Shown here piece by piece: positions 1 to 64,000 of a stretch of DNA of 64,000 nucleotides. The stretch lies in UHGV virus genome UHGV-0134778, one strand, 5' to 3'. The position numbers were made by a program, and so were the translations under genes. The notes beneath the pieces are model-generated. The model was not told the origin of the DNA. It saw only the letters and a program-made list of their open reading frames with translations, and did no database searches. Within the stretch, counting starts at the first letter, position 1; every line of letters starts with the position of its first letter. Origin of the DNA: a virus.

Positions 1-114
1 TGCCTCTAGGATCACCCAAGACATGTGCTCTGATATGTTTAACAGATACCTTGCATTTAAGGCCAACATAAACCCAGACGAAATTTCCAAAATTAAAACA
101 AGGAGAGCTAAATA

Positions 115-1098
115 ATGCTAAAACTGTGCACTGCAAAGATTATTGCCGACAGTATTTCCGAGAAAGGTAAGCGTATCACCACTTTTGAGCTAGAGTATCC
201 TCGAATTATTCACTCAGAGCTTATGACACATCGAGTGTTCAGCCGAAACGCCATGTCTTCTCGCGCAGTTCCTGTCGGTAAGATGCTGCAGCAGATCGTG
301 GAGAATCCGGCAATGCCAGTTCGCTTCGGTGTAAATAAGCGAGGGATGGAAGATGGTGGGGAACACGATCAAAAGATCCGTGTAGAGTACACTGACATGG
401 AGCTAACCCCTGAAGAGTTTTGGAAAGAAGCTGCAAAAAACGCCGCTTGGCATGCAGAGAAGTTCGCCCTTGCTGGTTACCATAAACAAGTATGTAACCG
501 CTTAGTGGAGCCGTTTCAGCGCATGAAAACAGTTGTAACAAGCACAGAGTGGAATAATTTTTTCCATCTCCGTTGCTGGCACGATGCGGATCCTACGATT
601 CAGATGTTGGCTAATTGTATGTGGGAAGCTCTTGTGAATAGCACTCCTGAAATCCTTAAACCAGGTCAATGGCACACTCCATATGTAGAGCACGTTTATT
701 TGGACGGAGAGTTTAACTACGCTGTACGTGACACAGAAGGGAAGCTATGCATTCTCGATACTAAAGAAGCCCTATCTATTAGTGCTAGTTGCTGTGCACA
801 AGTATCTTATCGAAATATTGACAGCACGTTTGAAAAGGCAGACAGTGTGGCTAAAAAATTGATTGGCGGGGATCGTATTCATGCAAGCCCTTACGAGCAC
901 CAGGCAACACCTATGGATCACGATAACGCAATGGAACGTTTAAACTACTACCTGTCTTCATGTGAAATCACACAGGACAGCTGTGTTTGGCAGGAAGGTG
1001 TAACCCATCAAGACCGTGATGGTAAATTCTGGTCTGCCAACTTTTGTGGGTGGGTTCAGCACAGACAGCTGCTTAATAACCACTTCATGAAAGGTTAA
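115..1098 (+). CDS. thyX: FAD-dependent thymidylate synthase, ThyX family (327 aa)
   Basis: ThyX-like signature THRVFSRNAMSSR (cf. RHRxxSxxxxSxR) and a later NFFHLRxxxxA motif; AGGAGA about 8 nt upstream of ATG. Confidence 0.7.
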   Translation: MLKLCTAKIIADSISEKGKRITTFELEYPRIIHSELMTHRVFSRNAMSSRAVPVGKMLQQIVENPAMPVRFGVNKRGMEDGGEHDQKIRVEYTDMELTPEEFWKEAAKNAAWHAEKFALAGYHKQVCNRLVEPFQRMKTVVTSTEWNNFFHLRCWHDADPTIQMLANCMWEALVNSTPEILKPGQWHTPYVEHVYLDGEFNYAVRDTEGKLCILDTKEALSISASCCAQVSYRNIDSTFEKADSVAKKLIGGDRIHASPYEHQATPMDHDNAMERLNYYLSSCEITQDSCVWQEGVTHQDRDGKFWSANFCGWVQHRQLLNNHFMKG

Positions 1099-1127
1099 TC
1101 CTATCACAGCGATAGGTAACTTTTGTG

Positions 1128-1156
1128 TTGACTAATAGTATTAGATAATCTATAAT
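1128..1156 (+). promoter_or_regulatory. sigma70-like promoter, TTGACT-N17-TATAAT
   Basis: Read directly: -35 TTGACT at 1128-1133, 17-nt spacer, -10 TATAAT at 1151-1156; followed by a 5' stem-loop GGCTCAC/GTGAGCC at 1161-1181. Confidence 0.6.
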
Positions 1157-1196
1157 AATGGCTCACTTTGTTGGTGAGCCAGAAATGGAGACAGGT

Positions 1197-1658
1197 ATGA
1201 GTAATGTTATGATTCCTAAAAAGACATTTATTTCAGTTACTTTAGATTTCCTATCTACTGTTCCCGGATTTAACGTTCGCACACGAAACGGTCTCCGAGC
1301 TGCACTCTTTGCTGTAGGGTTTGATTTAAAAAATATTGATGTTCTTCGTGGAAAAAACGTTCGATGCAAAAATAAGCCAACACATTATAGAAAGGCAGAT
1401 GTATTTGCTGGTGTCATGCGTGCAGACTTTAGATACCCGCAAATGTATAACGGTGTAGATATTTTAGATGTAGATAAAGCACCCGATGAGGCAATGCTTG
1501 TTCAAGATCTTCCCTATGATATCCCTGTAGAAGATCGTGTTAATGTAAGAAAGTATACAAAACAATCTGAAAAGGCTGAAGATATTCATATTGTTGATGA
1601 ACCTTTCAATTTTGAAGATCTGCATCGCCTGGAAAAATTATTCGGTATTGAAAGCTAA
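1197..1658 (+). CDS. hypothetical protein (track ORF 1158..1658; start moved to internal ATG)
   Basis: Track ATG at 1158 lies upstream of the predicted transcription start; ATG at 1197 has GGAGACAGG RBS. Confidence 0.5.
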   Translation: MSNVMIPKKTFISVTLDFLSTVPGFNVRTRNGLRAALFAVGFDLKNIDVLRGKNVRCKNKPTHYRKADVFAGVMRADFRYPQMYNGVDILDVDKAPDEAMLVQDLPYDIPVEDRVNVRKYTKQSEKAEDIHIVDEPFNFEDLHRLEKLFGIES

Positions 1659-1668
1659 GGTGGTGAAG

Positions 1669-1899
1669 ATGAGTCATAACTCCAAGTGGAAGGATCTTGG
1701 TTTTGCAAGTCGGGCAGAATATGTTGGTTGGCTTTGGTTCAACGGTCTGACAAACGATATTAAAATGTATGATGATGTTTACTATGACGAGTATACAGGT
1801 AAAATTATAAATATCTCTGTAGAAGAGGATACCTTTGTCCAGCAAGATACTGATACCTGCCTTGATAAATACGTTGATGAAGTGGAGGAAGCAAATTGA
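1669..1899 (+). CDS. hypothetical protein (77 aa; trimmed from track ORF 1591..1899)
   Basis: ATG at 1669 preceded by AAGGTGG; stop overlaps nrdA start. Confidence 0.5.
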   Translation: MSHNSKWKDLGFASRAEYVGWLWFNGLTNDIKMYDDVYYDEYTGKIINISVEEDTFVQQDTDTCLDKYVDEVEEAN

Positions 1900-4211
1900 T
1901 CACCAAGGTAATTAAAAGCAACGGATGTGAAGTGGCATTCGATCCAGAACGTTTAAATAAGGCGGCTATTTTCGGTGACGACGGTAACGGCAATTGGTCA
2001 CATATTGCACTGGATGCATACAAGCGGCTGTATGATGGATGTACAACCAAAGAAGTTAACCAAGCTATTATAGACTCTTGTGTTAGCCGTAAAGACGAAG
2101 CACATTCCCGTATGGCTGGTCGTGTTCTTATTGGTCAGATTTATAAAGAGGCTTTTGGAGGGTTTACAAAGATCCCTTCCTTACCATCATTTTACAATAC
2201 CATGGTTGAGAAAGGGTATTGGGAGGATATGGGTTATAGCTTTACCGAGCTAAACACTTTAGACGCTGTTATTGACCACAGTAAAGATCTCGGTTATGGC
2301 TATGCAGTCCTTAAACAGTTTCGAGACAAATACGGGATCAAGGATACTCTTAAAGACACCCTGTTCGAATCTCCACAGATGATGTTTATGGGGATAGCGA
2401 TGGCTGTCATGAAAAATATGCCGAAAGAACGCCGTATTGACGATGTTGTAAAATTATACACTTATCTGTCAGACTTAAAGATCAATGCCCCGACACCGTA
2501 CTTAAACGGGCTGCGCACAGGCAAGACAGGGTATGCATCTTGTTGTGTAATAAAAGCTGACGATACAGCAAAATCTATTGGTGTGGCACGTGAAGTTGCA
2601 TACACAATGACGGTTAACCAAGCAGGTATTGGCTACTATTTATCATCAAGATCTGCAGGTGATGGTGTTCGTGGTAACACTATTAAACATATGGGCAAGA
2701 TTCCATATTATCGAGGTATTGATGCTGGGGTTAAGGAGAACAGACAACAATCACGTGGCGGTTCTGCAACAGTATCATTCCTTGCACTGGACCCGCAGAT
2801 TGATGAGCTAATCCGTTTGAGAAACCCTATGACTGTTGCTTCAAAAAGAATCAACACCATGGACTACTCTATAGGTATTAATAGGTCGTTTATCAACCGT
2901 GTGGCTAAAAATTTAGATTGGATGCTTGTTTCTTATAAGCACGCGCCTCAACTGCATGAAGGTATCTTCACCATGTCTATGGAGGAGTTTGATGCCGAGG
3001 TTGATCGTATCGCTAAAGATGACAGTATTCCTAAAACATGGATCCGAGCTAGAGATCTTGCTGTTGAGCTGATCACGCAGCGCACCGAGGTTGGAAGGTT
3101 GTACGTATACTGGACAGATGAGATGAATAGACATACACCTTTTAAAGATGTGATCTATTCAAGTAACCTGTGTGCAGAAATAGCCCTCCCGACAAAAGGC
3201 TATTCAGATATGCGTAATATCTTCAAGTACGATGTTGATGATGGCGAAGTTGCATTGTGCTTCCTGTCATCTCTTGTAGCTGGAAGGGTTACCCCAGAGG
3301 AGTATGAGGATGTTGCATACTACACGGTGCTTATGATTGACAATGTTATGGAAATCATGACATATCCGTATGAAAATATGGAGAGCACTGTTAAAAAACG
3401 CAGATCCATCGGGGTTGGCCTTACCAATGTTGCACATTTTATTGCCAGCCACAAGGTTGCTTACGGGTCTCCTGAAAGTAAACAGCTTGTTCACGATCTT
3501 GCAGAGCTCCACAGCTACAGCTTGCATAAGGCAAGTTTACGATTGGCAAAAGAGCGGGGTGTCTGTGAGTGGATGCATAAAACAAAATACCCGGAGGGTT
3601 GGTTACCAATCGACACTTATAACAAAGAGGTCGATAGTGTGGTGAAAGATCCTTCTCTTAAGCAGGATTGGGAAGGGTTACGTAAAGAAATCATTGAAAA
3701 TGGTGGGCTACGTAATAGCGTTCTTGAAGCATATATGCCTAATGAAAGCTCTTCGCTGGCAACAAACACCACTAACGGGGTTTATCCTGTCCGTGAGCAC
3801 ATTATCTTTAAAAAGTCGCCACAAGGGCAGGTGCTGTTTATCGTTCCTGAATATGATGAACTGAAAGAGTATTATACCTCGGCTTGGGACGTTGATACTA
3901 ACGACATGATTGATATGTATGCTGTGATTCAAAAATTCACAGGACAGGCAATTAGTGCTGACCTATATATTGATTACACCAAGTTGAAAGATGGTAAAAT
4001 TTCAATGAAGGAGCAGCTGGGGTATCTTATCCGTGCTACTAAATTCGGGATGAAGACATGGTATTACTTAAACTCTCGGGTTGGTGCTGGTGACTCTTTG
4101 ACAGAGGAGCTCCACGCGAAGAAACAGGCTGAAGATGAAACCAGAAAGAACTATCCTTTGATTGCAGATAGTTCAGTTGAAGATCCATATTGCGAAAGTT
4201 GTGCACTGTAA
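1896..4211 (+). CDS. nrdA: ribonucleoside-diphosphate reductase large subunit, class I (771 aa)
   Basis: N-terminal ATP-cone (VIKSNGCEVAFDPERLNKA), NLCAEIALPT active-site motif, C-terminal CESC pair; TTG start with GGAGGA RBS. Confidence 0.9.
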   Translation: MITKVIKSNGCEVAFDPERLNKAAIFGDDGNGNWSHIALDAYKRLYDGCTTKEVNQAIIDSCVSRKDEAHSRMAGRVLIGQIYKEAFGGFTKIPSLPSFYNTMVEKGYWEDMGYSFTELNTLDAVIDHSKDLGYGYAVLKQFRDKYGIKDTLKDTLFESPQMMFMGIAMAVMKNMPKERRIDDVVKLYTYLSDLKINAPTPYLNGLRTGKTGYASCCVIKADDTAKSIGVAREVAYTMTVNQAGIGYYLSSRSAGDGVRGNTIKHMGKIPYYRGIDAGVKENRQQSRGGSATVSFLALDPQIDELIRLRNPMTVASKRINTMDYSIGINRSFINRVAKNLDWMLVSYKHAPQLHEGIFTMSMEEFDAEVDRIAKDDSIPKTWIRARDLAVELITQRTEVGRLYVYWTDEMNRHTPFKDVIYSSNLCAEIALPTKGYSDMRNIFKYDVDDGEVALCFLSSLVAGRVTPEEYEDVAYYTVLMIDNVMEIMTYPYENMESTVKKRRSIGVGLTNVAHFIASHKVAYGSPESKQLVHDLAELHSYSLHKASLRLAKERGVCEWMHKTKYPEGWLPIDTYNKEVDSVVKDPSLKQDWEGLRKEIIENGGLRNSVLEAYMPNESSSLATNTTNGVYPVREHIIFKKSPQGQVLFIVPEYDELKEYYTSAWDVDTNDMIDMYAVIQKFTGQAISADLYIDYTKLKDGKISMKEQLGYLIRATKFGMKTWYYLNSRVGAGDSLTEELHAKKQAEDETRKNYPLIADSSVEDPYCESCAL

Positions 4212-4215
4212 TTTA

Positions 4216-4238
4216 AAAAGGGGCTTCGGCCCCATTTT
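4216..4238 (+). terminator. intrinsic terminator/attenuator between nrdA and nrdB
   Basis: GGGGC-TTCG-GCCCC hairpin followed by ATTTT. Confidence 0.5.
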
Positions 4239-4250
4239 AGAGGTAGAATA

Positions 4251-5339
4251 ATGGCTGTATTTAATACTGAGAACACTGCTCATAAAACTGGTGATTATCC
4301 GCTGTTTTTAGGACAGCAGATGGGGATGTACGACTCTATTAACAAAAAGTACCCACAGCTGTTTGAACTATACAAAAAACAAAAAGAACAAGATTGGGCA
4401 GAGGACGAAGTAGATTTGTCACAGTCTATTTCGGATTTCGTAACATGCTCAAAGTCAACTTACGATGTGATGGTGCAGACACTTATGTGGCAATGGGAGG
4501 CAGACAGTGTTGCAGCAAGATCTATCATTTGTCTGTTTTCACCATTTATCACCAATAGTGAACTTTTCACCTTGTTGATGAAGCAGTCTGAGATTGAGGT
4601 TCTTCATGCATTAACTTACTCAGAGATTGTTAGACAATGCCTTCCTAATGCTCGTGAGATTATAGAAGAGATTCAGGAAAACCAGAACGTGCTGAGCAGA
4701 TCTGGAGTTATTGTCAAATATATGCAAGAGCTTGAGGTTATTGGTGCAAAATACCGACTGGATCCTTCCAGTGTTGAAGAGGATGTTGTACGGAAATGTA
4801 TCCTTAGAGCACTTTTTGCACTTTTAGCTCTAGAAAGTATTGAGTTTATTGCAAGTTTTGCATGTACGTTCGCAGTAGCTGAGCAAGGTATTTTTGTTCA
4901 AGTTGCACAACTCGTTCAAAAAATTATGCTTGATGAAATGCTGCATTCGAAAGGCGATTTTGCTATCATCGATATCCTGGTTGATGATCCTGCATGGGAG
5001 CAAAGCTTTCTTGAGATTAAGGGTGAGTTAAAAGAAATTCTTGACGAAGTGCGAATCAAGGAGTACGGTTGGAGTGACTATATTTTCAGCGAAGGAAGAG
5101 CAATTATAGGTCTTAACTCACCATTACTTAAAGAATGGGTTGACTATAACTGCTCACCGATTTATGATTACTACAACATCGACAAAGACTTTGTGCCGCC
5201 AACAAAGGACCCGTTACCGTTTATGCAGGTGTGGATGAAACCTTCACTGCAACAGACGGCTAACCAGGAAATGTCTAACACCGACTACCGCGTCAACACA
5301 ACTGTTAATGACGCTGAAGAAGAAATTTGGGAGTTTTAA
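4251..5339 (+). CDS. nrdB: ribonucleotide reductase small subunit, class I (362 aa)
   Basis: Di-iron ligand motifs EIEVLHALTYSE and DEMLHS; immediately after nrdA. Confidence 0.8.
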   Translation: MAVFNTENTAHKTGDYPLFLGQQMGMYDSINKKYPQLFELYKKQKEQDWAEDEVDLSQSISDFVTCSKSTYDVMVQTLMWQWEADSVAARSIICLFSPFITNSELFTLLMKQSEIEVLHALTYSEIVRQCLPNAREIIEEIQENQNVLSRSGVIVKYMQELEVIGAKYRLDPSSVEEDVVRKCILRALFALLALESIEFIASFACTFAVAEQGIFVQVAQLVQKIMLDEMLHSKGDFAIIDILVDDPAWEQSFLEIKGELKEILDEVRIKEYGWSDYIFSEGRAIIGLNSPLLKEWVDYNCSPIYDYYNIDKDFVPPTKDPLPFMQVWMKPSLQQTANQEMSNTDYRVNTTVNDAEEEIWEF

Positions 5340-5342
5340 TAT

Positions 5343-5621
5343 ATGAGTTGTGAAAAATCTTTTTTCATTATCATCTACGGTAAGGATAACTGCCCACATT
5401 GTGTAAGAGCAAAAGAATTTGCAGTAAGCAAAGGTATACCTTTCGTATACAAGACGCTCGGTGAAGGATACACAAAAGAAGAGCTTATTGAGAAGTGTAG
5501 TCCATTTGTTCCCAGAACGTTGCCTCAGATCTTCTTGGAAAGCAACCTTGATAGTGTCCACATAGGTGGTGCTGACGATTTCATCTCTTTTGTTAAGAAT
5601 GGTCTTGGAGAGAAAAAGTGA
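5343..5621 (+). CDS. glutaredoxin/thioredoxin-like redoxin, T4 NrdC-like (92 aa)
   Basis: CPHC active-site motif in a thioredoxin-fold-sized protein; position between nrdB and nrdD. Confidence 0.7.
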   Translation: MSCEKSFFIIIYGKDNCPHCVRAKEFAVSKGIPFVYKTLGEGYTKEELIEKCSPFVPRTLPQIFLESNLDSVHIGGADDFISFVKNGLGEKK

Positions 5622-6478
5622 AAGTTGTAAAACGGGACGGCAGAGAAGAGGTCTATAACGGAGTTAAGGTAATCAAGGCGGCAGAGTCCGCCTTACTTGA
5701 GTCTGGGCATACTGAAGAAGAAGCTTACCGGATCGCTTGTGCGGTTAATGAAGTTGTTGCCAACAATCTACCAACCGACCAGTGCACGATCTCTGTAAAA
5801 AATATCCATATCCTTGTTGAAGATGCTCTTATGGATATGGGTTTAAAATGTGCAGCCAGAGAATATATCCAGTATAGACAGACAAGAGATAATAACAGAG
5901 AGGCAGGTGGAAAACTGCTTGCAGATATTAGTGGCTTCTTGGATCGAACTTGTGATGAATTTACAAAAGAAAACGCAAATAAGCCCACTAATCATGTACA
6001 TACTCATCGTGACCTGCTTGCAGGTATCCTTAGCAAACACCTTGCATCAACACAGATACTGCCAGATCGTGTCTCCGAAGAGCACAACAAGGGATTCATC
6101 CATGTGCATGATCTTGACTATCTGATCAGTCCGTTAACAAACTGCTGTTTGGTGAATTATCCGGATATGCTGGAAAACGGATTCAACATTGGCAACGCCC
6201 ATGTCAGTAAGCCGAAGTCAATAGGGGTTGCAACAACAATCCTCAGCCAAATCTCTAGTGCAGTAGCTAGTGCTCAATATGGTGGTCAGACCATGAGCCA
6301 TATTGATCATTATCTGGCGCAGTATGCTGAAGCAACCTATGAGAAGAATCTTAAATTTTGTCAGGAACATTGGTTGCCAGATGCTGAGACTGTTGCAATG
6401 CAAATGACAGATAAAGACGTGTTTGATAGTATGCAAACTTTGCTCTACCAAATCAATACGTTAACTTCTGTCAACGGT
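5618..6478 (+). CDS. nrdD: anaerobic ribonucleotide reductase NrdD, exon 1
   Basis: ATP-cone N-terminus (KVVKRDGREEVYNGVKV); frame ends ...SVNG then TAA, which is the first codon of the intron; exon end CAACGGT pairs with intron GCCGTTG (P1, U.G at splice site). Confidence 0.8.
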
Positions 6479-7276
6479 TAACAAACTGGCCGTTGTAAAA
6501 CTCTCCTAACCTCATAAGAGGGGTCGGTAAATCCGGCTAACGGGGAACGCTAAGGCGAAAGCTATGCCAATCCCGTGACTAGTTCTTACAGGAGTTGGAA
6601 CGGTTGTAACGACTAACGAAAGGCAGAGATGCTTGACAAACATTTCTGAACCGAGTAGTGTAGGGGTTAGTTGAAATACTAACTTCGAAATGGAGAGACT
6701 CTATGAAAAAGATCATTCTTAATGGTGAAGAATCGAACTACGTGATTGATGAGGTTGGAAACGTATACGGAAAACGTGGAATGCTGCACCCCATATTGTG
6801 GGGAGGTTATGGAAAAGGTAACAAGCATGTCAAACGCCGCTATATGTATTCTTTCAACCACAAAGGTAAGAAGATTCGAATCCAAACTTCAAGGGTTGTT
6901 GCCTTGTATTGTTTGCCAGATGTCCCAGAAGACCCTGAAAACTGGGAAGTGAATCATAAAGATGGCAATACATTGAATGATCATCCGTCTAACCTGGAGT
7001 GGGTTTTGCCGGAAGATAATAAGAGACATGCTTTCCGAACAGGGCTTTGTCCAGGCAAGTGCTACAGGAAAGTGCAGGCATACCGAGGGAAAACCTTGGT
7101 GGGTGAATATCCTTCACTCTATGCCTGTGCAAAAGCCTTAAATTTGAACGTAGGGAACGTCCATAGGGCTATCGAAGGAAATGCCGAAGGTAAGCATCTC
7201 ACAATAAAGGGTTATTATCTTATTGAAGTAGAGTAAGAGATAGTCTGGCCCTGTGGAAACACAGGGGTGGAGACAG
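6479..7276 (+). mobile_element. group I self-splicing intron in nrdD (798 nt) carrying a homing endonuclease gene
   Basis: P1 pairing with U.G at 6478; intron begins with in-frame TAA; R/S-like P7 strands (GACTAG about 6576 and ATAGTCT about 7240); P9 hairpin CCCTGTG-GAAA-CACAGGG; terminal G at 7276; exon 2 begins CAG complementary to CUG 5' of the guide sequence (P10); length multiple of 3 so exons are co-frame. Confidence 0.75.
6703..7236 (+). CDS. HNH homing endonuclease, intron-encoded (177 aa)
   Basis: HNH motif EVNHKDGNTLNDHPSNLEWVLPEDNKRHA; lies wholly within the nrdD intron. Confidence 0.8.
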   Translation: MKKIILNGEESNYVIDEVGNVYGKRGMLHPILWGGYGKGNKHVKRRYMYSFNHKGKKIRIQTSRVVALYCLPDVPEDPENWEVNHKDGNTLNDHPSNLEWVLPEDNKRHAFRTGLCPGKCYRKVQAYRGKTLVGEYPSLYACAKALNLNVGNVHRAIEGNAEGKHLTIKGYYLIEVE

Positions 7277-8539
7277 CAGACTCCATTCATCACATTAAGT
7301 TTAGGACTGGATACCTCAATCTTTGGTAGAATGATTACCAAAAACTACCTGAAAGTCCACAAAATGGGTCTTGGTGAAGAACGTATCACACCTGTGTTCC
7401 CTAAGGTGTTGTTCTTCCTGGAGGAGGGTATCAACATGAACCCCGAGGATCCTAACTATGATTTGAAACGATTAGCTCTGGAATGCTCTGCAGAGCGGAT
7501 TTATCCTGACTTCGTATCTGTACCACTAAATAGAAAAGTGACAGGTTCAACAGAAGGTAATGTCACAAGCATGGGTTGCCGGAGTTTTCTTAGCAAATAC
7601 AATGACTTGGAAACAGGAGAGGAGAAATACCTTGGCAGATTTAACTTAGGTGTTGTTAGCCTTAACCTACCAATGATTGCAGCCAAAGCTAAAACGGAAG
7701 GTGTTGATTTCTTTGCAGTTCTTGACGAGTACTTGGATCTGGCCTACGAGGCTCACCTTGTAAGGGTTAACCGTCTAAAAGGAACAAAGGCAGGGCAGAA
7801 CCCCATCATGTGGTGTGAAGGAGCCCTTGCTCGCCTGGATCCTGAAGAGAGTATTGATAAACTTTTCTATGACGGGTATGCTTCCATAAGTATTGGATAT
7901 ATTGGTGTGTATGAAACCTGCCAGATTTTAGGCAGAGAGGGAGACAAGTCCTTAGCTCTTGGGATCCTTCAGCACATGAAAGACGCTTGTGATCGGTACA
8001 AAAAAGAAAGTGGTCTGGCATTCAGCTTGTACGGCACTCCTTCAGAGAGCTTGTGCTATAAGGCTGCAACATGTCTAGATCGTGAATATCCTGAAGTGTT
8101 GAAGCACGAGCACGAATACCTTACCAACAGTTTCCACCAGCCCGTGTGGATCAATAGTTCACCTTTTGACAAGTGGAAGTATGAGGAAGGTTTTGCTATG
8201 ATCTCTTCTGGCGGCAACATTGGATACATAGAAACACCTAACCTGAAAAACAACCCGGATGCTTTGGAAGCCCTTGTCGATTTCGGGTATAAACACATTA
8301 TGTATTTTGGTATTAACCAACCTGTGGATAAATGCCTTAAGTGTGGATTCTCTGGTGAGTTCAGTGCAACAGCTAAAGGCTTTGTATGCCCAGAGTGTGG
8401 AAACCATGAAGAAGGAACGATCAGCGTGATTAGACGTGTATCTGGGTATTTGTCTAGTCCAAACTCCCGTCCTTACAACAAAGGTAAGCAAGCGGAAGTT
8501 ATAGAACGGGTTAAGCACTACGGAAGTTGTGGTTGCTGA
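7277..8539 (+). CDS. nrdD: anaerobic ribonucleotide reductase NrdD, exon 2
   Basis: Glycyl-radical motif RRVSGYL near C-terminus preceded by CLKCG...CPECG zinc ribbon; the track's METQGW N-terminus (GTG at 7253) is intronic. Confidence 0.8.
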   Translation, partial: QTPFITLSLGLDTSIFGRMITKNYLKVHKMGLGEERITPVFPKVLFFLEEGINMNPEDPNYDLKRLALECSAERIYPDFVSVPLNRKVTGSTEGNVTSMGCRSFLSKYNDLETGEEKYLGRFNLGVVSLNLPMIAAKAKTEGVDFFAVLDEYLDLAYEAHLVRVNRLKGTKAGQNPIMWCEGALARLDPEESIDKLFYDGYASISIGYIGVYETCQILGREGDKSLALGILQHMKDACDRYKKESGLAFSLYGTPSESLCYKAATCLDREYPEVLKHEHEYLTNSFHQPVWINSSPFDKWKYEEGFAMISSGGNIGYIETPNLKNNPDALEALVDFGYKHIMYFGINQPVDKCLKCGFSGEFSATAKGFVCPECGNHEEGTISVIRRVSGYLSSPNSRPYNKGKQAEVIERVKHYGSCGC

Positions 8540-8602
8540 TACTTGACAAAAGCCACAAGGATGTGGCATATTGTTATCACACAGTAAACTAGGAGGTGCA
8601 GT

Positions 8603-8719
8603 ATGTCTACAGGTATTTATAAAATTTGCAAGTGCGGTTGTCATTGCAATCTTCGTTGGTGTAAGGCACTGGACGATTTTATTTGGCATTGTCCTAAATG
8701 CGATGCGGAGTACTTATGA
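8603..8719 (+). CDS. small Cys-rich zinc-ribbon-like protein (38 aa), below track cutoff
   Basis: AGGAGG 6 nt upstream of ATG; MSTGIYKICKCGCHCNLRWCKALDDFIWHCPKCDAEYL; stop overlaps nrdG start (ATGA). Confidence 0.45.
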   Translation: MSTGIYKICKCGCHCNLRWCKALDDFIWHCPKCDAEYL

Positions 8720-9189
8720 ATATTGTCGGATACACAGAAATATCCTACACCGAAGGGCCGGGTCTCAGGACGGCCTTGTGGGTATCTGGGTGCCCACACG
8801 CTTGTCCTGGTTGCTTTAATCAAGCATTTTGGTCAAAAGATAAGGGAAGAGAATTCACCGAAGAAGATTTGCAGAGAATTTTGTCAGATTTAGACAATGA
8901 ATCTATATGCGGTATTTCTTTGCTTGGTGGAGAACCTTTGGCTACGTATAATGAGCCCGGTATTATTAAACTTATGAGGAGAATTAAGGAAAAGTTTGGT
9001 GACAAGAAAACTATTCTTGTGTATACTGGGTTCACATTTGAGCATATCTCTAGTGATGTTCTTGAGCTGGCTGATATCATCATTGATGGCAAGTATGTAA
9101 AAGATTTACCAACAAAGAAACCATTCCGAGGCAGCGATAACCAAAGAATGTTTAAAAAGGTAGCAGGCGGTTGGGTTCAGGTTGACTAG
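8716..9189 (+). CDS. nrdG: anaerobic ribonucleotide reductase activating protein, radical SAM
   Basis: CPHACPGC (CxxxCxxC) radical-SAM cluster motif; GGAG RBS before ATG at 8716 (track ORF starts at 8698). Confidence 0.8.
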   Translation: MNIVGYTEISYTEGPGLRTALWVSGCPHACPGCFNQAFWSKDKGREFTEEDLQRILSDLDNESICGISLLGGEPLATYNEPGIIKLMRRIKEKFGDKKTILVYTGFTFEHISSDVLELADIIIDGKYVKDLPTKKPFRGSDNQRMFKKVAGGWVQVD

Positions 9190-9192
9190 TCG

Positions 9193-9222
9193 TTGACAAA
9201 GCTTTGGTAAGTTGGTTATAAT
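9193..9222 (+). promoter_or_regulatory. sigma70-like promoter
   Basis: TTGACA 9193-9198, 18-nt spacer, TATAAT 9217-9222. Confidence 0.55.
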
Positions 9223-9251
9223 TATCGTAATGAAAGCAGAGGAGGTGCCAA

Positions 9252-9364
9252 ATGGCTAAAAAAGCCTTGAAGAAGGCGTACAAGAAAGAGATTGCGCTTG
9301 AGCTTAAGAAAAAACACAAGCGTGAAAAGAAATGTCATGAAGATGAAGAGGGGGTGCAACAGTG
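9252..9364 (+). CDS. small highly basic protein (about 37 aa), below track cutoff
   Basis: GAGGAGG RBS then ATG; MAKKALKKAYKKEIALELKKKHKREKK...; end coordinate approximate. Confidence 0.35.
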
Positions 9365-9712
9365 ACACAAGAGCGTATTGATTTAGCCAGTAAGTTTGTA
9401 GATCTCATTTTGCCACGGTTGGTTACTCAACATGCAGACGCTATTTCTACCAATCTTGATGGCTTACGCCTAATGCTGAACCGAACAGATGATCCACGTA
9501 TTCGGGCCGATTTAGAGGCCTCTGCCAACAAACTGGAAAAGTTCTTGCAAGTAGATACGCAAGAAGCCTTGCACAAGATTATGGTGGAAGGTTTCTCTAA
9601 AGAATTCACCGTTAAAGAGCTTAAGGAGCTGATCCGCCAAGAAGAGATGAATATCCGAGTTCAGGCTGTTGCAAGCAGCATGGAAGCGGCTATTGAAAAA
9701 CTGTTGCAGTAG
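9362..9712 (+). CDS. hypothetical protein (116 aa)
   Basis: Co-oriented ORF; GTG start per track. Confidence 0.5.
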   Translation: MTQERIDLASKFVDLILPRLVTQHADAISTNLDGLRLMLNRTDDPRIRADLEASANKLEKFLQVDTQEALHKIMVEGFSKEFTVKELKELIRQEEMNIRVQAVASSMEAAIEKLLQ

Positions 9713-9750
9713 AAGTTCTTGACACATCTCAATCTGAAAGGAGTCCCAAC

Positions 9751-10539
9751 ATGGGTCGAGCTAAAGAAACAAAACGCATGCGTGATGAAGCCAAAGAGGC
9801 TCGCAAATCTGATCGTCTGCGTAAGGCTGCTGAGAAATTTGCTGACGAACGAGAGCACACAGCTCCAGCTCTCAGACCAATGAACAAAAAGCAGCAAAAG
9901 TATCTTGATTATCTAGGATCGCGTAAGATTATTATTGTAAACGGTGTGTTTGGATCCGGTAAGACATTCATGGCATCCGCATATGCAGGTGATCTTTTGC
10001 GTAAGAACGAGATTGATAAGATCATTGTTGCACGCCCTTACGTTCAGACAGGAAAGACTTCAGGGTTTAAACCTGGAAACGCAATGCAGAAACTGTGGCC
10101 CTATCTCCGAAGCATGATGGACACGATTTGTCGTCGTGTTGGCAAAGGTGCTTTTGCCGCAATGCTGGGAGATGGTCAGAACAGTCGTATCGAGATCTGT
10201 GAAGTTGAAAGCATTCGTGGTCGTAGTTTCGATGAGCGGTGCTTTGTCCTAATTGACGAGGCACAGCAAACTAACCCTGAAGAAATGTTATCAATTATCA
10301 CAAGGATCTCTGATCAGGCCACACTTGTAATCATGGGTGATAATAGCCAACGTGACATCCCTGGTAAGTCTGGGCTTGCATGGGTAACGGATTTCTTTAC
10401 TCGTCATCCAGATCCTGAGGTTGGGATGATTAGCTTTGATAGTCCAGACGATGTCGTTCGTTCTGGGTTGGGTCGTCAGATCGCACTCAATCTTATTGAG
10501 GATCGTGCAAATCATATTTGGACCCCTGTTTCCGAGTAA
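9751..10539 (+). CDS. phoH: PhoH-like ATPase (262 aa)
   Basis: Walker A GVFGSGKT, Walker B/PhoH box VLIDEAQQTNPEEM ... VIMGDNSQRDIP. Confidence 0.8.
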   Translation: MGRAKETKRMRDEAKEARKSDRLRKAAEKFADEREHTAPALRPMNKKQQKYLDYLGSRKIIIVNGVFGSGKTFMASAYAGDLLRKNEIDKIIVARPYVQTGKTSGFKPGNAMQKLWPYLRSMMDTICRRVGKGAFAAMLGDGQNSRIEICEVESIRGRSFDERCFVLIDEAQQTNPEEMLSIITRISDQATLVIMGDNSQRDIPGKSGLAWVTDFFTRHPDPEVGMISFDSPDDVVRSGLGRQIALNLIEDRANHIWTPVSE

Positions 10540-10543
10540 TACA

Positions 10544-10566
10544 GAAGGGTGGTTATTCCACCCTTA
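10544..10566 (+). terminator. stem-loop after phoH (possible terminator)
   Basis: AAGGGTGG-TTATT-CCACCCTT hairpin; weak U tract. Confidence 0.35.
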
Positions 10567-10583
10567 AATATCTAAAACAGTTG

Positions 10584-10612
10584 TTGACAAATAGGTAAGC
10601 TTTAGATATTAT
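10584..10612 (+). promoter_or_regulatory. sigma70-like promoter
   Basis: TTGACA 10584-10589, 17-nt spacer, TATTAT 10607-10612. Confidence 0.55.
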
Positions 10613-10640
10613 TATCGGACAAAACAGAGAGAAGGACAGT

Positions 10641-10952
10641 ATGGCTACAATACAAGAGAAACTGAATAAAATATACTGCCTGTTTGTCTATAACGGCGAG
10701 ACAATTTTGGCAAATAAGGGATCCAAGAATGTGTGGACCAAGGACAGCGGTGGTAATATAATTAACTTAGCGTTGCTACGTGAGCGCCGACACAGATTCT
10801 TTATCGAGTCTCGAATTATTGAAAGCAGCACTTGCTACAGAACAGGCGATAAAGTAATTGTTGACAATGATACGTGGTATGTGGTAGACTGGCAATCATT
10901 GAGCTGTGATGCTTCTGACAATCGTAAGTATTCCATAGTGATTGCTAAATAA
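10641..10952 (+). CDS. hypothetical protein (103 aa)
   Basis: Co-oriented ORF downstream of promoter. Confidence 0.5.
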   Translation: MATIQEKLNKIYCLFVYNGETILANKGSKNVWTKDSGGNIINLALLRERRHRFFIESRIIESSTCYRTGDKVIVDNDTWYVVDWQSLSCDASDNRKYSIVIAK

Positions 10953-11012
10953 AGGTAAATGTGAATCAGGTTTAAATAAATAGCTTTCAACTTCCAATAT
11001 TAAGGATTTCTC

Positions 11013-12062
11013 ATGAATTTAACACCTCGCAGAACCATGGTACACGGCATGAAAGAAAAACAGAACGGTTTCGAACCTATGAGTAATAAAATGTTTGGTA
11101 TGCCGGGCGGTATCATGGAAACATACAGCTACCCAACACCTGTTGTTGACCACGTTCTTTATATCGACGATTTGGAAGACTTACAAGACCATATGTCTCG
11201 TCTGCAGACGATCCGTATGGCTCAGCCGGAAGAAAGCATTCGGGTGATCATCAATAGCCCTGGGGGTTGCGTGCACATTGCAATGGCTTATCTGCAGGCA
11301 TTCCGAGAGTCTCAGGCAAGCGTTGTCGTACACGCTGAAGGGATGTGCTGCTCAGCAGGAACAATCTTATGGCTGGGTTGCAAAGAACGCACTGTGGCTC
11401 CGGACACAGAATTTATGTTCCACTACTATCAAGGTGGCACTTATGGTAACGGTGTGAACATGAATACTCAGGTCAGCTACTGGAAAAAACGTTTTGAACG
11501 CCTGATTGAAAAATACTACGGTGGGGTGCTGACAGAAGATGAGATCGCATCCATCACAGCTGGCGGTGAAGTGTGGTTGGATGGAGAAGAGCTGGCATCT
11601 AGAACTGGTGCTATCATCTTGGACGATGAAAACATTCAGCGCATTCAGAATGGACAGAAACCGAAAAAGCTTTTGGCAAAAAGAGATGAAGAAGGTGTGT
11701 TAGGTGAGGCAGGCCTTCCAGAGATTCACCAATGCACATCTTTGGACGAGCTGGTTCATGCTGTTGAGTCTGCAAAAGAAAATGGTATGAAAGGTGATGT
11801 TCACACTGTGTTCCTGAATCTACAGATGGAGAGTGGTGAGACCGTTAAGATTGCACTAGGTGAGATTACCTCGGAAGATCTGCAGCGATTCTCTGTGGTA
11901 GAGCTTCAGGACATTTTGTCCCAATTGAAAACTACCCTGAACGGAGGTGAAGAAGTTCAGGTGAAAGATAAGACTCGCAAGCGTCTGGTGGACAATATTA
12001 TTAAAACAGCAAAAGAGCTTAATGAAAAAATCCTGGGCGCAGGAATTGTCGAAGAAGCTTAA
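11013..12062 (+). CDS. ClpP-family serine peptidase-like protein with C-terminal extension (349 aa)
   Basis: ClpP-like motifs INSPGGCV, catalytic-Ser context GMCCSAG, His in FMFHYY; about 150 aa extra C-terminal region. Confidence 0.6.
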   Translation: MNLTPRRTMVHGMKEKQNGFEPMSNKMFGMPGGIMETYSYPTPVVDHVLYIDDLEDLQDHMSRLQTIRMAQPEESIRVIINSPGGCVHIAMAYLQAFRESQASVVVHAEGMCCSAGTILWLGCKERTVAPDTEFMFHYYQGGTYGNGVNMNTQVSYWKKRFERLIEKYYGGVLTEDEIASITAGGEVWLDGEELASRTGAIILDDENIQRIQNGQKPKKLLAKRDEEGVLGEAGLPEIHQCTSLDELVHAVESAKENGMKGDVHTVFLNLQMESGETVKIALGEITSEDLQRFSVVELQDILSQLKTTLNGGEEVQVKDKTRKRLVDNIIKTAKELNEKILGAGIVEEA

Positions 12063-12074
12063 ACATTAATTCTA

Positions 12075-12098
12075 AAGCCCTCTTCGGAGGGCTTTTAT
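12075..12098 (+). terminator. intrinsic terminator
   Basis: AGCCCTC-TTCG-GAGGGCT hairpin followed by TTTTAT. Confidence 0.55.
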
Positions 12099-12113
12099 GA
12101 TCTGGAGATTTGC

Positions 12114-12647
12114 ATGACTTGTGCTAGAAAACCTGACGAACAACGTAACGCCTATGATGAATATGTGACACCAGAGTGGTGTGCAGAAGGGTTGTATGAC
12201 CTCATTCCGTTCCCAGAAGATTGGACCTATTTGGAGCCTTGCAGGAATAGCGCCTCAGGTGTGTTCTACTCCCGTATGCCGTTAGGATCTGCATGGGGAG
12301 AAATCCAAGAAGGTGTTGACTATCTGAATACAGAATACAACCATGTTGACTGTATTATCACCAACCCGCCGTACAGCCTGGCTCGTGAGTTTGTGGACAA
12401 GGCGTTGAAAGATGCCGACGTAGTTATTATGCTTTTGCGTCTTAATTTTCTGGAAAGCAAGGCCAGATTTGAATGGTGGCTTGATAATGCCCCTACCACT
12501 GTGATCACAATATCTAAGCGTCCATCATTCCAATCGAATGGCAGAACTGACGGGCAAGCATATGCATATTTTGTGTGGGACAAGAAGAACCGTTTAGACC
12601 TACCGCCATTTATGTGGTTGGCACCTCCGGAGGCAGACTTGAAATGA
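12114..12647 (+). CDS. dam: phage Dam-type DNA N6-adenine methyltransferase (177 aa)
   Basis: NPPY catalytic motif (CIITNPPYS); N-terminal YVTPEW region typical of small phage Dam proteins. Confidence 0.65.
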   Translation: MTCARKPDEQRNAYDEYVTPEWCAEGLYDLIPFPEDWTYLEPCRNSASGVFYSRMPLGSAWGEIQEGVDYLNTEYNHVDCIITNPPYSLAREFVDKALKDADVVIMLLRLNFLESKARFEWWLDNAPTTVITISKRPSFQSNGRTDGQAYAYFVWDKKNRLDLPPFMWLAPPEADLK

Positions 12648-12928
12648 AAATGAGTGCTAAGGACAAGTTGCACCAGTTAGCGCTAAAACGTCCTGTAACT
12701 CTCCCTGACGAGCTTAACTCCATTTATGATGCGATTGTAGGGGAGATACAAAATAAGGCGTTAGCAGGCTTTCTGGGATGCGGATTTTCGATAAATCTTC
12801 CATCACACCTCTCAGACTACTTACCACACATCGTTGGGGATTTGAGGGCAGGAGGTCTGCAGGTGGATGTTGTTGGCATCTCCCCGGAGAAAAATAACAC
12901 AGTTGCCTACTTGACAGTGACCTGGTAG
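12644..12928 (+). CDS. hypothetical protein (track ORF 12575..12928 trimmed)
   Basis: ATG at 12644 overlaps dam stop (ATGA); GGAGG upstream. Confidence 0.5.
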   Translation: MKMSAKDKLHQLALKRPVTLPDELNSIYDAIVGEIQNKALAGFLGCGFSINLPSHLSDYLPHIVGDLRAGGLQVDVVGISPEKNNTVAYLTVTW

Positions 12929-12930
12929 TA

Positions 12931-13203
12931 GTGTATTTTGTTTTCAACAAGAGGGGGTCATCTATGTATAAGTCATTTTCAATCTACTCAAGACAGACAA
13001 AACACTACACAGAGATTCTGATCACTCAGAAAAAATCTGTGGAAGGTGAGTGGGAATATCATCATAAAATGTTGCGTCCAGACTGGGTTTTTGACAGGCT
13101 TATTGCTATGATCCCTCTTGGAGAAGTATACCCTCTGACAGGTCATAGGGATGCTTGGGATTTAATTGACTATATAGATTCATTTAAGGAGCCTAGATTA
13201 TGA
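12931..13203 (+). CDS. hypothetical protein (90 aa)
   Basis: Co-oriented packed ORF. Confidence 0.5.
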   Translation: MYFVFNKRGSSMYKSFSIYSRQTKHYTEILITQKKSVEGEWEYHHKMLRPDWVFDRLIAMIPLGEVYPLTGHRDAWDLIDYIDSFKEPRL

Positions 13204-13598
13204 AGATTGAGATTACTGAAGAAGGTAAGAAAGTCTCTGGTAACTATGCAACAGTTATCCGTGATGTAATGTTCGAAGTCACTAAGATTGGCACATCCAA
13301 GGTTGGTCAAACGGTGAGTGTGCAAGGTAATATCACCTCAGGAGAGAAGATATTCATCGTAATAAAAGGCCAGGACCCTGTAGAAGGGACAGTTGGACGT
13401 GGCGGATACCTGTGTATCTCTGAAGAGCCTCGCATGCTAGTTGCTGATAACTCTACAGGTAAAAAGCGGGTATGTAACACGGACGAGGTGATGATTATCT
13501 ATCCAGTCAACCCGGATGATCCGGCAACATGGATTGTGGGAAATGAAATCTTCTCTTTAGAAGAGTTATCCTTCCCAGCTCCGCGATCTGTTCAGTAA
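13200..13598 (+). CDS. hypothetical protein (132 aa)
   Basis: Co-oriented packed ORF, start overlaps previous stop. Confidence 0.55.
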   Translation: MKIEITEEGKKVSGNYATVIRDVMFEVTKIGTSKVGQTVSVQGNITSGEKIFIVIKGQDPVEGTVGRGGYLCISEEPRMLVADNSTGKKRVCNTDEVMIIYPVNPDDPATWIVGNEIFSLEELSFPAPRSVQ

Positions 13599-13637
13599 TA
13601 ATTTATCTTACCAGGGACGGTAAAAGTAGGAGGTAGC

Positions 13638-13871
13638 ATGAAAGTTAAATTTCTTACAGATTTAGGGTACCCTTCCTTGGTTGACTGTGTTGGTAAAATT
13701 GTGGAAGCAAAACGGCTATCTGCAAACGATAATGTTGTCATGGTTAAGGGAAAAGATTTACTAGCTGCAGGTGCAGAGTCTGGCAGGATCTCTCCTGACT
13801 ATACGTATTACCTGTCTTTAAGTAATCTACCAGAACGAGGCGGCAAAGGCCTTGAAGTTGTGGAGGAGTGA
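13638..13871 (+). CDS. hypothetical small acidic protein, 'VEVVEE-tail' paralog family
   Basis: MKVKFL...GKDLLAAGA...GLEVVEE; paralogous to 17196, 17413, 18925, 19287, 19555, 20359. Confidence 0.6.
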   Translation: MKVKFLTDLGYPSLVDCVGKIVEAKRLSANDNVVMVKGKDLLAAGAESGRISPDYTYYLSLSNLPERGGKGLEVVEE

Positions 13872-13876
13872 CAGGT

Positions 13877-14413
13877 ATGCTTCTGATTAACTGGGAAGAC
13901 CTCTATGGGGACAAAGACCCTGTTGCGTTTGTTGATCGTAGGTGGAGGTACACTGAAGAACAACTGGCTGCAAAAAATTTAACTGCAAAACGCAGAAAGA
14001 TCATCCAGTGCAAGTACAAATACGCACAGTTTGCTGCAAAAGTGTCTCCACAAATCGAGAGTTTTGTACTTAAATTGTATGACGAGTACCTCAAATTCAA
14101 ATTGGATTTTGTACAGGTATACCGTGCACAGGTACGTCCAGATACCAACATCTGTAGATGGAAGGTTGTTTGTGATGGTAAAGATTTGCCGCTCAGTTTG
14201 ACAATTGAGTGGCGTTGGGGGTATCATGAGTGCGGTTTGTATGATATTTGGGATGTCATTGTAGATCCTGCTAAGTACCTGAACACAGAGGAGCTGGAAT
14301 ATATCAATAAGGTTATTCTAGATATGTTTTTCAGCTACACCCATGAAAACTCTGAGAAAGAACGGGATAATTTTCTTGACACCCTCGGCAACCACCTGCA
14401 GTGTACAATTTAA
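13877..14413 (+). CDS. hypothetical protein (track ORF 13868..14413)
   Basis: ATG at 13877 with GGAGG upstream. Confidence 0.5.
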   Translation: MLLINWEDLYGDKDPVAFVDRRWRYTEEQLAAKNLTAKRRKIIQCKYKYAQFAAKVSPQIESFVLKLYDEYLKFKLDFVQVYRAQVRPDTNICRWKVVCDGKDLPLSLTIEWRWGYHECGLYDIWDVIVDPAKYLNTEELEYINKVILDMFFSYTHENSEKERDNFLDTLGNHLQCTI

Positions 14414-14431
14414 CCTACAAAGGAGGAGCCA

Positions 14432-14635
14432 ATGAGTATAGATGCTGTGCTGATAGGTTACCTGGTAGTAGCTGTTATAACAGCAGTAATCTTGGCAGGT
14501 ATATGCATCGTGTCTACCCGAAGGGTGAAGTTTGATGATTTTATCACCATCATCACTGCTGCGCCCTTTTGGCCTGTTGTTATCTTCATCGTAATAATGT
14601 GCCTAGTTGATTACCACAAGAATATCCGTAAGTAG
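14432..14635 (+). CDS. hypothetical small membrane protein (67 aa)
   Basis: Strongly hydrophobic throughout. Confidence 0.5.
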   Translation: MSIDAVLIGYLVVAVITAVILAGICIVSTRRVKFDDFITIITAAPFWPVVIFIVIMCLVDYHKNIRK

Positions 14636-14887
14636 AAAAAGGAGAGTAGGGATGGATACCGCACCTAAAACTGTTTATACTGTTCTTAAAGAGATTGCAT
14701 TCTACGCAGATCTTAGCCGGGCACCTTTATGGGAAAAGAATATGTATTTAAAATGGTGCGTGAAATTAGGGGGGCCTTCTAATGTTTCAAGCCATGTTTA
14801 TTGAAATGCTCTCTGGGGTATTACTGCTGGTAGCCATTTTAGGTGGCGCGGCGCTGATGTATAATTATCTTGAAAAAGGGGACAGTA

Positions 14888-15073
14888 ATGACAAAAAATA
14901 AATCCTTAGAACAGGCTGAAAACCTTCTCCACGAGCTGGTAAAGGAGTGGAAAGTTGAATACTCAGATTTTAATGCAAGAGAGGGGGAAGATTATTGGCC
15001 TACGGAGCGCTCAGAGGGAGAGTGGTATCAAGATTTCATAGAATGGCTATATCAGACGTGCGATGAGGGGTGA
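14888..15073 (+). CDS. hypothetical protein (track ORF 14870..15073 trimmed to ATG)
   Basis: ATG at 14888 preceded by AAAGGGGA. Confidence 0.45.
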   Translation: MTKNKSLEQAENLLHELVKEWKVEYSDFNAREGEDYWPTERSEGEWYQDFIEWLYQTCDEG

Positions 15074-15531
15074 CGATGTTTGTTAAATATGTAAAAACGT
15101 GCCTCAACAACCTTGGTAGAGAGCATTGGTACACACTGCTTGAAAAAGGAGAAATTTTAACAAAATCTGGAAAGATAACTTTGATACCTTTGGACGATAA
15201 AGACCCGTCACTACTTGTCATAGATGATTACGTTACAGGTGTGTCGTACGAGGTATCTGTGGAGAGGTTAATACGCAGATCTGGAGGTCCTTATGACCGA
15301 AGAGAGTATGTTTTCGATTCCGTTACAGAGAAGGAAGATCCGTCTCTAATGTTTAGGATGGTAATCAGGGATATGAAATCATCTATAAATAGGATCGTAA
15401 AGGACATTAAGGAGCCTTTTAGGGTAAAAGTTAAGAAGTTTTTTGATTCTAAGATCAACATACTTGCAGTTGTGCTAGGCGTAATTCAACTTCTGTTAAT
15501 TTTGCACTATTTTGAACTGTTGTTTAAGTAA
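15070..15531 (+). CDS. hypothetical protein (153 aa), hydrophobic C-terminus
   Basis: Co-oriented ORF with ATGA overlap. Confidence 0.5.
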   Translation: MTMFVKYVKTCLNNLGREHWYTLLEKGEILTKSGKITLIPLDDKDPSLLVIDDYVTGVSYEVSVERLIRRSGGPYDRREYVFDSVTEKEDPSLMFRMVIRDMKSSINRIVKDIKEPFRVKVKKFFDSKINILAVVLGVIQLLLILHYFELLFK

Positions 15532-15591
15532 TGTGCATTATGGCACAAAGGATGTGCCATAACTAAATAAACTAAGAAAGAGGTAGAGAGA

Positions 15592-15939
15592 ATGTCAAAG
15601 ATTAAATCGATATTAATGTGGGTGGCTGTTGTAGCTTTTGTAGGATACTGGACTTGGGAAACTGAATTAAAAGATATTGGGTATACCAGTCTTGAGAGTA
15701 AGGCGTGCATTGGCATAACCGATGCATTCAGGCAGAATGCTATGGATCACGAATGTGTCGATGCAGATATAGATGAGAAACTGTCTAAGGACAAAGATTT
15801 TTACCATGGTCATGCCTTGCTTGATAGTGGTGATACTGTAGAATTCTGGTCGTGGTTCCGTGAAGATGGGACAATAAAGACAGCAGTAAAGATTTCCAAC
15901 AAAGAGTTGATGCTGTTGCAGCAGAAGGAGGTGCAATGA
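15592..15939 (+). CDS. hypothetical protein with N-terminal transmembrane segment (115 aa)
   Basis: N-terminal hydrophobic helix ILMWVAVVAFVGYW; AGAGGTAGAGAG RBS. Confidence 0.5.
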   Translation: MSKIKSILMWVAVVAFVGYWTWETELKDIGYTSLESKACIGITDAFRQNAMDHECVDADIDEKLSKDKDFYHGHALLDSGDTVEFWSWFREDGTIKTAVKISNKELMLLQQKEVQ

Positions 15940-16205
15940 TCTGGATATCCTACGCTGATGGCACCATGCTGTATACTGCAGGTACTAGATATGAAGTTAA
16001 GGAGGACGATAAAAAATTTATCGTAAAAACATTTGACAAGGACGACAACCTTTTGCTAGAATTGACTTACAAGGTTGGGGATGTATCTAGCATCCAATTG
16101 GATTGCGGTCATAAAGATAACCCGCTCAAGAAACCTGGGGTAGGTAAAGCTTCAGAAGAACGCCTGTCTCGTATTGCAGAAAGCGTTTCTGCACAAAAAA
16201 TCTAA
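15936..16205 (+). CDS. hypothetical protein (89 aa)
   Basis: Overlapping start/stop with previous gene. Confidence 0.5.
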   Translation: MIWISYADGTMLYTAGTRYEVKEDDKKFIVKTFDKDDNLLLELTYKVGDVSSIQLDCGHKDNPLKKPGVGKASEERLSRIAESVSAQKI

Positions 16206-16220
16206 AAAGGGGACTAGAAA

Positions 16221-16415
16221 ATGAAAAACTTACATTTTAACACTTATTACTACAACACTTTGAATGATTTGTATTATATTGTTCGAAGTAAAAATCCTGA
16301 AACAGTCCTATTCTGCCGCGAACCTTTCAAAGGAGAGGAAGTGGAGTCTGAGATGAATGTTAGCCAGATTACCTCTTTGTTGCTCTCAGGTGCAATGGAA
16401 GAAGCAATATTCTAA
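16221..16415 (+). CDS. hypothetical protein (64 aa)
   Basis: Co-oriented packed ORF. Confidence 0.45.
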   Translation: MKNLHFNTYYYNTLNDLYYIVRSKNPETVLFCREPFKGEEVESEMNVSQITSLLLSGAMEEAIF

Positions 16416-16433
16416 ACCAGGCGGGAGGGTTTT

Positions 16434-16622
16434 ATGAAGCACTATTGTCTGTCTGGTAGGATGGGGGTGGATTGTGATTGGGTTTTCTTAAAACTTGTCA
16501 GCGTTCGAGAGTCCATCCCAGAGGAAGAGCAAGAAAGCGAGCTGATGTCATGGATCAACCATTACGGTAACACTTTTCGGCATGTTAAGGTAGAAGAGTT
16601 GCCAAGCGAGGCTGAATTATGA
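16434..16622 (+). CDS. hypothetical protein (62 aa)
   Basis: Co-oriented packed ORF. Confidence 0.45.
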   Translation: MKHYCLSGRMGVDCDWVFLKLVSVRESIPEEEQESELMSWINHYGNTFRHVKVEELPSEAEL

Positions 16623-16915
16623 AACTTTTTGAGTGGTTTAAAAAGTTTAAATATAAAGCTGTAGCCATCGTGCCGTGGTCCATTCAGTGGGTTGATGAAG
16701 GTGGTCTACCGATACCTGGTGACAAAGATACTGGGTACTGGATTATGATGGAGAACGGGTTTGGAAAGCGAAAGTATACGTGCACAAACTCTACTCGATC
16801 TGCACTTAATAGAGTGCCTGGTTACAAACTTATGGTTGTGTGGAAAATGTCAGGCGTGCCTCCAGCCAATGCTCAATTTCTTACTGACAATCCGACCACG
16901 GTAGAGGGAGATTGA
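16619..16915 (+). CDS. hypothetical protein (98 aa)
   Basis: ATGA overlap with previous gene. Confidence 0.5.
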   Translation: MKLFEWFKKFKYKAVAIVPWSIQWVDEGGLPIPGDKDTGYWIMMENGFGKRKYTCTNSTRSALNRVPGYKLMVVWKMSGVPPANAQFLTDNPTTVEGD

Positions 16916-17199
16916 TAATGAAAAAGATTAACAGTAGTGAAGTAGAGTTTAAACTTGTCGGAAAAGGCACTTACTGGGAAGTTCGTCAAAAGGTATATTT
17001 GTTCGGTCTTATTCCCTACTGGTCTAAATTCTACTGGGGAGCTAACGAGTTGGGAAGATACGCCACCAAATCAATGGCACTTATTGGTATAGCAGAGTAC
17101 ATTGCAGCCCGAGACAGGGTTGGAACCACTTATTACTACACTGCTGACGATATTCGTAACAGTGTTTACGTCCCACAACCACCTGATGGAGACCGTTGA
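16912..17199 (+). CDS. hypothetical protein (95 aa)
   Basis: ATGA overlap with previous gene. Confidence 0.5.
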   Translation: MIMKKINSSEVEFKLVGKGTYWEVRQKVYLFGLIPYWSKFYWGANELGRYATKSMALIGIAEYIAARDRVGTTYYYTADDIRNSVYVPQPPDGDR

Positions 17200-17423
17200 T
17201 GAAAGTTAAAGTTTTAGATTCAAGCTTCTATATTGGTCAGGAGCCTTTAGTAGGAAAAGTGTTTACTGCTGTCCCTAACGAAGATTACCCTGACCTTTTA
17301 AAAATAAAAGGAGCAGATCTTATTGCCGCTGGTGCATCTCAGGAATGCTTTGACAGTCAGTGGACCTATAACTTTGCCCTAGGTGAGGATGTAGAGGTAG
17401 TGGAGGACGATCATGAAGGTTAA
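17196..17423 (+). CDS. hypothetical small acidic protein, 'VEVVEE-tail' paralog
   Basis: MMKVKVLDS...GADLIAAGA...EDVEVVEDDHEG. Confidence 0.6.
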   Translation: MMKVKVLDSSFYIGQEPLVGKVFTAVPNEDYPDLLKIKGADLIAAGASQECFDSQWTYNFALGEDVEVVEDDHEG

Positions 17424-17667
17424 AATTCTTGATTCTAACGTCTACTTGGGACAATCCTTCCTGAATGGAAAGGTCGTTCCTGCGGTATACTTTGAAGGGT
17501 TGCCGTGGGATGATCCTGTGCGGCAACATCACAGTTATGTAGGCCACAACGTGGTGTTTATCTTGGGATCAGACCTGATCACCGCTGGTGCACCTGAATA
17601 TTATTTCGGGGAAGAGTCCTACTATGCCTTTGGGGTAGGGTCAGATGCAGATATTGTAGAGCTGTGA
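17413..17667 (+). CDS. hypothetical small acidic protein, 'VEVVEE-tail' paralog
   Basis: MKVKILDSNVYLGQ...SDLITAGAP...SDADIVEL. Confidence 0.6.
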   Translation: MKVKILDSNVYLGQSFLNGKVVPAVYFEGLPWDDPVRQHHSYVGHNVVFILGSDLITAGAPEYYFGEESYYAFGVGSDADIVEL

Positions 17668-17679
17668 TGGGTAACCGTT

Positions 17680-18078
17680 GTGAAAAATAAACTGTTTAAA
17701 GTTACAATGAAAATTCGCGGAGCTTGGAGCGTAAAGCAAGGGCGCATCCCAGAGTTTGAGAAAGACTTCTACGTAGTCTCCACCTCTGAAGAGGCTGCAT
17801 GCTGGCAGGCTGGATATGCCTATGCAAGAACCTGGTACGAAGGATACCAGACTGGAGGCTATGACGGAGAAATTGTCAGCAAGGGTGTGGAAGAAATTAA
17901 TGTGTTGACAAGTGAAAAAGTTTTTGTTATAGTGCATCCTGATTCTAGAGTGAAGCATTACTGGAATGCCAGAACAAAAACCTGGACACCGTTTGCAGAT
18001 TCTGCTACACCGCTTTTAAACCAGAAAGCTCTTGACTCTGCCCCAAGCTATGGGGTTGTTGAAGAAAAGATAAGCTGA
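17680..18078 (+). CDS. hypothetical protein (132 aa), paralog of 19887..20282
   Basis: Shared pattern HPxS...YW...WTP...L with 19887..20282. Confidence 0.6.
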   Translation: MKNKLFKVTMKIRGAWSVKQGRIPEFEKDFYVVSTSEEAACWQAGYAYARTWYEGYQTGGYDGEIVSKGVEEINVLTSEKVFVIVHPDSRVKHYWNARTKTWTPFADSATPLLNQKALDSAPSYGVVEEKIS

Positions 18079-18095
18079 AATAGTGGGGTACTTAC

Positions 18096-18386
18096 ATGAT
18101 GGATTTAGTTTTGGACACTGATAACACCGAATCGTTTAAAAAAGATGGTGTAATAAGCATGGACCAACCCTGCCATGCCAAGATTGACTCAAAATGGACC
18201 TACAAGTTTGACGGTGAGATCTTCGCAAATGATGAGAAGGTCGTGGATGCTGTAGCCATTTTAAACGCTTTAGGGTATGACCCTGTGAACTCATTGATCA
18301 AGGATCCTGTTGAGTTTGCAGAGTATGTTCGTAAAATGGCAGATCTTGCAGTAGATATTTTAAAAACTATCGACGACAAGCTGTAA
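18096..18386 (+). CDS. hypothetical protein (96 aa)
   Basis: Co-oriented ORF. Confidence 0.5.
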   Translation: MMDLVLDTDNTESFKKDGVISMDQPCHAKIDSKWTYKFDGEIFANDEKVVDAVAILNALGYDPVNSLIKDPVEFAEYVRKMADLAVDILKTIDDKL

Positions 18387-18392
18387 AAACTG

Positions 18393-18421
18393 TTGACACA
18401 ACACTTGATCTTTAGTATCAT
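18393..18421 (+). promoter_or_regulatory. sigma70-like promoter upstream of hpf
   Basis: TTGACA 18393-18398, 17-nt spacer, TATCAT 18416-18421; followed by stem-loop AGAGGG-TTTGGTT-CCCTCT. Confidence 0.55.
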
Positions 18422-18468
18422 TATTTTCAAAGAGGGTTTGGTTCCCTCTTCTTTAAAAGGAGCACGTT

Positions 18469-18786
18469 ATGCAGATTGAAATCACTGGCAACGTAGAGAT
18501 CACTGAAGGTATGGTGTCTTTCATTTCCCACAAAATGTCCAAACTGGAGCGTTTGCACCCATCTGCCAACTATGCACGTGTGAGTGTAAAAGTTGAAAAT
18601 GATCACCAGGAAGTTATGGCTTTTATTTTTGACAATTCTGGGAAAGAAGTTATCGCCAAAGCTAAAGGTAGCGATGCTTACGAGGCAACTGACCGTATGG
18701 TGGATGTTGCAGCACGCCAGTTGGCTAAATGCGGTGGAAAGAAAGGTAAGGGAAAAGGTAAAGTAAAGATTGACTTTTTAGATTAA
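18469..18786 (+). CDS. hpf: ribosome hibernation promoting factor / ribosome-associated inhibitor homolog (105 aa)
   Basis: Close match by eye to bacterial HPF/YfiA: MQIEITGNVEITEGM...KLERL...VSVKVEN...AKAKGSDAYEATDRMVDVAARQLAK. Confidence 0.7.
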   Translation: MQIEITGNVEITEGMVSFISHKMSKLERLHPSANYARVSVKVENDHQEVMAFIFDNSGKEVIAKAKGSDAYEATDRMVDVAARQLAKCGGKKGKGKGKVKIDFLD

Positions 18787-18795
18787 GGTGCTACA

Positions 18796-18897
18796 ATGGG
18801 CATGATTAAGAAATTAGTCCCAAATGTAGAGATTGCATGCTTTGAAATTATGTTTGCAATCGCAGTTGTAGTTAATGTGTTAGGTTACGGCTATTAA
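18796..18897 (+). CDS. small hydrophobic peptide (33 aa), below track cutoff
   Basis: AAGGTG RBS; MGMIKKLVPNVEIACFEIMFAIAVVVNVLGYGY. Confidence 0.35.
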   Translation: MGMIKKLVPNVEIACFEIMFAIAVVVNVLGYGY

Positions 18898-18924
18898 TTA
18901 TCAAATAATTGAGGAGACCTCTAA

Positions 18925-19194
18925 ATGAAAATTAAATTATTCAAAACTGAGCTGGCAGACAAAAACTGCGGACTGGTTGAAGGCATGATCGTTGAAGCAC
19001 AACCAGTTGACTACATGAAGGTGGTTCGTGATGCCCTGGGTGAAGGTTTTGATCTGATGGAGCCAGCTCTGCGAGAAGATGTCATCGAGATGGCTAAAAA
19101 GCACACACCGGAAGGTTTGGTAGTGTTTGTTGCACCAGGTAACGGGGAAGAGTTGATTGTAACTCCGGATGTGTATGAGGTTGTAGAAGAGTAA
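18925..19194 (+). CDS. hypothetical small acidic protein, 'VEVVEE-tail' paralog
   Basis: MKIKLFK...VTPDVYEVVEE. Confidence 0.6.
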   Translation: MKIKLFKTELADKNCGLVEGMIVEAQPVDYMKVVRDALGEGFDLMEPALREDVIEMAKKHTPEGLVVFVAPGNGEELIVTPDVYEVVEE

Positions 19195-19286
19195 TCCTGC
19201 TTGGGTTGGAATACTTTCCTCGACAAGAAAGGTTTATAATTATTTGTGGGAAAGGAATCCCCATCTCTTACCAGAGGTGATACTAT

Positions 19287-19550
19287 ATGATTGTTTATTT
19301 TAAAACTTCAGGTGGATACCCTGATTCTCAAAGCTTGATTGGAAAAACGTGCACAGCATACTCACCTCTTGATGAGGAGGTAAGTGGTATCCTACGAGAT
19401 ATGTATCGGATTGATCCACAAGAAGCTTTTGATCAAAACCTTGTATTTGTCAAGGGATCAGACATAAAGTCTTTGGGGGCATTCCCTGAAGCAGATGATG
19501 ATGCTGTTTATTCGTTTATGACACCTTTTGAAGCTATGGTTGTGGGGTAA
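19287..19550 (+). CDS. hypothetical small protein, related to the 'VEVVEE' family
   Basis: MIVYFKTSGGYP...VKGSDIKSLGA...; first gene of duplicated 3-gene module. Confidence 0.55.
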   Translation: MIVYFKTSGGYPDSQSLIGKTCTAYSPLDEEVSGILRDMYRIDPQEAFDQNLVFVKGSDIKSLGAFPEADDDAVYSFMTPFEAMVVG

Positions 19551-19554
19551 GAAT

Positions 19555-19887
19555 ATGAAAGTACGCTTTATTGGTGAAACAATTCCTGTGCATCTCCGGT
19601 CTCCTGAAGACTCTGCAGATCTTGCATCTCAAAAGGCGAGAGGGTATGATAAGAAAGTGATCTCAAGCAATGTAGAGCTTGAGGCCACCAGTCTGCCTGA
19701 CCCAGCTGCATTCTTCAATCATTATGGCTACTATTTTAGCAATCTGATGAATATTGGTGAGCTTGTGTTTATTAGTGGTGGAGAGATAGTTAGCAAGCTT
19801 GGTGGAGATCCGGATATCTTTCATGAAACCTGTCCTTTTGCATTTGTGGTGGGTTCAGATGTGGAAGTTATTGAGGAGGTTCGGTAA
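19555..19887 (+). CDS. hypothetical small acidic protein, 'VEVVEE-tail' paralog (track ORF 19528..19887 trimmed)
   Basis: ATG at 19555 with GGGGTAAG upstream; ...GSDVEVIEEVR. Confidence 0.55.
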   Translation: MKVRFIGETIPVHLRSPEDSADLASQKARGYDKKVISSNVELEATSLPDPAAFFNHYGYYFSNLMNIGELVFISGGEIVSKLGGDPDIFHETCPFAFVVGSDVEVIEEVR

Positions 19888-20282
19888 TGGTAAGTCTATA
19901 CCGTGTTGAGTATAGCTCGGATACTGTATACAACGTAAGAAGCAAAGATCGCAGTGATAGAGTGCAAGAAATGTATGTTCTTGCAGATAGTCCGTTATCT
20001 GCAGCGTTCAAGGCAGGAGCTCTTGCATCTCGTTGGAAATTTGAGGGTGGATCTTTCTATGAAGAAACCCTCGAAGATTCTGTTGTTATTTCTTCTGTAG
20101 AGGTTTCAACCGACTACGAAGGGAAAAAGTTCGTAATGCGGCACCCACACAGCAACATTGCGTACTACTGGGATGTTCTGAACAATGAGTGGACACCTGA
20201 TCTTCAGAAGGCCACTGTTCTAACCCCATTCCTGGCAGATAAGTTCCCACCAGAAGGTAATTTATCTGCACTGTTTCAGTAA
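19887..20282 (+). CDS. hypothetical protein (131 aa), paralog of 17680..18078
   Basis: Shared HPHS..YYW...WTP motif. Confidence 0.6.
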   Translation: MVSLYRVEYSSDTVYNVRSKDRSDRVQEMYVLADSPLSAAFKAGALASRWKFEGGSFYEETLEDSVVISSVEVSTDYEGKKFVMRHPHSNIAYYWDVLNNEWTPDLQKATVLTPFLADKFPPEGNLSALFQ

Positions 20283-20300
20283 TTTTATGCCACACAGGTG

Positions 20301-20329
20301 TTGACAACACCAACCCTGTGTGCAATAAT
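20301..20329 (+). promoter_or_regulatory. sigma70-like promoter with flanking palindrome
   Basis: TTGACA 20301-20306, 17-nt spacer, AATAAT; inverted repeat CACAGG...CCTGTG brackets the -35. Confidence 0.45.
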
Positions 20330-20358
20330 ACCTTCATCTTAACAAGATAGGAGACCGA

Positions 20359-20619
20359 TTGATGAAGATTAAATTGAAAAACCTTGAAACGGCAGAGATT
20401 CAGGAAGGTGTTGATTTCCGTTCTAAAGATGGAGACATCCTAGAGGCGAATGTCCCGACATATAAGTTGATTAAAGGTTTTGGCAACGTTCCGGAGGAGG
20501 ATATTACAGACATTCTTATGATGTTGATCCTTGACGGGACTGTGTTTGTAGGTGAAGGTGAGAACGCTATTGCAATCCCGAGCCATTTTTATGAAGTAGT
20601 TGACGAAGAGGTGCTGTAA
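20359..20619 (+). CDS. hypothetical small acidic protein, 'VEVVEE-tail' paralog
   Basis: MMKIKLKN...SHFYEVVDEEVL. Confidence 0.6.
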   Translation: MMKIKLKNLETAEIQEGVDFRSKDGDILEANVPTYKLIKGFGNVPEEDITDILMMLILDGTVFVGEGENAIAIPSHFYEVVDEEVL

Positions 20620-20970
20620 ATGAAAGTAGAGATCACAGGTTTTGATATGAATGCGGTTCCGGAAGATATTTTAGCTAAACTCCCGGAAGGTTTTGGTAAC
20701 GGTGTTGTGGTTGATGCTGTTCCTCCTACCAAAGACATCCTGCTGCAGTATGGTGTGGCAGAGGAAGATGTTGATAAAGTTCTTACAATGATGGCAATCG
20801 ACCGTGTTGTCGTTGTTAAAGGTCTTGAAGGTTTTGATAACGATCCTCTGATTATTCGTGGTGATGACTATCGTATCATCGACAACGAAGGTCAGGGGTT
20901 CTACGAACCTTCTGCTGAAGATGTTCTTAACTTACTACTGGAAGCAGGTACCGTAGAGGAGGCAGAATAA
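20620..20970 (+). CDS. hypothetical acidic protein (116 aa)
   Basis: Co-oriented; acidic C-terminus GTVEEAE. Confidence 0.5.
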   Translation: MKVEITGFDMNAVPEDILAKLPEGFGNGVVVDAVPPTKDILLQYGVAEEDVDKVLTMMAIDRVVVVKGLEGFDNDPLIIRGDDYRIIDNEGQGFYEPSAEDVLNLLLEAGTVEEAE

Positions 20971-21299
20971 TGAAAATTGATCCGTTACTGAAGGCTCGTG
21001 CAGAAAAAGCATACACTATTAAGCTGACCTCTCTGGTTCCTACTTGTCATCCAGATGTAGGTTGGCCTGAAGGTCTGGTAGAGGGGACTGTAACAGCCGC
21101 ATATCTCCCTAACATCAAATACCTCATGGAGATCTTGGAGATGGATGAGGAAACGGCAGAACAGTTCCAGTTAGACATGAAGCAAAGTGGGACTCTGGTT
21201 ATTCACGGGTGGTATAATACTAAAGATGCAGAAGATCCCCTGGTAACTTCTAATCTGGCATATGAGATCTTAGGGCCTTTGAACTTGGGGGAAGACTAA
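20970..21299 (+). CDS. hypothetical protein (109 aa)
   Basis: Co-oriented packed ORF. Confidence 0.5.
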   Translation: MKIDPLLKARAEKAYTIKLTSLVPTCHPDVGWPEGLVEGTVTAAYLPNIKYLMEILEMDEETAEQFQLDMKQSGTLVIHGWYNTKDAEDPLVTSNLAYEILGPLNLGED

Positions 21300-21586
21300 T
21301 GAAAGATTTGGTTAAGATCAAGATTAAAGACACCAATGGAGAACTCAGCCATTTTGGAATTAACGATGGTGACGAGCTGATCGCCCACCTGCCTACCAAG
21401 GAAGTTGTAAGCAAAGCGGTTGCCGGAGAAGAAGATGCAATGCAGGCTGCAGGTGTGGATGAAAACTATGTAGCAATGTGTATGTGCCGAGATCAGGTTG
21501 TTCTGTATAAAGCGTATCGACCAAATGGAGCACCTGAGTGGCTTGTTTTCCGACCCGAAGGATATGAAATTTTAGAGACGCTATGA
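21299..21586 (+). CDS. hypothetical protein (95 aa)
   Basis: Co-oriented packed ORF. Confidence 0.5.
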   Translation: MKDLVKIKIKDTNGELSHFGINDGDELIAHLPTKEVVSKAVAGEEDAMQAAGVDENYVAMCMCRDQVVLYKAYRPNGAPEWLVFRPEGYEILETL

Positions 21587-21675
21587 TAAATCTTGCCAAG
21601 GTTGCAACGGCACTGTTAATTATTTGCTGGATAGTGACCTTGGCACTATGTCTTGTATTTCATTAAGGGGGCTGT

Positions 21676-21939
21676 ATGAACATCTTGGTGTGGGTTGTAG
21701 CAGTAGCGTTTGTTGCGTGCCTCTCTTGTTGGGTTGCTGTGAGGATTTCTATAGCCACTCTTCGGAAATTAGGGTTCTCAGAGTGGGATATTAATATCCT
21801 TTCTTTTCGCAATGAGACAATCTCAGCCGCCCTGCTGTGTAAGAAGTTTAAGTGGGAACCTTGTGAGGTCATGAACTATCTAAGAACAGGAGATATTCCT
21901 GAGAGATTTAAAAAAGTTCTTGACGGCAAAGACAAATGA
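21676..21939 (+). CDS. hypothetical membrane protein (87 aa)
   Basis: N-terminal hydrophobic helix ILVWVVAVAFVACLSCWVAV. Confidence 0.5.
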   Translation: MNILVWVVAVAFVACLSCWVAVRISIATLRKLGFSEWDINILSFRNETISAALLCKKFKWEPCEVMNYLRTGDIPERFKKVLDGKDK

Positions 21940-22094
21940 TAGTATAGTGACTAACAAGAGGTGAGGAATGACTGATTTTACTGAAGCTTTAATGATGGCC
22001 TTATCTGTTTTAGCGCTATCGGTGTGTTTTGGGGCGTTATTCACATCTCTGGTTAAAGTTTTACATACCATATTCTCACCCAAGGAGCACAGTA

Positions 22095-22346
22095 ATGACG
22101 AAGATTGACTTAAATGCTGGCGACCATGTTGTTGTCAAATGCATCGGGGATTATCTTGGATTCACAATCGGCAATACTTACGAGGCAGTGGTGGCGAAGG
22201 TTTATCATGATAAAGTCCTTAGCCTTGTATTTGACTGTGATGATGACGGAGATGACCGCTACGTCTGTGAGGTGCTGGCACGTGACGATAGTGAAGACCA
22301 GAAATTCCTGGTTATCGAACTGAACGGTATTTTTGTAGAACGTTAA
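22095..22346 (+). CDS. hypothetical protein (track ORF 22029..22346 trimmed)
   Basis: ATG at 22095 preceded by AAGGAG. Confidence 0.5.
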   Translation: MTKIDLNAGDHVVVKCIGDYLGFTIGNTYEAVVAKVYHDKVLSLVFDCDDDGDDRYVCEVLARDDSEDQKFLVIELNGIFVER

Positions 22347-22374
22347 TTTAAAACAATATAAGGAGACTCTTACT

Positions 22375-22680
22375 ATGGCTAAATCTAAAGTTGAACTGTT
22401 CACCTCTCTGCCTTCTGACACTGCAGAGCGTGATCGCCTCCGTAAAACAATTGAAGAGCTGGTGGAACTTCAGCTTCAGATTAAAGATCTGAAAGACGCT
22501 ATCAAGGATATTATTCTTGTAGAGAAACAGGATCACCTGTATTCTCCTAAGTTTATCAAGTCATTGGTGGCTACCGAATTCGATATCCGCTATGAAGCTG
22601 AAAAACGTCGAGCTAAAATCGAAGAAGAGGTTGAGCACATGTCTGAAGCAGACATTCTGTTCAAACGCTCTGCAGAATAA
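22375..22680 (+). CDS. hypothetical coiled-coil protein (101 aa)
   Basis: AAGGAGA RBS; heptad-like charged sequence. Confidence 0.55.
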   Translation: MAKSKVELFTSLPSDTAERDRLRKTIEELVELQLQIKDLKDAIKDIILVEKQDHLYSPKFIKSLVATEFDIRYEAEKRRAKIEEEVEHMSEADILFKRSAE

Positions 22681-22686
22681 CAACGA

Positions 22687-22711
22687 AGAGGGGTCTTGGC
22701 CCCTCTTTTTT
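22687..22711 (+). terminator. intrinsic terminator
   Basis: GAGGGGTC-TTGG-CCCCTC hairpin followed by TTTTTT. Confidence 0.6.
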
Positions 22712-22734
22712 ACTATCTATGAAGGAGATTAGAG

Positions 22735-23061
22735 ATGCTAATGCCGATTACTGTAAAAGAACTAAATGAACGTGATGCAGGAGGCCTGTGGCCTGCACGG
22801 AAAATACGCTGCGTTTATATGAAAGAGAATCTTGAACACCTTGATCAACAGATTGCGGTTGGCGATATTTTCGAAGTTCTCTATTCTAATCGTCGCAACT
22901 GGGAAACCATTCAACCTTCCGGTTTTGTTCTTGCCAGACTTGATACCGGAGAAGTGATTATCCCTGGGCTGGATATTGTCTTCGAAATTATCCAGGAGTG
23001 GGATCCTGATAAGATTAAATATGAAGAGTTATTCGGTGAAGGTATTATCAGGCCTGTATGA
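22735..23061 (+). CDS. hypothetical protein (108 aa)
   Basis: GAAGGAGA RBS. Confidence 0.5.
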   Translation: MLMPITVKELNERDAGGLWPARKIRCVYMKENLEHLDQQIAVGDIFEVLYSNRRNWETIQPSGFVLARLDTGEVIIPGLDIVFEIIQEWDPDKIKYEELFGEGIIRPV

Positions 23062-23369
23062 GGTGGATTATGTCTACAACGACAGCTAAATACTCCTATA
23101 TGCCAGCAACCTCGGCAGAAATAGACTTCAGTTTTGATGTGTTTCCATTGTTTGAGGTGGTTCTGGCATACCCAACAATACTATCTACTCCTGAATCCCT
23201 TGTACCTGTTAAGTTGCAGAACGCTATGCATTCCATGCATTACAACAATAAATGTAGGCACAGATGGTGTCAAGACGAGGAAAAAGATCTGGAGAGTTTG
23301 AAAGATTTTGACAGTCACCTTTTGACACCTTTTAGTTACTCAAACCTAGACAAGCCTTCATGGGTATAG
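23058..23369 (+). CDS. hypothetical protein (103 aa)
   Basis: ATGA overlap with previous gene. Confidence 0.5.
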   Translation: MRWIMSTTTAKYSYMPATSAEIDFSFDVFPLFEVVLAYPTILSTPESLVPVKLQNAMHSMHYNNKCRHRWCQDEEKDLESLKDFDSHLLTPFSYSNLDKPSWV

Positions 23370-23393
23370 CAAAATATCAAATTTAAGGCACAT

Positions 23394-23420
23394 AGGACGC
23401 TATGTGGCGTCCTTTTCTTT
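23394..23420 (+). terminator. intrinsic terminator
   Basis: AGGACGC-TATGTG-GCGTCCT hairpin followed by TTTCTTT. Confidence 0.55.
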
Positions 23421-23582
23421 ATCTGGTGCACGATTCCATACCTTAAGCAGTTAATCTCATTACAGAGCGTTTAAAGGCGGCTTACAAGCAACTCTCTATT
23501 TCGAGCGTAGCGAGAACGCACGTCCGTTTTGACCCAAATCACCATACGCTCGGATTTTAACCAAACCCTCGCGGCGTTTCTG

Positions 23583-23611
23583 TTGACACATTACCGCTCC
23601 AGTGATAATAT
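23583..23611 (+). promoter_or_regulatory. sigma70-like promoter
   Basis: TTGACA 23583-23588, 17-nt spacer, TAATAT 23606-23611. Confidence 0.5.
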
Positions 23612-23631
23612 CCACACATCATTTGGAGAAT

Positions 23632-23733
23632 ATGGGATACACAATGAAAACATTGTCAGAGGTTTTGGTGGTGATCCTGATGATCATTACGTCCATAGTG
23701 GCTGTTGCCGGAATACTCACGGGTGGAACATGA
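23632..23733 (+). CDS. small hydrophobic peptide (33 aa), below track cutoff
   Basis: GGAG RBS 4 nt upstream; MGYTMKTLSEVLVVILMIITSIVAVAGILTGGT; lies inside doubtful track ORF 23529..23942. Confidence 0.4.
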   Translation: MGYTMKTLSEVLVVILMIITSIVAVAGILTGGT

Positions 23734-24063
23734 TAAACACACATGCATCTGAAGAGACATCCAAAGGAGTGACTATATGTCCCTTGGCTGAGCCAGTGAA
23801 AGAGGAAAACTTAGATTCTGAAGATTCTCCATCTTCGCTCCAGGTAGATCCTGAGGCTGATGACCTAACGTGGGAAGACATCGTAGACATCTGGTTCTCC
23901 ATTATGCCTGAGCACGAAGAGTTCAGAGGTGGCAGACTATGAAGCACCGAGCCCACACAGGTTCCTCATGCTAAAGCATGGCCTGAAGAGGCAAACGTGC
24001 ATAATTCCTGTGCATTGGAACGTATAAAACCCTGTTCACACTCTCATTTCTAGAGGAGATTTC

Positions 24064-24279
24064 ATGAAGATAGAAATATTTGGTGGAGCTGACAACACTT
24101 GTGGCCTGATTTACCTCGAATTCGATGAATCGTACCTGCCAGAAGTGTTAAACATGGATTCTGTTGCTGAGGCTTTGGGAGTAAGTCCTAAAGATCTCTA
24201 CTCTGGTGCTGAGATTGATGGTTGGGAGGAGACCATGAACATCGATTTCAGTGAAGTAGGTGATGAACCGCTGGACTGA
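24064..24279 (+). CDS. hypothetical acidic protein (71 aa), last plus-strand gene of block
   Basis: AGAGGAGA RBS upstream. Confidence 0.5.
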   Translation: MKIEIFGGADNTCGLIYLEFDESYLPEVLNMDSVAEALGVSPKDLYSGAEIDGWEETMNIDFSEVGDEPLD

Positions 24280-25802
24280 CACACAATTAGTTGCCCGGCT
24301 AAAGTGCTGGAAGCACCCATAACATCTTCCAACTAAATTTCCTACCAACACAGTTACTTACCCACCACACATGACTGTTTGCTTGTTTAGTGAGCAGTCA
24401 TCCCTTGACATTCTTGCCTATCTTGATAAAATTAAGTTCTTCTCTTTTCTTTTACCGAGTAATTCGGGTTTTCTGTTCTCTTCGGTTTGAAGGGGTATGG
24501 AGATACACCTGAGTGAACAGGGTGAACAACCGAACCTTTAGCTATGGCATTAGCATGGCGAAGCGGACGGGTGACGAAAGAGGGGCCGGAGGACACCAGT
24601 CACTGCCATATAGTATATGGGTGATAACCTGAAGAGTCTGAATAAGTGTTTAAGTACCAGTCAGAGGAAAAGGTGAATGGTAGCCGAAGGGGGAGGGGGG
24701 TTTCTTATATCTTTAATTTGTATACTTTATATACACTTGTAAACCAATTCAATTAGGATCTGTTTACCACACAAAGTGGATGGAGACAAATATCACCTAT
24801 TAAACTTGAATTATTTATAGAAAATACCACAACACTACTTAAGTCTTTGATTTTACACACAAATCCTACAGATACTCACCCTCCATATTTAACATACTTG
24901 TAACATATCCCATACTCTACCTGTCTGATCAATTTACCCAACTACATCCCCATATTTTTCCTGTCTGTACTACCCCTGCCCCGCCGGGAGTCCCGTCATA
25001 TCTGGCTTCCCAGCAAATATCACACCCACAAATATCATTGCCTGAAGAGGGTTTCATCCCATAATACACACCTTGCCTGAAGAGCGATTCATACACCAAC
25101 TAAATTTTTTAATTGACCCCTCCCCGCCGCCGGAGAGGTTGGCTTTTCCCACACAGGCCTGAAGAGTCAGCCAGAAATATCTGAACAGGCCCAGTTATAC
25201 CACGATTTTGACATGACCGACAGGAGTGCTACCCTGTCAGGAGCCGGTAGCGACTGGAGTGCTGCCAGGCGGACGAAATGGGAATACTTCTCATTCTTAT
25301 AACAATTCTCAAATATCGAGGCAGTGAGGCAAATTAATAGGTGAGGCCGTTCACACAGTGGCACAACATTTGCAACCTATCTTGTGGGGTGAATGAGAAT
25401 ACCTATCATTGTGAGAATAGTTATCATTACGGGCAATTTAACATAATACCCATTATGCGCACCACTGGCGATACATACAGGGATTGATAACATGGGTTAC
25501 TGTTTACGCACATAACAATTATATTTCTTACTATTTGTGCGGGATATAGTTAGCAACCAATAGATTAGATATTGACCTGCGGACTTCTGACCGTCCAGAC
25601 GTCTAAACGCCCACACAACAAGGGTTATACATACATTCCTGAATGTAAACAGGGCCGCAAAAATGCTACCATACCAGTTTGTAAATTTTTCATGCAGCAC
25701 TTGACAAAGAGGAGAAAAACTTGTCTGACACTTTTGCCACTTTTGACACTTTTACCTTTGACACAATATGACACAATAACGGCTGTTACTATTCCATATC
25801 TC

Positions 25803-25858
25803 ACTGTTTACGCATAGACTGTTTACGCCTGAATAGTTTACGCCCAAACTGTTTACAC
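25803..25858 (+). repeat. four tandem iteron-like repeats ACTGTTTACGC
   Basis: ACTGTTTACGC at 25803 and 25818, AGTTTACGC at 25835, ACTGTTTACAC at 25848; further copies near 25508 and 26322. Confidence 0.7.
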
Positions 25859-25869
25859 AGAGATGATGA

Positions 25870-26163
25870 GCCATGCCATTCGTTTGCATGAAAACAATTA
25901 ACAAGATAACAATTAACAAGTTAATAATCTTTCGCTGGCTATGCCAGGTGACTAGGTCACCCCTTCGGGCGTTTATATGACATAATATAAAAGCAGGGCA
26001 ACTATTAGAAGATCTATAGTTGCCTTGCTTGTTATGTCATGATTAACTAAATACAAGGCAACTATGATCTGAGTAATAGATTGCAGAAAAACTATCACGG
26101 GGGTGATGGTTACTGCTTTTATATTATGTCGCGACTCCGTCGCGCCATGCCATTCGTTTGCAT
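25870..26163. repeat. composite element: 20-bp direct repeats flanking 18-bp inverted repeats and GGCAACTAT hairpins
   Basis: DR GCCATGCCATTCGTTTGCAT at 25870 and 26144; IR GACATAATATAAAAGCAG (25979-25996) vs CTGCTTTTATATTATGTC (26113-26130); GGCAACTAT/ATAGTTGCC four times; palindromes GGTGACTAGGTCACC and GCGACTCCGTCGC. Confidence 0.7.
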
Positions 26164-26780
26164 AGTTGCCTTATTGTTACAGGTAAAATAATTACATTAT
26201 TAATTATTTCTTATCTTTCTCTTAGTCATCTAATGATTCCAGTCAGTATAGTAATGTACAGTAAACATTAGACGACTAAAGATTTCTCTGTTTATGATAA
26301 CTCATCGTGATAATTTCGGGCTGTTTACGAAAAATGTTGACACCTGAGCTGATTTATGTTATGCAGTCTACACGAATAATTATTTTATGCAGGTATTGAC
26401 TATTCCGTTATTCTGTGGTTGGAATAAATACTTTGCAGGCTATAGAATGGCGTGCGTACGTGAATTCTGAGATCTGGCGGCTATAGTTATACTCGATTTT
26501 TCGCGTAGAACACGCTTTAGATGCTGTGTAAGTGTATGACTTATAAAGATTTTTAGTTGTTGACAAGATATTGGAGATGTGCATCAGGTTAAAATTTGTG
26601 CAATAGCGGCATTACGTGCACTTTTGGGAGAGAAAACGGGTAAAAATGGACTTGCTACCACACAATGAAAAATTATGCAATAGTTATTTTCCATGTATAT
26701 TTGTACAGTATGTGGGATTGATGGCTAGTCAATTATTCCACTTGCCAGGTAGGGCCGTTTATGGTAGGAGAAGAGCAGAC

Positions 26781-26805
26781 AAAAAGAAAGGGGCCTAAGC
26801 CCCTT
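26781..26805 (-). terminator. intrinsic terminator ending the minus-strand block
   Basis: On minus strand AAGGGGC-TTAG-GCCCCTT hairpin followed by TCTTTTT. Confidence 0.6.
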
Positions 26806-26823
26806 GATAATTCAGTTAAAAAA

Positions 26824-27243
26824 TTATAATGATTCGTATATTTCAAAAATCCGATTTGCCAGGTCGTTACGGTAGCTGAATTTTTCCTCACGTTTGATCA
26901 TAAGATCTTTATAGCCGTACTCTTTAAGCACTTCATTAACTTTATGGCGGCATACTTTCATATTATCCTGCGCGTCACCAATAAATCTGTTGCTATGGTG
27001 CATGGCTTTAATTTCTTCTTCCAGGACCAGGGCAACTATGCGGACCGGATCAAGCTGATAGGCGGTAACATCCATGCGGCATTGTAAACGGCTTTTTACG
27101 TCTGCCACCGGATATACTGCAACCTCTTCCCCGTCAACATTGACAATAATTAGTTTACCATCGATTTCGAATCCTTTCGCCGCCGGACCGTGACAAAAAG
27201 CGTTATCAAAGCTATATGCCGGATTATTAGATTTAATGTTCAT
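26824..27243 (-). CDS. hypothetical protein (139 aa)
   Basis: Co-oriented minus-strand ORF. Confidence 0.55.
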   Translation of the reverse strand: MNIKSNNPAYSFDNAFCHGPAAKGFEIDGKLIIVNVDGEEVAVYPVADVKSRLQCRMDVTAYQLDPVRIVALVLEEEIKAMHHSNRFIGDAQDNMKVCRHKVNEVLKEYGYKDLMIKREEKFSYRNDLANRIFEIYESL

Positions 27244-27387
27244 GGTGTTTTTACCTCTTAGTTAATTTTCTTACAACTTCCCTTCAAAAAAGAATATAGC
27301 AAAACTGCCGATCCCTGTCAACCAGGGATAGCGTAATTTTTATGTGATCAAGGGGCTTTATTGCCCCTGACCATGTAACTTGTTGTA

Positions 27388-27651
27388 TTATTTGTTGCTC
27401 ATCCAGTTTTCCCAAGCTGCCTGATAATCTGCCTCACTACGGCGGATCTCTTCTTGCTCTTCAAGGCGGATCTCTTCTTCCAGGTACCCCAAGATGTCAG
27501 CCTTTTTAGTCTGGCGTAGCATCCAGTCATCTTTTTTGCGAGTGAAGATCTTATAAGCTTTCTCGCAAACCTCTTTTTTGCTACCTTTCTGGACTTCAAG
27601 AACACGATAAGCCATATATTGAACTAATTTGAGCTGATCAAGACGTTTCAT
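27388..27651 (-). CDS. hypothetical protein (87 aa)
   Basis: AAAGAGG RBS; upstream GC hairpin. Confidence 0.55.
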   Translation of the reverse strand: MKRLDQLKLVQYMAYRVLEVQKGSKKEVCEKAYKIFTRKKDDWMLRQTKKADILGYLEEEIRLEEQEEIRRSEADYQAAWENWMSNK

Positions 27652-27711
27652 GATGTTTACCTCTTTGTGCGGTTCTGATTAGTGGGCCTTTTGGCCCGTG
27701 TCATTATCTTA

Positions 27712-27984
27712 TTACTTATGGCGGCAGAATTCAAGCGTTTTTAATTGATAATCTTCCTCAGCTTGGAGTACGACCGCCTCGATCATTTCGTTGGCATTGT
27801 TAAAGCCATAACCTTTAGCGAACTCATCCGCGCCACCTTCGTGATCATGTTCTGCGTTCATCGCTTCCACAAAATGGAATTCCAAATTGTTGAGGTAGGG
27901 GCTTGATGTTCCGTCCTCTTTTTCGATGAGATCCCAAATAGCATTAAAACGTGATTCGACTTCTTGATTAATCCAGCTTGACAT
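27712..27984 (-). CDS. hypothetical acidic protein (90 aa)
   Basis: GGAGAGAGG RBS; upstream GC hairpin. Confidence 0.55.
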   Translation of the reverse strand: MSSWINQEVESRFNAIWDLIEKEDGTSSPYLNNLEFHFVEAMNAEHDHEGGADEFAKGYGFNNANEMIEAVVLQAEEDYQLKTLEFCRHK

Positions 27985-28201
27985 AGTGTTTTCCTCTCTC
28001 CTGGTTGTTGTGTGGGCACTTTTGCCCCTTCAAGATAAATGTTACCTCACCCCATGGCAGATGTCAACGGTTTTTATAGTTCTTATATGACAGGCAGGCC
28101 CGGTGATTGTCTCCCCCTGTTCCCAAGTGCCGCCCGTTTAATAAGAATAGCAAAAGGGGCCGAACAAGTCAACCCCAAAATCAGTACCAAAACACTTTTA
28201 T

Positions 28202-28513
28202 TTATACGGTCCGATCATTGGCCTTTGTCCAGGACCTGGCGATCCGTTTCCCGGTCACCTGGAACGGAGGCTGCATTGTGTGTAATGAGTCCAGAGTAAG
28301 GGAGGACCGTTTACGGCGTATCTTCAGGATCGCTAACGTATTGTCCATCTCACGGCCAGGTCCTGGGCGGTATGGTGTGCCTCCAGCGTTAAGGTTGATG
28401 ATCTCATGTATTGAGATCCGGCGTTGTTTTGCTTCCGCATCTTTGAAGATAGCCAGCGGAGGCGCTATGCGTTGCCGATACCAATCTAAAACGGTTGGCG
28501 TAATAGCGATCAT
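28202..28513 (-). CDS. hypothetical protein (103 aa)
   Basis: GGGGGTAAAAT RBS; preferred over antisense track ORF 28107..28562. Confidence 0.45.
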   Translation of the reverse strand: MIAITPTVLDWYRQRIAPPLAIFKDAEAKQRRISIHEIINLNAGGTPYRPGPGREMDNTLAILKIRRKRSSLTLDSLHTMQPPFQVTGKRIARSWTKANDRTV

Positions 28514-28701
28514 ATTTTACCCCCTATGTAGTCCGGTCGGTTTTTCTCTGTCATACGCTTAAGCAATTCTTGCATGTTGCTTATGGCTTGTAGTGTATCC
28601 TCTTCAAGGGATGAATCAAGATAATCAGGATCATTCTTCACCTTGCAATGATTATGATAACGCAGCACCGCCAGTACTTTTTTAACTTCTTCTGCTGTCA
28701 T
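28510..28701 (-). CDS. hypothetical protein (63 aa)
   Basis: ATGA overlap with downstream gene. Confidence 0.5.
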   Translation of the reverse strand: MTAEEVKKVLAVLRYHNHCKVKNDPDYLDSSLEEDTLQAISNMQELLKRMTEKNRPDYIGGKI

Positions 28702-28846
28702 TATTCCACCTAAAACAATGAGTTAATATATAACATTAGATCGCTGACCACCAGGACAACACTGATCAGCACATGCCTAACCATAAAGGGAAAGATCGCC
28801 AACATTGCCACCACGATCCCCATGGTAATAATTATCTTTCTCATGG

Positions 28847-29131
28847 TTAACGGTTCACGTAAGTTTTCCCGTTTACGGTTATCGGCAGATCCTCCAGGTC
28901 TGGATCTTCTTTAAGGTCGCGAGCAAGTTCACCGCACCGGACGCCCTCGAATCCGTAGTACTCTGTCGTTCCGTCCTTAAAAGTTTTTGCGGCAAGGCAT
29001 AAGCGATAAGTAACACCGATTTGATTGACGGCATGGATATCAGTTAGATCTACCTCTTTTGCCAGCTCTTTGGCCATTACAGGCGCATTAAGTCCAATAA
29101 CCAAGGCAACCACTGCGATCATCTTTTTCAT
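28847..29131 (-). CDS. hypothetical secreted protein (94 aa)
   Basis: Signal-peptide-like N-terminus MKKMIAVVALVIGLNAPVMA. Confidence 0.55.
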   Translation of the reverse strand: MKKMIAVVALVIGLNAPVMAKELAKEVDLTDIHAVNQIGVTYRLCLAAKTFKDGTTEYYGFEGVRCGELARDLKEDPDLEDLPITVNGKTYVNR

Positions 29132-29220
29132 GTTTTCTATTCTCTTTCTGTTGCGTTTAAGGCGGCGACAACCGCCTGTTTATGCTTTGTCGGTTAATAG
29201 GGCGTACGGTATAGATTAAA

Positions 29221-29445
29221 CTATGCTGTACGCTCAACTATGACAACGGCTTGAGGGATCTCACCTTCCACCACTATCAAGGCTTTTTTCTGCGTAATAG
29301 ATATCTTTACCCGCTTCAGCGTGGCGGTAAAGTCTTTCATTTCGTCACGTGGTGTTTTAGTGCAATGCCAGATCTCAGGCTTACCTATTTGCAAGCCGCG
29401 TAAAAATTCCGTTTTTCCTGTTTTGTTCGTGATCATTTGTTTCAC
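29221..29445 (-). CDS. hypothetical protein (74 aa)
   Basis: Co-oriented ORF. Confidence 0.5.
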   Translation of the reverse strand: MKQMITNKTGKTEFLRGLQIGKPEIWHCTKTPRDEMKDFTATLKRVKISITQKKALIVVEGEIPQAVVIVERTA

Positions 29446-29446
29446 C

Positions 29447-29551
29447 TTACCCGATACCGTTGGAAGACAAGATCATATTAGCCATGGTTGCAATCAGGCC
29501 AATACCCAGGGCAATAACCAGGATCACCGCATCAATTAATTTCTGTTTCAT
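29447..29551 (-). CDS. small hydrophobic peptide (34 aa), below track cutoff
   Basis: AAGAGGAAAACAAG RBS; MKQKLIDAVILVIALGIGLIATMANMILSSNGIG. Confidence 0.4.
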   Translation of the reverse strand: MKQKLIDAVILVIALGIGLIATMANMILSSNGIG

Positions 29552-29897
29552 CTTGTTTTCCTCTTCTTGTTCCAGGTGGCGGACCATTCCGCCGCCTTAT
29601 GTATTATGCTTTGTTAGATGGTTGTTTGTTGTCAAACTGTTTTAACGATAATCATCGTACGCTTTATTAACCTGGCGAATATAACATTCAAAAGCCAGAT
29701 CAATAGATTTATATTCACGGATATATTCACCATAGGAAACTACATACATTTCTATAGCCTCCTCATATGCGAGGAGAATAGAATCCAAGCCTACGATCTC
29801 AGTCTTTGCAATAATAGCCATGATTTTTTATCCTCTTTGTGGTTGGTGGGGCTTGTTGCCCCCTTTGATTTATATACTACAGTCTTATAGGGTCATG

Positions 29898-30131
29898 TCA
29901 ACTATTTTCAAAAAATTTTTCTGCTGTGATATTTTTCCCGGTAGGGTTCGCTACTTTTAAAATTCTATCATGCACCGGACGCCCGAAAGAATAAGATCCG
30001 TATACAGTAAACCAATAATCACCGTCAGGCTGTACTATTACCGCCGCATATGGTACGCCTTTTTCATTATTGCTCACAAAATAGATCACATTGCCATTAA
30101 TAGCCTCAGCGCGTTTAATTTGTTCCATCAT
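29898..30131 (-). CDS. hypothetical protein (77 aa)
   Basis: AAAGAGAGG RBS; upstream GC hairpin. Confidence 0.55.
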   Translation of the reverse strand: MMEQIKRAEAINGNVIYFVSNNEKGVPYAAVIVQPDGDYWFTVYGSYSFGRPVHDRILKVANPTGKNITAEKFFENS

Positions 30132-30187
30132 GATGATTTGCCTCTCTTTATTTTCATAATTGGGGGGCCTTTTCGGCCCCGCCAGGT

Positions 30188-30472
30188 TTATTTATTGATA
30201 GCGTGCAGCGGGAAAGGTACGCCAGGTTGATAGATAACTTTTACAACCTCATCAGGACAAAAGAAGTTGCAGAACTCACCGCAATAGGCCTCATCCTCTT
30301 TCAACTCTTCATCAACATACTCAAAAAAGTAGTCGATGCTTGGATAATCCTGGCCGGGATTATAGTCGACCATCGTTAATAGTAACTCTTGATCATTCCG
30401 TAGGATATGCATACCCGCTTTTAAGTATTTTGCTTCCATTTCTACTACATCGCCAACGGTAACAATAGCCAT
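30188..30472 (-). CDS. hypothetical acidic protein (94 aa)
   Basis: Co-oriented ORF; upstream GC hairpin. Confidence 0.55.
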   Translation of the reverse strand: MAIVTVGDVVEMEAKYLKAGMHILRNDQELLLTMVDYNPGQDYPSIDYFFEYVDEELKEDEAYCGEFCNFFCPDEVVKVIYQPGVPFPLHAINK

Positions 30473-30696
30473 GGTTTTAACTCCTATCTATCCGGTTAAT
30501 GATTGGGGGCCGCCCCCCTGATACGTCCTATTATCCATATTGTAGGGCTTGATGCAAGTACTTCTTTAAATTTTTTTAAGCGCCTTGGGGGCCGCTGTAA
30601 CGCTAAAATAATAAAGGCCATGCAACCGCATAGCCTTTATGTGATTATATCGCTTCAGGCCCTGCTAGGGGCCTTATTTTGCATCATTTGCCGGAA

Positions 30697-31017
30697 TTAT
30701 TCAGAGAAAACATCGTTCACAATAGCGATCACAATGCCGCCCACCTTGTCACGGTCAACAATGCACAAATCACCATAGATCATGTGGTAGTCTGGATGAT
30801 CTTTCACGGAATAGTCAATGAGCGTTTTCTTGTCGTCCAGCTTTGTAACTTCCATTCTCATAACGATACGAGAATCATCAAAGGCATTATTCCGAAAAGT
30901 CATAGCCTGACCACCAGGGCACCCAGTGATCTCCACTTCCACGCCGTCTACGATCTGACCATCAAAGAAATAAAGATTATTGGCGGGTATAAACATGATC
31001 ATTGCTCCTTTTTGCAC
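30697..31017 (-). CDS. hypothetical protein (106 aa)
   Basis: AAAGGAG RBS; 45-bp repeat upstream. Confidence 0.55.
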   Translation of the reverse strand: MQKGAMIMFIPANNLYFFDGQIVDGVEVEITGCPGGQAMTFRNNAFDDSRIVMRMEVTKLDDKKTLIDYSVKDHPDYHMIYGDLCIVDRDKVGGIVIAIVNDVFSE

Positions 31018-31040
31018 TGATTATTTTAACAGGGTTTAAA

Positions 31041-31085
31041 TTTACTTTATTGATGGCCCTGGAGTCAAGGCCATCTAAAAATAAA
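31041..31085 (-). repeat. 45-bp conserved intergenic repeat, copy 1 (promoter-like)
   Basis: TTTACTTTATTGATGGCCCTGGAGTCAAGGCCATCTAAAAATAAA; on minus strand contains TTGACT-N18-TAAATT and an ATGGCC/GGCCAT stem. Confidence 0.7.
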
Positions 31086-31087
31086 TT

Positions 31088-31288
31088 TTACAGATCTACA
31101 ATCTCTTTAATTCGTTTTACTGCTGCCTCAGCGCCTTGAGGGTAGAAATTATGATAACCAATCACGCGGGTAATACTGATCGCCGCTTGGTGGTCCTCGT
31201 AGTCGCCTTTGAATATTTCTTGACCATCAACCAGCACAGCAATTTTTTCTTCTTTTTTGAAGTTAATAACGCGGATATTGTTGCTCAT
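31088..31288 (-). CDS. hypothetical protein (66 aa)
   Basis: Co-oriented ORF. Confidence 0.5.
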   Translation of the reverse strand: MSNNIRVINFKKEEKIAVLVDGQEIFKGDYEDHQAAISITRVIGYHNFYPQGAEAAVKRIKEIVDL

Positions 31289-31772
31289 TTTGTTTCCCCT
31301 TTTGGAACTTTGTCTGTGTGGTGGGGAGTGTCTCCCCGTTGATTGTTATTATCCATATTCTGGACCGGATTGCAACACTCAGGAAGAAAAATTTTTTGAA
31401 AAAAGTTAGGCCCCCAGGGATCGGGGGCCGTTATCAGTTGCTTACAGCGATAAAATACATCCCTACGCCTAACAATATTTCAAGGGCGATGATCTCCAGC
31501 CATACCATAACACGGCGCGCCTTATCGGTGCGGGGCTTATCCTTGGGTGTCATCGTCTCCCTCTTTCCTCCTGTTAGTAGTGACGTGGTTTACAATGGTC
31601 CCCAGGAGTACTATCGCCACGCACATTACGAGAAAAATTATTTCTTCCGTTGTTCGGTCCATTGTTATAAAACCTCTCAAGATCAGGCCTAAAAGTAAAT
31701 CTTTCGTTATTGAATCCGTCACGCCAGGCGGCTGGCTTCAAATCTTCACTAAATGGATTAATTAACGTGGCA

Positions 31773-32144
31773 TTATTTAAACGGTTGGCCCACATATTTT
31801 CTATTCCTCTCAAATAGGCGATCCGCCTCAGTTAAACATATCTCATGGGCGTGATCTCTGGTTTTAGCTTCATCAAAAACCTGTTGTGCAAGGCTGCAAC
31901 GTAGGGAGACTGGAAGATCACTATAATAGGCGTTGACAAACGTTTGAGCGTCGTACAGGTCTGAAAATACTTTACCCTTTCTATTATTCCCCTTGTCAAC
32001 AATTGCAAGGATAACCAATACAATAGTTGCAACCACCCCCAGGAAAATAGATATAATAAACCATAAAAAGGCGGATCTTCCCATCTTGCCAGCGATCCAG
32101 GCGTTAAACAAGGCAACCAATATAGCCAAAATAATAAATTCCAT
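31773..32144 (-). CDS. hypothetical membrane protein (123 aa)
   Basis: Two hydrophobic helices at N-terminus. Confidence 0.55.
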   Translation of the reverse strand: MEFIILAILVALFNAWIAGKMGRSAFLWFIISIFLGVVATIVLVILAIVDKGNNRKGKVFSDLYDAQTFVNAYYSDLPVSLRCSLAQQVFDEAKTRDHAHEICLTEADRLFERNRKYVGQPFK

Positions 32145-32210
32145 TCTATGTACCCTCTTACAATTCTGCGTAGCAATAAGGCGGCAAATATGCCGCCGCC
32201 TGTTACCTGA

Positions 32211-32627
32211 TTAAAAATTATCGCCGTAAATCTTTCCGCTTTCTACCCATACCACCACGCGAGGCATACTATCCCACACGTCTTGTTTTAGATTGAGCGC
32301 GTGCAATTCTTCGGTGGTGCTCATACCAGGCACGGGCTGATTGTATACTGCAAAACGACCACCTGCATAATCATAGGCCAGAGTTAAATCACACTGGATC
32401 ATCTTTTTGATCATGGCGTTAAGCATAGCGTTAGCCGCATATTGGTCACGTTTTAAAGGCAACTCTTTGATTAGTTTGCGATAGTTTTCGATATGGTCGC
32501 ACACTGTTTCACGTGGAAGATCTTTCATATCTTCACGGAATGTAACCAGGTTAAACATAACGGTGTCAATAGCCTTGGTGGTGTTTTTCATGATGTTTTC
32601 CTCTTTGTTTTGTGTGGGGCAAGTCAT
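32211..32627 (-). CDS. hypothetical protein (138 aa)
   Basis: AAAGAGGAAAACATC RBS; upstream GC hairpin. Confidence 0.55.
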   Translation of the reverse strand: MTCPTQNKEENIMKNTTKAIDTVMFNLVTFREDMKDLPRETVCDHIENYRKLIKELPLKRDQYAANAMLNAMIKKMIQCDLTLAYDYAGGRFAVYNQPVPGMSTTEELHALNLKQDVWDSMPRVVVWVESGKIYGDNF

Positions 32628-32681
32628 CTCGCCCCCTTGATTTTTAATATAGCAGGTTTTTAGATTATTGCAACACTTTTC

Positions 32682-33305
32682 TTATGAAAAACTCATCTCA
32701 CCATATTCATCTACATCAAACCGCCAGTCGTTGGCCTGGATGAGGTCGATCAAGGTCTCGACTGCAAATTGTTCGTCGTAGGCATTCTCCAGATCTACGT
32801 AAACCTTGCGAGAAATTTCTCTGACCGTCTCAGTGATCAACTCTTCCAGCTCTTCAACCTTGCTTTCTTGCTTGGCGGTCAGATTCAGCCAAGTAGTATC
32901 AATGTATCCGCTTACAGTGTTTTCGTGACTATGGCGGCTATATGGATCACGCTCAACACTTGCAGATAGCTCGCCATCGTGCATTGTGCCGAACAAGTGA
33001 CGAATTGAGCGGAATTTAGTCAGAGATTTGACTTTACGCAAGAATTTTTCTAAATCAACGTTTTCAGCACTGATTGACGCGCCGTCACCCTGGCACCAAA
33101 AGCCGGACCAATGTACTTCGGTATCTTCAAGGCCATACTCTGGAAAAACATATTCTTTATAGTATTCAATCACGCTTTCTGCAAAAAAGTTATCCCCGCT
33201 GTGTTCTTCTCTTTCGCGGACCATTTCAACGGCTTTTTCTTTTTGTTCGTCGGTCAGCACGTCGAAAGATAAGTTGTAACCTGTGGTAATGTTAACGGTG
33301 GTCAT
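32682..33305 (-). CDS. hypothetical acidic protein (207 aa)
   Basis: AGGAGAAAATATC RBS; promoter and hairpin upstream. Confidence 0.6.
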   Translation of the reverse strand: MTTVNITTGYNLSFDVLTDEQKEKAVEMVREREEHSGDNFFAESVIEYYKEYVFPEYGLEDTEVHWSGFWCQGDGASISAENVDLEKFLRKVKSLTKFRSIRHLFGTMHDGELSASVERDPYSRHSHENTVSGYIDTTWLNLTAKQESKVEELEELITETVREISRKVYVDLENAYDEQFAVETLIDLIQANDWRFDVDEYGEMSFS

Positions 33306-33362
33306 GATATTTTCTCCTGTTTTCTTTATTAGTGGCGGGAAGTTTTCCCGCCTGTGTGTTTA

Positions 33363-33390
33363 ATTATACTTATTGAGATTTACTTGTCAA
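33363..33390 (-). promoter_or_regulatory. sigma70-like promoter (minus strand)
   Basis: Minus strand TTGACA (plus 33385-33390), 16-nt spacer, TATAAT (plus 33363-33368). Confidence 0.5.
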
Positions 33391-33640
33391 CACTATTTTT
33401 TAAATTATTGTGGCGTAAAATGTTCAAGATCTCTTCAACGTCATCAACACGGCGGCAATTTTTAAACGCTACCAATTGCCCCATGATTTTAATCACTGGG
33501 CGGCCTTGCCAGTGCCCCTGGAGAAAGCGCGCCTTGACTTTATCGGTGGAGCTATCACGCCACCAAATGGCCTTGTTGTTGCAGTAGTAAAAATTATTCA
33601 GGACAACATCAACCTTATCAAAATTTTTTAATTTACGCAT
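33380..33640 (-). CDS. hypothetical protein (86 aa)
   Basis: Co-oriented ORF. Confidence 0.5.
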   Translation of the reverse strand: MRKLKNFDKVDVVLNNFYYCNNKAIWWRDSSTDKVKARFLQGHWQGRPVIKIMGQLVAFKNCRRVDDVEEILNILRHNNLKNSVDK

Positions 33641-33881
33641 GGCGTTTACTCCTTTCTCTCTTTGATGTGGTTAGTATAGCTAACCTGTTTAAGATGTCAA
33701 GCTTTAAATAAAATCACTGTCAATAATATTTTTAACGCCATAAAACGGCCCTGGGCGATGTTTTCAGGTTAAGAAAGGGGATTGCATAGGTGGGGGCCTT
33801 TTTGGCGCTTATAGGGCCAACCAGGGGCGCTATTCGTAGGATAGAAATAAAAAGCCCCGCACAATGGCGGGGCGTTGGTTG

Positions 33882-34103
33882 TTATTTGTCTTTATGGCGG
33901 TATCGTTCTGCCTGTCGTTCACGTTCCAAAAGTAGGCCAGGCAATTTACGATCATAATGATTTCGCCAGATCTTTCCAAATCTTTTTGGCTTATTCAGTT
34001 TATTGTTACGCTGGCGGCGTTCCGGCAACTCTTCGGAATCATGAGGACGCTTTACAATTTTTTCGAAATTAATTTTCATAGCTTCCCCCTTTACTGATTT
34101 CAA
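33882..34103 (-). CDS. hypothetical basic protein (73 aa)
   Basis: Co-oriented ORF. Confidence 0.45.
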   Translation of the reverse strand: MKSVKGEAMKINFEKIVKRPHDSEELPERRQRNNKLNKPKRFGKIWRNHYDRKLPGLLLERERQAERYRHKDK

Positions 34104-34440
34104 TATTTGCCTGAATCGCCCGGATACGGCGTTTTATAACCTCCTGATCCGTGCAATCATATCCCCAAAAGTCTACAATTTTTGCGCCCCCAGCTTTTAA
34201 GCGGTATAGTGTTTCTTGCATCTTGTAAGCTGGGATCGGTCGTGGTGTTACCTGGTCGCCTTTCTCATCCTTGTACTTGATAATATAATCTTCATTGTCG
34301 TTGAATACCCAAAATGGGTATTCTGTAAGGGCGTTGCTCTCTTTTTCGTTTTTGGATTGGATCTTGTTTACAATTAAAGCCGTAGCAATAGCGCCAATGA
34401 TAAAACTTGCACCGCTGATCATGTTACTTTCTCCTTTCAT
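34069..34440 (-). CDS. hypothetical membrane-anchored protein (123 aa)
   Basis: N-terminal helix ISGASFIIGAIATALIV. Confidence 0.5.
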   Translation of the reverse strand: MKGESNMISGASFIIGAIATALIVNKIQSKNEKESNALTEYPFWVFNDNEDYIIKYKDEKGDQVTPRPIPAYKMQETLYRLKAGGAKIVDFWGYDCTDQEVIKRRIRAIQANIEISKGGSYEN

Positions 34441-34497
34441 GGTGTTAATAAATTATCTTTATAGATGGCCCTGCAGCCAGGACCACCGAAAAAATAA

Positions 34498-34743
34498 CTA
34501 TTTCACAATGCCTACAAAACAGATCCCGCCTTCCCCGACGTAGGCAATATCGGTCACTTTATAGTCGGTTAAGATCTGTTTATTCAGATCATTAATAAAA
34601 TCGGTCATTGCGTTGGTGTAGTTGTCTTCCATATCTAAGGCATAATCCCAGGTGTAAACCTTTTTACGTCCGAAGCCTTTTACCATGATACGGGCGCTTT
34701 TGGTGTTGGTAGGCGCATAATATTTGGTGATTAGTGCTGCCAT
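34498..34743 (-). CDS. hypothetical protein (81 aa)
   Basis: Co-oriented ORF; 45-bp repeat upstream. Confidence 0.55.
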   Translation of the reverse strand: MAALITKYYAPTNTKSARIMVKGFGRKKVYTWDYALDMEDNYTNAMTDFINDLNKQILTDYKVTDIAYVGEGGICFVGIVK

Positions 34744-34786
34744 GGTTTTAACTCCTCTGTATTAGTTCAGTGTTAACAGTGTAAAG

Positions 34787-34831
34787 TTTACTTTATTGAT
34801 GGCCCTGGAGTCAAGGCCATCTAAAAATAAA
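34787..34831 (-). repeat. 45-bp conserved intergenic repeat, copy 2
   Basis: Identical 45-mer to 31041..31085; diverged copy at about 34457..34497. Confidence 0.7.
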
Positions 34832-34832
34832 T

Positions 34833-35174
34833 TTACTCGTTTTCTTCCAGTTCTGCAAGCTCTTCTTTTGCTTCTTCCAACTCTGTCTGTAATTCCTGGT
34901 ATTCTTCATCGTCCTCAATATCCAGGCTGTCGATGTAGTCGCTAAATCCGCAGCGGTAAGCGATAGGATCTAGCTCCTTGAGGATACGCGACGGAAGAAA
35001 AGAAATGTTTCCGATCATGATTTCGCCGTAGACCTCGTCTAACCATTCATCATAGTTTTCGTCGTACTTGTCCTCGTCGATTTCAAAGTTATCGATCTTG
35101 TTCTCAAGGTCTGCGATCTGTTTTTTCAGTGCGGCAACCTGAATAGCTTTTTCTGCGGTGGTCATAGTAGTCAT
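34833..35174 (-). CDS. hypothetical acidic coiled-coil protein (113 aa)
   Basis: AAAGGAGAAAAC RBS. Confidence 0.55.
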   Translation of the reverse strand: MTTMTTAEKAIQVAALKKQIADLENKIDNFEIDEDKYDENYDEWLDEVYGEIMIGNISFLPSRILKELDPIAYRCGFSDYIDSLDIEDDEEYQELQTELEEAKEELAELEENE

Positions 35175-35225
35175 GGCGTTTTCTCCTTTTGTGTGTTCTG
35201 GGAAGTTTTCCCGTTTACGTGTTTA

Positions 35226-35253
35226 AGTATACCGATTCAGATTAGCTTGTCAA
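35226..35253 (-). promoter_or_regulatory. sigma70-like promoter (minus strand)
   Basis: Minus strand TTGACA (plus 35248-35253), 16-nt spacer, TATACT. Confidence 0.45.
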
Positions 35254-35373
35254 TTAAAAATTTAAGAAAAATTTTGCAAAACTGTTAGCGCTACTCATTA
35301 ACATTTGCGCCAGGATGTACCCGACAACGCAAACGATAATAGTTACCTTTGTGTATTGGCGTGTAGTGCTCAT
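35254..35373 (-). CDS. small hydrophobic peptide (39 aa), below track cutoff
   Basis: GGGGGG RBS; MSTTRQYTKVTIIVCVVGYILAQMLMSSANSFAKFFLNF. Confidence 0.4.
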   Translation of the reverse strand: MSTTRQYTKVTIIVCVVGYILAQMLMSSANSFAKFFLNF

Positions 35374-35408
35374 CTTAAAGCCCCCTTTTTTCGCTTAACT
35401 GAGATTAA

Positions 35409-35453
35409 TTTACTTTATTGATGGCCCTGGAGTCAAGGCCATCTAAAAATAAA
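35409..35453 (-). repeat. 45-bp conserved intergenic repeat, copy 3
   Basis: Identical 45-mer. Confidence 0.7.
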
Positions 35454-35454
35454 C

Positions 35455-35859
35455 TTAGTAAGTTTTCAGTACTTTCCCGTCCAACCTGTCAAGCTGAATC
35501 TCGATAGCTGCAGAAAACCTATTGTACACCACGTCGCCCATGGAATCCAACCAGTCTATGACGTTATATACTTGCTCTTTGTTCTTGCAGGTCCGGATCC
35601 GTTTCATGATGTAAGCCGGATCAATATTGGTACTTTCGTTAGTGTTCCCCTGTACCTGATTTGCCGTATTAGTTACATCTTTAATGGCCTTTACCACCAC
35701 CTGGAAGGGCTTTAAGGTGCCTTTTGCGTTCATCTCACGCGCTTTTGCGGCGCGGTTGTTATATGTTACACAACGGCGGCAAATGTTCACCAAATGCATG
35801 TCAATAATTTTTTCATCGTTTGCCAGTTCGTTCATGATGCGGCGTACGTTCTTATTCAT
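35455..35859 (-). CDS. hypothetical protein (134 aa)
   Basis: AAAGGAAAAAGATC RBS; upstream GC hairpin. Confidence 0.55.
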   Translation of the reverse strand: MNKNVRRIMNELANDEKIIDMHLVNICRRCVTYNNRAAKAREMNAKGTLKPFQVVVKAIKDVTNTANQVQGNTNESTNIDPAYIMKRIRTCKNKEQVYNVIDWLDSMGDVVYNRFSAAIEIQLDRLDGKVLKTY

Positions 35860-35941
35860 GATCTTTTTCCTTTGTGTTGGCGGGAAACATTCCCGCCTTT
35901 TGTGACTAGTTTACTTGAATTTTGCAGCGTGTCAACAATTT

Positions 35942-36340
35942 TTATTCGTGGGCGCATGTTACAATGTGCTTTTTATAGCCCAGGTGGTTAGCAAGTGCCG
36001 ACAAAAACTCTTCTTCATAGATCCAGCCGTTGGCAGTGATCCCCATAGCATTTAATGCGCTCTCAAGTGCTGCATTAGCTTTATCGTAGCCGTGACCGCT
36101 CGCCTTCCCGCCAGTATAACCGTACTTATTGTTCTTGTTGTCGTGAATCCAAAAAACGCAGTATTGAGTGTTCCCGCTGGCGGCGGCATAATACCGGATC
36201 TCAGCTACTTCGTGCAAATTATTGTCATCGTCCAGGCCCACCAGATTATAAGCCTTGTAAAATCCACGATCACGGCGGCAGTTCTTGACATCAGAAAAAG
36301 AAAAGTCCGCATTATCAAAATTAAAGGTAGTGGTTTTCAT
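35942..36340 (-). CDS. hypothetical protein (132 aa)
   Basis: Co-oriented ORF. Confidence 0.55.
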   Translation of the reverse strand: MKTTTFNFDNADFSFSDVKNCRRDRGFYKAYNLVGLDDDNNLHEVAEIRYYAAASGNTQYCVFWIHDNKNNKYGYTGGKASGHGYDKANAALESALNAMGITANGWIYEEEFLSALANHLGYKKHIVTCAHE

Positions 36341-36404
36341 GATTTTATCCTCTTAGTGTCTTTTGTGCTTTTAGTGTATTTGGTGTCGGACTATATGTCA
36401 ATAC

Positions 36405-36602
36405 TTATTTTTTATTAAACCAGTGGTTGATCTGTCCTTTTGTCAGGGCGCAACGATTAAGCTGTTGCCGGGTATAGCTCTGACCGCGACGGAATTTATA
36501 AAGGCCTTGCCCGTTGTTGATGGTTACGTCCACCTGGCAAATCATTTGATCGGTGACGGCCTGGCGAGTGTTGCGACGTACTTTAATTCCGTAGGCGTTC
36601 AT
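36405..36602 (-). CDS. hypothetical basic protein (65 aa)
   Basis: Co-oriented ORF. Confidence 0.45.
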   Translation of the reverse strand: MNAYGIKVRRNTRQAVTDQMICQVDVTINNGQGLYKFRRGQSYTRQQLNRCALTKGQINHWFNKK

Positions 36603-37059
36603 GATTTTTATCCTCTCTGTTAATTAGTGTGGTGTTGTTCACCTTGCGAGGATAAGAATAACAGAACTATCCGAGCTGTCAACCGTTAGTTAGAATTATT
36701 TTTTGGGCAGAATTCTCCAGCCGCCGCCACTGCCAGGTTAACCATCATTTTTTCGTACTCTTCTTTATGTTCCAACGCTCCCGCCATAGCCTTTTCAACC
36801 AGGGTGATAGCCTCAGCGTCATTAATCGCTACATTTCCAGGGGATCAAATTACCTTTCATTTTTGTACCTCCTCTTCAATTGTTACCTGCCCTGTAGCAT
36901 AGGCCTACCAGGTTTGCAAGTTTTCACTCTCTCCTACCTGGTCAGTCAGGTCCTGCCAGGCTGGCCCCGCCAGGTTGCAGCGGTTGGTGCATTATGTTAG
37001 AAAAAATTTTTGAAGAAGTGTTGACAGCGGCCCCGCCAGGTGGCACAATATACCTATCG

Positions 37060-37340
37060 AAAGGACGGCAGGCACCGGTGACGGGGGAGACAACCACCGG
37101 GGATAGGCGCTGCATAAAATGAGAACGGTTATCATTATCATTTAAAAATTTATGCAAAAAATCCTTGCTTTCTTTGTCCTGTGTGATACTATAATAACAA
37201 GCCGGGGCAACAGGGGCCGGGAGACAATCACCGGGGGTGCCCGTTATTCTGCAAACGAGAATGATTATCATTCAAAATTCTAAATGAGAACTCCTCGCAT
37301 TTAATAAATTTAATTAGCATGCTAATTACCCTCCGTAACA
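37060..37340. repeat. two tandem copies of an approximately 135-bp repeat unit
   Basis: GGGAGACAACCACCGGGG...GAGAACGGTTATCATT (37084-) vs GGGAGACAATCACCGGGG...GAGAATGATTATCATT (37219-). Confidence 0.65.
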
Positions 37341-37399
37341 ATTTCCTATAAAACAATATCTCATAAAATATTCCCATATATAAATTTTAAAAATCCATT

Positions 37400-37569
37400 T
37401 CTGAAAACGAAAAATCGATTTCGTCCCCAAAAATTTTAGGTCGAGCGCCGGAACGATTTCCAGAAAATCTGATTCAGAAAACGAAAAACAGATCGAGTAC
37501 TAAGAAATTTATCGAGAAAAATTTTCAGAAAATCAGGTATTTGAAATGAAAAACAGATCGAGTACCGAG
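37400..37569. repeat. three iteron-like direct repeats GAAAACGAAAAAC(A)GATCGAGTAC
   Basis: Copies at about 37400, 37475 and 37543 in an A-rich tract. Confidence 0.6.
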
Positions 37570-37879
37570 AGAGATGTGCCGAAACTTTCTGATAGGTAAT
37601 GGACTTATTGTTATAAAAGGTCAGAGGTAAGCTGGGAAAGTTCTGGTAGAAGGGTGAGAGTATGTGCGGAAAATCTGGAATAGTGACTTAAAGTACGGTG
37701 CGAACGATAGAATGAGCAGCACAGCTTATCGTGCCTGTCTTGAAAAAATCCATTTTAGTTTTCGATCCATTTTCTGATTTTCTAAGAATTTTAAAATATC
37801 CGGCCAGGTGAAATATCAAAAGGAGGAAATCCATTTTAGAAATCCTCCTTATGTTTGATGTGCCAGGGATTTTCAAGTA

Positions 37880-38209
37880 TCAACTATCTTTGTTTTTAGG
37901 CTTGTACATGCGTAGAGGTATAGTCTTTGTAACATTCCATCTCCCCAACCCTTCCCAGTTCCAATTGTGAGCGTGATACCCGGTTATGCATGCACTGCTG
38001 GCGTGATCATAAGCATAAGAGAACGCTATGCGAACCAGGTGGGGCCAGTCTTTCCACGGCTGTGGCCCGTAAGCCTTTCTCCAACACCGACACAAACTAA
38101 ATGTCTCAAGAATAGGCAGGATAACAAATCCATACACCACCACCAAGATGATCAGCGCAATGATTGTCAGGAATACATACCCTGCAGTTGAAATAATGAT
38201 CTCTGTCAT
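37880..38209 (-). CDS. hypothetical membrane protein (109 aa)
   Basis: N-terminal helix YVFLTIIALIILVVVYGFVILPI. Confidence 0.5.
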   Translation of the reverse strand: MTEIIISTAGYVFLTIIALIILVVVYGFVILPILETFSLCRCWRKAYGPQPWKDWPHLVRIAFSYAYDHASSACITGYHAHNWNWEGLGRWNVTKTIPLRMYKPKNKDS

Positions 38210-38409
38210 TTGTCATCCCCTTTCTTACGGATATAGATGTGAGAGCCTGCTTGTACATAAATTTCCCGACCATCTTCTGCAAAGATGTGGAATACACGGT
38301 CGCCTTCGTATTCAATACGGGATATCTTCATAACGGTCTTCCCACCCGGGATGCGGATCTCATCACCAACAGCAATGTTCCATGCAGATTTAAGCTTAAA
38401 CATCTGCAC
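38206..38409 (-). CDS. hypothetical protein (67 aa)
   Basis: ATGA overlap. Confidence 0.5.
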   Translation of the reverse strand: MQMFKLKSAWNIAVGDEIRIPGGKTVMKISRIEYEGDRVFHIFAEDGREIYVQAGSHIYIRKKGDDK

Positions 38410-38641
38410 CCTCCTTTGGGAGCTCTAACTCTGGCATAGCCATATACGCCACAACAGGGTTGTAATCAAAGTAGAAATGACCGTTAATTATCCCAGTTTT
38501 GTGGGCATAGTCACCAGATCCCGCAAGAACAATTTCGCAAACTCCGAAATCCACCTTGCCACTCTCATCTGCCATGGCTACAATATACTTTCCTAGAGGC
38601 ATGTTTTTAACGCCGTCTACAAATGTCCACCCTTTGTTCAT
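38396..38641 (-). CDS. hypothetical protein (81 aa)
   Basis: Co-oriented ORF. Confidence 0.5.
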   Translation of the reverse strand: MNKGWTFVDGVKNMPLGKYIVAMADESGKVDFGVCEIVLAGSGDYAHKTGIINGHFYFDYNPVVAYMAMPELELPKEGADV

Positions 38642-38661
38642 ACTTTATCTCCTGCACTTTC

Positions 38662-38994
38662 TTAAGGTAACCAGTAAACAATCTCGCCCTTCAGCTTCAT
38701 GTCGTTTCCAACATAGATTTCCCAGCCATCCATCTTAGCAACTGTAGGCCCAAAGTCATCCGCACCCCTTACCTCTTTCCAGGCTCCGTAGTCAGGTTGC
38801 CAGATATAGAATCCACCTTCTTTGTCCCATGCTCCGTACACTACGTTTAACAGGTTTCCCATTGCAACAATGGTGGGCCGTGGGAATAATACATCTACAG
38901 ATGCGCCACAATTTCGGGTATCTTTTAAGTTGCAATCCCAAAAGATGTCTGCCAGTGTGGCGGCGATAGCTTTACGTCTTTCTAATGTTACCAT
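38662..38994 (-). CDS. hypothetical protein (110 aa)
   Basis: Co-oriented ORF. Confidence 0.5.
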   Translation of the reverse strand: MVTLERRKAIAATLADIFWDCNLKDTRNCGASVDVLFPRPTIVAMGNLLNVVYGAWDKEGGFYIWQPDYGAWKEVRGADDFGPTVAKMDGWEIYVGNDMKLKGEIVYWLP

Positions 38995-39004
38995 AGCACA
39001 ATAC

Positions 39005-39196
39005 TCACTTGTTGTTAAGAAGTTCTAATGCTTTCTGTTTTACTTTATCAAGATCTGTTGATTCAAAAACTGTGCGATATCCCCAACTTTGCCCATAGGA
39101 GTAACTGCAATCTCCGTAACACCATTGCTCAATTTGATAGTATTCAAGGAATGGGTGCTGTCTAACTATGATACCGTCTCGATTAAAAATTACCAT
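39005..39196 (-). CDS. hypothetical protein (63 aa)
   Basis: Co-oriented ORF. Confidence 0.45.
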   Translation of the reverse strand: MVIFNRDGIIVRQHPFLEYYQIEQWCYGDCSYSYGQSWGYRTVFESTDLDKVKQKALELLNNK

Positions 39197-39259
39197 AATG
39201 TATCCCTCTCTGCTGGTTTATGTTTGTATTATACACCGCAGTTTTCAGATGTCAATCTT

Positions 39260-39511
39260 TTACAGGTTACTCCAGTATAATCGGCATTTACATTTTGGGC
39301 AATGAGGTTCTTTTATGTAATAGCCGTCAGTCTTTGGAACACTTTTTGGTGCAGTTTTAAGATTGTACCGAGTAAAACACCGGAAGCATGTTACCTCTCC
39401 GACCTGTTGATCGTTGATCCACTCACCAGAGTAAAGCTCTTTCTTGTTTCTCATAATTATCTCTCCAATCCTCTGCAATCTTCTACCAGAATCTCCAGCC
39501 AGAAAGCACAC
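39260..39511 (-). CDS. hypothetical Cys-rich protein, possible zinc finger (83 aa)
   Basis: CFRC...CPKCKC cysteine pairs. Confidence 0.45.
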   Translation of the reverse strand: MCFLAGDSGRRLQRIGEIIMRNKKELYSGEWINDQQVGEVTCFRCFTRYNLKTAPKSVPKTDGYYIKEPHCPKCKCRLYWSNL

Positions 39512-39705
39512 GGGAACACTTTGAGGATTGAATCTTTACTCGGTTCGGAAGTTCTTTTTCCATAGGGCAGGTAGAAATACCCTCCTGCAGATTCAAACAT
39601 GGCTCCTTCTGTTGTATCTATCACAGCTAGAATTAAGATTTTAGTCTCCATAGTGTTCCCCTGTCTTAGTCATTGTGGTGACTATACCACCTCAAACTCC
39701 GGCTG

Positions 39706-40164
39706 TCAACACTCTTTGTACTCCACCACGATAATATCTATATCAAAAGTGGCAAGGTTAATAACGTCCTCCACGTGTCCCCACTTCAAGCCGCCTATGC
39801 CGCACCCAATCTTAGGTATGTAGAATGGTAAAGTCGATCTCTTGAATATCTCATTTACTCGCTCAAAGCCTTTCAGAATTGAGAAATACTCAGCATTAGG
39901 TCCTGGGTAGAACTGAGTGTATAGATTGATTCCGTATACAATACCTTTCGGAGATAAGTGCTCCCACCGAGAGAACGCTCCTAGCTTACTTAGGCAACCG
40001 TAGGTAGTCGTTTTGTCAGCCGCCAATGCTTGAGGGAACTCACGGGAAATTTGTTTTGCTACACCCTTACCCATTGTGTGGAAGCAGTTACAACCGTGGA
40101 TCAGGTGACCAGCACCGCTCTTAAAAAGGGAGATTAGATCTCCCTCTACAGTATCAATAATCAC
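39706..40164 (-). CDS. macro-domain (ADP-ribose-binding/processing)-like protein (about 152 aa)
   Basis: Macro-like motifs GDLISLF, HGCNCFHTMGKGVAKQI, IPKIGCGIGGLKW; likely GTG start at 40164 with GAGGAG RBS (track ORF extends to 40263). Confidence 0.45.
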   Translation of the reverse strand: MIIDTVEGDLISLFKSGAGHLIHGCNCFHTMGKGVAKQISREFPQALAADKTTTYGCLSKLGAFSRWEHLSPKGIVYGINLYTQFYPGPNAEYFSILKGFERVNEIFKRSTLPFYIPKIGCGIGGLKWGHVEDVINLATFDIDIIVVEYKEC

Positions 40165-40579
40165 GATATGCCAGCTCCTCTTCCACAATTTCAAAAAACT
40201 CAGTCCAGCACTGTGGCATATTAGAGTTACCGAAGTGGCTTTCATAGTAAAGGTTCTCACCACTCGGAAGATAGAAATCTGTTACCTCGTAGAATCCACA
40301 ATCGTCGCACTCACCTTCTTCAAACTTGGCCTCAACCTTAATACCGAGGAAGGTGAAAAGTTTATGAATATCTTCAGTTTCGAACTCCCAGTGAATGTTG
40401 TTTTCCGCATCGGTGTAGAACTGGATCAGCAGACCATTGTCCAGTTTACCAAAATACTCTGTGAAGTAACTCCCTTCCCAGAAATCTTTATGACAAATAA
40501 TATCCATGCGTTTGCCCATAATAATGGTGTGAGCGTTTTGGGCATCGTCACGAATCAGTTTTGGCATTTCATAGATCAT
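40154..40579 (-). CDS. hypothetical acidic protein (141 aa)
   Basis: GGAGAACTAAG RBS before ATG at 40579. Confidence 0.55.
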   Translation of the reverse strand: MIYEMPKLIRDDAQNAHTIIMGKRMDIICHKDFWEGSYFTEYFGKLDNGLLIQFYTDAENNIHWEFETEDIHKLFTFLGIKVEAKFEEGECDDCGFYEVTDFYLPSGENLYYESHFGNSNMPQCWTEFFEIVEEELAYRDY

Positions 40580-40647
40580 CTTAGTTCTCCGGGTTCAACA
40601 GGTGGTGGCGCTATAGGAAGATCATAAAACATGGCGATCACATTCTC

Positions 40648-40845
40648 TTACGCAGGAATTGCTTCAAACAGGCCGTTATCGATACCATCCTTCAAGTAAA
40701 GATTATACTCTATGTCAGTATCTGTGTAAAGGGCAGCATCTAGCATTCTATCTGTGAGTCCATCCATTGGGTGGAGAAACCACCACCCACGCCAGTCAAA
40801 GTAACAACCTGGTGCATCTTCTCTCACACGGATTCGATAAATCAT
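40648..40845 (-). CDS. hypothetical protein (65 aa)
   Basis: Co-oriented ORF. Confidence 0.45.
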   Translation of the reverse strand: MIYRIRVREDAPGCYFDWRGWWFLHPMDGLTDRMLDAALYTDTDIEYNLYLKDGIDNGLFEAIPA

Positions 40846-40941
40846 GGGCAGTGGCCTCCTGTTAGTTACACATCCCAGTTTTCTTCGTTCATCACATCCT
40901 CCAGCTCTACAAGGTTATAATTGCACACCTTCCAACCAGTG

Positions 40942-41358
40942 TCAACAGAAAACTTCAACAAATTCTTCCACAGTTTTAATGTCGTGGGAAAAAGGTTTGC
41001 GGCTATAACGGGCAATAGCACTGTCAACCACCTCCCGGTACTCCAAATCTCCAGAATATTTCATGAAGCATTGCAGAGTCTCCGGACAGATAGCCAGATA
41101 GCTCCACCACCCCTCTTCGGATTGGTAGTCAAATCCCATGCTCTCCAGCCACGAAGCGTATACACCTGCACCTTCCAGCCAGTGAGTATTTTCATCAAGG
41201 AACTTGTTAACAGTCATGTGAGCTTCTAAGCATTTATCCAGCTCTTTTCCGTTAACCAGCCACGCACTGACAGTGGCACATCCAAGGTCCACAGATTGAG
41301 TTGATAAATTGTATTGATCATAGTTCTCAGGTTTAACAATGATATCTTCTAATGTCAT
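40942..41358 (-). CDS. hypothetical protein (138 aa)
   Basis: AAAGAGG RBS directly after terminator. Confidence 0.55.
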   Translation of the reverse strand: MTLEDIIVKPENYDQYNLSTQSVDLGCATVSAWLVNGKELDKCLEAHMTVNKFLDENTHWLEGAGVYASWLESMGFDYQSEEGWWSYLAICPETLQCFMKYSGDLEYREVVDSAIARYSRKPFSHDIKTVEEFVEVFC

Positions 41359-41371
41359 TTTTCAGGCCTCT

Positions 41372-41405
41372 TTATACAAAAATGCCCCACCCTTTCGGGC
41401 AGGGC
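41372..41405 (-). terminator. intrinsic terminator after SSB-like gene
   Basis: Minus strand GCCCTGCC-CGAAAG-GGTGGGGC hairpin followed by ATTTTTGTAT; identical hairpin at 51530-51551. Confidence 0.6.
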
Positions 41406-41420
41406 TATGTTAACTAGATG

Positions 41421-42647
41421 TTAAAAAGGGATGTCATCATCAAAGGTGTACTGTGCCGGATTCTGATCCATCGGGTCGTCTTCCCCATCATCTACAGGAG
41501 GAGCGTCTACAGTGTTTTGCTGTGGAGAGGCTTCCTGTTTGGCAGCTTGAGGTTCTTGATGGTCAGTGGTCCCAGCACCGTTCTTGATCCAATCATACAA
41601 CGGTTCAGCAAGATTAGTCAAGACATCTTTTGCCTCTGCAGTAATTGCTACTGCAAAATCATCAACTTTCGTTTTCTTGTCAATACGGCGACAAGCGTTC
41701 AATACCGCATTACCAACACTGGCACCTACTTCATCTTCAGTTCGGTTGGTGGCTTGAGCGTACTCTTTCTTAAGCTCGATGGTGACCACGTGCAGTGTTT
41801 TAGCCACATCTAAAGGGCTGTCAATCTTAAACCCGCGATCCAGGATGATCTGCAATGCATTGATACTGTGCCCTGTCTCTACACCGATGGGGTCGTAAGA
41901 GGATTTACGCTTACCACCAGAACCTTGTGTACCGTTCTCTGCTTTAGGCGGGTAGGCCTTGAAGCCGCTGATAATATTCCCGGTATCTTTGTCAACAATA
42001 GCCGCAACACGACCGCCAACCACCAGGTCTTTAAGCTGCTCATCGGAGACAACCATAGCACCTTCGCCAATCTTGTGGTCATTGACAGTAACCACGTTAC
42101 CAACAATCTGAGTCACATCACCATAGATGCGTAAAACGTCCTGATTGGCATTCTGCTGAGGTTTCTGCTTCTGGCCTTGTGATTGTGTGCCTTGTTGCTG
42201 TTTTTGTTGCTGTGGAGCTGCTGGAGCCTCTCCTGCCCCCAGCTTAACCATTTTAGCCAATGAGCCTTTGTAGTAGGTCTTACCGTTATGCTCATTTGCC
42301 TTTAAAGGGATATTTACGATCCATCCTGGCGTTACTGTTTCCCACTTGTCATCAATTTTAACAGAGACGGAATCTTGATGACCTGGTTTGAGCAATTTAT
42401 CACCCATGCTGATCCAAACTTCTTCACCACCTTGGAGTAGGTTATCAGAAGAATCCAGCTCAGAAATCAGTAAAGAGATGGTGTGGCTGGACTCAATTTT
42501 CTTACCTTGCCACACAGTGGTTTTAATACCTGTTGTGGGATCAGCACCTTTGATTGGCTTGATGCTGACACGTTTAATCATACCGTGAGCCAGTAAAACA
42601 GTTTCACGAGGATTCATCGGGTTGGCAAATTGTTGAATAACGCTCAT
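41421..42647 (-). CDS. putative single-stranded DNA-binding protein with SSB-type acidic C-terminal tail (about 408 aa)
   Basis: C-terminus ends DDDIPF (bacterial SSB tip); Q-rich linker; start set at ATG 42647 (GGAGACAAAT RBS); track's 457-aa N-terminus overlaps the upstream gene. Confidence 0.45.
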   Translation of the reverse strand: MSVIQQFANPMNPRETVLLAHGMIKRVSIKPIKGADPTTGIKTTVWQGKKIESSHTISLLISELDSSDNLLQGGEEVWISMGDKLLKPGHQDSVSVKIDDKWETVTPGWIVNIPLKANEHNGKTYYKGSLAKMVKLGAGEAPAAPQQQKQQQGTQSQGQKQKPQQNANQDVLRIYGDVTQIVGNVVTVNDHKIGEGAMVVSDEQLKDLVVGGRVAAIVDKDTGNIISGFKAYPPKAENGTQGSGGKRKSSYDPIGVETGHSINALQIILDRGFKIDSPLDVAKTLHVVTIELKKEYAQATNRTEDEVGASVGNAVLNACRRIDKKTKVDDFAVAITAEAKDVLTNLAEPLYDWIKNGAGTTDHQEPQAAKQEASPQQNTVDAPPVDDGEDDPMDQNPAQYTFDDDIPF

Positions 42648-43057
42648 TATTTGTCTCCTTGTTCTTCGTTGGTGTTTGCTGTGTGTGCAAACCCTGCTTG
42701 AATTAATTTGTCCTGCACTTGAGCCAACAGGCCCATTGCAAAACTTGTCGTCCCAGAAAGGGCCATTAGCATATCTCGTTGCTGAGCTACCCAACCTAAG
42801 GCATAATCCAAACGACGATATTTTTCTTCTTCGCGCAGAGCCTGGAATAACTGTTCAGCCTCTGGTTGTTGTGTGAGCTCCTGAAGTCTCCCCATGAAAG
42901 AAGAAAGTACCAGCAGAAGAGACACTTGATCTTTGCTTAACCCTAAGAAAAATTCTTGAGGTTGTTCTTGCTCGTTCATCGCAACCGACGTTTGATCGTT
43001 CATTTGTTCCATTGTGGAATCTCCGATTTTATTTGAACAACATAAAGGAGACACCAT
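42647..43057 (-). CDS. hypothetical protein (136 aa)
   Basis: Stop overlaps SSB-like start. Confidence 0.55.
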   Translation of the reverse strand: MVSPLCCSNKIGDSTMEQMNDQTSVAMNEQEQPQEFFLGLSKDQVSLLLVLSSFMGRLQELTQQPEAEQLFQALREEEKYRRLDYALGWVAQQRDMLMALSGTTSFAMGLLAQVQDKLIQAGFAHTANTNEEQGDK

Positions 43058-43094
43058 TTTAGCATCTCCTTCTGTAAATTACAACAGGTATTTG

Positions 43095-43340
43095 TTAGCC
43101 AATTACTTCGAAAGTACCCCAACTCCCGTTCAGCAGGCAGGTGATCGGATCACCATCATCGTCAATTATTTCAAAGTTTTCAACATCCAGAATATGGTCA
43201 TCGAACACAATACTTTCGTCACCACCACCAGAAACAACAGTGTATTCCTTACCTTGAGTCAAGTTTTGACACCCTTTGCCACCAAAACCTACTTCAACAC
43301 AACGTACTTTCTGTCCTGCGCGAGCAACTACTTCAGCCAT
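43095..43340 (-). CDS. hypothetical acidic protein (81 aa)
   Basis: Co-oriented ORF. Confidence 0.5.
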   Translation of the reverse strand: MAEVVARAGQKVRCVEVGFGGKGCQNLTQGKEYTVVSGGGDESIVFDDHILDVENFEIIDDDGDPITCLLNGSWGTFEVIG

Positions 43341-43357
43341 CTTAAGGTCTCCTGATA

Positions 43358-43678
43358 TTAATCGTCAAGTTCAAAATAGATTTTAACAGCTTCATCAAAG
43401 ATTGGAATCCCGATGTTGTTGATAAGCTGCCAAACTACCATATCTTTTCCTGGATCTGGGAGAATGTCAACCTTTCTCCATGCGCTGTATATCCAGTTCG
43501 GACCGCCTTCTGCACTAACTGGTAGATTTTCACCAGCTTCCTGTAGATACTTATACAGCAAAAGATATTCTGGGTACTCTAGAACACTATCTTCTGTAGT
43601 ATACAGCAGTTCACGGTATACTTTCAAGAATCCTGTTGGGTTGATGTTTTCAGTCTTCATTTGCTGCTTCTCCTGCAT
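43358..43678 (-). CDS. hypothetical protein (106 aa)
   Basis: Co-oriented ORF. Confidence 0.5.
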   Translation of the reverse strand: MQEKQQMKTENINPTGFLKVYRELLYTTEDSVLEYPEYLLLYKYLQEAGENLPVSAEGGPNWIYSAWRKVDILPDPGKDMVVWQLINNIGIPIFDEAVKIYFELDD

Positions 43679-44069
43679 TCATCAGATCTGCCATAGCGTC
43701 ACCAACGAAGAGGACAACCACGTCGTTGACAGCGTCAGCATCATCTTTATTGATGTTGCTGAATTTGGGGCACACTGCAATGACCATATAGACCCCGTTG
43801 CCCAACTGAACAGTGCGTGTAGTGCACATCAGTGTGGTGCTTGTGCCTTCTTTAAAGGCAAATCCTTGCAGACGTTCTTCCAGAGAGTCACCTGTTGATT
43901 TCAACAAGGCAAGATCTCCCAATGCGTAGGTAGTGTCCTCATAGGTAAGTCCAGAGGTCAATGTTACCTTTCCATCAGAGACTATAATAACTCCATCGGC
44001 ACCGTCAAGCTCAGAGGCTTCAAAGATATTAATATCCCAAATGTTTTTCATCACGCGCTTCCTCGTCAT
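43650..44069 (-). CDS. hypothetical protein (139 aa)
   Basis: Co-oriented ORF; start may be internal. Confidence 0.5.
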   Translation of the reverse strand: MTRKRVMKNIWDINIFEASELDGADGVIIVSDGKVTLTSGLTYEDTTYALGDLALLKSTGDSLEERLQGFAFKEGTSTTLMCTTRTVQLGNGVYMVIAVCPKFSNINKDDADAVNDVVVLFVGDAMADLMNAGEAANED

Positions 44070-44313
44070 CTAATGAGTTGAAGATTTCACCGAAGTATTC
44101 TAAGACTTCCAGCTCACGGGTGGTGCAGAAAACACAGTCCCCGTTGTCATCTTCGATAACGGCCTCTTTGCCAAGAACATCCACTTCAAATTCATCGTTT
44201 AACAGAACGGAACCTGTGTAAACTTTATCTGCCGTGCAGTCCCGAAAAGCAGAGTCCTTCTCCAAGTAGTCTGGCTTAACCTTGGCTTTAATTCGTTGAT
44301 ATTGTTTGGTCAT
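44029..44313 (-). CDS. hypothetical protein, paralog of 44377..44631 (track ORF 44029..44373 trimmed)
   Basis: Shared VKPDYLEKDSAFRDCTADKVY / LKPECVANDRAFKDCTIGTVY motif; ATG 44313 with AAAGGGGA RBS. Confidence 0.55.
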   Translation of the reverse strand: MTKQYQRIKAKVKPDYLEKDSAFRDCTADKVYTGSVLLNDEFEVDVLGKEAVIEDDNGDCVFCTTRELEVLEYFGEIFNSLDDEEARDEKHLGY

Positions 44314-44344
44314 TGCTGTGGTCCCCTTTCGTTTTGATAGGGCC

Positions 44345-44373
44345 ATCATATTAGGCCCTATCGCTGTTGTCAA
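44345..44373 (-). promoter_or_regulatory. sigma70-like promoter (minus strand)
   Basis: Minus strand TTGACA (plus 44368-44373), 17-nt spacer, TATGAT. Confidence 0.5.
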
Positions 44374-44376
44374 GTA

Positions 44377-44631
44377 TTAATGCTCAGGTTTTACAAAAAC
44401 TACTTCGTTAACAGTGCACCAGACAGAATCTCCTTCATCATCTTTAAAGGTAAGACACTGGGCTGAGTTTTCCAGCTCATCAAGTTCTTCTTGTGATAAA
44501 TAGGTCCCTTCTTCCAGAAGGGCTTTTACCAGAGGGTTCTCACAAAACTCTGCTTCATAAACTGTACCGATTGTGCAATCTTTAAAAGCTCGGTCATTTG
44601 CAACGCATTCTGGCTTCAAAGTAATTTTCAT
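44377..44631 (-). CDS. hypothetical protein (84 aa), paralog of 44029..44313
   Basis: See paralog motif. Confidence 0.55.
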   Translation of the reverse strand: MKITLKPECVANDRAFKDCTIGTVYEAEFCENPLVKALLEEGTYLSQEELDELENSAQCLTFKDDEGDSVWCTVNEVVFVKPEH

Positions 44632-44681
44632 CTTGGCGGTCTCCTTAATTATTTAAAATCAACGCTCTGTCTGTGTGGGGT

Positions 44682-44710
44682 ATCTTACATCTACCCCAAC
44701 TTGTTGTCAA
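44682..44710 (-). promoter_or_regulatory. sigma70-like promoter (minus strand)
   Basis: Minus strand TTGACA (plus 44705-44710), 17-nt spacer, TAAGAT. Confidence 0.5.
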
Positions 44711-45105
44711 CGACTATTTTCAATCATCCACCAAGGATCGAGATAAGTTTGTTGACTTTTTGCCCACTGGCAAACTTCATTGTACATCTGGATCTCTTTG
44801 TCCGTCAGTTCACGAATAGGCTCATCTATACCCTCATTTTTGTGGTAATCCCAGTCGGCATCGATTTCCCACAACCATGACTTACGATCTTCACGCTTAC
44901 GCACACAGAAGTCCCCAGGACGGCCTGCCAGTGCATTTAAGAACTCGTTCTCCGCTCTCTCCTGGAGAATACTGAGGAGCAAAACGTTGGAGCACGACCG
45001 TAAGATATGCTTCAGCTCACAATCATCGATCTCAACTTCAATACGTTGCTTGACTGTGTGGGTACCTTTTACTAACATTCTACCTCCTCTAGACGAACTC
45101 TGCAA
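44707..45105 (-). CDS. hypothetical protein (132 aa)
   Basis: Co-oriented ORF. Confidence 0.55.
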   Translation of the reverse strand: MQSSSRGGRMLVKGTHTVKQRIEVEIDDCELKHILRSCSNVLLLSILQERAENEFLNALAGRPGDFCVRKREDRKSWLWEIDADWDYHKNEGIDEPIRELTDKEIQMYNEVCQWAKSQQTYLDPWWMIENSR

Positions 45106-45283
45106 GGGTTGTGTTGTTCACTGCACCGCAGTAGATGGAGTATCCCAACCCGTTAGGGTGTAGAAACCACGGCACACCTTGATCATCCTTCACGTATACA
45201 TCTCCATTTTCCGTAAAGGGCCAATACTCTTCTCCAAGGGTAAAATACCTACTCATACCTTCAGCCAGATACTTTACTTTCAT
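45089..45283 (-). CDS. hypothetical small protein, paralog family with 45280 and 45504
   Basis: Shared pattern G..Y.V...DD.G..W(F/Y). Confidence 0.5.
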   Translation of the reverse strand: MKVKYLAEGMSRYFTLGEEYWPFTENGDVYVKDDQGVPWFLHPNGLGYSIYCGAVNNTTLAEFV

Positions 45284-45507
45284 AGATCCTCTTCAACAGC
45301 TACAAACTTGGCAAGTAGGGTGGTTCCATAGATATGATACTCACCGTTTGCCAGATGGGAGATATACCAGGAGATACCGTCCTCGTCTTCGATCATATTG
45401 TTTCTGCGATCCTTATCGTAATACACCTTGTAGGTCTTTCCTTCTTTAAAGAATGACAAGCCTGTCATCTTTTCTTCTACAAACGTAGCTTTAACCAAAG
45501 TTGTCAT
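45280..45507 (-). CDS. hypothetical small protein, paralog
   Basis: KVYYDKDRRNNMIEDEDGISWYISH. Confidence 0.5.
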   Translation of the reverse strand: MTTLVKATFVEEKMTGLSFFKEGKTYKVYYDKDRRNNMIEDEDGISWYISHLANGEYHIYGTTLLAKFVAVEEDL

Positions 45508-45788
45508 TGATCTGCCTCCTTCTTGTTGAGCCGGAACACTGCAATAATGACATTTCCAAGATGCAGTGTCAAATCATTTCCCAGATACCACAGCATCCCA
45601 CGGTCATCTTTAATGAAAGGGTAACAATCTGGTGCCTTCCAGACATTGTACACTTTCCCAACCTGAAAGAAATCAGGCCCTGTTGGGATTTTGGTGCCAG
45701 GCCACACTTGAGATACCTGAACACACTCCACCTGCATAATAACAGGAATAGTCATGGATGTAAATGTTTTTGTCGGTTCTACTACCAT
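45504..45788 (-). CDS. hypothetical small protein, paralog (track ORF 45504..45878 trimmed)
   Basis: ATG at 45788 with GAGAGGAG RBS; avoids overlap with polymerase 3' end. Confidence 0.5.
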   Translation of the reverse strand: MVVEPTKTFTSMTIPVIMQVECVQVSQVWPGTKIPTGPDFFQVGKVYNVWKAPDCYPFIKDDRGMLWYLGNDLTLHLGNVIIAVFRLNKKEADQ

Positions 45789-45837
45789 AAAAGTCTCCTC
45801 TCTGTCTAACAACACTTCCGTGTGTTGATAGTTTACA

Positions 45838-48615
45838 TTAGTGACAATCACCCCAGTTACGACCACACAAGTATTCACCTGTGATCTGGAACGGAACGCC
45901 CATCATTTTAGAAGCTTGCCAGAAGCAATGTACCACCATTTCGCCCACAGGGCTCCAGATAAGTTCAAGCTTTCCGTCATCGTTCAAGATAGGATCGTAT
46001 ACCGTATTTCCATCCCTGTCAACTACTTCGTTTCCTTCTTCATCCTTGCGTGCCTTTTTGTACTTATGACCGTCGAACACATGAAGTTTAGCCTCCTGCT
46101 GGGACTTAAATGTTTCCAGCTCTTCAATTGTGTCGAAGGTGTATACAGTTTTATACTTAGGTGTGTCAGGGACTTGAAGTTGATATTCGTCATGGTAATA
46201 AATAATACGACGAACACCCTCATCATACCATCCACGCTTCACCATCTGGTGGTGCATGAGTATCCCAACTAAGTCACACAATGATGCACCGCCATTTTGC
46301 TGATATGCATTAAGCAAAGAGTGTTTAGATCGGGTCCAAATGGCATGACCGTCAAAAGAGTAGATAAATTTCTTACCTGTTGCTTCCCAGAATTTCTCCA
46401 GATCCTCTTTACGACCCTTAAGACCTGGGTTGGCATCCCAGAGAGCGTCAATTACTCTCTGTCCCAGTTCTGGAGAGATATCTAGCATATCTGCAACTTT
46501 ATCTTTTTGTGCCCCGTACATAACCCCATACGTGACAGGCTTACCATCGTTACGAGACACCTCCCTGCCTGCTACTTTTGTATATGCCTCAGCATTGTTT
46601 TGGTGCGCATCTCCGTTACTTACAACATCATAATACAGACCGTTGTCAAACTCAAAGGCACCCCAGGCCCCGATGAGCTGCTCTAAGTTGGACCCGTCAA
46701 TACCGATCTCAAAGTATCCTGGAGGAACACCCCACAGACTACGCATCTCTTTACCCATAACCACTTTAGGAGATGGTTTAGGCATGTTTGCACAAATGCT
46801 GTGTTTCTGTCTGGAAGTGTTTGTTAATCCAGAACTTTTAGCAGGAAGCTTATGGTCAATCTTCAAACGTGGATGATTAAGAAGACCAGTATCAACCTTA
46901 TCCTCCTTGATTGGATCAAGGACCGATCTACGGTTTCGCAAGGATAACCACAAGACGATATCTTTAGCCATCTCTCCGTTCAACTTTTCAAGATTCGGAC
47001 ATAGGTGTCCAAACGTATCTTTCAGTTGCGGAGAAGTAATAAGCGCTCTGGCTTTTCTACGTATCTTCCCAAACACTTCCTTTTTAATCCTTTCTGAGTT
47101 AGGGAAGCTTCGGAACTTGTGCACGGTTGTCTGAAACTTAGCATCAGTTTTGTTCCAGAAGTTGATAATTAGGTCACAATACTCTGACTCTAAAAGCTCG
47201 TCCATATATGCATATACTCGTGCATCAACATCAGCATCAGGCAGAGCTTTCTTCTTGCTGTCCTTGGTTACATCTTTAGTTCTCCACATTGTTGGGAGCC
47301 AACCAGCGCTGATCAAATATCGCTTAATATCGTCCTGGTTGCTGATCTTCATAGGTATCTTGCAGTCAGGCATCCGCTTCTGCTGCAGATCACTTATTGC
47401 CTGATCCATTAGTTCTTTAGGTAAAGGATGTGGTGTAGAGGTTCCTTTGATATACCCCCTCAAGAAATCAGCCATCTTATCTGGGTCTTTACAGCCCATC
47501 TCTTCACACCATTTTATCCCCATTTTGCTGACATCCCCTGTGGAGGTAAATGCTCGCTTAGGAGGAGCTTTGAACTCTAAAGCGCTCATGTCCACAGGAT
47601 AGCCAAGCTTGTCTTTTAACCATTTCCAACCATTATTGGAGATTGTCCCATCCTGGTTAAACGGCTTTTCAGGGAACTTAGGCCGCTGAGACATTGATAA
47701 CTCTTTTAAAGGAAGTTGTGGTTCAACACGATCAGCGATCTCCTTCATCCACGCATCGCAGCGGTCACGTAAAGCAATAGCTCCATCTATGTCGAAATAC
47801 ACACCCTGTCGAGCCTGCAGCTCCATCAGGAAATGCTGCAGCATGCCTCGGCGTAATGCATTCTTCCAGGTAATCTTCTTGAATCCTTTAGGCTTCTCTT
47901 TGGCAGGGTCATACATAAAGTTCTGCATGTCAGATTTGCCGTAGAATACACCTTTTGATTCCGCTACCAACTCTTTCCAGAGCAACTCCTGGATGATAAC
48001 GTCCTCGAACACACGATCCACATATTTCCACAGCGGAAGCTCACGCCAGTCATCGATTTGAACTTTCTGGTTACCAAGGGCATAGCCCCATGCCATAAGG
48101 CCATGAGGTCCAACAGGCTGCATTTTCTTGGTAACTGGATTGAATACTGCGTCCGGACAACCTTTTGGCAAAGGGCGGTCAGGCCACAAGATTCGACTCA
48201 TCGCTAACGTATCAAACAGATTAACCTGGTGGTCGTTGATAGTTCCCATGCATTTAGGATCACGGAACATATCAAAATGAATACCGGATAATCTTTCCAT
48301 CAGCATAAAGTCGTAACTGTAGCAGTTATGGCAGTTCAAAGCCGTAGGTGACCAGTCTGAATTGCCTGTAAGCCAGCCTTCCAACTCTGAAAAATCTGCT
48401 ATGCGAGCCTCAAAATCTGTATAAAGGGTCTTCTTTGCCAGAATGAAGTTCTTAGCTTTCTCCACATCCTCTTCAGAGTAGTGTGTGCGGTCATTTAGAG
48501 GAAGGAACAGCATAAAACGGTTCTTATTCAGCTCTTTAAACAAACCGCAGTGATAATAAAGATCTGGGTCTTCCAGCAAGCCAGAGGCCTCAAAATCGAA
48601 CGACCACATGCTCAT
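45838..48615 (-). CDS. DNA polymerase, family A (Pol I/T7-like) with 3'-5' exonuclease domain (925 aa)
   Basis: Exo I FDFEASG; Pol A motif A IGIDGSNLEQL; motif B RNDGKPVTYGVMYGA; motif C YYHDEY. Confidence 0.85.
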   Translation of the reverse strand: MSMWSFDFEASGLLEDPDLYYHCGLFKELNKNRFMLFLPLNDRTHYSEEDVEKAKNFILAKKTLYTDFEARIADFSELEGWLTGNSDWSPTALNCHNCYSYDFMLMERLSGIHFDMFRDPKCMGTINDHQVNLFDTLAMSRILWPDRPLPKGCPDAVFNPVTKKMQPVGPHGLMAWGYALGNQKVQIDDWRELPLWKYVDRVFEDVIIQELLWKELVAESKGVFYGKSDMQNFMYDPAKEKPKGFKKITWKNALRRGMLQHFLMELQARQGVYFDIDGAIALRDRCDAWMKEIADRVEPQLPLKELSMSQRPKFPEKPFNQDGTISNNGWKWLKDKLGYPVDMSALEFKAPPKRAFTSTGDVSKMGIKWCEEMGCKDPDKMADFLRGYIKGTSTPHPLPKELMDQAISDLQQKRMPDCKIPMKISNQDDIKRYLISAGWLPTMWRTKDVTKDSKKKALPDADVDARVYAYMDELLESEYCDLIINFWNKTDAKFQTTVHKFRSFPNSERIKKEVFGKIRRKARALITSPQLKDTFGHLCPNLEKLNGEMAKDIVLWLSLRNRRSVLDPIKEDKVDTGLLNHPRLKIDHKLPAKSSGLTNTSRQKHSICANMPKPSPKVVMGKEMRSLWGVPPGYFEIGIDGSNLEQLIGAWGAFEFDNGLYYDVVSNGDAHQNNAEAYTKVAGREVSRNDGKPVTYGVMYGAQKDKVADMLDISPELGQRVIDALWDANPGLKGRKEDLEKFWEATGKKFIYSFDGHAIWTRSKHSLLNAYQQNGGASLCDLVGILMHHQMVKRGWYDEGVRRIIYYHDEYQLQVPDTPKYKTVYTFDTIEELETFKSQQEAKLHVFDGHKYKKARKDEEGNEVVDRDGNTVYDPILNDDGKLELIWSPVGEMVVHCFWQASKMMGVPFQITGEYLCGRNWGDCH

Positions 48616-48673
48616 ATACAGTTCTCCTTAAAGGGGAGGCGGTTGTACTACCCCTCCCACTCTTGGTTAAACA

Positions 48674-50752
48674 TTAAAAAGGTGTTTCGTCGTCTTCAAA
48701 ACCGGGGACGTGGTTAGAGGACGGATCATCATACTGAGGATCTTCCTGTGTGTCAACTGGGGTAACAGTAGGAGTTACAACCTTATCAGCCACAACCTTG
48801 CCCACAGGTGTTTCCACAACTGCATGATCTTGATCCTCAAACATAGCCTGAGGTCTCCAAACAACCTCCCCACCTTCTCCGTCTGTAAACATTTGCATTT
48901 CTTTATCCCAGTACCAATTGCTGGCATCGTGGAACTTGCCTGTGTGAGGATCCATAACTAAAGTGTCCGCAATACCTAGGGTTTTTGCTGGGCGGTTTTT
49001 AAGACTTACCAGTCGGACACGTCCACGGGAACGATCCACCATCTCTTCTGCTTCTACCCCAACAACTACCCAGCTGAGTTGCTCCAATCCGGCACTACCT
49101 CGAAGGTTCTCTTTTCGTACAGGGTACCAGAAAGGCAACGGATTCCCATCCTTATCCTTAGGAGGTACAATCTCTGTACGTTTCAGGTGAGCAATCACCA
49201 GGATAAACACATTAAACTGCTTACAGAACGCGGCTAGTTGAGTCATAGCCATGTCAAGTTCTTTGCGCTCATCCTTAACATTAAGCCCTGAAATCACCAT
49301 AGACAAGTGATCCAGCACAATGTAACGGCAGTGATACAGGCACACCATTTGTTTAAGCTTAGTGATCAGCTCATCCACAGGGATGGAGCCGAAATGCTTG
49401 AACACTTTGATTTTTCCGGTCTTGGCCCAAGATTGATGAATCTCAGCGTGCTCCTGGTCGGTCAGGAACTGACTGGGGTCTTCAACAAACTCTTTAACAT
49501 CAAACCCCAGCTGGTTAGCGTACAGAGAGTTGATTGCTTCCTCAGGATCCTCTTCAAGGTGAATCAGACACAGGCGATCATCCTCTTCATAATCATCAGC
49601 TTTAGGGCATGTTGGATCCATCAAGTATCTTGCAATGCAGTGTTCCAGCTTCTTGGCTATAGTTGTTTTACCACCGCCAGATGGGCCTGTTAGCATCATC
49701 AAGGTGCCTTTGTGGAGCCCTTTCAGCATCTTCTGCAATTTAGGGAACTCCGCACTGATATCCACGCCATTGGAAGTCTTCTTACGAAGAGATTCAATGG
49801 AGAAGTCTTCTAAATCAGATACAGCATCAGGCACATATTTGACTGGGTGACGGAACATGTTGACAATATCTTCCAGCTTTTTAGCCTTCAGCATGTCACG
49901 AATATCTTTTACACCATCGGGATCGTTTACCTCTCCTGGGTATTCCACGTGGTAAACGTTGTCAGCCATTAAAAATGCTGCGATATTATGTGTGGCTTCA
50001 ACACCTTTGATAACGTGTTTTTGCTTCTCTACCTCGTTAGCTGCATCGTTGTCCATTGCAAGGACCACTGTTCCATAGCTACGGATAAATTTCTCATTGT
50101 TCGCAAAAGTGTCTACGGCGTTTGCACACCCGCAGTTAATTCCAACAAAAGGCAGGCAGGGTTTTCCTGCCAGGTCTCCGCCGTTGATAACTGCATCAAT
50201 CCCATCTTGAACTTCTTTAGCCCACTGCTTCACCTTCGCTGGGGCTTTAGCATTGGTGAGAATGCCCTTCACTTGTATCTGATATGCAGCTTGCCATGCT
50301 GCAATAACATCACCCTCCCCCTCGCAGACGTTAATCTGTTTACGGTTGTTGGAGGATGCACACAGCTTTTGACCAAACATCTGAGAGTTGGCCTTTACTA
50401 TGCCAACAACTGAGAAATGGCCTCTTTGCTCTTTAGGGATTGTCCAGTCACGCTTTTTAAAGCCGGATAGATTACCGTAGCGGTCGTAATATGGGAAATA
50501 TGTTGCGGTGACCGTTACCCCGTCTTCCTGAGACAATGCTGATCGCACACCAAAATATTGTGCAGCCATCAGTCCGATATTTTGTTGTGGAACAGGGACA
50601 ATTTTAGTATTTTCTAAAACAGTCTCTACAGTTTCAACCTCTTTTTCATCACGATAGTCTCGTTTCACACTTCCCCCACTTTTATACTTAGTTGCTTTCG
50701 GGTTTGGCTCACCGAAACGGTTGTATGCAGATGCCATGAATTTACTGCCCAT
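48674..50752 (-). CDS. primase-helicase (TOPRIM + DnaB-like helicase; T7 gp4-like) (692 aa)
   Basis: TOPRIM acidic motif VCEGEGDVIAAW; Walker A GPSGGGKT; acidic C-terminal tail ending DDETPF; no N-terminal Cys4 zinc finger. Confidence 0.75.
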   Translation of the reverse strand: MGSKFMASAYNRFGEPNPKATKYKSGGSVKRDYRDEKEVETVETVLENTKIVPVPQQNIGLMAAQYFGVRSALSQEDGVTVTATYFPYYDRYGNLSGFKKRDWTIPKEQRGHFSVVGIVKANSQMFGQKLCASSNNRKQINVCEGEGDVIAAWQAAYQIQVKGILTNAKAPAKVKQWAKEVQDGIDAVINGGDLAGKPCLPFVGINCGCANAVDTFANNEKFIRSYGTVVLAMDNDAANEVEKQKHVIKGVEATHNIAAFLMADNVYHVEYPGEVNDPDGVKDIRDMLKAKKLEDIVNMFRHPVKYVPDAVSDLEDFSIESLRKKTSNGVDISAEFPKLQKMLKGLHKGTLMMLTGPSGGGKTTIAKKLEHCIARYLMDPTCPKADDYEEDDRLCLIHLEEDPEEAINSLYANQLGFDVKEFVEDPSQFLTDQEHAEIHQSWAKTGKIKVFKHFGSIPVDELITKLKQMVCLYHCRYIVLDHLSMVISGLNVKDERKELDMAMTQLAAFCKQFNVFILVIAHLKRTEIVPPKDKDGNPLPFWYPVRKENLRGSAGLEQLSWVVVGVEAEEMVDRSRGRVRLVSLKNRPAKTLGIADTLVMDPHTGKFHDASNWYWDKEMQMFTDGEGGEVVWRPQAMFEDQDHAVVETPVGKVVADKVVTPTVTPVDTQEDPQYDDPSSNHVPGFEDDETPF

Positions 50753-51506
50753 TAATTCTGCTCCTTACTGCAGGCTCGTTTGCTAAGAATACAGCTTTAG
50801 CCCAGCCACGTGGTGTGAGGCTTCGAATCATCTTCGTCCTTGCACTCTTTCCACCTAGCTTAGCGTGTTGCATAGAATAACCGCTAACCGCATCCACTAT
50901 TTGCGGGACAGGTTTTGTGGCTGGGATTATAAATCCATTGCCTATCCAACCGCAAGTTATTTTTGGGTAGGCATCACGTGGAGCTATAAATTCAGGAAAC
51001 CATGGGTTTACATCATCTTCTGGTAAATAACCGCCATAATCTGAAGGATGAAAACGATAATCAGGTTTTCGCCACAGTGTGGACATAACCCCCACAGGGT
51101 TCTCTACATGCCACGGGCAATCGTAAATCTCTCCCAACTCTTCTGCAACCCGAGCATCTTTTACAGCATTAATTTGAATCAGAGGGTCCTTAGCCAGCTT
51201 TTTCTTAAAATGTGCAGCGCCTGATACTGCTAGATGCGTGCACGGAGGAAATGCAAGAATAAAGTCTGGAGCTGGGTACATGCAAAAAGTTTCTTGAGGG
51301 AACCACGGGTCAATCCAATAATCCACGTAGTGAATGTTTGGATGATCTGTTATCACCTCTGCATAACTGCCATGGTCAGCGCCTTCTGCGTTAAAGCACA
51401 GGCACAGATATCCAGCTTTTGCCCAGTCAATGACTGCACCGCCAGATCCGTCAAATAGACTCCACACAACACCTTTGTGGTGGTGTTCTTTATAGATAAA
51501 TTTCAA
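50742..51506 (-). CDS. C5-cytosine DNA methyltransferase-like protein (about 254 aa)
   Basis: Motif I LFDGSGGA, motif IV AFPPCTHLAVSG, motif VI HVENPVG; start moved to TTG at 51506 with AGGAGA RBS because the track GTG start lies inside the terminator hairpin. Confidence 0.55.
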   Translation of the reverse strand: MKFIYKEHHHKGVVWSLFDGSGGAVIDWAKAGYLCLCFNAEGADHGSYAEVITDHPNIHYVDYWIDPWFPQETFCMYPAPDFILAFPPCTHLAVSGAAHFKKKLAKDPLIQINAVKDARVAEELGEIYDCPWHVENPVGVMSTLWRKPDYRFHPSDYGGYLPEDDVNPWFPEFIAPRDAYPKITCGWIGNGFIIPATKPVPQIVDAVSGYSMQHAKLGGKSARTKMIRSLTPRGWAKAVFLANEPAVRSRINGQ

Positions 51507-51519
51507 TTTGCTGTCTCCT

Positions 51520-51551
51520 AATGCAAAAAGCCCCACCCTTTCGGGCAGGGC
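51520..51551 (-). terminator. intrinsic terminator (same sequence as 41384-41405)
   Basis: Minus strand GCCCTGCC-CGAAAG-GGTGGGGC then TTTTTGCATT. Confidence 0.55.
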
Positions 51552-51557
51552 CTAGTG

Positions 51558-52040
51558 TTAAACCCGGATACCTATTGTATACTCGGTGGATACCAATGTC
51601 AAATCTAAATTTAAAATTTCTTGCATCTCATAGTATGCATCCAGGGTGAGATACATTTCCCCATCCTTTTCTACATACTTGTCCAAGTGCTTGAGGCATT
51701 TCGGATAACTATCAAGGGCAGCCTTTAGGCACTCAAACTCTGTGCTGTTGATGAGTCCTTCCATCTTGGCTACCCGTTCTGGGGTAACGATAGCACTGTA
51801 GTGAGATTTAGCTTCCTGGATGCAATGGGTCCAAGCATCAACTTTCTCTTCGAAAAGTCCGAAGAACTTCTTTTTGGTGAGCTTCAGATTCTTTAAGTGC
51901 TTAAGCACTCGGTTACCGATCACGGCCACATCACGAAACTTAAGGATCACTTTGTCGATATCCTCGCGGCCTATTTTCACAAAGCAAGCCTCACACATTT
52001 CAGGAGCTGCGTAACCTACTTTCCACATAAAATCTGACAT
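51558..52040 (-). CDS. hypothetical protein (160 aa)
   Basis: Co-oriented ORF. Confidence 0.55.
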   Translation of the reverse strand: MSDFMWKVGYAAPEMCEACFVKIGREDIDKVILKFRDVAVIGNRVLKHLKNLKLTKKKFFGLFEEKVDAWTHCIQEAKSHYSAIVTPERVAKMEGLINSTEFECLKAALDSYPKCLKHLDKYVEKDGEMYLTLDAYYEMQEILNLDLTLVSTEYTIGIRV

Positions 52041-52052
52041 AACACTATCCCC

Positions 52053-52451
52053 TTATTCTTCCTGAAAAGCAACGATATCATATGAACTTGCAGACGATCC
52101 TGGTGAAGAATGACTCCAGTCTAGGTCATCAGAGTAGTCAGCGTACTGTGCACCACTACGTAGTTTATATTTTACCCACTTACCTGGTGCAGGGTTTTCA
52201 CCACCTTCCCATACTTCCCAGCCTTCTGGCAGGCCGTCCTGGGGACAGTCATCCACCTCACTAATAATCTTAGGGTTTGGCACCAAGATCCCTGCAGGCT
52301 CTTCCTTCCGGATAAGTGTCCACACAACGTAGGTGTCTGAGCAGGCGCATGATAGCAAAGTATATCCACTATTCAGAACTTCTGCAAGCTCTTTTTCAGC
52401 ATCTTCCAATTTGGTTAAGTGGTATTGGATAACCTTCACACCTGTAATCAT
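52053..52451 (-). CDS. hypothetical protein (132 aa)
   Basis: Co-oriented ORF. Confidence 0.55.
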   Translation of the reverse strand: MITGVKVIQYHLTKLEDAEKELAEVLNSGYTLLSCACSDTYVVWTLIRKEEPAGILVPNPKIISEVDDCPQDGLPEGWEVWEGGENPAPGKWVKYKLRSGAQYADYSDDLDWSHSSPGSSASSYDIVAFQEE

Positions 52452-52795
52452 CAGAAACCTCCCACTTCTTCAGCAAATGCAGCTGCTGTCGTCGCTGCAT
52501 CCAGATAGGACTCTAGTTCACGGGCTGCACGTTTGTAAATTGAGTGGCGCATATCGTTTGGCAGTTTGTGGAAGTCCACCTCTTCACCGTTGTGGTAAAC
52601 ATGCACATCGGTAATTTGTCTAAATCCGTAATAGTCAACATCAGAATCACGGCACTCTGGGTCTGGCAACTGGACAACTGCCTGAGCTTCCACAGTGAAC
52701 ATCTCGTCAAGTTCGAAATCGATTTCAAAAGTGTATGGTTTATAACGTTTCATCATTTGATTGTACTCTTTATTGGTCAGACTTATCTTTCGCAA
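52451..52795 (-). CDS. hypothetical protein (114 aa)
   Basis: Overlapping stop/start. Confidence 0.5.
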   Translation of the reverse strand: MRKISLTNKEYNQMMKRYKPYTFEIDFELDEMFTVEAQAVVQLPDPECRDSDVDYYGFRQITDVHVYHNGEEVDFHKLPNDMRHSIYKRAARELESYLDAATTAAAFAEEVGGF

Positions 52796-54095
52796 TTAAG
52801 GTCGGGGTAAGTTTGTAATAACGGAAGCCACCACCACCTTCCCAGTTTACAGACTTAGAAATACCACCTTGATCTTCACCATCGATCACTTTTTCCAAGC
52901 GCGGAATAATATGGGTATGACAATGATCACCTAGCTCGATTGAGATCCAACGTCTTTTCATCTTGTGAGCTACAGCAGCAGTAGTTCCCGAACCACCGAA
53001 TGAATCCAATACCAAATCGCCTTCTCGCGTACACATTTCGAAAATCCGCTTCAAAAGCGCTTCTGGTTTTTTCCCATTTTTGAAACTAACGCCGCCTTCA
53101 TTTGCTATTCCATTCCAACTAATGTCTGTCCAAACATCAGTTATTAGTTCCGCAGGTTGCATCTCACCGTCAATTTCCAAAAGCCTGTTGGAGTAAAAGA
53201 CCATTTGCCTACCATTTGCGATATAAAATCCTTCAACATCTTCATTTGGATGTACATAAACCTTATCCCTGTCTTTCTTTGACTTCTCGATAGTTTCTTT
53301 TCTCTTTATTTTAGCTCCACCGCCAATTGCAACAGATTGAAATACACGTTCTGCATTATCAATTGCGAATTGTGCTAATTCATCATCGAATGTATCAGGC
53401 AGTTTTTTCTTGGCTTCTTTTGCATCTTTATAGCCATTGGCCTTTGCAAACGCATCGGCAATACCGCACCACGTCCAATTTTTATAATGGTCATCCGGGT
53501 TTAATAGGTATTTGTTATATCCTGTATCATACCCTTTAGGTATATAGATTTTGTTAAGCGGTTTCTTGGTGCGATCTTTTGCATATACAAGCAAAAAGTT
53601 TGCTGTGGAGAAAACTGTGGCTCCTGTTGCCTTAAATCCCGAAGGAGAATTTGTGGTCATCGATATGGTATTTAACTGATTTGCACGACCAAAAATCTCG
53701 TCCATCAAAACTTTTAAATATGCCATTTCGCAATCATCTAAGTGAACGAATATTACCCCATCATCACTTAGAAGATTACGAATTATTTCTAACCTATCCC
53801 TCATTAAGCCCAGCCAAATGGAATGCTCCAGGCTATCATCGTAGTGCTCAAAAGCCCTCCCGGTATTGAATGGTGGGTCTATGTAAACACACTTCACTTT
53901 GCCTGCATACTCTTGCTCTATCGCCTTCAATGCTAATAAGTTATCTCCAAAAATCAGTTTATTATCAAAAATATCGTTTTCGGTCACTTTCTGGCTGTGG
54001 TAAGATTTGCTAGAATCTTCTAACAAAATGTACGGCTCTAACTTTTTGCGCTCGTTTTTACCTATCCAGGTAAGTTCTAATTTGGTTTTACTCAT
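52770..54095 (-). CDS. DNA methyltransferase, beta-class amino-MTase (N6-adenine or N4-cytosine) (441 aa)
   Basis: Motif IV DPPF (VYIDPPFN) precedes motif I (LDSFGGSGTT), the beta-class order. Confidence 0.75.
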   Translation of the reverse strand: MSKTKLELTWIGKNERKKLEPYILLEDSSKSYHSQKVTENDIFDNKLIFGDNLLALKAIEQEYAGKVKCVYIDPPFNTGRAFEHYDDSLEHSIWLGLMRDRLEIIRNLLSDDGVIFVHLDDCEMAYLKVLMDEIFGRANQLNTISMTTNSPSGFKATGATVFSTANFLLVYAKDRTKKPLNKIYIPKGYDTGYNKYLLNPDDHYKNWTWCGIADAFAKANGYKDAKEAKKKLPDTFDDELAQFAIDNAERVFQSVAIGGGAKIKRKETIEKSKKDRDKVYVHPNEDVEGFYIANGRQMVFYSNRLLEIDGEMQPAELITDVWTDISWNGIANEGGVSFKNGKKPEALLKRIFEMCTREGDLVLDSFGGSGTTAAVAHKMKRRWISIELGDHCHTHIIPRLEKVIDGEDQGGISKSVNWEGGGGFRYYKLTPTLIAKDKSDQ

Positions 54096-54156
54096 CGTTT
54101 GGTGCTCTCCTTAGTTTTTGTGGGGAGGGGTGCCTCCCCTTTATACTCACATCTTA

Positions 54157-54498
54157 CTACTCAAGGTCTTCAGAGTCAAGCTCAAAAAGAATCAAACTGT
54201 GCATGCCTGCAGAGAGATTAACACACCCTGCAACAATAAGGGTTTGATAGTAAGGTTCAGCACCCTCAATATCTTCGTTAAAATCCACAACAAGGTAGTC
54301 ACCTTTGTTAAAGGTGTATTTGTCCGATGTAAACGCAAAACCTGCCCAGTCCCCTACTGCAGGATCTTTATCAGTCACCTTTGTTAGCAGTAGATCTTTT
54401 TCACGAGATCTTTTAGTAAAATCGTGAATCACAACATCCTTCTCTTCAGAAGTCGGATTGCCACACACGTAGTTAACGATATTTCTCCACAAACTCAT
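54157..54498 (-). CDS. hypothetical protein (113 aa)
   Basis: Co-oriented ORF. Confidence 0.5.
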   Translation of the reverse strand: MSLWRNIVNYVCGNPTSEEKDVVIHDFTKRSREKDLLLTKVTDKDPAVGDWAGFAFTSDKYTFNKGDYLVVDFNEDIEGAEPYYQTLIVAGCVNLSAGMHSLILFELDSEDLE

Positions 54499-55865
54499 AC
54501 GTCCCCCTTTTCTGCTCTAGTTTCAAAATCTTTCCTGACTTTCTCGTCTAAGCCAGGGAAAGTTGTATTATAAAACTCTACGACTCTCGGGTCAACAATA
54601 ATATCCACCTCTCTTAATGGACGCAACAAGTTTATTCCTTGTATCGTCTTAACCCGACTCAAGGCAACATACGTCATTCCGGGAGAGAAAGCTCCGTTCT
54701 TTCCGAGGTCTAGGTTGTAACAATCTAACGTAAGTCCTTGACTTTTATGCGATGTTACTGCGTACCCAGATTTCAAAGGAAGTTGCTCATAAGACCCGAT
54801 CACAACCCTCTCTATGAACTTCTCCATCTTCCTTTCGGCAATATTGTACCTCTGGGAAGGTTTGTACTCGTTATTCTCCCACAATCTTGGCTCAATTTCA
54901 ACCTGTGTTCCGTCTTCTAGCTCAACTACTACGGATTTGGTCTTGAATTTTACCACTGTGGCACGTGTCCCGTTAACATAATACGGAACTTTGTGAGTAG
55001 GGTCAACATCGTTTGAGGTTATCATAACCTTCATCCCTATCTTCAGCCTCATTTCCTGCTCCACAGGTAGTGTGGAAGGGAACTTACCTTTCATTTTACC
55101 AATGTAGGTCTTCTCTGGGGCCTTGATGGCATCATAGAAACGTCTGTTCACCTCCTCTGCTTGCTTATTGGTGGCACAGATGGTCAAGGCATCTGTTGGG
55201 ACACCACCATGATAGCAACGAGTGTTAAGCTCTGCTACAACCTCTTTTATGCGACGACCTTCACGAACACAGTTCAACATTGTGGCGAAGCGAACAGATT
55301 CCTGACGGAACTGGTCTACTAAGGCTATGTTGTGAAGATTAAGATCCTCCCAAGATTCTGTATAGCAACACAGGTCTGTGTGGTAGAAGTTGAAGTAGGC
55401 TTCTTTCTCCATAGAAGAGACAACTGGAGGTGCTTGGTAGAAATCTCCAAACAATAACACCTGAATGCCTCCGAAAGGTTTGTCATTTTTCCGAAGAAAG
55501 CGGAGTTTTCTATCCATCTCTATGAACTTGTCAGCACGGATCATAGAGATTTCATCGATAATCAGGATGGTAAATGCCTTGCTTTTCAGAGGCTTTGCTG
55601 TTTTTGCCCTTATTGCTGTCCAGTCTGACTCCATGCTCACACCTGCGGCAAGATCGAAAGTTCGGTGCGCTGTTGCTCCATTAACGTTTAAAGCGGCTAC
55701 CCCTGTCGGGGCAACCGTTATGCAAGAGTCTCCATACATGGACTGGATCATGTTGATAAGATATGTCTTCCCGGTTCCACCAGGTCCACTTACGAAGACA
55801 TTCTCACCGCTCATGATTGCAACAAGGGCAGCATCTGTGCCTACATCGTACTGCCCTTTTTCCAT
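54495..55865 (-). CDS. SF1B DNA helicase, Dda/RecD/Pif1-like (456 aa)
   Basis: Walker A VSGPGGTGKT, motif Ia TVAPTGVAA, C-terminal YVALSRVKT. Confidence 0.75.
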   Translation of the reverse strand: MEKGQYDVGTDAALVAIMSGENVFVSGPGGTGKTYLINMIQSMYGDSCITVAPTGVAALNVNGATAHRTFDLAAGVSMESDWTAIRAKTAKPLKSKAFTILIIDEISMIRADKFIEMDRKLRFLRKNDKPFGGIQVLLFGDFYQAPPVVSSMEKEAYFNFYHTDLCCYTESWEDLNLHNIALVDQFRQESVRFATMLNCVREGRRIKEVVAELNTRCYHGGVPTDALTICATNKQAEEVNRRFYDAIKAPEKTYIGKMKGKFPSTLPVEQEMRLKIGMKVMITSNDVDPTHKVPYYVNGTRATVVKFKTKSVVVELEDGTQVEIEPRLWENNEYKPSQRYNIAERKMEKFIERVVIGSYEQLPLKSGYAVTSHKSQGLTLDCYNLDLGKNGAFSPGMTYVALSRVKTIQGINLLRPLREVDIIVDPRVVEFYNTTFPGLDEKVRKDFETRAEKGDV

Positions 55866-57106
55866 TACGCCTCCTCGTAGATAATGTCGATAGTATTACC
55901 GTCGCGGTCAACCACGTACTCAATTGGGTCGCCATCTTTGCGCGATTCTGGAGCTACTACGATTTCGTAGCGGCATGCACGGCACTTGGCGCTGTTGTGT
56001 TGGTAAGGTACACTAACTACATCGGCAGGGTCAACCATAACCGTCATCACAGTTCCGTAGCTCTTTGCATACTCTTTGCTGGCACAGTGCAGGCCATAAG
56101 AGCATGCAGCTTCCGGATCATCCTCTACAAAGTTACGAGGCATGGATACAAAAGCCCCCTGGTATTGTGGGACTTTACCACTGTGCCAATCCACCCACTT
56201 GTCGCCGTTAAACTGAACCCCTTTGTAGCAAATGATTCGACCATCTTCTGCAATCTGAATGTCGTTTGCCTGCATAAAATCGTAGAGCATGTTTACAGAT
56301 TTTGCAGAAGGATTGCGTAGCAGGCGAACGAGGAATTTCACATAGCGGTCATCCAGTGTTCCGTCTGCATAATCTTTCTCAATTTTCTTTGCAATGGTGG
56401 ATCGCATCTCTACACCGTAGTAGTAGAGCTTACCATCTTTCATGATCAGGTTGTCTGCAAGTGTGGTGAACTCATTCTTGCGTTCCAGCCAGACAAGGAT
56501 TTCACCAATTGCCTCGTCATATTCCTGAACAGAGATATGGTCGAAGACTTTCTGGTAAACTTCCTCACTTTCACTGCGGCGAATTTCAAAAATACCTTCG
56601 TTGCAGGTGATCTGGAGGAGTTCCCCGCAAATAACCACCAAAGGCTCGATGCTTCGGGTCTGTTGCTGAGACACACTGCTCACCACCTCCAGCACCGGGT
56701 CTTTTACTTCTACTAAAGGTTCTTCTGACTTGATTGCTACCCCAGTGAACCCTACACCGTGAACAACACACAGTGGATATACCACACCCCAACGTTTAAC
56801 GGAACCTTCTCCTAAATCTAAGATCATGGCGTACTTACCGTTATCTTCCAGCCCATATCGAAATAAACGGGCCTCTTCACGGGTTTCAAAATCCTCACGG
56901 GTGTAGCAGACGCTGTCACGGTCAGGATCGAACAACTCTGGGGCACCTACTGCCAGTGTCCAGGTTGTGTTACCTTTCTCAATAGCGCATGTGAAACCCT
57001 TCTTCTCAAGCTCTGCACGGCGGTCACGTGCTTCTTTACGAGTTTTGAAATGTTCGTAGATGAAAATCATCTTGGTCTCCTTATTTGATGTTATTCTTTG
57101 TATCAA
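55865..57106 (-). CDS. rIIB: rIIB-like protein (413 aa)
   Basis: C-terminal half recalled as matching T4 rIIB: LYDFMQANDIQIAEDG, CSYGLHCASKEY, VDPADVVSVP...AKCRACRYEIVV; adjacent to rIIA. Confidence 0.7.
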   Translation of the reverse strand: MIQRITSNKETKMIFIYEHFKTRKEARDRRAELEKKGFTCAIEKGNTTWTLAVGAPELFDPDRDSVCYTREDFETREEARLFRYGLEDNGKYAMILDLGEGSVKRWGVVYPLCVVHGVGFTGVAIKSEEPLVEVKDPVLEVVSSVSQQQTRSIEPLVVICGELLQITCNEGIFEIRRSESEEVYQKVFDHISVQEYDEAIGEILVWLERKNEFTTLADNLIMKDGKLYYYGVEMRSTIAKKIEKDYADGTLDDRYVKFLVRLLRNPSAKSVNMLYDFMQANDIQIAEDGRIICYKGVQFNGDKWVDWHSGKVPQYQGAFVSMPRNFVEDDPEAACSYGLHCASKEYAKSYGTVMTVMVDPADVVSVPYQHNSAKCRACRYEIVVAPESRKDGDPIEYVVDRDGNTIDIIYEEA

Positions 57107-59063
57107 TCAGTTCACGGTATTCAATCATAGCAGGAGTGTCCCAATATTTCAAGCCTACATGCTTCAAAAGTGGATATTTCTTTTCCAATCTTGCAATATA
57201 GGCCTTCCCGCACTTAACCCGGTTGGCGATTAAGATTTTGGCACGATGATTTAGCTCACCGTACTTCCACGTGGTGCTACCTTCCCACTTGTGGAAATGT
57301 GGCCGATAACTTCCAAAATCCTGCATGGGGATAATTTTACCTAACTGTCTGTACAGGCTGTCATATGAAGTTTCATTTGCTGCGCGAGTTAGTAAGAATT
57401 TCCAAGCATCCTCTTTCAACAAATGTTCCACATTCTTCTCTGTAACATATTGGCAATCAGGATCAGTCCAAAGCAGACGAGATTCCGACACCAGGTACAG
57501 ATCTTCCCCTTCAGGAATCTGGAGTGCCGCACGCACACGGTCATAATCTTGCTGGTAGATGTTGCTCATCTGCCCTAGCCAACAACTTCCGCGTTGGATA
57601 TCCCCCTCATACGGTATGCAGTGCTTAATCTTCCTGAACTCTGCCTTAGTAATACGCTCACGCCGGAAGTAACCATCCTTCTCAAGTTTTTTAACCCAAT
57701 AGCCTGGTTCGTAACGGGTTTTGGTTTCACCTTTCTTCGTAGGTCGGCGTGGAAGCTCCGATAACAATTTGACCGTATCTGCAAAAAACGGATGGTGTGC
57801 CGCCTCTTTAAACTCTTTCACCAGATCCGTGTTACGGCAATAGAAAACGTTGCGTCCGGTAATCTCGCTTAAGTAGTTACACTTATTCCGGTTATATTTG
57901 CCGTCTCCGTCGTTAAATACTAAATAAACTCCCCGTAAGAATTCTACCTTTCCGTAGCAGGCGTAACCTATGCGGCCTTTATTTAAGCCGCCAGCGAAGA
58001 TCTCGCAGTCCCCCAAATTTCCTAGCCCTGTTTCTTCCCAGCGGTCATACATAAAATTCTTACCGAAGATGTGCCCGAACACTCCACTGTTCTTCATCAT
58101 CTCGCGTGCTTCTGAGGATGTTTTTGCTGTCTCCAGTTCTGCAACAACTTCTGCTCCACGAAGGCGAATGCCTTCTTTGACAAAAGCTTCCAAACGCTCT
58201 TGGAATCCACCATCGTCGTGACCTTCTATGGTCCATTCACGCCCTGGGTTAATATTGCAATCTCCGATAGGGATCTCTACACAAATTGCAGGATAATCTA
58301 TTAGTGTCTCCAGGAACTTAGAACGGTAAGGTTGGTGACCCATTACCACACGACTCTCGTCAGAGCTGGTATAACCCTTCAGGATGGTCATCTTCCAACC
58401 ATCTTTTTCATAATAATACTGCGCCTCTACTTTGTCTCCCTCCAGCATCTTGCTCGTCATCGGGTCGGTGACAGTGAACGGAAATTTTGCATAGCGCAGG
58501 CATGATGCAATAGCGGTGCGATATTTCAGAACATGCTCTTTCTTAACATGAAACTGAACTTTTACCCCGTTGTGCTCTTCAGTCTTCCGCTCACGGATCT
58601 TGGTGACATTTGGGATACCCTGGTCCAAGAACAATAGGTATGTGCTTTCCACACCGTTGTGCACACTGATTACATCGAAAGTGTCCACCATGCTGAACGG
58701 GGCCTTTGAACCAACACCTTTATTGCCTACCAGAGCGTTGCTGTTGCGCTTGGTCGACTCACCGAGGTTCATGAAAGTGTTACGGACCATCTCTTCTGAC
58801 ATGCCTAATCCAACGTCCTGCACAAAGAAGTATGGTTCAAGGTCTGTAGGAGAGTGAATGATGATCGGTACATCACCTCGTCCAGACTCAACATGTGAGT
58901 CCACAGCATTGAAGATCGGTTCACGGCAGCTTGCCAGTACCTTATCTTCATAAATCCCTTTGATGATTAGCCCAAAAGTCTCTTTGTTCAGAGAAATTGA
59001 TCCCCTGGTTACCTCCATATTCCCAGTTAGCACCGCTTTAGTTTCATTGCTGTTTACAATCAT
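57081..59063 (-). CDS. rIIA: rIIA-like protein with N-terminal GHKL ATPase fold (660 aa)
   Basis: Bergerat-fold motifs EPIFNAVDSH and FVQDVGLGMS; sits directly upstream of rIIB. Confidence 0.7.
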   Translation of the reverse strand: MIVNSNETKAVLTGNMEVTRGSISLNKETFGLIIKGIYEDKVLASCREPIFNAVDSHVESGRGDVPIIIHSPTDLEPYFFVQDVGLGMSEEMVRNTFMNLGESTKRNSNALVGNKGVGSKAPFSMVDTFDVISVHNGVESTYLLFLDQGIPNVTKIRERKTEEHNGVKVQFHVKKEHVLKYRTAIASCLRYAKFPFTVTDPMTSKMLEGDKVEAQYYYEKDGWKMTILKGYTSSDESRVVMGHQPYRSKFLETLIDYPAICVEIPIGDCNINPGREWTIEGHDDGGFQERLEAFVKEGIRLRGAEVVAELETAKTSSEAREMMKNSGVFGHIFGKNFMYDRWEETGLGNLGDCEIFAGGLNKGRIGYACYGKVEFLRGVYLVFNDGDGKYNRNKCNYLSEITGRNVFYCRNTDLVKEFKEAAHHPFFADTVKLLSELPRRPTKKGETKTRYEPGYWVKKLEKDGYFRRERITKAEFRKIKHCIPYEGDIQRGSCWLGQMSNIYQQDYDRVRAALQIPEGEDLYLVSESRLLWTDPDCQYVTEKNVEHLLKEDAWKFLLTRAANETSYDSLYRQLGKIIPMQDFGSYRPHFHKWEGSTTWKYGELNHRAKILIANRVKCGKAYIARLEKKYPLLKHVGLKYWDTPAMIEYRELIDTKNNIK

Positions 59064-59560
59064 TTATTGCGCTCCTTGTAGTAGATATGGCTCCCGAATT
59101 GAGCTGTCCTCTGCATCTTTTTTGCCCATTTCGGTCGTACTTTTGTTGTATGGTAGTGTGTTGCTCCGCCTGTTATATCCATAGCCATGTATGCAACATG
59201 GTTGTTATTATAGACCTTTAGAAGCATCTTTGCAAGACTTTTAGCGTGATCCCATGAATCTTTTTCTGTCACCTTAAAAGTTTTGCCGTGGTTTGTCCAC
59301 GAAAACTGGTTAGGTTGGTAGACAATCTTTCTTATAGTGTCTGGGTATTTGGGGTGAGATTTCCTGTTTAGTGTGGCAAATCCGGATGCCAGCATACCCA
59401 TCGTGCCATCCCCTCTAGCCTCCCTGTAGATATTGCATGCTAGAATGTTTTCCTTAGTATCCGACGGCTTGCAAGTGTGATATACTTTTTGTTTTGGTGC
59501 TGCAACAACAGGCAGCGATAAAAATGCGCTCAAAATAATAGCAAAGATTTTAATTTTCAC
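59060..59560 (-). CDS. secreted cell-wall hydrolase, SleB/CwlJ-like (166 aa)
   Basis: Signal peptide MKIKIFAIILSAFLSLPVVAA; motifs NIYREARGDG, ATLNR, NQFSW. Confidence 0.5.
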   Translation of the reverse strand: MKIKIFAIILSAFLSLPVVAAPKQKVYHTCKPSDTKENILACNIYREARGDGTMGMLASGFATLNRKSHPKYPDTIRKIVYQPNQFSWTNHGKTFKVTEKDSWDHAKSLAKMLLKVYNNNHVAYMAMDITGGATHYHTTKVRPKWAKKMQRTAQFGSHIYYKERNK

Positions 59561-59609
59561 AATAGCTCCAAATAGAAAATCCCCGCCGAAGCGGGGTGTG
59601 TCTTAGAAA

Positions 59610-59990
59610 TTAATCGTAGTGTGCCAAAATCTCTCCATCGTTGCAAGTCCCCTCTACGAAGTTGTGAAGATTCATGCATTCATCTTGATAGAAGAATTTA
59701 CCGCTTTTCAGCCGTAGACCAAACAACTCCGCATCTCCACGATGGCAAGCCTCTACAAGTTCATAGATTTCATACGGTAATTCCCCATCGTCATGGAAGA
59801 ACCCCGCTTTATCGTTGACATAGATGAAGAAATAGTCACTGCTGTCGCAAGCGTCCAGTATTTTAAACCAGATTTCATCCACATCTTTTTCTCGGATATC
59901 GATCACACAAGCGGAGCTGCATTCGTACTCCTTCTCCGGCTCCTCGGTCAATACCACCAAGTAGTTTCCCCGCTTACCTACTTTAGCCAT
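59610..59990 (-). CDS. hypothetical acidic protein (126 aa)
   Basis: Co-oriented ORF. Confidence 0.55.
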   Translation of the reverse strand: MAKVGKRGNYLVVLTEEPEKEYECSSACVIDIREKDVDEIWFKILDACDSSDYFFIYVNDKAGFFHDDGELPYEIYELVEACHRGDAELFGLRLKSGKFFYQDECMNLHNFVEGTCNDGEILAHYD

Positions 59991-59999
59991 ACAACCTCC

Positions 60000-61184
60000 T
60001 CAAGCTTTAGCTAAAATGGCGCTAAACTCTTCACCAAACTCTTTTACAATCTTCATCAGGTTTGGGTATGCTTTGATCAGCTGAGCAACGATCTTGTCCC
60101 TGCCTTTACCAATAAGTAAGGCATTTCCTAAGGCGTTAGGTTTCATCATCGCCATAAAGACTGAGAATACAAAGTCTCGGTTCTCATCCTTGAAATTTTC
60201 CCAAAGGAAATCAAGGAAGTTTGCCACACAGCTGACGAGATCTTCGTCGGAGATACTTGCATTTTCCATCATATTACGAATAGCGATACAACCTTCAGAC
60301 CCCAGAATCCACAAGATGTCTGGCTGCTTAGGACCTACATATTCTTTGCAGCCTCCTGCCATAATCCGACCGATTTCTGGCAAGTTTCGTTTCTTGGTGT
60401 GGTAGGTCCAAATTTCTACCGCTGCAGTGTGACCAATTGCACCTTGTAGAAGGACACGGGCCATAGCGTCAGAAATAATACCGCTGTCAAAATCGTGCAG
60501 GATGTCAGATGCAGCAACCCAAGATCGCGGTGTAGCAAAAGATGGACAATTAATCTCAGCCATGGCCTCATAATTATCGATGGCTGATGGGACTCTTTTC
60601 AGATATCCAATTACCGAGGAGTGCACCCCATTAAGGAATGCATAGTCCTCAATAAACACCTCTGCACTGCTTGTAACTTCTACAATGATAAAGCGGTTAG
60701 CTAGAGGAGCTTCGAGCGCCGAAAGAACAGCACCGTCTGTAGCACGGTTACCTGCAGCTACAAAAACAGAGCCCTTAGGAAATGCATAGGTGCCGCACTT
60801 GTGGTCGAGCATAATTTGCATTGCAACCTTCTGCAGGTAGTTATCTGCATGAGTAAGCTCATCTAGAAAGATAATTCCGCTCCAGTCCGGATCTGCAGGC
60901 CAAAATTCTGGAATTGCAAACACTGTGCGTGTAGTCCCATCCGACTCTACAGGGATAGGTAGCCCAGATAAGTCAGCAGGATCTTTATCTGACAACCGCA
61001 CGTCAACCAGGTTGTCATCTCGCTCGCCGAACATATTATCAGCAATCTGCTTCATCACCTGGCTCTTCCCCACGCCCATCGGTCCTAAAATCAGGACAGA
61101 TCGGTTATGACGCTGGGCAAATTGAATAATAGCTGGCAACTCGCGGACAGTGATTTGACCACTTTCGAATACGTTTCTTGACAT
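60000..61184 (-). CDS. AAA+ ATPase, MoxR/AAA_5-like (394 aa)
   Basis: Walker A ILGPMGVGKS, Walker B IIFLDEL. Confidence 0.6.
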   Translation of the reverse strand: MSRNVFESGQITVRELPAIIQFAQRHNRSVLILGPMGVGKSQVMKQIADNMFGERDDNLVDVRLSDKDPADLSGLPIPVESDGTTRTVFAIPEFWPADPDWSGIIFLDELTHADNYLQKVAMQIMLDHKCGTYAFPKGSVFVAAGNRATDGAVLSALEAPLANRFIIVEVTSSAEVFIEDYAFLNGVHSSVIGYLKRVPSAIDNYEAMAEINCPSFATPRSWVAASDILHDFDSGIISDAMARVLLQGAIGHTAAVEIWTYHTKKRNLPEIGRIMAGGCKEYVGPKQPDILWILGSEGCIAIRNMMENASISDEDLVSCVANFLDFLWENFKDENRDFVFSVFMAMMKPNALGNALLIGKGRDKIVAQLIKAYPNLMKIVKEFGEEFSAILAKA

Positions 61185-61453
61185 TAGTAAAAGTCCTCTA
61201 CTTGTGTGTAAGTGTTTTCAAAGTTTTCCAAAACAGACATCACATCGGATCTGTCAATATCATACGCAACTCTCCAGCCATATGCAACCCTTTCTGCTGT
61301 TGCCTCTTCTGGCGCTAGTCGTCTGCTGGCATAAAAGAGTGTTGGAGTACACTTTCTTGCTTGCCCTCTAACTTTCCCATAATAATATCTGTGAATATCT
61401 TTGTCAAAATTTAATTCTTTTTCTGCACGAAGTTCGTACTGCTGGTATAACAT
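61184..61453 (-). CDS. hypothetical protein (89 aa)
   Basis: Overlapping stop/start. Confidence 0.5.
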   Translation of the reverse strand: MLYQQYELRAEKELNFDKDIHRYYYGKVRGQARKCTPTLFYASRRLAPEEATAERVAYGWRVAYDIDRSDVMSVLENFENTYTQVEDFY

Positions 61454-61497
61454 CTCTACTGCTCCTTAAGCAGCATCCTTGCCGCCATCCCTACCCA

Positions 61498-61878
61498 CTA
61501 AAATGCAGTCCGAATCCAGACAAGGTTCTTATCTGCCCAATCATAGAGGCAAGTCATTGCACTATTGAATTGCTCACACGGAGGATAATCTTCTTCCATC
61601 TTGCGCATAGCAGAGCCTTGTGGGTAAAGCTCCCGTGCTGCAAACCACGCGTCGTAGTCATCAACGGTATCGAAGTAGTATACAACATCCTCCAACTCAG
61701 GATCGAACTTTGAACTATCAGGATCCAGCTGTTCAGGGAACTTGGAGCGTAACTTGCCAGCCACAATACTTGCCAACTCGCTAACATGTTTGTTGTCCCA
61801 CTCTACCAGTTTCCCGTCTTCAGTTATGCGTCCTAACCACTGATCATGAAGGTCAACTGTTGTCTTCCACTGGGCCAT
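61498..61878 (-). CDS. hypothetical protein (126 aa)
   Basis: Co-oriented ORF. Confidence 0.55.
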   Translation of the reverse strand: MAQWKTTVDLHDQWLGRITEDGKLVEWDNKHVSELASIVAGKLRSKFPEQLDPDSSKFDPELEDVVYYFDTVDDYDAWFAARELYPQGSAMRKMEEDYPPCEQFNSAMTCLYDWADKNLVWIRTAF

Positions 61879-61880
61879 TA

Positions 61881-62138
61881 TCAGTCTACCTCTTCTTCTC
61901 GTTGCAGTTCAAGATACCCATAGGTCTGGATATCTTCAAAGGTGTGGAACTCTCCATCTGCCGCTAAGGCACGGACAACCTGGCATAGAGTTTTATAAGG
62001 TACTTTCTCCAAACCCATATTCAGCGCAGGAAAAACCTTATCTAAGTCAACAAAATATACAAACTGTAGCTCACCAGTTTCAAAAGGCGTATCTTCGATA
62101 AACATCTTCTCGGCATTAGTTAAGATTTGCACTTTCAT
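61881..62138 (-). CDS. hypothetical acidic protein (85 aa)
   Basis: Co-oriented ORF. Confidence 0.5.
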   Translation of the reverse strand: MKVQILTNAEKMFIEDTPFETGELQFVYFVDLDKVFPALNMGLEKVPYKTLCQVVRALAADGEFHTFEDIQTYGYLELQREEEVD

Positions 62139-62494
62139 TATTCTGCCTCCTCTTCTTTTTCTTCAGCATTAGTTTCAGTACCACCCCACTCTGGAGTTTC
62201 CACCTCGACAGTAAACTCACGCACTACACGGTAATTGCCCATGAAGCGCTCCACTTCTTCAAGGCTTATGGAGAGGCCATTGGCAACCAAGTCTGCAGCA
62301 CCCTTCTCTACCAGGTAGTCCAGATTGGCTTCCAAGGCTTCAGGCTCAAACCCTGTCAATGCAATCATATAACCTTCCCCTTCATCAGGGAGGGCAATAC
62401 AGCCCAACTGATTTTCTTTAAAAAAGCAGTGACCATCACTATTGATTGGTTGCTCATTGCAGTAAATAGCTGCACGATAAGTAACTTTAGACAT
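62138..62494 (-). CDS. hypothetical acidic protein (118 aa)
   Basis: Overlapping stop/start. Confidence 0.5.
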   Translation of the reverse strand: MSKVTYRAAIYCNEQPINSDGHCFFKENQLGCIALPDEGEGYMIALTGFEPEALEANLDYLVEKGAADLVANGLSISLEEVERFMGNYRVVREFTVEVETPEWGGTETNAEEKEEEAE

Positions 62495-62506
62495 TGATAG
62501 GCCTCC

Positions 62507-62785
62507 TTAGGCAACTGTCATTTTACATTCTTGAAATTTTAGCACAAGACGGTGATTGTGTCTAGTGTCTAAAAAGATTTTTTCAACCATCAGGCACACG
62601 GTATAACCGTCTGTCTTGTTGACAACAAAATCCCCAGGGTGAGGGAGAATGTCCCCAGGATTGGGGAAACATAACCCGCTCAAGAAGGCATCATCGGTGG
62701 TGGACTTAATGGATTTCCACACACTATCTGCCTGAACATTCTCACCAACATAATATACACTACCACATGACTTCATCATAGTCAA
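62507..62785 (-). CDS. hypothetical protein (92 aa)
   Basis: Co-oriented ORF. Confidence 0.5.
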   Translation of the reverse strand: MTMMKSCGSVYYVGENVQADSVWKSIKSTTDDAFLSGLCFPNPGDILPHPGDFVVNKTDGYTVCLMVEKIFLDTRHNHRLVLKFQECKMTVA

Positions 62786-63681
62786 ATCTCCGCGTAAATT
62801 AAACTGGAATCAGTATACTTCTTTAGTGGGTAAATATCCTGTCCATAGATGCCGTCATTAAACACCTCATCTACCCAAAGGCTACACTTATATCCCATCA
62901 TCTCTAAAACACCCATCTCTTCTTCGGTAAACTTATCACCGCTCTTGCAAGATGTCAACACCTCATTCTGTACTCTTGCTACCTCGAAGCGATTATTGGC
63001 AATATCGCTATTGGCGATCAAATACTCACCTAAAGGGTGTGCGGCATTAAAGATGCACAGTGGGCGGTTGACGTAATAGTCTCCCGGTGTATAAAAATTG
63101 TTGAGATCCTTCACCAGAACATTCTTATCAGTCACTTCATTTATAACATCATGCATATCACACATCTTTATATGTTTGAGGATTCCATCCCCCATCACAA
63201 AATAAAAACTTGCTGAGACACTCTCGGCATAGATCTTACTAGATCCGTTGTAGTTGTATTTTACGCGAATGCTTACAGGGGTTTTGCCTGTCGCGTTAGC
63301 CATCATCCAAAGGAACGGAAGTTCAAACTTCTCCTCTGAGGAAACAAAAGGTGAAGTTGCCAGAGATCGGAAACCACCAGAGAAGTTGAAAGTTACAGAG
63401 CCGCTCCGGCGATATGATACCGCATATTCTACTTTTATATCGACATAGCCGTTGGAGTAAGTGTGGCCTCCATTATCCAGATATGTCCATTTATCAGATC
63501 CGGATACCAGCCTACGCTCAATAACCTTCATTACTATAGGAATTAGCGGGTTGGTACAAACCGATTTTGAAGTAGCTTTATCATCCAAAGCCTCGTAAAT
63601 TGCAGAAAGGATATCACCTGCTGAGAGATTGGTTGTGATATCTTGTTTCCACCTGGTGCTAAAACTGTTAAGATTTGCCAT
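62782..63681 (-). CDS. hypothetical protein (299 aa), first gene of minus-strand block
   Basis: Long ORF; divergent from plus-strand promoter at 63764. Confidence 0.6.
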   Translation of the reverse strand: MANLNSFSTRWKQDITTNLSAGDILSAIYEALDDKATSKSVCTNPLIPIVMKVIERRLVSGSDKWTYLDNGGHTYSNGYVDIKVEYAVSYRRSGSVTFNFSGGFRSLATSPFVSSEEKFELPFLWMMANATGKTPVSIRVKYNYNGSSKIYAESVSASFYFVMGDGILKHIKMCDMHDVINEVTDKNVLVKDLNNFYTPGDYYVNRPLCIFNAAHPLGEYLIANSDIANNRFEVARVQNEVLTSCKSGDKFTEEEMGVLEMMGYKCSLWVDEVFNDGIYGQDIYPLKKYTDSSLIYAEI

Positions 63682-63763
63682 GCGTAAGTGCTCCTATGTT
63701 AGTTTTCTTTTGAATGGGTGCACTATATCGTGGATTTAGAGTAAAGTCAACACGTTTTTCAGG

Positions 63764-63792
63764 TTGACATCTTCTCAGGCACTTGGTAAGAT
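63764..63792 (+). promoter_or_regulatory. sigma70-like promoter
   Basis: TTGACA 63764-63769, 17-nt spacer, TAAGAT 63787-63792. Confidence 0.5.
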
Positions 63793-63823
63793 TTCTCCAC
63801 CCACAGAGAACAAGAGACAACTC

Positions 63824-64000
63824 ATGAATCTTGAAAAATATTATACACCAGAAGAGTTAGAGCGCTTGCTCAAAAAATACAGACGCAAACAGAATAACGC
63901 ACGGAAACGGGATATAGAGTTCAACCTGTCATGGGAAGAATATCTCCTATTTGGTAAAAAACTTTTAGGAGAGGGAGTATGCGACTATACCCTTATACCT
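63824..64000 (+). CDS. freestanding HNH-family endonuclease, 5' fragment (runs off window)
   Basis: N-terminal pattern RKRDIEFNLSWEEYLLFGKKLLGEGVCDY resembles phage HNH endonuclease N-termini; catalytic motif not in window. Confidence 0.4.
   Translation, partial: MNLEKYYTPEELERLLKKYRRKQNNARKRDIEFNLSWEEYLLFGKKLLGEGVCDYTLIP

Follow-up and report, generated by a model that had tools for sequence, protein, structure and literature searches.

An insertion in nrdD of an rV5-like E. coli phage is very probably a mobile group I intron with an HNH endonuclease gene

The insert that divides nrdD in a 64,000-nt stretch of DNA from an rV5-like E. coli phage (herein the window) is very probably a mobile, self-splicing group I intron of the IA2 type that carries an HNH homing endonuclease gene. 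Covariation in the predicted RNA fold and the occurrence of intron-less and ORF-less alleles at one and the same site both support this assignment. The intron itself is already known. Public records of close relatives carry exactly this junction, as a joined coding sequence (CDS) in GenBank and RefSeq, and the spliced products are the GenBank proteins QXV85697.1 and QXV79969.1; the novelty of the element was thus overrated in the original prediction. The intron boundaries in BASEL phages were set by comparative genomics (PMC8594841), and the exon joint in the BASEL records falls precisely at the equivalent of positions 6478/7277. The rV5 paper reports introns in the terminase gene only. Our literature search found no paper on splicing or cleavage of this nrdD element, nor any that describes the intron itself or P3-P4 hairpins.

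All features described here lie on the plus strand. Exon 1 (residues 5618 through 6478; 287 codons) encodes the ATP-cone and the N-terminal part of NrdD, ends with U6478, and has a reading frame that closes at TAA 6479 through 6481; exon 2 (7277 through 8539; 420 codons plus stop) encodes the glycyl-radical domain. As had been claimed, the two ORFs are co-frame and lie 798 nt apart (3 × 266), and the Pfam NRDD profile runs seamlessly from one to the other (positions 1 through 154 covered by exon 1 and 156 through 562 by exon 2, with none missing). The predicted ligation product is a 707-aa NrdD with the junction GGU/CAG, the slash marking the insertion point, which falls after a Gly codon (...NTLTSVNG/QTPF...); the predicted spliced sequence reads ...GTCAACGGT/CAGACTCC... 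and the junction-spanning peptide is TSVNGQTPFITL.

Intron-less relatives bear directly on the predicted exon ligation. Their continuous nrdD equals it and is gap-free at 6478/7277, reading ...AACGGG/CAAAC...; alleles with the matching junction occur in ECP32, SYGMH1, naswa, and JES2013, and the alignment of the spliced junction with ECP32 is gapless (400/400 positions aligned, 98%). Read from these alignments, the boundaries 6478/7277 are exact, and the flanking bases allow no alternative. Comparison with seven intron-carrying relatives shows both exons open in all seven and under purifying selection (pN/pS about 0.01 to 0.09, pS up to 0.43). V18 has a frameshift (an apparent 2-nt deletion) at this nrdD site. 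Numerous deposited Vequintavirus genomes show nrdD as two separate CDSs accompanied by a “hypothetical” or HNH protein; for the window, the two nrdD ORFs are to be merged at 6478/7277 into one 707-aa protein.

The predicted intron (6479 through 7276) opens with UAA at 6479 through 6481, which stops exon-1 translation, and ends with G7276. [quoted passage not shown] P10, if formed, is short: 3 bp here (CUG 6486 through 6488 with CAG 7277 through 7279) and 2 bp in the ORF-less variant. The 5′ strand of P3 (CUCUCC, 6501 through 6506) has its partner GGAGAG at 6692 through 6697, and between P3 and J3/4 lie two extra hairpins (6510 through 6537), hpA (6510 through 6513 with 6518 through 6521) and hpB (6523 through 6527 with 6533 through 6537). 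These are followed by P4 (6540 through 6545 with 6571 through 6576), which encloses P5/P5a with a GAAA loop (6549 through 6567), by the P6 hairpin (6582 through 6601), which covaries with the ORF-less variant, and by the P7 5′ strand GACUA (6611 through 6615), with the J6/7 consensus UUGUAAC just before it. P7.1 (6624 through 6631 with 6641 through 6648) and P7.2 (6663 through 6671 with 6678 through 6686) occupy 6624 through 6686, and a GUA (within UGUA) stands directly 5′ of P7.2. P8 (6698 through 7234) pairs ACUCUA (6698 through 6703) with UAGAGU (7229 through 7234); its loop is the HNH ORF, which reaches the stem with both its start codon and its stop codon. The 3′ end (7235 through 7266), as in the RF00028 alignment, comprises J8/7 (AAGAGA), the P7 3′ strand UAGUC (7241 through 7245), and P9 (7249 through 7255 with 7260 through 7266) with a GAAA loop. 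The P1 pairing with the splice-site U, the opening in-frame TAA, the P7 strands, the GAAA-capped P9, the terminal G, and the CAG-based P10 of the original prediction were all located in this way. Subgroup IA2 is recognized by two additional helices, P7.1 and P7.2, that lie between P7 and the P3 3′ strand and are linked by G-U-A (PMC3428280), and the arrangement read here fits that subgroup.

To assess the fold we compared hand-extracted helices from nine related introns. All pairs are formed (100%, partly by construction, as the strands were picked by eye), 21 of 35 pairs are changed on both sides, and none of 500 shuffles equaled this result. P3, P5a, P8, and P9 covary across the nine introns, P3 at all six of its pairs. 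Rfam scoring, a check that had been proposed, gave a divided answer: at the gathering level there were zero matches in the whole 64,000-nt window, where RF00028 has a gathering cutoff of 50 bits, yet the RF00028 model does align below it. Against the window it scores 25.1 bits (E = 4e-4) at the P7′/P9 end; against the ORF-less allele it gives a full-length alignment with 29.8 bits (E = 6e-6) over 331 nt. At an E-value threshold the search of the whole window returned the 3′ piece of this intron only, and no second intron. The Rfam alignments agree with UUGUAACGACUAA and AAGAGAUAGUCUGG (core P3 through P8, P7 GACUA/UAGUC, J6/7 and J8/7 consensus). The subthreshold score is probably due to the ORF and the two extra P3-P4 hairpins; related introns score 83.6 bits (L010) and 70.5 bits (L009-2). 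We rejected the Rfam position of the P3 5′ strand, inside the hpB 3′ strand, as it is without a complement in the window variant, whereas CUCUCC/GGAGAG is perfect and covarying. An intein was rejected because the first codon of the insert is a stop, precluding in-frame translation with the host protein; the opening stop codon, the group I core, and the 798-nt length also led us to discard a group II intron and translational bypass.

The intron ORF (6703 through 7236) encodes the 177-aa HNH protein that had been predicted, with an HNH_3 (Pfam) match of 29.4 bits against a cutoff of 24.8. It aligns with I-HmuI (PDB 1U3E) over residues 8 through 160 (E = 5e-4), and its H85, N97, and N106 align with I-HmuI H75, N87, and N96. 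The gene is intact in 8/8 sequences compared, and its pN/pS of 0.02 to 0.09 indicates strong purifying selection across the whole ORF. The aspartate at the I-HmuI D74 position is replaced by Asn84. D74 is reportedly a metal ligand in the I-HmuI structure, and with Asn84 in its place the nuclease activity of the HNH protein is not assured. Ten other large ORFs of the window, scanned with Pfam, include no further homing endonuclease gene, and the window holds no tRNAs.

The insertion site exists in three states in the genus. Among 121 Vequintavirus records, 28 have the intron with the HNH gene, 14 have a 257-nt ORF-less intron at the identical site, and the rest have neither; occupancy varies within species. 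The same intron at the same site occurs in FV3 (JQ031132, ORF106-108) and in the BASEL phages WalterGehring (MZ501111), EmilHeitz, and MaxBurger, and HeinrichReichert (MZ501073) carries the ORF-less form. Copies from other Vequintavirus genomes differ from the window by point differences only (ribozyme 98.7 to 99.6% identical, HNH protein 98 to 99%), and the ribozyme part is the best-conserved segment of the region (99.4% mean pairwise identity). The exons of the window resemble those of EI-SP-GF and its intron resembles that of FV3 (Fisher p = 0.004 and 9e-17). The history of the intron is thus decoupled from that of the exons, as expected of a mobile element. A search of one genome per bacterial species gave no core-pattern match and so revealed no cellular copy.

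The alternative that survives best accepts splicing and contests only the homing step: the HNH protein would no longer be a homing nuclease, perhaps acting as a DNA-binding or splicing helper, and the intron would be inherited mostly vertically or by general recombination. We consider this unlikely. Asn84 in place of the metal-binding Asp of I-HmuI speaks for it, as do a C-terminal NUMOD-like match (PF22083) of only 18.4 bits against a cutoff of 27 and a synonymous divergence within the gene (pS about 0.15) pointing to an element that is not very young. The strong purifying selection acting on the entire ORF, however, argues against this alternative, and the position of Asn84 is variable in the family, with N-H in the unrelated intron endonuclease L016, K-H in the second nrdD intron of JEP1, and D in S4-2. 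The differences in occupancy within species and the mosaic intron/exon history likewise argue against the loss of homing.

A cassette that does not splice, splitting nrdD into two separately translated polypeptides that assemble, is very improbable. There is precedent in the NrdA of Aeromonas phage Aeh1, split by mobE, and in one nonsplicing HNH insertion, both cited in PMC7344957; many GenBank records do list two nrdD CDSs and an HNH gene, and an in-frame GTG at 7253 is a possible start for exon 2. That GTG, however, is without a usable ribosome-binding site, and conservation of the ribozyme part together with its covarying group I fold argues against a mere cassette. Moreover, the ORF-less allele has an in-frame TAA 15 nt 5′ of the junction, so a separate start would have to lie downstream and lose the invariant QTPFITLSLG. 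Inactivation of nrdD, leaving a pseudogene from which nothing is spliced, is barely credible: nrdD is dispensable during aerobic laboratory growth and V18 is frameshifted at the same site, but in 7/7 intron-carrying relatives compared the exons are open, and selection on them is strongly purifying.

For the preferred reading, a mobile self-splicing intron, we propose a pathway modeled on characterized phage group I introns; the chemistry of splicing, the masking of translation, and the nicking are inferred steps of it. The ribosome translating exon 1 would halt at the initial UAA of the intron, and the intron RNA would fold into P1 and P3 through P9. Free guanosine would attack 3′ of U6478, the terminal G7276 would then dock, and the exons would be joined into an mRNA for the 707-aa NrdD. 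The HNH ORF has the 3′ strand of P3 as its Shine-Dalgarno sequence and its start codon in P8, so both would be expected to be masked once the ribozyme is folded. A promoter and terminator scan of 5300 through 9300 found promoter-like sites no more numerous than in shuffled sequence; the part of the intron 5′ of the HNH ORF had none. By analogy with I-HmuI, the HNH protein may nick intron-less nrdD of coinfecting relatives close to the insertion site, and recombinational repair would copy the intron with a short flanking exon stretch into the nicked allele.

The T4 nrdD (sunY) intron, also of subgroup IA2, shares the host gene and the conserved region; both introns start with UAA(C) and have a P7.1/P7.2-type core. 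The T4 site, however, lies 32 nt upstream, within the Tyr codon of AYEY/EVNTLFSSNG, and the T4 intron is without the two P3-J3/4 hairpins present here. Its endonuclease is I-TevII, of the GIY-YIG type as had been stated; the I-TevII gene follows the core and stops 21 nt short of the 3′ splice site, whereas the HNH ORF here lies in P8. A blastn search of the intron returned no match to the T4 nrdD intron or to any T4-like phage. The proposed independence from the T4 element is thus upheld by site, ORF position, endonuclease type, and nucleotide sequence. In size and layout the HNH protein resembles I-HmuI (174 aa, against 177 aa here), from the DNA polymerase introns of Bacillus phages (I-HmuI/I-HmuII of SPO1/SP82): it shares the N-terminal domain and the HNH motif and has a putative helix-turn-helix-like region at its C terminus, and the host introns of I-HmuI and I-HmuII are likewise IA2 (PMC3428280). 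The two differ in host gene, in their low overall similarity, and in the Asn for Asp74.

The genus also has, nearby, a second nrdD intron site and free-standing endonuclease genes. The second intron, at SMG/CRSF in JEP1, phita32, and an IMG/VR contig (L009), is in the same gene and genus and is absent from the window. This second intron, at a different site, belongs to group I (the ORF-less copy scores 70.5 bits with RF00028) and has a T4-sunY-like core without the extra hairpins; it encodes a distant paralogue of the HNH protein, with 28% identity. For the first site, the presence of empty, ORF-less, and endonuclease-bearing states in easily grown E. coli phages offers a handy natural system for gain and loss of a homing element, although the finding adds no new principle.

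The two P3-J3/4 hairpins are common to at least eight other phage introns, found on unrelated viral and metagenome contigs and in a Bacillus phage. We suggest, tentatively and with considerable doubt, that these covarying hairpins define an undescribed subclass of IA2 phage introns that the Rfam model under-detects; if so, many phage genomes would contain such introns unrecognized, with the interrupted gene annotated as a split gene.

The region 5618 through 8539 is matched by 121 records of rV5-like Escherichia coli myoviruses (genus Vequintavirus), the closest being EI-SP-GF at 98.4%, and the gene order around it is nrdA, nrdB, glutaredoxin, nrdD, nrdG, phoH. Re-reading of the window confirmed every coordinate and motif of the split nrdD in the original prediction: exon 1 (5618 through 6478) encodes an ATP-cone and positions 1 through 154 of the Pfam NRDD profile, and exon 2 (7277 through 8536) encodes positions 156 through 562 and the glycyl-radical domain. 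In BASEL collection records nrdD begins at the ATG corresponding to window position 5831, rather than at GTG 5618; the former would cost most of the ATP-cone domain (Pfam match residues 1 through 91 counted from GTG 5618), the latter overlaps the glutaredoxin stop, and GTG 5618 seems the more likely start. Some 20 “Campylobacter phage” records (MG0656xx) share 93 to 94% identity with the present E. coli Vequintavirus region, and the host that they name looks questionable.

The 798-nt insert (6479 through 7276) begins with the codon TAA and ends in G. P1 forms as proposed, between CAACGGU (6472 through 6478) and GCCGUUG (6489 through 6495) with U.G at the splice site, and CUG (6486 through 6488) can indeed form P10 with bases 1 to 3 of exon 2. 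We concatenated the 200 nt flanking the proposed junction on either side and queried the phage collection with the product. Intron-less relatives are gap-free across the joined exons (ECP32, 400/400 positions, 98%), and all intron carriers, like five intron-less phages, encode the peptide QINTLTSVNG/QTPFITLSLG (slash, junction); as the flanking bases fit no alternative boundary, the predicted ends are exact. Splicing the nrdD genes of the Vequintavirus phages WalterGehring and HeinrichReichert at the same junction reproduces every letter of GenBank QXV85697.1 (also RefSeq YP_011997805.1) and QXV79969.1, respectively. Both records carry joined CDS features, and the BASEL paper used comparative genomics to set intron boundaries (PMC8594841). 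An nrdD intron with this junction is thus already annotated in public records of near-identical relatives; the searchable literature yielded no experimental study of it.

Rfam returned no match to the window at gathering level. At relaxed thresholds RF00028 recognizes the 3' end (J8/7, P7', and P9; 25.1 bits) and P4-P7 (11.3 bits), and it aligns end to end with a 257-nt ORF-less allele (29.8 bits, E = 6e-6). For comparison we assembled ORF-less alleles, hits from a P4-P5 core search of viral and metagenome contigs, and one Bacillus phage match. Every member has P3, P4, P5/P5a, P7, P7.1, P7.2, and P9 in canonical order with differing sequences, as well as P8, except that no P8 hairpin was found in intron locus L032, which was omitted from the covariation count; tracing of P6 was confined to the four introns in which it holds no ORF. 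Across nine introns all cells are paired, in part by construction, as strands were picked by eye beside conserved anchors; both sides have changed in 21 of 35 pairs, including all six of P3. The covariation score is 0.75 versus 0.16 for shuffled sets (reached by 0 of 500 shuffles), and pairing falls to 29 to 47% when the partner is slid by one to three columns. The minimum-energy fold of the ORF-less allele (z = −3.7) recovers P1, two extra hairpins, P4-P5, P6, the inner P8 hairpin, and P9. The covarying helices and the end-to-end alignment bear out the proposed group I identity, and because P7.1 and P7.2 are joined by GUA, the criterion for IA2 (PMC3428280), the intron belongs to that subgroup. 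Judged from sequence, this is an unremarkable group I intron of a phage, carrying a homing-endonuclease gene; the RNA is predicted to splice and the protein to nick.

The two extra hairpins (6510 through 6537) covary and lie between the P3 5' strand and J3/4. They are absent from T4 td, T4 sunY, and the L010 intron but common to at least eight other phage introns (including those at loci L008, L016, L017, and L029 through L032), which occupy other host genes and share the P4-P5 core, with their ORFs mostly in P6. No description of a two-hairpin module at this position was found in the literature searched. In Rfam's alignment the 5' strand of P3 falls within the second hairpin, an assignment we rejected as it leaves the strand without a complement in the window's variant. 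The ORF and the extra hairpins probably account for the low Rfam score; partial matches are typical of phage introns with nuclease genes (PMC11878797).

The predicted 177-residue HNH ORF was recovered at 6703 through 7236 (HNH_3). It exactly fills the P8 loop, and the P8 strands (ACUCUA, 6698 through 6703; UAGAGU, 7229 through 7234) adjoin its start and stop codons. Since its Shine-Dalgarno sequence (GGAGAG, 6692 through 6697) is also the P3 3' strand, the folded ribozyme should hide the translation signals. The protein matches PHROG 59 and, over residues 8 through 160, I-HmuI (PDB 1U3E; E = 5e-4); its match to the I-HmuI NUMOD-like domain is a separate, weak one. The I-HmuI catalytic residues align with H85, N97, and N106; its metal ligand D74 corresponds to Asn84, at a position variable in other intron enzymes too. 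Loss of endonuclease activity from an intron that still splices seems improbable. All eight sequences that were compared keep the gene intact (pN/pS 0.02 to 0.09). Outside Vequintavirus nearly all protein matches are below 60% identity (one record, 60 to 80%); none of those listed exceeds about 58%, and only short stretches align.

The site exists in three states. Intron and HNH gene occur together in 28 of the 121 records, with ribozymes 98.7 to 99.6% identical to the window's; 14 have the 257-nt ORF-less intron at the identical site (86% identical to the window over P1-P7, divergent from P7.1 to P8); the remainder are empty. Occupancy differs inside species (FV3 with the intron, SYGMH1 without; HeinrichReichert with the ORF-less form, naswa empty). 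That the two parts of nrdD are used unspliced is unlikely, given that the ribozyme is conserved, that GTG 7253 has no upstream ribosome-binding site, and that the ORF-less allele has an in-frame TAA 15 nt 5' of the junction. A dead nrdD is contradicted by strong purifying selection on both exons of intron carriers (pN/pS about 0.01 to 0.09; pS up to 0.43).

Empty alleles read GGG/CAA and HNH-gene alleles GGT/CAG (window 6476 through 6478 and 7277 through 7279); both differences are synonymous, one giving the U that the U.G pair requires and the other the third pair of P10, a pattern suggestive of co-conversion or of exons adapted to the intron. Mean pairwise identity is highest in the ribozyme (99.4%), against 95 to 96% in the adjacent exon and 91% in distal exon 2. 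The window differs from EI-SP-GF at 25/2124 exon and 22/798 intron positions (Fisher p = 0.004) and from FV3 at 157/2124 and 5/798 (p = 9e-17). Because this divergence is mosaic, the intron has moved between genomes independently of the exons, as homing or recombination would give. Phage V18 (NC_041937) lacks the bases CA exactly at the insertion site (about 295 through 300; window 7277 through 7278), shifting the nrdD reading frame, and its record has no annotated CDS at this place. In its exons V18 has the haplotype of alleles with the ORF-less intron. Imprecise loss of the intron, a scar left by repair, or an error in sequencing could each explain the missing bases.

T4 nrdD also has an IA2 intron, but its 5' splice site lies 32 nt upstream of the window's, and its ORF, encoding the GIY-YIG enzyme I-TevII, is 3' of the core and stops 21 nt short of the 3' splice site; blastn with the window intron matched no T4-like record. 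These differences uphold the predicted independence, and the two are separate insertions into one conserved stretch of nrdD. In some relatives nrdD contains a second group I intron, at SMG/CRSF (JEP1, about 3468 through 4217; IMG/VR contig L009, 2246 through 2485), absent from the window (7561 through 7593); the adjoining Cys would be the active-site cysteine, by comparison with T4 NrdD. The core of this second intron is T4-sunY-like and lacks the hairpin pair (seen in L009); an ORF-less copy scores 70.5 bits with RF00028, and in JEP1 it bears another HNH gene, with 28% identity to that of the window. The nrdD-nrdG spacer (8540 through 8697) is short in the window and contains, at 8543 through 8572, a hairpin and a TTGACA-18-CATATT sequence resembling a promoter; WalterGehring, SophiaRose (GIY-YIG), Mangalyan, and nomine have a free-standing homing-endonuclease-type ORF of ∼1 kb in this gap. 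The DNA polymerase gene (45838 through 48615, minus strand, 925 residues) is uninterrupted in the window; in WalterGehring the annotation joins it across an intron that holds a homing-endonuclease gene.

Follow-up and report, generated by a model that had tools for sequence, protein, structure and literature searches.

The best described relatives of the three methyltransferases analyzed here come from phages Bas51 and K42, where they were studied in the context of retron defence. In Bas51 (Escherichia phage WalterGehring, MZ501111), a methyltransferase identical to our ORF1 triggers retrons Asa1 and Squ1, and the D69G, D79G and T83P mutants evade retron defence (Nakamura et al., PLoS Biol 2025, PMC12548924). 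In the T83P mutant m6A at GATC falls from 1405 to 35 sites, and the S4 Table of that study combined with site counts indicates that essentially all GATC and GTAC adenines of Bas51 are methylated (PMC12548924). In K42, Dcm, a member of the ORF2 family, is the trigger of retron Ec86 and raises 5mC on the retron msDNA, which a C82A/E128A/K175A/K176A mutant does not (bioRxiv 10.1101/2023.08.16.553469, cited as Cell Rep 2024 in PMC12916289). The CCWGG site given for K42 Dcm in this preprint comes from analogy with the host Dcm and from the mutation of one msDNA site. The Vequintavirinae, for their part, have been called 'exceptionally susceptible' to restriction systems: Bas51 has an efficiency of plating (EOP) of ~1e-4 with EcoRI, and with EcoRV and EcoP1 its EOP falls below the detection limit (PMC8594841).

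The DNA that we analyzed (hereafter the window) is a stretch of 64,000 nucleotides from virus genome UHGV-0134778. It shares 93-97% nucleotide identity with more than 110 Vequintavirus genomes of the rV5/FV3-like type, its nearest relatives being S127 BCL3, ECP26 and B9-1. The initial annotation had proposed three methyltransferases of different classes, and the three ORFs proved to be intact, at the expected coordinates and with the expected motifs. Profile searches assigned each of them to a methyltransferase family, phrog_799 for ORF1, phrog_757 for ORF2 and PF01555 for ORF3, far beyond chance. ORF1 and ORF2 were assigned with PHROGs, AF2 models and fold searches because Pfam, NCBIfam and PDB sequence searches were uninformative. 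No tRNA gene or Rfam match was found within the window, and the small ORFs neighbouring the methyltransferase genes (51558-52795, 54157-54498 and 12644-12928) had no Pfam match. In all, we are confident that this rV5/FV3-like Vequintavirus encodes three intact SAM-dependent DNA methyltransferases that would mark new phage DNA at short specific sites and give narrow protection.

ORF1 (12114-12647, plus strand) encodes a minimal gamma-class N6-adenine DNA methyltransferase of 177 residues that matches phrog_799 ('DNA methyltransferase', E=5e-67). Its motifs appear in the gamma-class order X (YVTPEW, residues 17-22), I (LEPCRNSASG, 40-49) and IV (NPPY, 84-87), and N84, P85 and P86 are invariant among 32 homologues, while motif I is atypical in having a 2-residue insertion (NS) relative to these proteins. 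The AF2 model (pLDDT 88) adopts a class I Rossmann-like fold whose best Foldseek matches are type I HsdM, CamA, M.BseCI and PacII, with E values from 1e-5 to 1e-4. Pfam gave sub-threshold matches only, including the phage Dam family PF05869 (19.2 bits, cut-off 28.1), TIGR01712 was likewise below threshold (16.1, cut-off 97), no Pfam match to Dam of the E. coli/T4 type was obtained and the PDB sequence search returned noise only. The label 'Dam-type' initially given to ORF1 is thus right for the methylated site, GATC, and wrong for the family, as judged from the PF05869 score and from the gamma-class motif order and fold. The site itself is known from Bas51: ORF1 is identical to bas51_0176 at 177 of 177 residues, and bas51_0176 is the sole Bas51 methyltransferase with D69, D79 and T83. 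We counted 703 GATC sites in the Bas51 genome, that is 1406 adenines. The experiment done on the identical Bas51 protein (PMC12548924) identifies ORF1, by analogy, as the enzyme that makes 6mA at GATC on phage DNA. It would put this methyl group on the GATC adenine of newly replicated phage DNA.

ORF2 (50742-51506, minus strand) encodes a compact C5-cytosine DNA methyltransferase of 254 residues, or 264 if an alternative GTG start at 51536 is used, and ORF2 and the start of the primase/helicase gene overlap by 11 nt. The protein matches phrog_757 (E=4e-87) and contains the motifs FDGSGG (18-23), PPC (87-89), ENP (135-137) and IRSLTPRG (227-234), of which C89, E135, N136, P137 and the FxGxG motif are invariant among 29 homologues. 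PF00145 did not match ORF2 even at E<=1, NCBIfam gave no match and the PDB sequence search returned noise only; a precomputed PF00145 match is present in 3 of the 120 ORF2 homologues listed. The fold search retrieved C5-methyltransferases only, and the fold is DNMT3-like. The family comprises 1504 phage records, nearly all with 200-290 residues, and the compact size is common to its ~1000 clusters. Between motifs VIII and IX lies a 72-residue insert (residues 151-222) that is far smaller than bacterial target-recognition domains; its conservation equals that of the catalytic core (majority fraction 0.69), and it may serve target recognition. Over 237 residues, ORF2 shares 54% identity with egaa_9. 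This protein, from a Hanrivervirus phage other than K42, fits the published K42 Dcm in length and key residues, and its catalytic Cys, the Glu of ENP and the Lys of PK(K)T align with those of ORF2 at a constant 7-residue offset. By homology with egaa_9, and through it with K42 Dcm, ORF2 would act as a DNMT3-like C5 enzyme depositing 5mC in phage DNA, and its predicted site is probably CCWGG.

ORF3 (52770-54095, minus strand) encodes a protein of 441 residues that we identify as an orphan beta-class N6-adenine methyltransferase, namely a type III Mod without its C-terminal ~125 residues. DPPF (73-76) precedes FGGSGTT (366-372), as in the beta class. The protein scores 145.7 bits with Pfam PF01555 (cut-off 26.7; 2.6e-42) and 676.5 bits with the PADLOC profile MTase_III PDLC03636 (8.5e-204, profile positions 2-444 of 575), and in the PDB its sequence is matched best by the type III Mods 6k0w and 4zcf. 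With a 567-residue E. coli Mod it shares 96% identity, but it stops at 'KDKSDQ', where the E. coli protein runs on for ~125 residues. At the nucleotide level, blastn of window positions 52001-55000 against the selC island of E. coli SMN152SH1 delimits a block with sharp ends (52761..54108, minus strand) that aligns over 1363 nt, at 93.8% identity, with the 5' portion of a chromosomal type III mod gene and also includes the 11-13 nt preceding the start codon. The full-length mod gene is present in 24 of 5426 complete E. coli genomes, with ~94.8% nucleotide identity to ORF3, and adjoins a type III res gene (REase_III 9e-191) in a selC defence island. In tblastn searches with E. coli Res, neither the window nor the Bas51 genome gave a match; both also lack a homologue of the missing C-terminal part of Mod, and the 456-residue helicase beside ORF3 is RecD-like, not REase_III. 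Being alone, without Res and shortened at the C terminus, ORF3 is therefore not a restriction-modification system but an orphan derived from one. We also consider it an accessory gene because it is found in ~88 phage records, compared with ~120 for the other methyltransferases. A literature search on the E. coli Mod accession WP_024226319 returned nothing. We had considered that the E. coli homologue might be EcoCFT_II of the BASEL study, but no strain named CFT073 is among the 35 matching genomes and the BASEL EOP data are therefore no test of ORF3.

The relatives of the window phage have a fourth methyltransferase gene ~1.1 kb beyond the left window edge, which in Bas51 is bas51_0200. In the Bas51 ORF1 mutant, m6A at GTAC persists (from 509 to 511 sites; PMC12548924). 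An attribution of this residual methylation to ORF3, as the sole other adenine methyltransferase, was dropped when bas51_0200 was found in the full annotation. Either ORF3 or the fourth enzyme could thus be the source of the Bas51 GTAC signal. Type III Mods usually recognize asymmetric sites, and for this reason we lean towards the fourth enzyme as the GTAC methylase. Our literature search on GTAC methylomes returned papers on H. pylori, archaea and other non-E. coli organisms only. The presumably asymmetric site of ORF3 may be among the ~350 unassigned 'other' m6A sites of the Bas51 methylome.

What, then, are these enzymes for? The initial annotation suggested layered protection against host restriction. 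This is correct in so far as three methyltransferase classes would act on phage DNA, and overstated because only the few methylated sites could be covered; since unrelated systems restrict these phages strongly, protection is site-specific, and it would be narrow and not general. An alternative is that the methyltransferases serve mainly the biology of the phage (replication, packaging, the timing of gene expression or avoidance of mismatch repair), with anti-restriction as a secondary effect. ORF2 and ORF3 do lie within a replication module, adjoined by the genes for primase/helicase, DNA polymerase and the RecD-like helicase; ~120 genomes share ORF1, ORF2 and the fourth methyltransferase as core genes; and GATC and CCWGG are already methylated by the host, so that in dam+ dcm+ hosts the phage enzymes hardly increase protection from restriction. 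Phage P1, whose packaging requires Dam methylation, is a precedent. Against this, Bas51 phages that have lost ORF1 function plate normally on K-12, with titres of 1-4e10 compared with 5-6e10 for the wild type (PMC12548924), and since they grow GATC methylation is not essential. Likewise, K42 phages without dcm are viable (bioRxiv 10.1101/2023.08.16.553469), and ORF3, an accessory gene derived from the Mod of a restriction system, points to defence evasion. We therefore regard a mainly intrinsic role as unlikely. The other initial suggestion was that the enzymes, above all ORF2, are not plain site-specific methylases: they would be part of a hypermodification pathway, or their substrate would be free nucleotides or something else non-canonical. 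This appears extremely improbable. The non-canonical substrate had been put forward on the grounds that the short ORF2 may lack a target-recognition domain, but the entire family is compact, the 72 residues inserted between motifs VIII and IX are conserved, the fold is DNMT3-like and K42 Dcm, which the homologue egaa_9 matches, makes 5mC on DNA. Hypermodification is further contradicted by the high restriction susceptibility reported for these phages, Vequintavirus DNA being efficiently cut in vivo by EcoRI, EcoRV and two type III systems (PMC8594841), and by the XbaI digestion of rV5 DNA for PFGE. We looked through both the window and the complete Bas51 annotation for a partner gene of such a pathway (TET, glycosylase-type or other) and found none. 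The phage bases would then stay ordinary 6mA and 5mC.

For ORF3, the type III Mod ancestry fits a targeted anti-restriction function. In our main reading, the gene was copied from the E. coli type III restriction-modification system without the C-terminal part and without Res, and its product would pre-methylate the phage genome at the recognition site of the cognate system, allowing the phage to survive in those few E. coli strains that have it. More tentatively, and as one possibility only, we propose that the phage captured this 1.36-kb 5' fragment of mod recently and keeps it as a dedicated counter-defence against that one host system, by pre-methylation of an asymmetric site and possibly with the additional formation of dead-end mixed complexes with host Mod that keep Res out. 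One could object that ORF3 is an inactive mod remnant, or that it acts without methylating, for instance by poisoning the host Mod-Res complex through mixed dimers unable to bind Res. It does lack ~125 C-terminal residues that are present in nearly all of its bacterial homologues (560-600 residues), and mixed assembly with the host Mod is conceivable at 96% identity. We nevertheless find this quite unlikely: DPPF and FGGSGTT are both intact, a dN/dS of 0.10-0.12 speaks against a pseudogene, the 441-residue form has been retained in ~79 phage records at 95-99% identity and further homologues of ~440 residues occur in metagenomes. This purifying selection suggests that ORF3 is active although the C-terminal part of Mod is missing.

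Much of this was known already. ORF1, ORF2 and ORF3 are conserved, previously annotated and partly characterized genes of rV5-like phages, in which the possession of several methyltransferases is an annotated trait, and experiments have characterized ORF1 itself and a close member of the ORF2 family as triggers of retrons. What is modestly new is only that ORF3 originates from the host. It resembles a clean case of a lytic phage borrowing the methylase, but not the nuclease, of one particular host restriction system and could explain differences in host range of therapeutic rV5-like phages on the ~0.4% of E. coli with that system. More generally, the number of methyltransferase genes is no predictor of restriction resistance, because few E. 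coli phages are as sensitive to restriction as the rV5-like ones. These genes can even lay the phage open to retron defence, and this would be their cost: the GATC activity of ORF1 would set off Asa1 and Squ1, and an enzyme of the ORF2 family Ec86.

Compared with the described systems, ORF1 shows no difference from bas51_0176 at the protein level and shares its gene neighbourhood, downstream of a ClpP-like protease and PhoH, the window representing a different isolate. With the alpha-class Dam of E. coli and T4 and with the PF05869 phage Dam it has its product in common, 6mA at GATC. Unlike Dam, it has 177 residues in the gamma-class order without a separate target-recognition domain, and its structural neighbours are HsdM, CamA and M.BseCI. 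ORF2 belongs to the same compact family as the K42 Dcm of a KarlJaspers-like Hanrivervirus and shares its DNMT3A-like fold, but it is 18 residues longer and has Ile in place of the second Lys of KK (PKIT), and its gene sits in the replication module of a myovirus whereas K42 Dcm is encoded by a siphovirus. It is ~70-220 residues shorter than the PF00145 enzymes M.HhaI, M.HaeIII and E. coli Dcm, the large variable target-recognition domain of canonical bacterial C5-methyltransferases being replaced by the family-conserved insert. Finally, ORF3 has the same arrangement as EcoP15I Mod (4zcf) and H. pylori Mod (6k0w), with DPPF followed by the target-recognition region and FGGSGTT, and differs from type III restriction-modification systems in that it stands alone among replication genes, without the Res partner and the C-terminal part.

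Megablast searches with window positions 48000-56000 and 10000-15000 returned >110 matches of near-full length with identities of 92-97%, every one of them an rV5/FV3-like Vequintavirus (e.g. S127 BCL3, ECP26, B9-1, FV3 and rV5). The annotation of the closest relative places nucleotide-metabolism and early genes (thyX, nrdAB, nrdDG, PhoH and a ClpP-like protease) in the + strand module and replication genes (DNA polymerase, primase/helicase, RecD-like helicase and rIIA/B) in the - strand module. All three methyltransferase ORFs listed in the initial annotation were found at their coordinates with the motifs attributed to them: ORF1 (12114-12647, + strand, 177 aa; phrog_799 at 5e-67), ORF2 (50742-51506, - strand, 254 aa; phrog_757 at 4e-87) and ORF3 (52770-54095, - strand, 441 aa; Pfam PF01555 at 2.6e-42).

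The + and - strand gene blocks meet at window positions 24300-26800, a stretch of ~2.5 kb in which the largest ORF is at most 81 aa and relatives have no annotated CDS. It contains three iterons GTTTACGC...GTTTAC with 15-nt spacing (25806-25856), an exact 20-nt direct repeat (copies at 25870 and 26144) as well as nested inverted repeats at 25979-26179; no tRNA gene or Rfam match was found within 24300-26800. The stretch is a candidate replication origin or regulatory element. Several MG0656xx records named 'Campylobacter phage' (A135, C9, A13b, D# etc.) also show 92-99% identity to the window (at the nucleotide or methyltransferase protein level), and these 'Campylobacter jejuni' phage records resemble E. 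coli Vequintavirus genomes. The genuine Campylobacter phages CPt10 and CPX show just ~40% identity to ORF3. The host labels of the MG0656xx records may be wrong.

ORF1 is identical at 177/177 residues to bas51_0176 of the Vequintavirus Bas51 (Escherichia phage WalterGehring, MZ501111). Escapers of Bas51 from the retrons Asa1 and Squ1 were mutated in an 'N6 adenine methyltransferase', and engineered D69G, D79G and T83P substitutions abolished retron defence (Nakamura et al., PMC12548924). Among the 4 methyltransferases annotated in the whole Bas51 genome, only bas51_0176 has D69, D79 and T83. In the T83P mutant m6A at GATC fell from 1405 sites to 35, whereas m6A at GTAC was unchanged (509 vs 511 sites; PMC12548924). 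The Bas51 genome contains 703 GATC (1406 adenines) and 258 GTAC (516 adenines), and both sequences are therefore near-completely methylated; the 345 GATC and 132 GTAC of the window are proportional to these counts.

The 'Dam-type' label given to ORF1 consequently stands for its GATC activity and fails for its family, since its matches to Pfam and NCBIfam were sub-threshold only (EcoRI_methylase, 20.1 vs 26.4 bits; Dam PF05869, 19.2 vs 28.1 bits): ORF1 acts as Dam does without belonging to the Dam family. An alignment of 32 homologues showed the gamma-class order DxYxTP (motif X), LEPCxGxG (motif I) and ITNPPY (motif IV) and no separate recognition domain, and the structural matches of the AF2 model (pLDDT 88) were type I HsdM, CamA, M.BseCI and PacII. 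In Vequintavirus ORF1 the SAM loop of motif I (residues 40-49; window 12231-12260) reads LEPCRNSASG; compared with the EPCxGxG of distant homologues it carries a two-residue NS insertion and lacks the usual GxG, and the Bas51 enzyme is active regardless. Escape from Retron-Asa1 was also obtained by a premature stop in bas51_0171, annotated as a 'putative glycosidase' (PMC12548924). Its orthologue lies at window 13877-14413 (+ strand), and the glycosidase label is unsupported there because no Pfam family matches the product at E<=0.01.

The top PDB sequence matches of ORF3 are type III Mod subunits (6k0w, 4e-28; EcoP15I Mod 4zcf, 5e-24), and the PADLOC profile MTase_III PDLC03636 matched it at 8.5e-204 over profile positions 2-444/575 only. 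In a large protein database its homologues are almost all 560-600 aa, including a 567-aa E. coli protein that is 96% identical. The homologous E. coli gene is present in 24/5426 complete E. coli genomes, at ~94.8% nucleotide identity; strains with the full-length Mod include SMN152SH1, CFSAN004176 and 2014C-3011. In SMN152SH1 it belongs to a defence island located at the tRNA gene selC, directly followed downstream by a gene for a 912-aa type III Res (REase_III, 9e-191). In this island (L007:4115-13464) the Mod-Res pair has as neighbours an HTH gene of the mads1 type, an SNF2 protein resembling DrmD (PADLOC DrmD, 1e-208), AbiD and a 206-aa product that matched nothing in PADLOC; together these genes form a composite defence island. 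Nucleotide homology between the phage and E. coli mod genes begins 11-13 nt ahead of the start codon and stops at the phage stop codon (window 54108-52761). Neither a Res homologue nor the missing Mod C-terminal part was found in the window or the Bas51 genome, and the helicase adjoining ORF3 is RecD-like. The dN/dS of ORF3 (0.10 against the E. coli gene, 0.12 against Bas51, where the orthologue is bas51_0070) indicates that the shortened gene is under purifying selection. Since ORF3 occurs at >=80% identity in ~88 phage records, against ~117-121 each for ORF1, ORF2 and a fourth methyltransferase, it is an accessory gene. The most economical reading of these sequence comparisons is that ORF3 would be a captured orphan Mod, pre-methylating phage DNA against the cognate type III system.

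The fourth methyltransferase, bas51_0200 (MZ501111 124069-124887), is a 272-aa gamma-class protein with EPSAGRGSF then GNPPFG and a weak Eco57I-type match. It is found in ~121 Vequintavirus records, among them OQ626344 (48913-49749, L008:2414-3250); no counterpart lies within the window, and in the closest relative it sits ~1.1 kb before the window begins. The GTAC m6A persisting in the ORF1 mutant could come from ORF3 or from bas51_0200. Asymmetric sites are the usual targets of type III Mods, and for this reason we tend to favour the fourth enzyme as the source of the GTAC mark, and for ORF3 an asymmetric motif among the 349 'other' m6A sites of Bas51. The 4-bp palindromes with the strongest under-representation in the window are CTAG (obs/exp 0.54) and GTAC (0.68), whereas GATC occurs as often as expected (1.01); GTAC is depleted despite its full methylation in Bas51.

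ORF2, whose Bas51 orthologue is bas51_0074, had no match in Pfam, NCBIfam or PADLOC. Its family comprises 3545 proteins in a word-indexed search and 1018 clusters at 50% identity in an exhaustive search, nearly all of the best 150 being 200-290 aa, and occurs in 1504 phage records including Drexlerviridae, Dhillonvirus, Vequintavirinae and Phapecoctavirus. The trigger of retron Ec86 is the 711-bp dcm of Hanrivervirus phage K42, whose expression increased 5mC on msDNA by LC-MS, with no rise for a C82A/E128A/K175A/K176A mutant (bioRxiv 10.1101/2023.08.16.553469). The orthologue in Hanrivervirus egaa has these residues at identical positions, and it shares 54% identity with ORF2, corresponding residues being uniformly offset by 7 positions. 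The initial annotation proposed that ORF2 may lack a recognition domain and act on nucleotides or a non-canonical substrate. A nucleotide or other non-canonical substrate is unsupported, because a family member has been characterised and the 72 residues between motifs VIII and IX are as conserved as the catalytic core, which suggests a shared compact recognition element rather than a missing one. The K42 Dcm site, CCWGG, was assigned by analogy with host Dcm and from one mutated msDNA site (bioRxiv 10.1101/2023.08.16.553469); for ORF2 it would be a tentative site. The K42 tests were done in MG1655, a dcm+ strain: its own Dcm failed to set off Ec86, there was little 5mC on the control msDNA, and the phage enzyme alone was reported toxic (bioRxiv 10.1101/2023.08.16.553469), so that the true site of this family may differ from that of host Dcm.

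Layered protection and hypermodification had both been proposed. The analysis bears out neither: the BASEL study calls Vequintavirinae 'exceptionally susceptible' to restriction systems, and in its raw data the EOP of Bas51 was ~1e-4 on EcoRI, fell below detection on both EcoRV and EcoP1, and ranged from 0.06 to below 1e-5 on EcoCFT_II (PMC8594841). These losses indicate that the phage DNA is not globally modified, and the annotation of the complete Bas51 genome lists no genes for hypermodification. Protection can only be site-specific: GATC methylation would be directed at MboI-type and CCWGG methylation at EcoRII-type enzymes (targets inferred from established enzyme sensitivities), and ORF3 at its cognate type III system. 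The methyltransferases are also costly: the ORF1 protein of Bas51 is toxic on expression in E. coli and sets off two retrons (PMC12548924), and an ORF2-family enzyme triggers Ec86.

In all, the initial observation is correct and its interpretation only partly right. Carrying three methyltransferases is unremarkable here and in essence known already: many GenBank records annotate the genes, there is direct experimental work on ORF1, and the family of ORF2 has been characterised in a relative. The sole modestly new point is that ORF3 was copied, in shortened form and with sharp boundaries, from one particular type III mod gene of E. coli.

Follow-up and report, generated by a model that had tools for sequence, protein, structure and literature searches.

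Paralogous families of small acidic proteins with predicted SH3-like barrels in an rV5-like coliphage

Described systems closest to the locus

[quoted passage not shown] 2025, PMC12152347). It was recognized through structure prediction rather than BLAST, and for GoF an action on RNA is suspected. The likeness lies in a predicted five-stranded antiparallel SH3/LSm-like barrel and in the occurrence of paralogues in one large lytic coliphage. The T4 genes lie in dispensable early regions and are non-essential in the laboratory; for families A and B, a natural deletion shows dispensability for one gene module, and promoter matches suggest early expression. The T4 proteins comprise 119–141 aa, with a barrel, a flexible linker, and a separate C-terminal domain, and are described as confined to Tevenvirinae, whereas the A and B proteins are predicted to be single-domain (74–116 aa) and family A is distributed much more widely, from Krischvirus to lambdoid prophages. 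[quoted passage not shown]

Canonical SH3, KOW, and Sm domains and PsaE differ in that the A and B proteins are only 4–25% identical to them, are strongly acidic, and have no Pfam SH3, KOW, or LSM match. The Sm/Hfq RNA chaperones, which form ring oligomers and bind RNA, place an N-terminal helix before the barrel; neither the A nor the B model contains such a helix.

Ocr, ArdA, Ugi, p56, and many anti-CRISPRs are small acidic phage inhibitor proteins. The A and B proteins resemble them in size, low pI, accessory site, and dispensability in permissive hosts, but Ocr and ArdA are helical mimics and thus of another fold class than the predicted SH3-like barrels, conservation is far above that usual at counter-defence loci, and the curated families show no sequence match. 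In the PHROG catalogue, genes 13638, 17199, and 17413 (genes are named by their first position) are full-length members of PHROG 5009 (with PHROGs 13367, 13920, and 13661; E 1e-32 to 1e-38), an entry that gives no fold, function, or description. The catalogue assigns 19287 and 19555 to separate PHROGs and spreads the five B genes over a further five, and so hides the paralogy and the predicted shared fold. The PHROG 5009 profile itself has no match to 19555 or to any B gene.

A twelve-gene block of three families

The window, a 64,000-nucleotide stretch of DNA that we analyzed as a whole, belongs to a Vequintavirus, an rV5-like coliphage with 96.6% identity to phage vB_EcoM-ECP26. Twelve neighboring genes, all on the + strand, make up three duplicated families with five (A), five (B), and two (C) members (Table 1). 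Synteny is maintained across vequintaviruses. The twelve genes lie in the accessory small-gene block of the phage, and the three paralogous families are old.

Table 1. Genes of families A, B, and C and nearby promoter matches in the window
Feature	Coordinates	Strand	Description	Similarity and selection
Family A member 1	13638..13871	+	77 aa, pI 5.4, GKDLLAAGA motif; orthologue of rV5 ORF127	PHROG 5009 E 2.5e-36; family A HMM 5.9e-24; hhalign to 17199 3.3e-20; dN/dS 0.064
Family A member 2	17199..17423	+	74 aa, pI 4.1; minimal form of the predicted fold; opens module 1	PHROG 5009 1.7e-38
Family A member 3	17413..17667	+	84 aa; 20-residue insert between predicted strands 2 and 3; overlaps 17199 gene by 11 nt	hhalign to 17199 5e-22; PHROG 5009 3.7e-32
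Family A member 4	19287..19550	+	87 aa; 26-residue insert, degenerate GSDIKSLGA motif; opens module 2	family A HMM 3.2e-28; broad-family HMM 6.5e-7; hhalign to 17199 1.2e-6; PHROG 5009 only 1.6e-4
Family A member 5	19555..19887	+	110 aa; long N-terminal/loop insertion; C-terminus VEVIEEVR	family A HMM 1.8e-18; hhalign to 17413 1.2e-9
Family B member 1	18925..19194	+	89 aa, pI 4.4; C-terminus YEVVEE	hhalign to 21299 P 2.8e-4
Family B member 2	20362..20619	+	85 aa, pI 4.2; C-terminus YEVVDEEVL; opens four-gene abutting array	
Family B member 3	20620..20970	+	116 aa, net charge -18, pI 4.05; extra acidic C-terminal extension	hhalign to 20970 4.5e-6, to 20362 4.9e-6
Family B member 4	20970..21299	+	109 aa; N-terminal extension	hhalign to 21299 3.5e-4; dN/dS 0.046
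Family B member 5	21299..21586	+	95 aa; divided between two ORFs in the reference record of rV5	HMM to 20620 0.0016
Family C member 1	17680..18078	+	132 aa from GTG 17680 or 123 aa from ATG 17707; closes module 1	PHROG 7379 2e-73; blastp to 19887 7e-8
Family C member 2	19887..20282	+	131 aa; closes module 2; copy retained by distant relatives	PHROG 7379 4e-66; hhalign to 17680 2.7e-11; dN/dS 0.032
Sigma-70-type promoter match	18393..18421	+	TTGACA-17-TATCAT, 11/12 consensus; upstream of HPF gene, 18925, module 2; site annotated promoter P144 in rV5	
Sigma-70-type promoter match, extended -10	20301..20329	+	TTGACA-17-AATAAT, 11/12 consensus; upstream of family B array; site annotated promoter P150 in rV5	

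The preliminary description had listed seven of these ORFs as one family of locally duplicated and diverged small acidic proteins. All seven are present on the + strand, with orthologues called as genes in ~120 GenBank vequintaviruses, the duplication and divergence hold, and the A and B proteins are indeed small and acidic (pI 4.05–5.4, net charge -1 to -18). Two starts move: ATG 17199 and ATG 20362 each lie 3 bases past the TTG listed there (17196 and 20359), and TTG 17196 is not the annotated start of the 17199 gene. A motif scan of the 464 six-frame ORFs in the window found the shared N-terminal motif in 13 and the C-terminal motif in 12; both occur in five ORFs against 0.34 expected, every one of them among the listed genes, so the terminal motifs do exceed chance. 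The central G.DL(I/L)AAGA motif, claimed for all seven, is present in 13638, 17199, 17413, and 19555 and degenerate in 19287; the scan did not find it in 18925 or 20362.

A single seven-member family is rejected by the profile comparisons: the listed ORFs split between A and B, and C forms a separate third family. Two B genes (18925 and 20362) had been placed with A, and three more (20620, 20970, and 21299) had been overlooked. As controls we used 465 hhalign profile–profile comparisons among neighboring gene families, in which every top-scoring pair falls within A, within B, or within C. The family A grouping, judged by sequence profiles, is robust, with within-family P values of 5e-22 to 4e-4; the combined family A HMM scores its five members at E values of 2e-18 to 5e-36, against 0.39 for the best other ORF in the window, with no further family A match among the 464 ORFs. 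The family B grouping is weaker but consistent: the HMM of the 18925 orthologue group finds 20362 (0.012) and 21299 (0.026) as its best non-self hits among the same ORFs. Between the two families, the best profile pair (P = 3.2e-3) falls within the noise, which spans 2e-3 to 3e-2, and 18925 and 20362 were not among the hits of the family A HMM up to E = 10 and exceeded E = 2 with the broad HMM.

The two family C genes are paralogues, as proposed (blastp and hhalign, Table 1), and carry the HP.S...YW.....WTP motif. The recurring three-gene module (17199–18078 and 19287–20282) stands as a layout of two A genes and one C gene, but not as a clean block duplication: the nearest relative of 17199 is the adjacent 17413 (5e-22) and not 19287, and more distant relatives have a single family C gene and an unrelated gene in the other slot. 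Gene 17680 is found in Vequintavirus only and is missing from the diverged relatives L015–L017, which contain orthologues of 19887.

Genes in the block abut or overlap, and in five cases the codons for the acidic tail double as the Shine–Dalgarno sequence of the next gene; the tail codons of 19555, ATTGAGGAGG, form the ribosome-binding site of 19887.

Predicted fold and variable loop

AlphaFold2 models of one family A member (pLDDT 90.2) and one family B member (pLDDT 85.7), which are predictions from shallow alignments of ~30 sequences, both show a five-stranded SH3-like barrel with the same strand order. The A and B proteins are predicted to be single-domain acidic barrels; in the models the barrel spans the whole chain. 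Strand 1 is formed there by the MK(V/I)K start and strand 5 by the (Y/V)E(V/I)(V/I)E end, so that the likeness, rather than being confined to acidic tails, includes the tail as an element of the predicted barrel. The fold is all that A and B appear to have in common, their sequence link being at noise level.

Could the resemblance be compositional, with common MK starts and acidic ends imposed by the ribosome-binding site and neither ancestry nor fold shared? The five tail-encoded Shine–Dalgarno sequences and the noise-level A–B link would fit such an origin. Within families, however, it is already contradicted, because profile scores are far above the 465 local controls and the HMMs retrieve family members only among the 464 ORFs. 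The A and B models are also confident and share a fold, and the EVVEE end is kept in distant single-copy homologues. We find this explanation scarcely credible.

In the alignments, the paralogues differ in length only in the strand 1–2 region and between strands 2 and 3. The strand 2–3 loop, the counterpart of the SH3 n-Src loop, takes up inserts of 0 to ~40 residues that are helical in the family B model. A short conserved helix after strand 3, G-x-(D/E)-L-I-x-A-G-A, is the signature of family A and is matched by no Pfam model. SH3-like barrels such as Hfq and KOW also bind RNA or DNA, which counts against the protein-binding explanation favored below.

Structural matches in BFVD are all uncharacterized phage proteins, and the top match to the 17199 model is the 19287 orthologue of Shigella phage CM1 (TM 0.81). 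Pfam searches with the 10 A and B proteins (to E = 1) and with the members of the broad alignment (to E = 0.01) gave no match, and neither did NCBIfam and PDB sequences for the family proteins. The preliminary statement that no function is known thus agrees with these searches, in which only PHROGs of unknown function match.

Conservation, distribution, and possible roles

All twelve genes are under purifying selection, with dN/dS of 0.03–0.16, equal to that of neighboring genes including ClpP and a methyltransferase. Full comparison of the window with five vequintavirus loci showed every copy to be kept, and the A and B arrays are retained in relatives that are 45–60% identical, with the 17413 orthologue split in L016 and L017. 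The families go back to tandem duplications that long predate the divergence of the present genus, and they are still reshaped from time to time by unequal crossing-over at the conserved motif: P0014 and P0017 carry a single chimeric gene, 17199N::17413C, in place of two paralogues, and P0027 is a chimera of a prophage-type and a vequintavirus-type gene. Phage EduardKellenberger, a viable natural deletion mutant, lacks 17199, 17413, and 17680 together with ~12 other genes; module 1, the part of the block covered by this deletion, is dispensable. That the genes are strongly conserved and show no presence/absence variation fits a housekeeping phage role as well as it fits host targeting.

The preliminary description had called such duplication typical of host-takeover or anti-defence gene families, a statement made by analogy only. 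In its specific form, each acidic protein would inhibit another immune system, as a DNA mimic or stoichiometric inhibitor, and the copies would have multiplied in an arms race. The proteins are small and acidic (pI ~4–4.7), dispensable in the defence-poor K-12 host, and clustered behind host-type promoters; homologues sit at accessory or "moron" sites in other phages, one of them being the stretch from Q to the holin in lambdoid prophages, and the cross-phage-type chimeras indicate exchange. The dN/dS values, not above those of neighboring genes, and the stability of the copies, both in the fully compared loci and in more diverged relatives, are nevertheless unlike those of fast-turnover counter-defence loci. 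Homology to known inhibitor families was not found in Pfam, NCBIfam, or PDB sequences. BASEL phenotyping, moreover, found vequintaviruses to be exceptionally sensitive to restriction-modification and commonly hit by abortive-infection systems (PMC8594841). On balance we regard an anti-defence role as unlikely.

More widely, an exhaustive profile search recovered ~30 distant family A clusters, and all 34 members of the broad alignment (3 window genes and 31 distant homologues) match PHROG 5009. Members occur in Krischvirus, Moonvirus, and Vibrio, Proteus, and Aeromonas phages (tblastn), in T4-like phages, and in lambdoid prophages. GEC-3S has 5 copies and VpV262 has 3, and fused proteins with 2 or 3 domains exist; 10 of 11 sampled IMG/VR loci are single-copy, which indicates that joint action of copies is not obligatory. 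The lambdoid homologue lies in the late region, between the Q antiterminator and the holin, so "early" does not apply family-wide.

In smaller phages a lone family A gene is found inside the replication module, between a primase-polymerase and an AAA_24 ATPase; in VpV262 it lies between SSB and an exonuclease, and in Merlin between gp32 and frd. These positions, and the strong purifying selection, are consistent with proteins that serve the phage itself in replication or morphogenesis instead of targeting the host, such as accessory replication-recombination subunits or small chaperones. Against this, a natural isolate is viable without three of the genes, no recurrent neighbor gene was found among the loci compared, and the lambdoid prophage copy adjoins lysis genes rather than replication genes. 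Nor were the proteins detected in the virion: no peptide from six members is listed among the 19 proteins tabulated from mass spectrometry of the rV5 virion, from which we infer that the A and B proteins are non-structural. We give such a role little credence.

The T4 analogue raises another alternative, that the proteins are RNA-binding LSm/KOW-like tuners of mRNA stability or translation. [quoted passage not shown] The same study found wild-type GoF and MotB.1 to be without RNA effect, however (PMC12152347), and the strong net negative charge of the window proteins (-7 to -18) argues against nucleic acid binding. They also lack a Sm/KOW signature in Pfam and an N-terminal helix in the models, and comparison with the three T4 proteins revealed no sequence relation (HMM E > 0.2, hhalign probability < 5%). 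RNA binding seems to us rather improbable.

The explanation that we favor, if tentatively, is that the A and B proteins are accessory, non-structural binding modules for host or phage proteins; its functional part is suggested by fold class, charge, genomic position, and analogy. The promoter matches and gene positions point to early expression, and the genes would be transcribed by host RNA polymerase. The products may then act as stoichiometric binding modules in which the barrel is a constant scaffold and the strand 2–3 loop the main difference between paralogues. Since the loop inserts vary between copies, each copy would recognize a different partner or partner surface. Such proteins would raise fitness in nature while not being required for growth on a laboratory host. 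The two- and three-domain fusions elsewhere suggest that neighboring copies may act as a multivalent or hetero-oligomeric unit.

Three paralogous families among the small genes

All-against-all blastp and phmmer comparisons of the 31 genes of the region yield three groups, in which genes are named by their start coordinates: family A (13638, 17199, 17413, 19287, and 19555), family B (18925, 20362, 20620, 20970, and 21299), and family C (17680 and 19887). An HMM built from the family A genes and their orthologs recovers its members at E values of 2e-18 to 5e-36, and the best nonmember among 464 six-frame ORFs of the window scores 0.39. For each HMM of a family B ortholog group, the top non-self match among these ORFs is another family B gene (E 8e-5 to 0.03). 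The family C pair is linked by blastp (7e-8) and has HP.S...YW.....WTP in common.

As a control, profiles for 31 neighboring gene families from ten vequintavirus-like loci were compared by hhalign, giving 465 pairs. All 15 top-scoring pairs, and 17 of the top 18, fall within A, B, or C. P values are at most 4e-4 for nine of the ten family A pairs, at most 1.4e-3 for seven of the ten family B pairs, and 2.7e-11 for the family C pair; unrelated pairs range from 2e-3 to 3e-2. The top A-versus-B pair (P = 3.2e-3, probability 10%) lies within this noise, and an early pooled A–B comparison had given P between 7e-5 and 1e-3 over the N-terminal strand only. Because family A HMMs never match B genes and A–B profile scores are at the level of the 465 local controls, a single family of seven or more genes, as proposed in the preliminary description, is rejected.

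All seven ORFs listed there are present in the window, two of them starting at ATG 17199 and ATG 20362, three bases past the TTG originally given. The grouping and its controls indicate that the paralogy noticed at the outset was real but that A had been mixed with B, with two B genes placed in A and three others overlooked. The central G.DL(I/L)AAGA motif, once ascribed to all seven, is specific to family A, while the N-terminal and C-terminal motifs do co-occur beyond expectation (5 ORFs observed versus 0.34 expected). The feature is real and well delimited: twelve small genes with no assigned function reduce to three paralogous families, all of them old. Ten of the twelve encode predicted SH3-like mini-proteins, and one family occurs in many unrelated phages. 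Public annotations start 17680 at either GTG 17680 (132 aa) or ATG 17707 (123 aa), with an obvious Shine-Dalgarno sequence at neither.

More than 110 GenBank records of Vequintavirus (rV5-like E. coli myophages) match the 9-kb region at 93–97% identity, most closely vB_EcoM-ECP26 (96.6%), and all genes from ~11 kb to 23.4 kb of the window lie on the + strand. In these records every gene of the region is "hypothetical" except a ribosome hibernation factor homolog. For the same region, the rV5 genome paper offers no more than the phrase "88 mainly small ORFs"; no paralogous family is mentioned (PMC3606486). Such small genes without assigned function make up about one-third of the genome in these common, therapeutically used coliphages. 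Searches of Pfam, NCBIfam, PDB sequences, and Rfam with the family genes found nothing. Three A genes belong to PHROG 5009, the PHROG entries matched by family genes bear no function, and structural neighbors in BFVD are uncharacterized phage proteins throughout. Eighteen records labeled as Campylobacter phages (MG0656xx, Campylobacter jejuni) are ~94% identical to the E. coli vequintaviruses across the region, and their host labels look doubtful.

Predicted fold, gene arrangement, and expression signals

AlphaFold2 models, one for each of families A and B, predict small five-stranded SH3-like barrels. The 17199 model, computed from an alignment of 31 sequences (mean pLDDT 90.2), has strands at residues 2–5, 21–26, 33–37, 56–61, and 65–69 and a short helix at 38–43 that corresponds to the DLIAAG motif. 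A and B therefore have a predicted fold in common, and the link between them in sequence is at noise level. In the model, the "acidic tail" is strand 5 followed by one to four acidic residues, so that the similarity among paralogs is not confined to a low-complexity tail without a shared fold. In the alignments, paralogs differ in length chiefly at the strand 2–3 connection; for a few members the differences lie in the strand 1–2 region or at the termini. We take the strand 2–3 position to be that of the n-Src loop, which determines specificity in SH3 domains. The proteins of both families are acidic (pI 4.05–5.4). Together these features give a well-defined domain of 70 residues, combining a variable loop with a conserved helix motif, that can be put to the test.

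Neighboring family genes touch or overlap (spacing −11 to +4 nt) and are translationally coupled: in five members, tail codons (GTG GAG GAG and similar) double as the Shine-Dalgarno sequence for the gene that abuts downstream. Constraint on the acidic tail consequently acts on protein and mRNA together, and part of the tail similarity may reflect constraint on the DNA itself. The only sizeable intergenic gaps are occupied by two sigma-70 consensus matches. Their coincidence with the annotated rV5 promoters P144 and P150, together with the terminator-like hairpin, makes early transcription by the host polymerase plausible. Literature on Vequintavirus transcriptomics and early genes yielded no expression data, and searches by protein accession numbers and PHROG identifier found nothing. 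The hibernation factor gene lies between the two three-gene modules (module 1, 17199, 17413, and 17680; module 2, 19287, 19555, and 19887), has its own sigma-70-type promoter match upstream, and is kept in all relatives examined.

Coordinates of features in the window and in compared loci (L numbers)
Feature	Location	Strand	Remarks
Shine-Dalgarno sequences within acidic C-terminal codons of five members	13855-13871, 17400-17412, 19870-19886, 20603-20619, 20953-20969		
Sigma-70 consensus match	18393-18421		11/12; promoter P144 annotated in rV5
Sigma-70 consensus match	20301-20329		11/12; promoter P150 annotated in rV5
Ribosome hibernation factor / S30AE homolog	18469-18786	+	Pfam PF02482, E 1.8e-12
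Strong terminator-like hairpin	22685		Downstream of array
Further small acidic genes	13200-13598, 22095-22346, 22735-23061, 24064-24279		MK(I)E(I) start or apparent beta-strand richness
Stretch of short overlapping ORFs	~24400-26800		rV5 104013-106618
Family A homolog in E. coli lambdoid prophages	L020/L021 (E. coli assemblies) 8001-8228		75 aa, ~50% identical to 13638
Chimeric family A genes	L025/L026 5001-5213; L023 203-428		
Natural deletion, BASEL phage EduardKellenberger	L014 (MZ501061.1) 4707-5183		Window ~14300-17950
Split 21299 ortholog (gp148/gp149)	L013 (rV5 NC_011041) 9026-9296		
Split 17413 ortholog, two metagenomic relatives	L016 3070-3329		44-aa and 37-aa pieces

Phage distribution, evolution, and natural variants

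Word-indexed searches retrieved only vequintavirus orthologs. For family A, exhaustive profile searching against 1.8 billion representatives gave 40 clusters, about 30 of them distant and composed of full-length proteins of 65–80 aa with the consensus MKVKLLNDGGY.G...V.GKVV.A...I.G.ELI.AGA...F...Y.F..G.E.EVVEE. By tblastn and context look-ups, family A occurs in the T4-like genera Krischvirus and Moonvirus (the Merlin copy lies between gp32 and frd), in Vibrio phage VpV262, in Proteus and Aeromonas phages, and in 35–50-kb uncultured phages. The homolog in lambdoid prophages, with ~300 member sequences, sits between the Q antiterminator and holin genes, a classical site of accessory "moron" genes. 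We looked for a conserved partner gene, but no neighbor recurs from one of these contexts to another. The number of copies also differs, with five clustered ORFs in GEC-3S, three in VpV262 and in one IMG/VR phage, and a single copy in 10 of 11 IMG/VR loci; some fused proteins hold two or three family A domains. Family C searches returned close orthologs only.

Purifying selection acts on each of the twelve genes: dN/dS, computed over six vequintavirus genomes, is 0.03–0.16, within the range of their neighbors (0.008–0.27; ClpP-like protease 0.05, methyltransferase 0.03), and neither positive selection nor gene turnover was seen. Families A and B each keep five genes, in unchanged order, in diverged relatives whose orthologs are only ~45–60% identical, which indicates that both arrays are old. 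These relatives have one family C gene, the module 2 copy, and an unrelated 96–106-aa gene follows the 17413 ortholog, which is itself split in two contigs. In addition, the hhalign comparisons make 17199 and 17413 mutual best matches. This phage does therefore have the repeated three-gene arrangement described previously, although not as the product of a clean block duplication.

Remodeling continues at low frequency. In some vequintavirus contigs, a single 70-aa chimera (17199 N-terminus, 17413 C-terminus) replaces both genes. One metagenomic variant has a 5′ half 91% identical to the lambdoid-prophage homolog and a 3′ half 91% identical to the vequintavirus gene; it comes from short, low-coverage contigs and could be an assembly artifact. 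The junction of both chimera types is the DLIAAGA motif. The split 21299 and 17413 orthologs represent either sequencing errors or decaying copies, and a close 17680 ortholog is missing from three vequintaviruses in GenBank. In EduardKellenberger, a ~3.7-kb deletion fuses the 13868 ortholog to the C-terminal part of the 17680 ortholog and removes ~15 small genes, namely module 1 and about a dozen others. This phage was isolated on K-12 despite the loss, showing that module 1 is dispensable. Public phage collections thus already hold natural deletion and chimera variants.

Possible functions and adjacent sequence

The closest described kind of protein is the GoF/MotB.1/Frd.2 group of T4, paralogous, nonessential early proteins with an SH3/LSm-like barrel that were recognized through structure prediction in 2025 (PMC12152347). 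Membership in that family is ruled out at the sequence level, as neither sequence nor profile searches relate A or B to the T4 genes. Unlike families A and B, the T4 proteins also carry an extra C-terminal domain, and any resemblance in how they work holds only in a loose sense. Families A and B are a sequence-unrelated newcomer to this recently recognized kind of phage accessory protein.

With close to an even chance, we tentatively propose that the A and B proteins are nonstructural, have an accessory role, and exert it by binding other macromolecules. The barrel would serve as the scaffold and the strand 2–3 insert as the variable recognition element; the negative charge suggests that the partners are most likely proteins. 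That charge disfavors an RNA-related role as proposed for T4 GoF, which we consider quite unlikely. A virion component finds no support, since no peptide from six members was found in the rV5 virion proteome of 19 proteins, and participation in replication or assembly of the phage itself is very unlikely. A specific anti-defense role, although unlikely, is given slightly more weight; it lacks direct support, the conservation pattern fits it poorly, and so does the published unusual sensitivity of vequintaviruses to restriction and abortive-infection systems (PMC8594841).

Fusions in other phages hint that neighboring copies may work together. A further reading, which we regard as quite unlikely, would make family A a widespread, hitherto undescribed phage-specific SH3-like domain (MKVKLL...Y.G...GKV..A...I.G.(D/E)LI.AGA...F...Y.F..G.E.EVVEE) that acts as a modular adaptor. 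It would be present as single copies in small and temperate phages and as three to five diverged copies or fused two- to three-domain proteins in some others, large lytic phages included. The copies would assemble into hetero-oligomers, and their variable strand 2–3 loops would recognize host targets in combination. In vequintaviruses, the A array and the family C protein coupled to it in translation would then form one multisubunit host-manipulation complex rather than independent genes, and family B would be included only if related to A. If the proteins are host-binding adaptors, they would provide a second, sequence-unrelated example beside the T4 LSm-like early proteins and suggest that phages generally use small SH3-like barrels as a scaffold for accessory functions. 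The result as it stands is solid as annotation and evolution, with no functional discovery or mechanistic surprise yet.

Several further small acidic genes nearby might encode additional small barrels, to judge from their start or apparent strand content; they have no HMM or profile link to families A to C. Beyond them, the stretch of short overlapping ORFs is the counterpart of a 2.6-kb region called "non-coding" in the rV5 paper and has no match in Rfam. Gene orientation and GC skew both switch sign there, and four short tandem-repeat arrays lie at 25394–25928. This stretch could be a replication origin or regulatory region.
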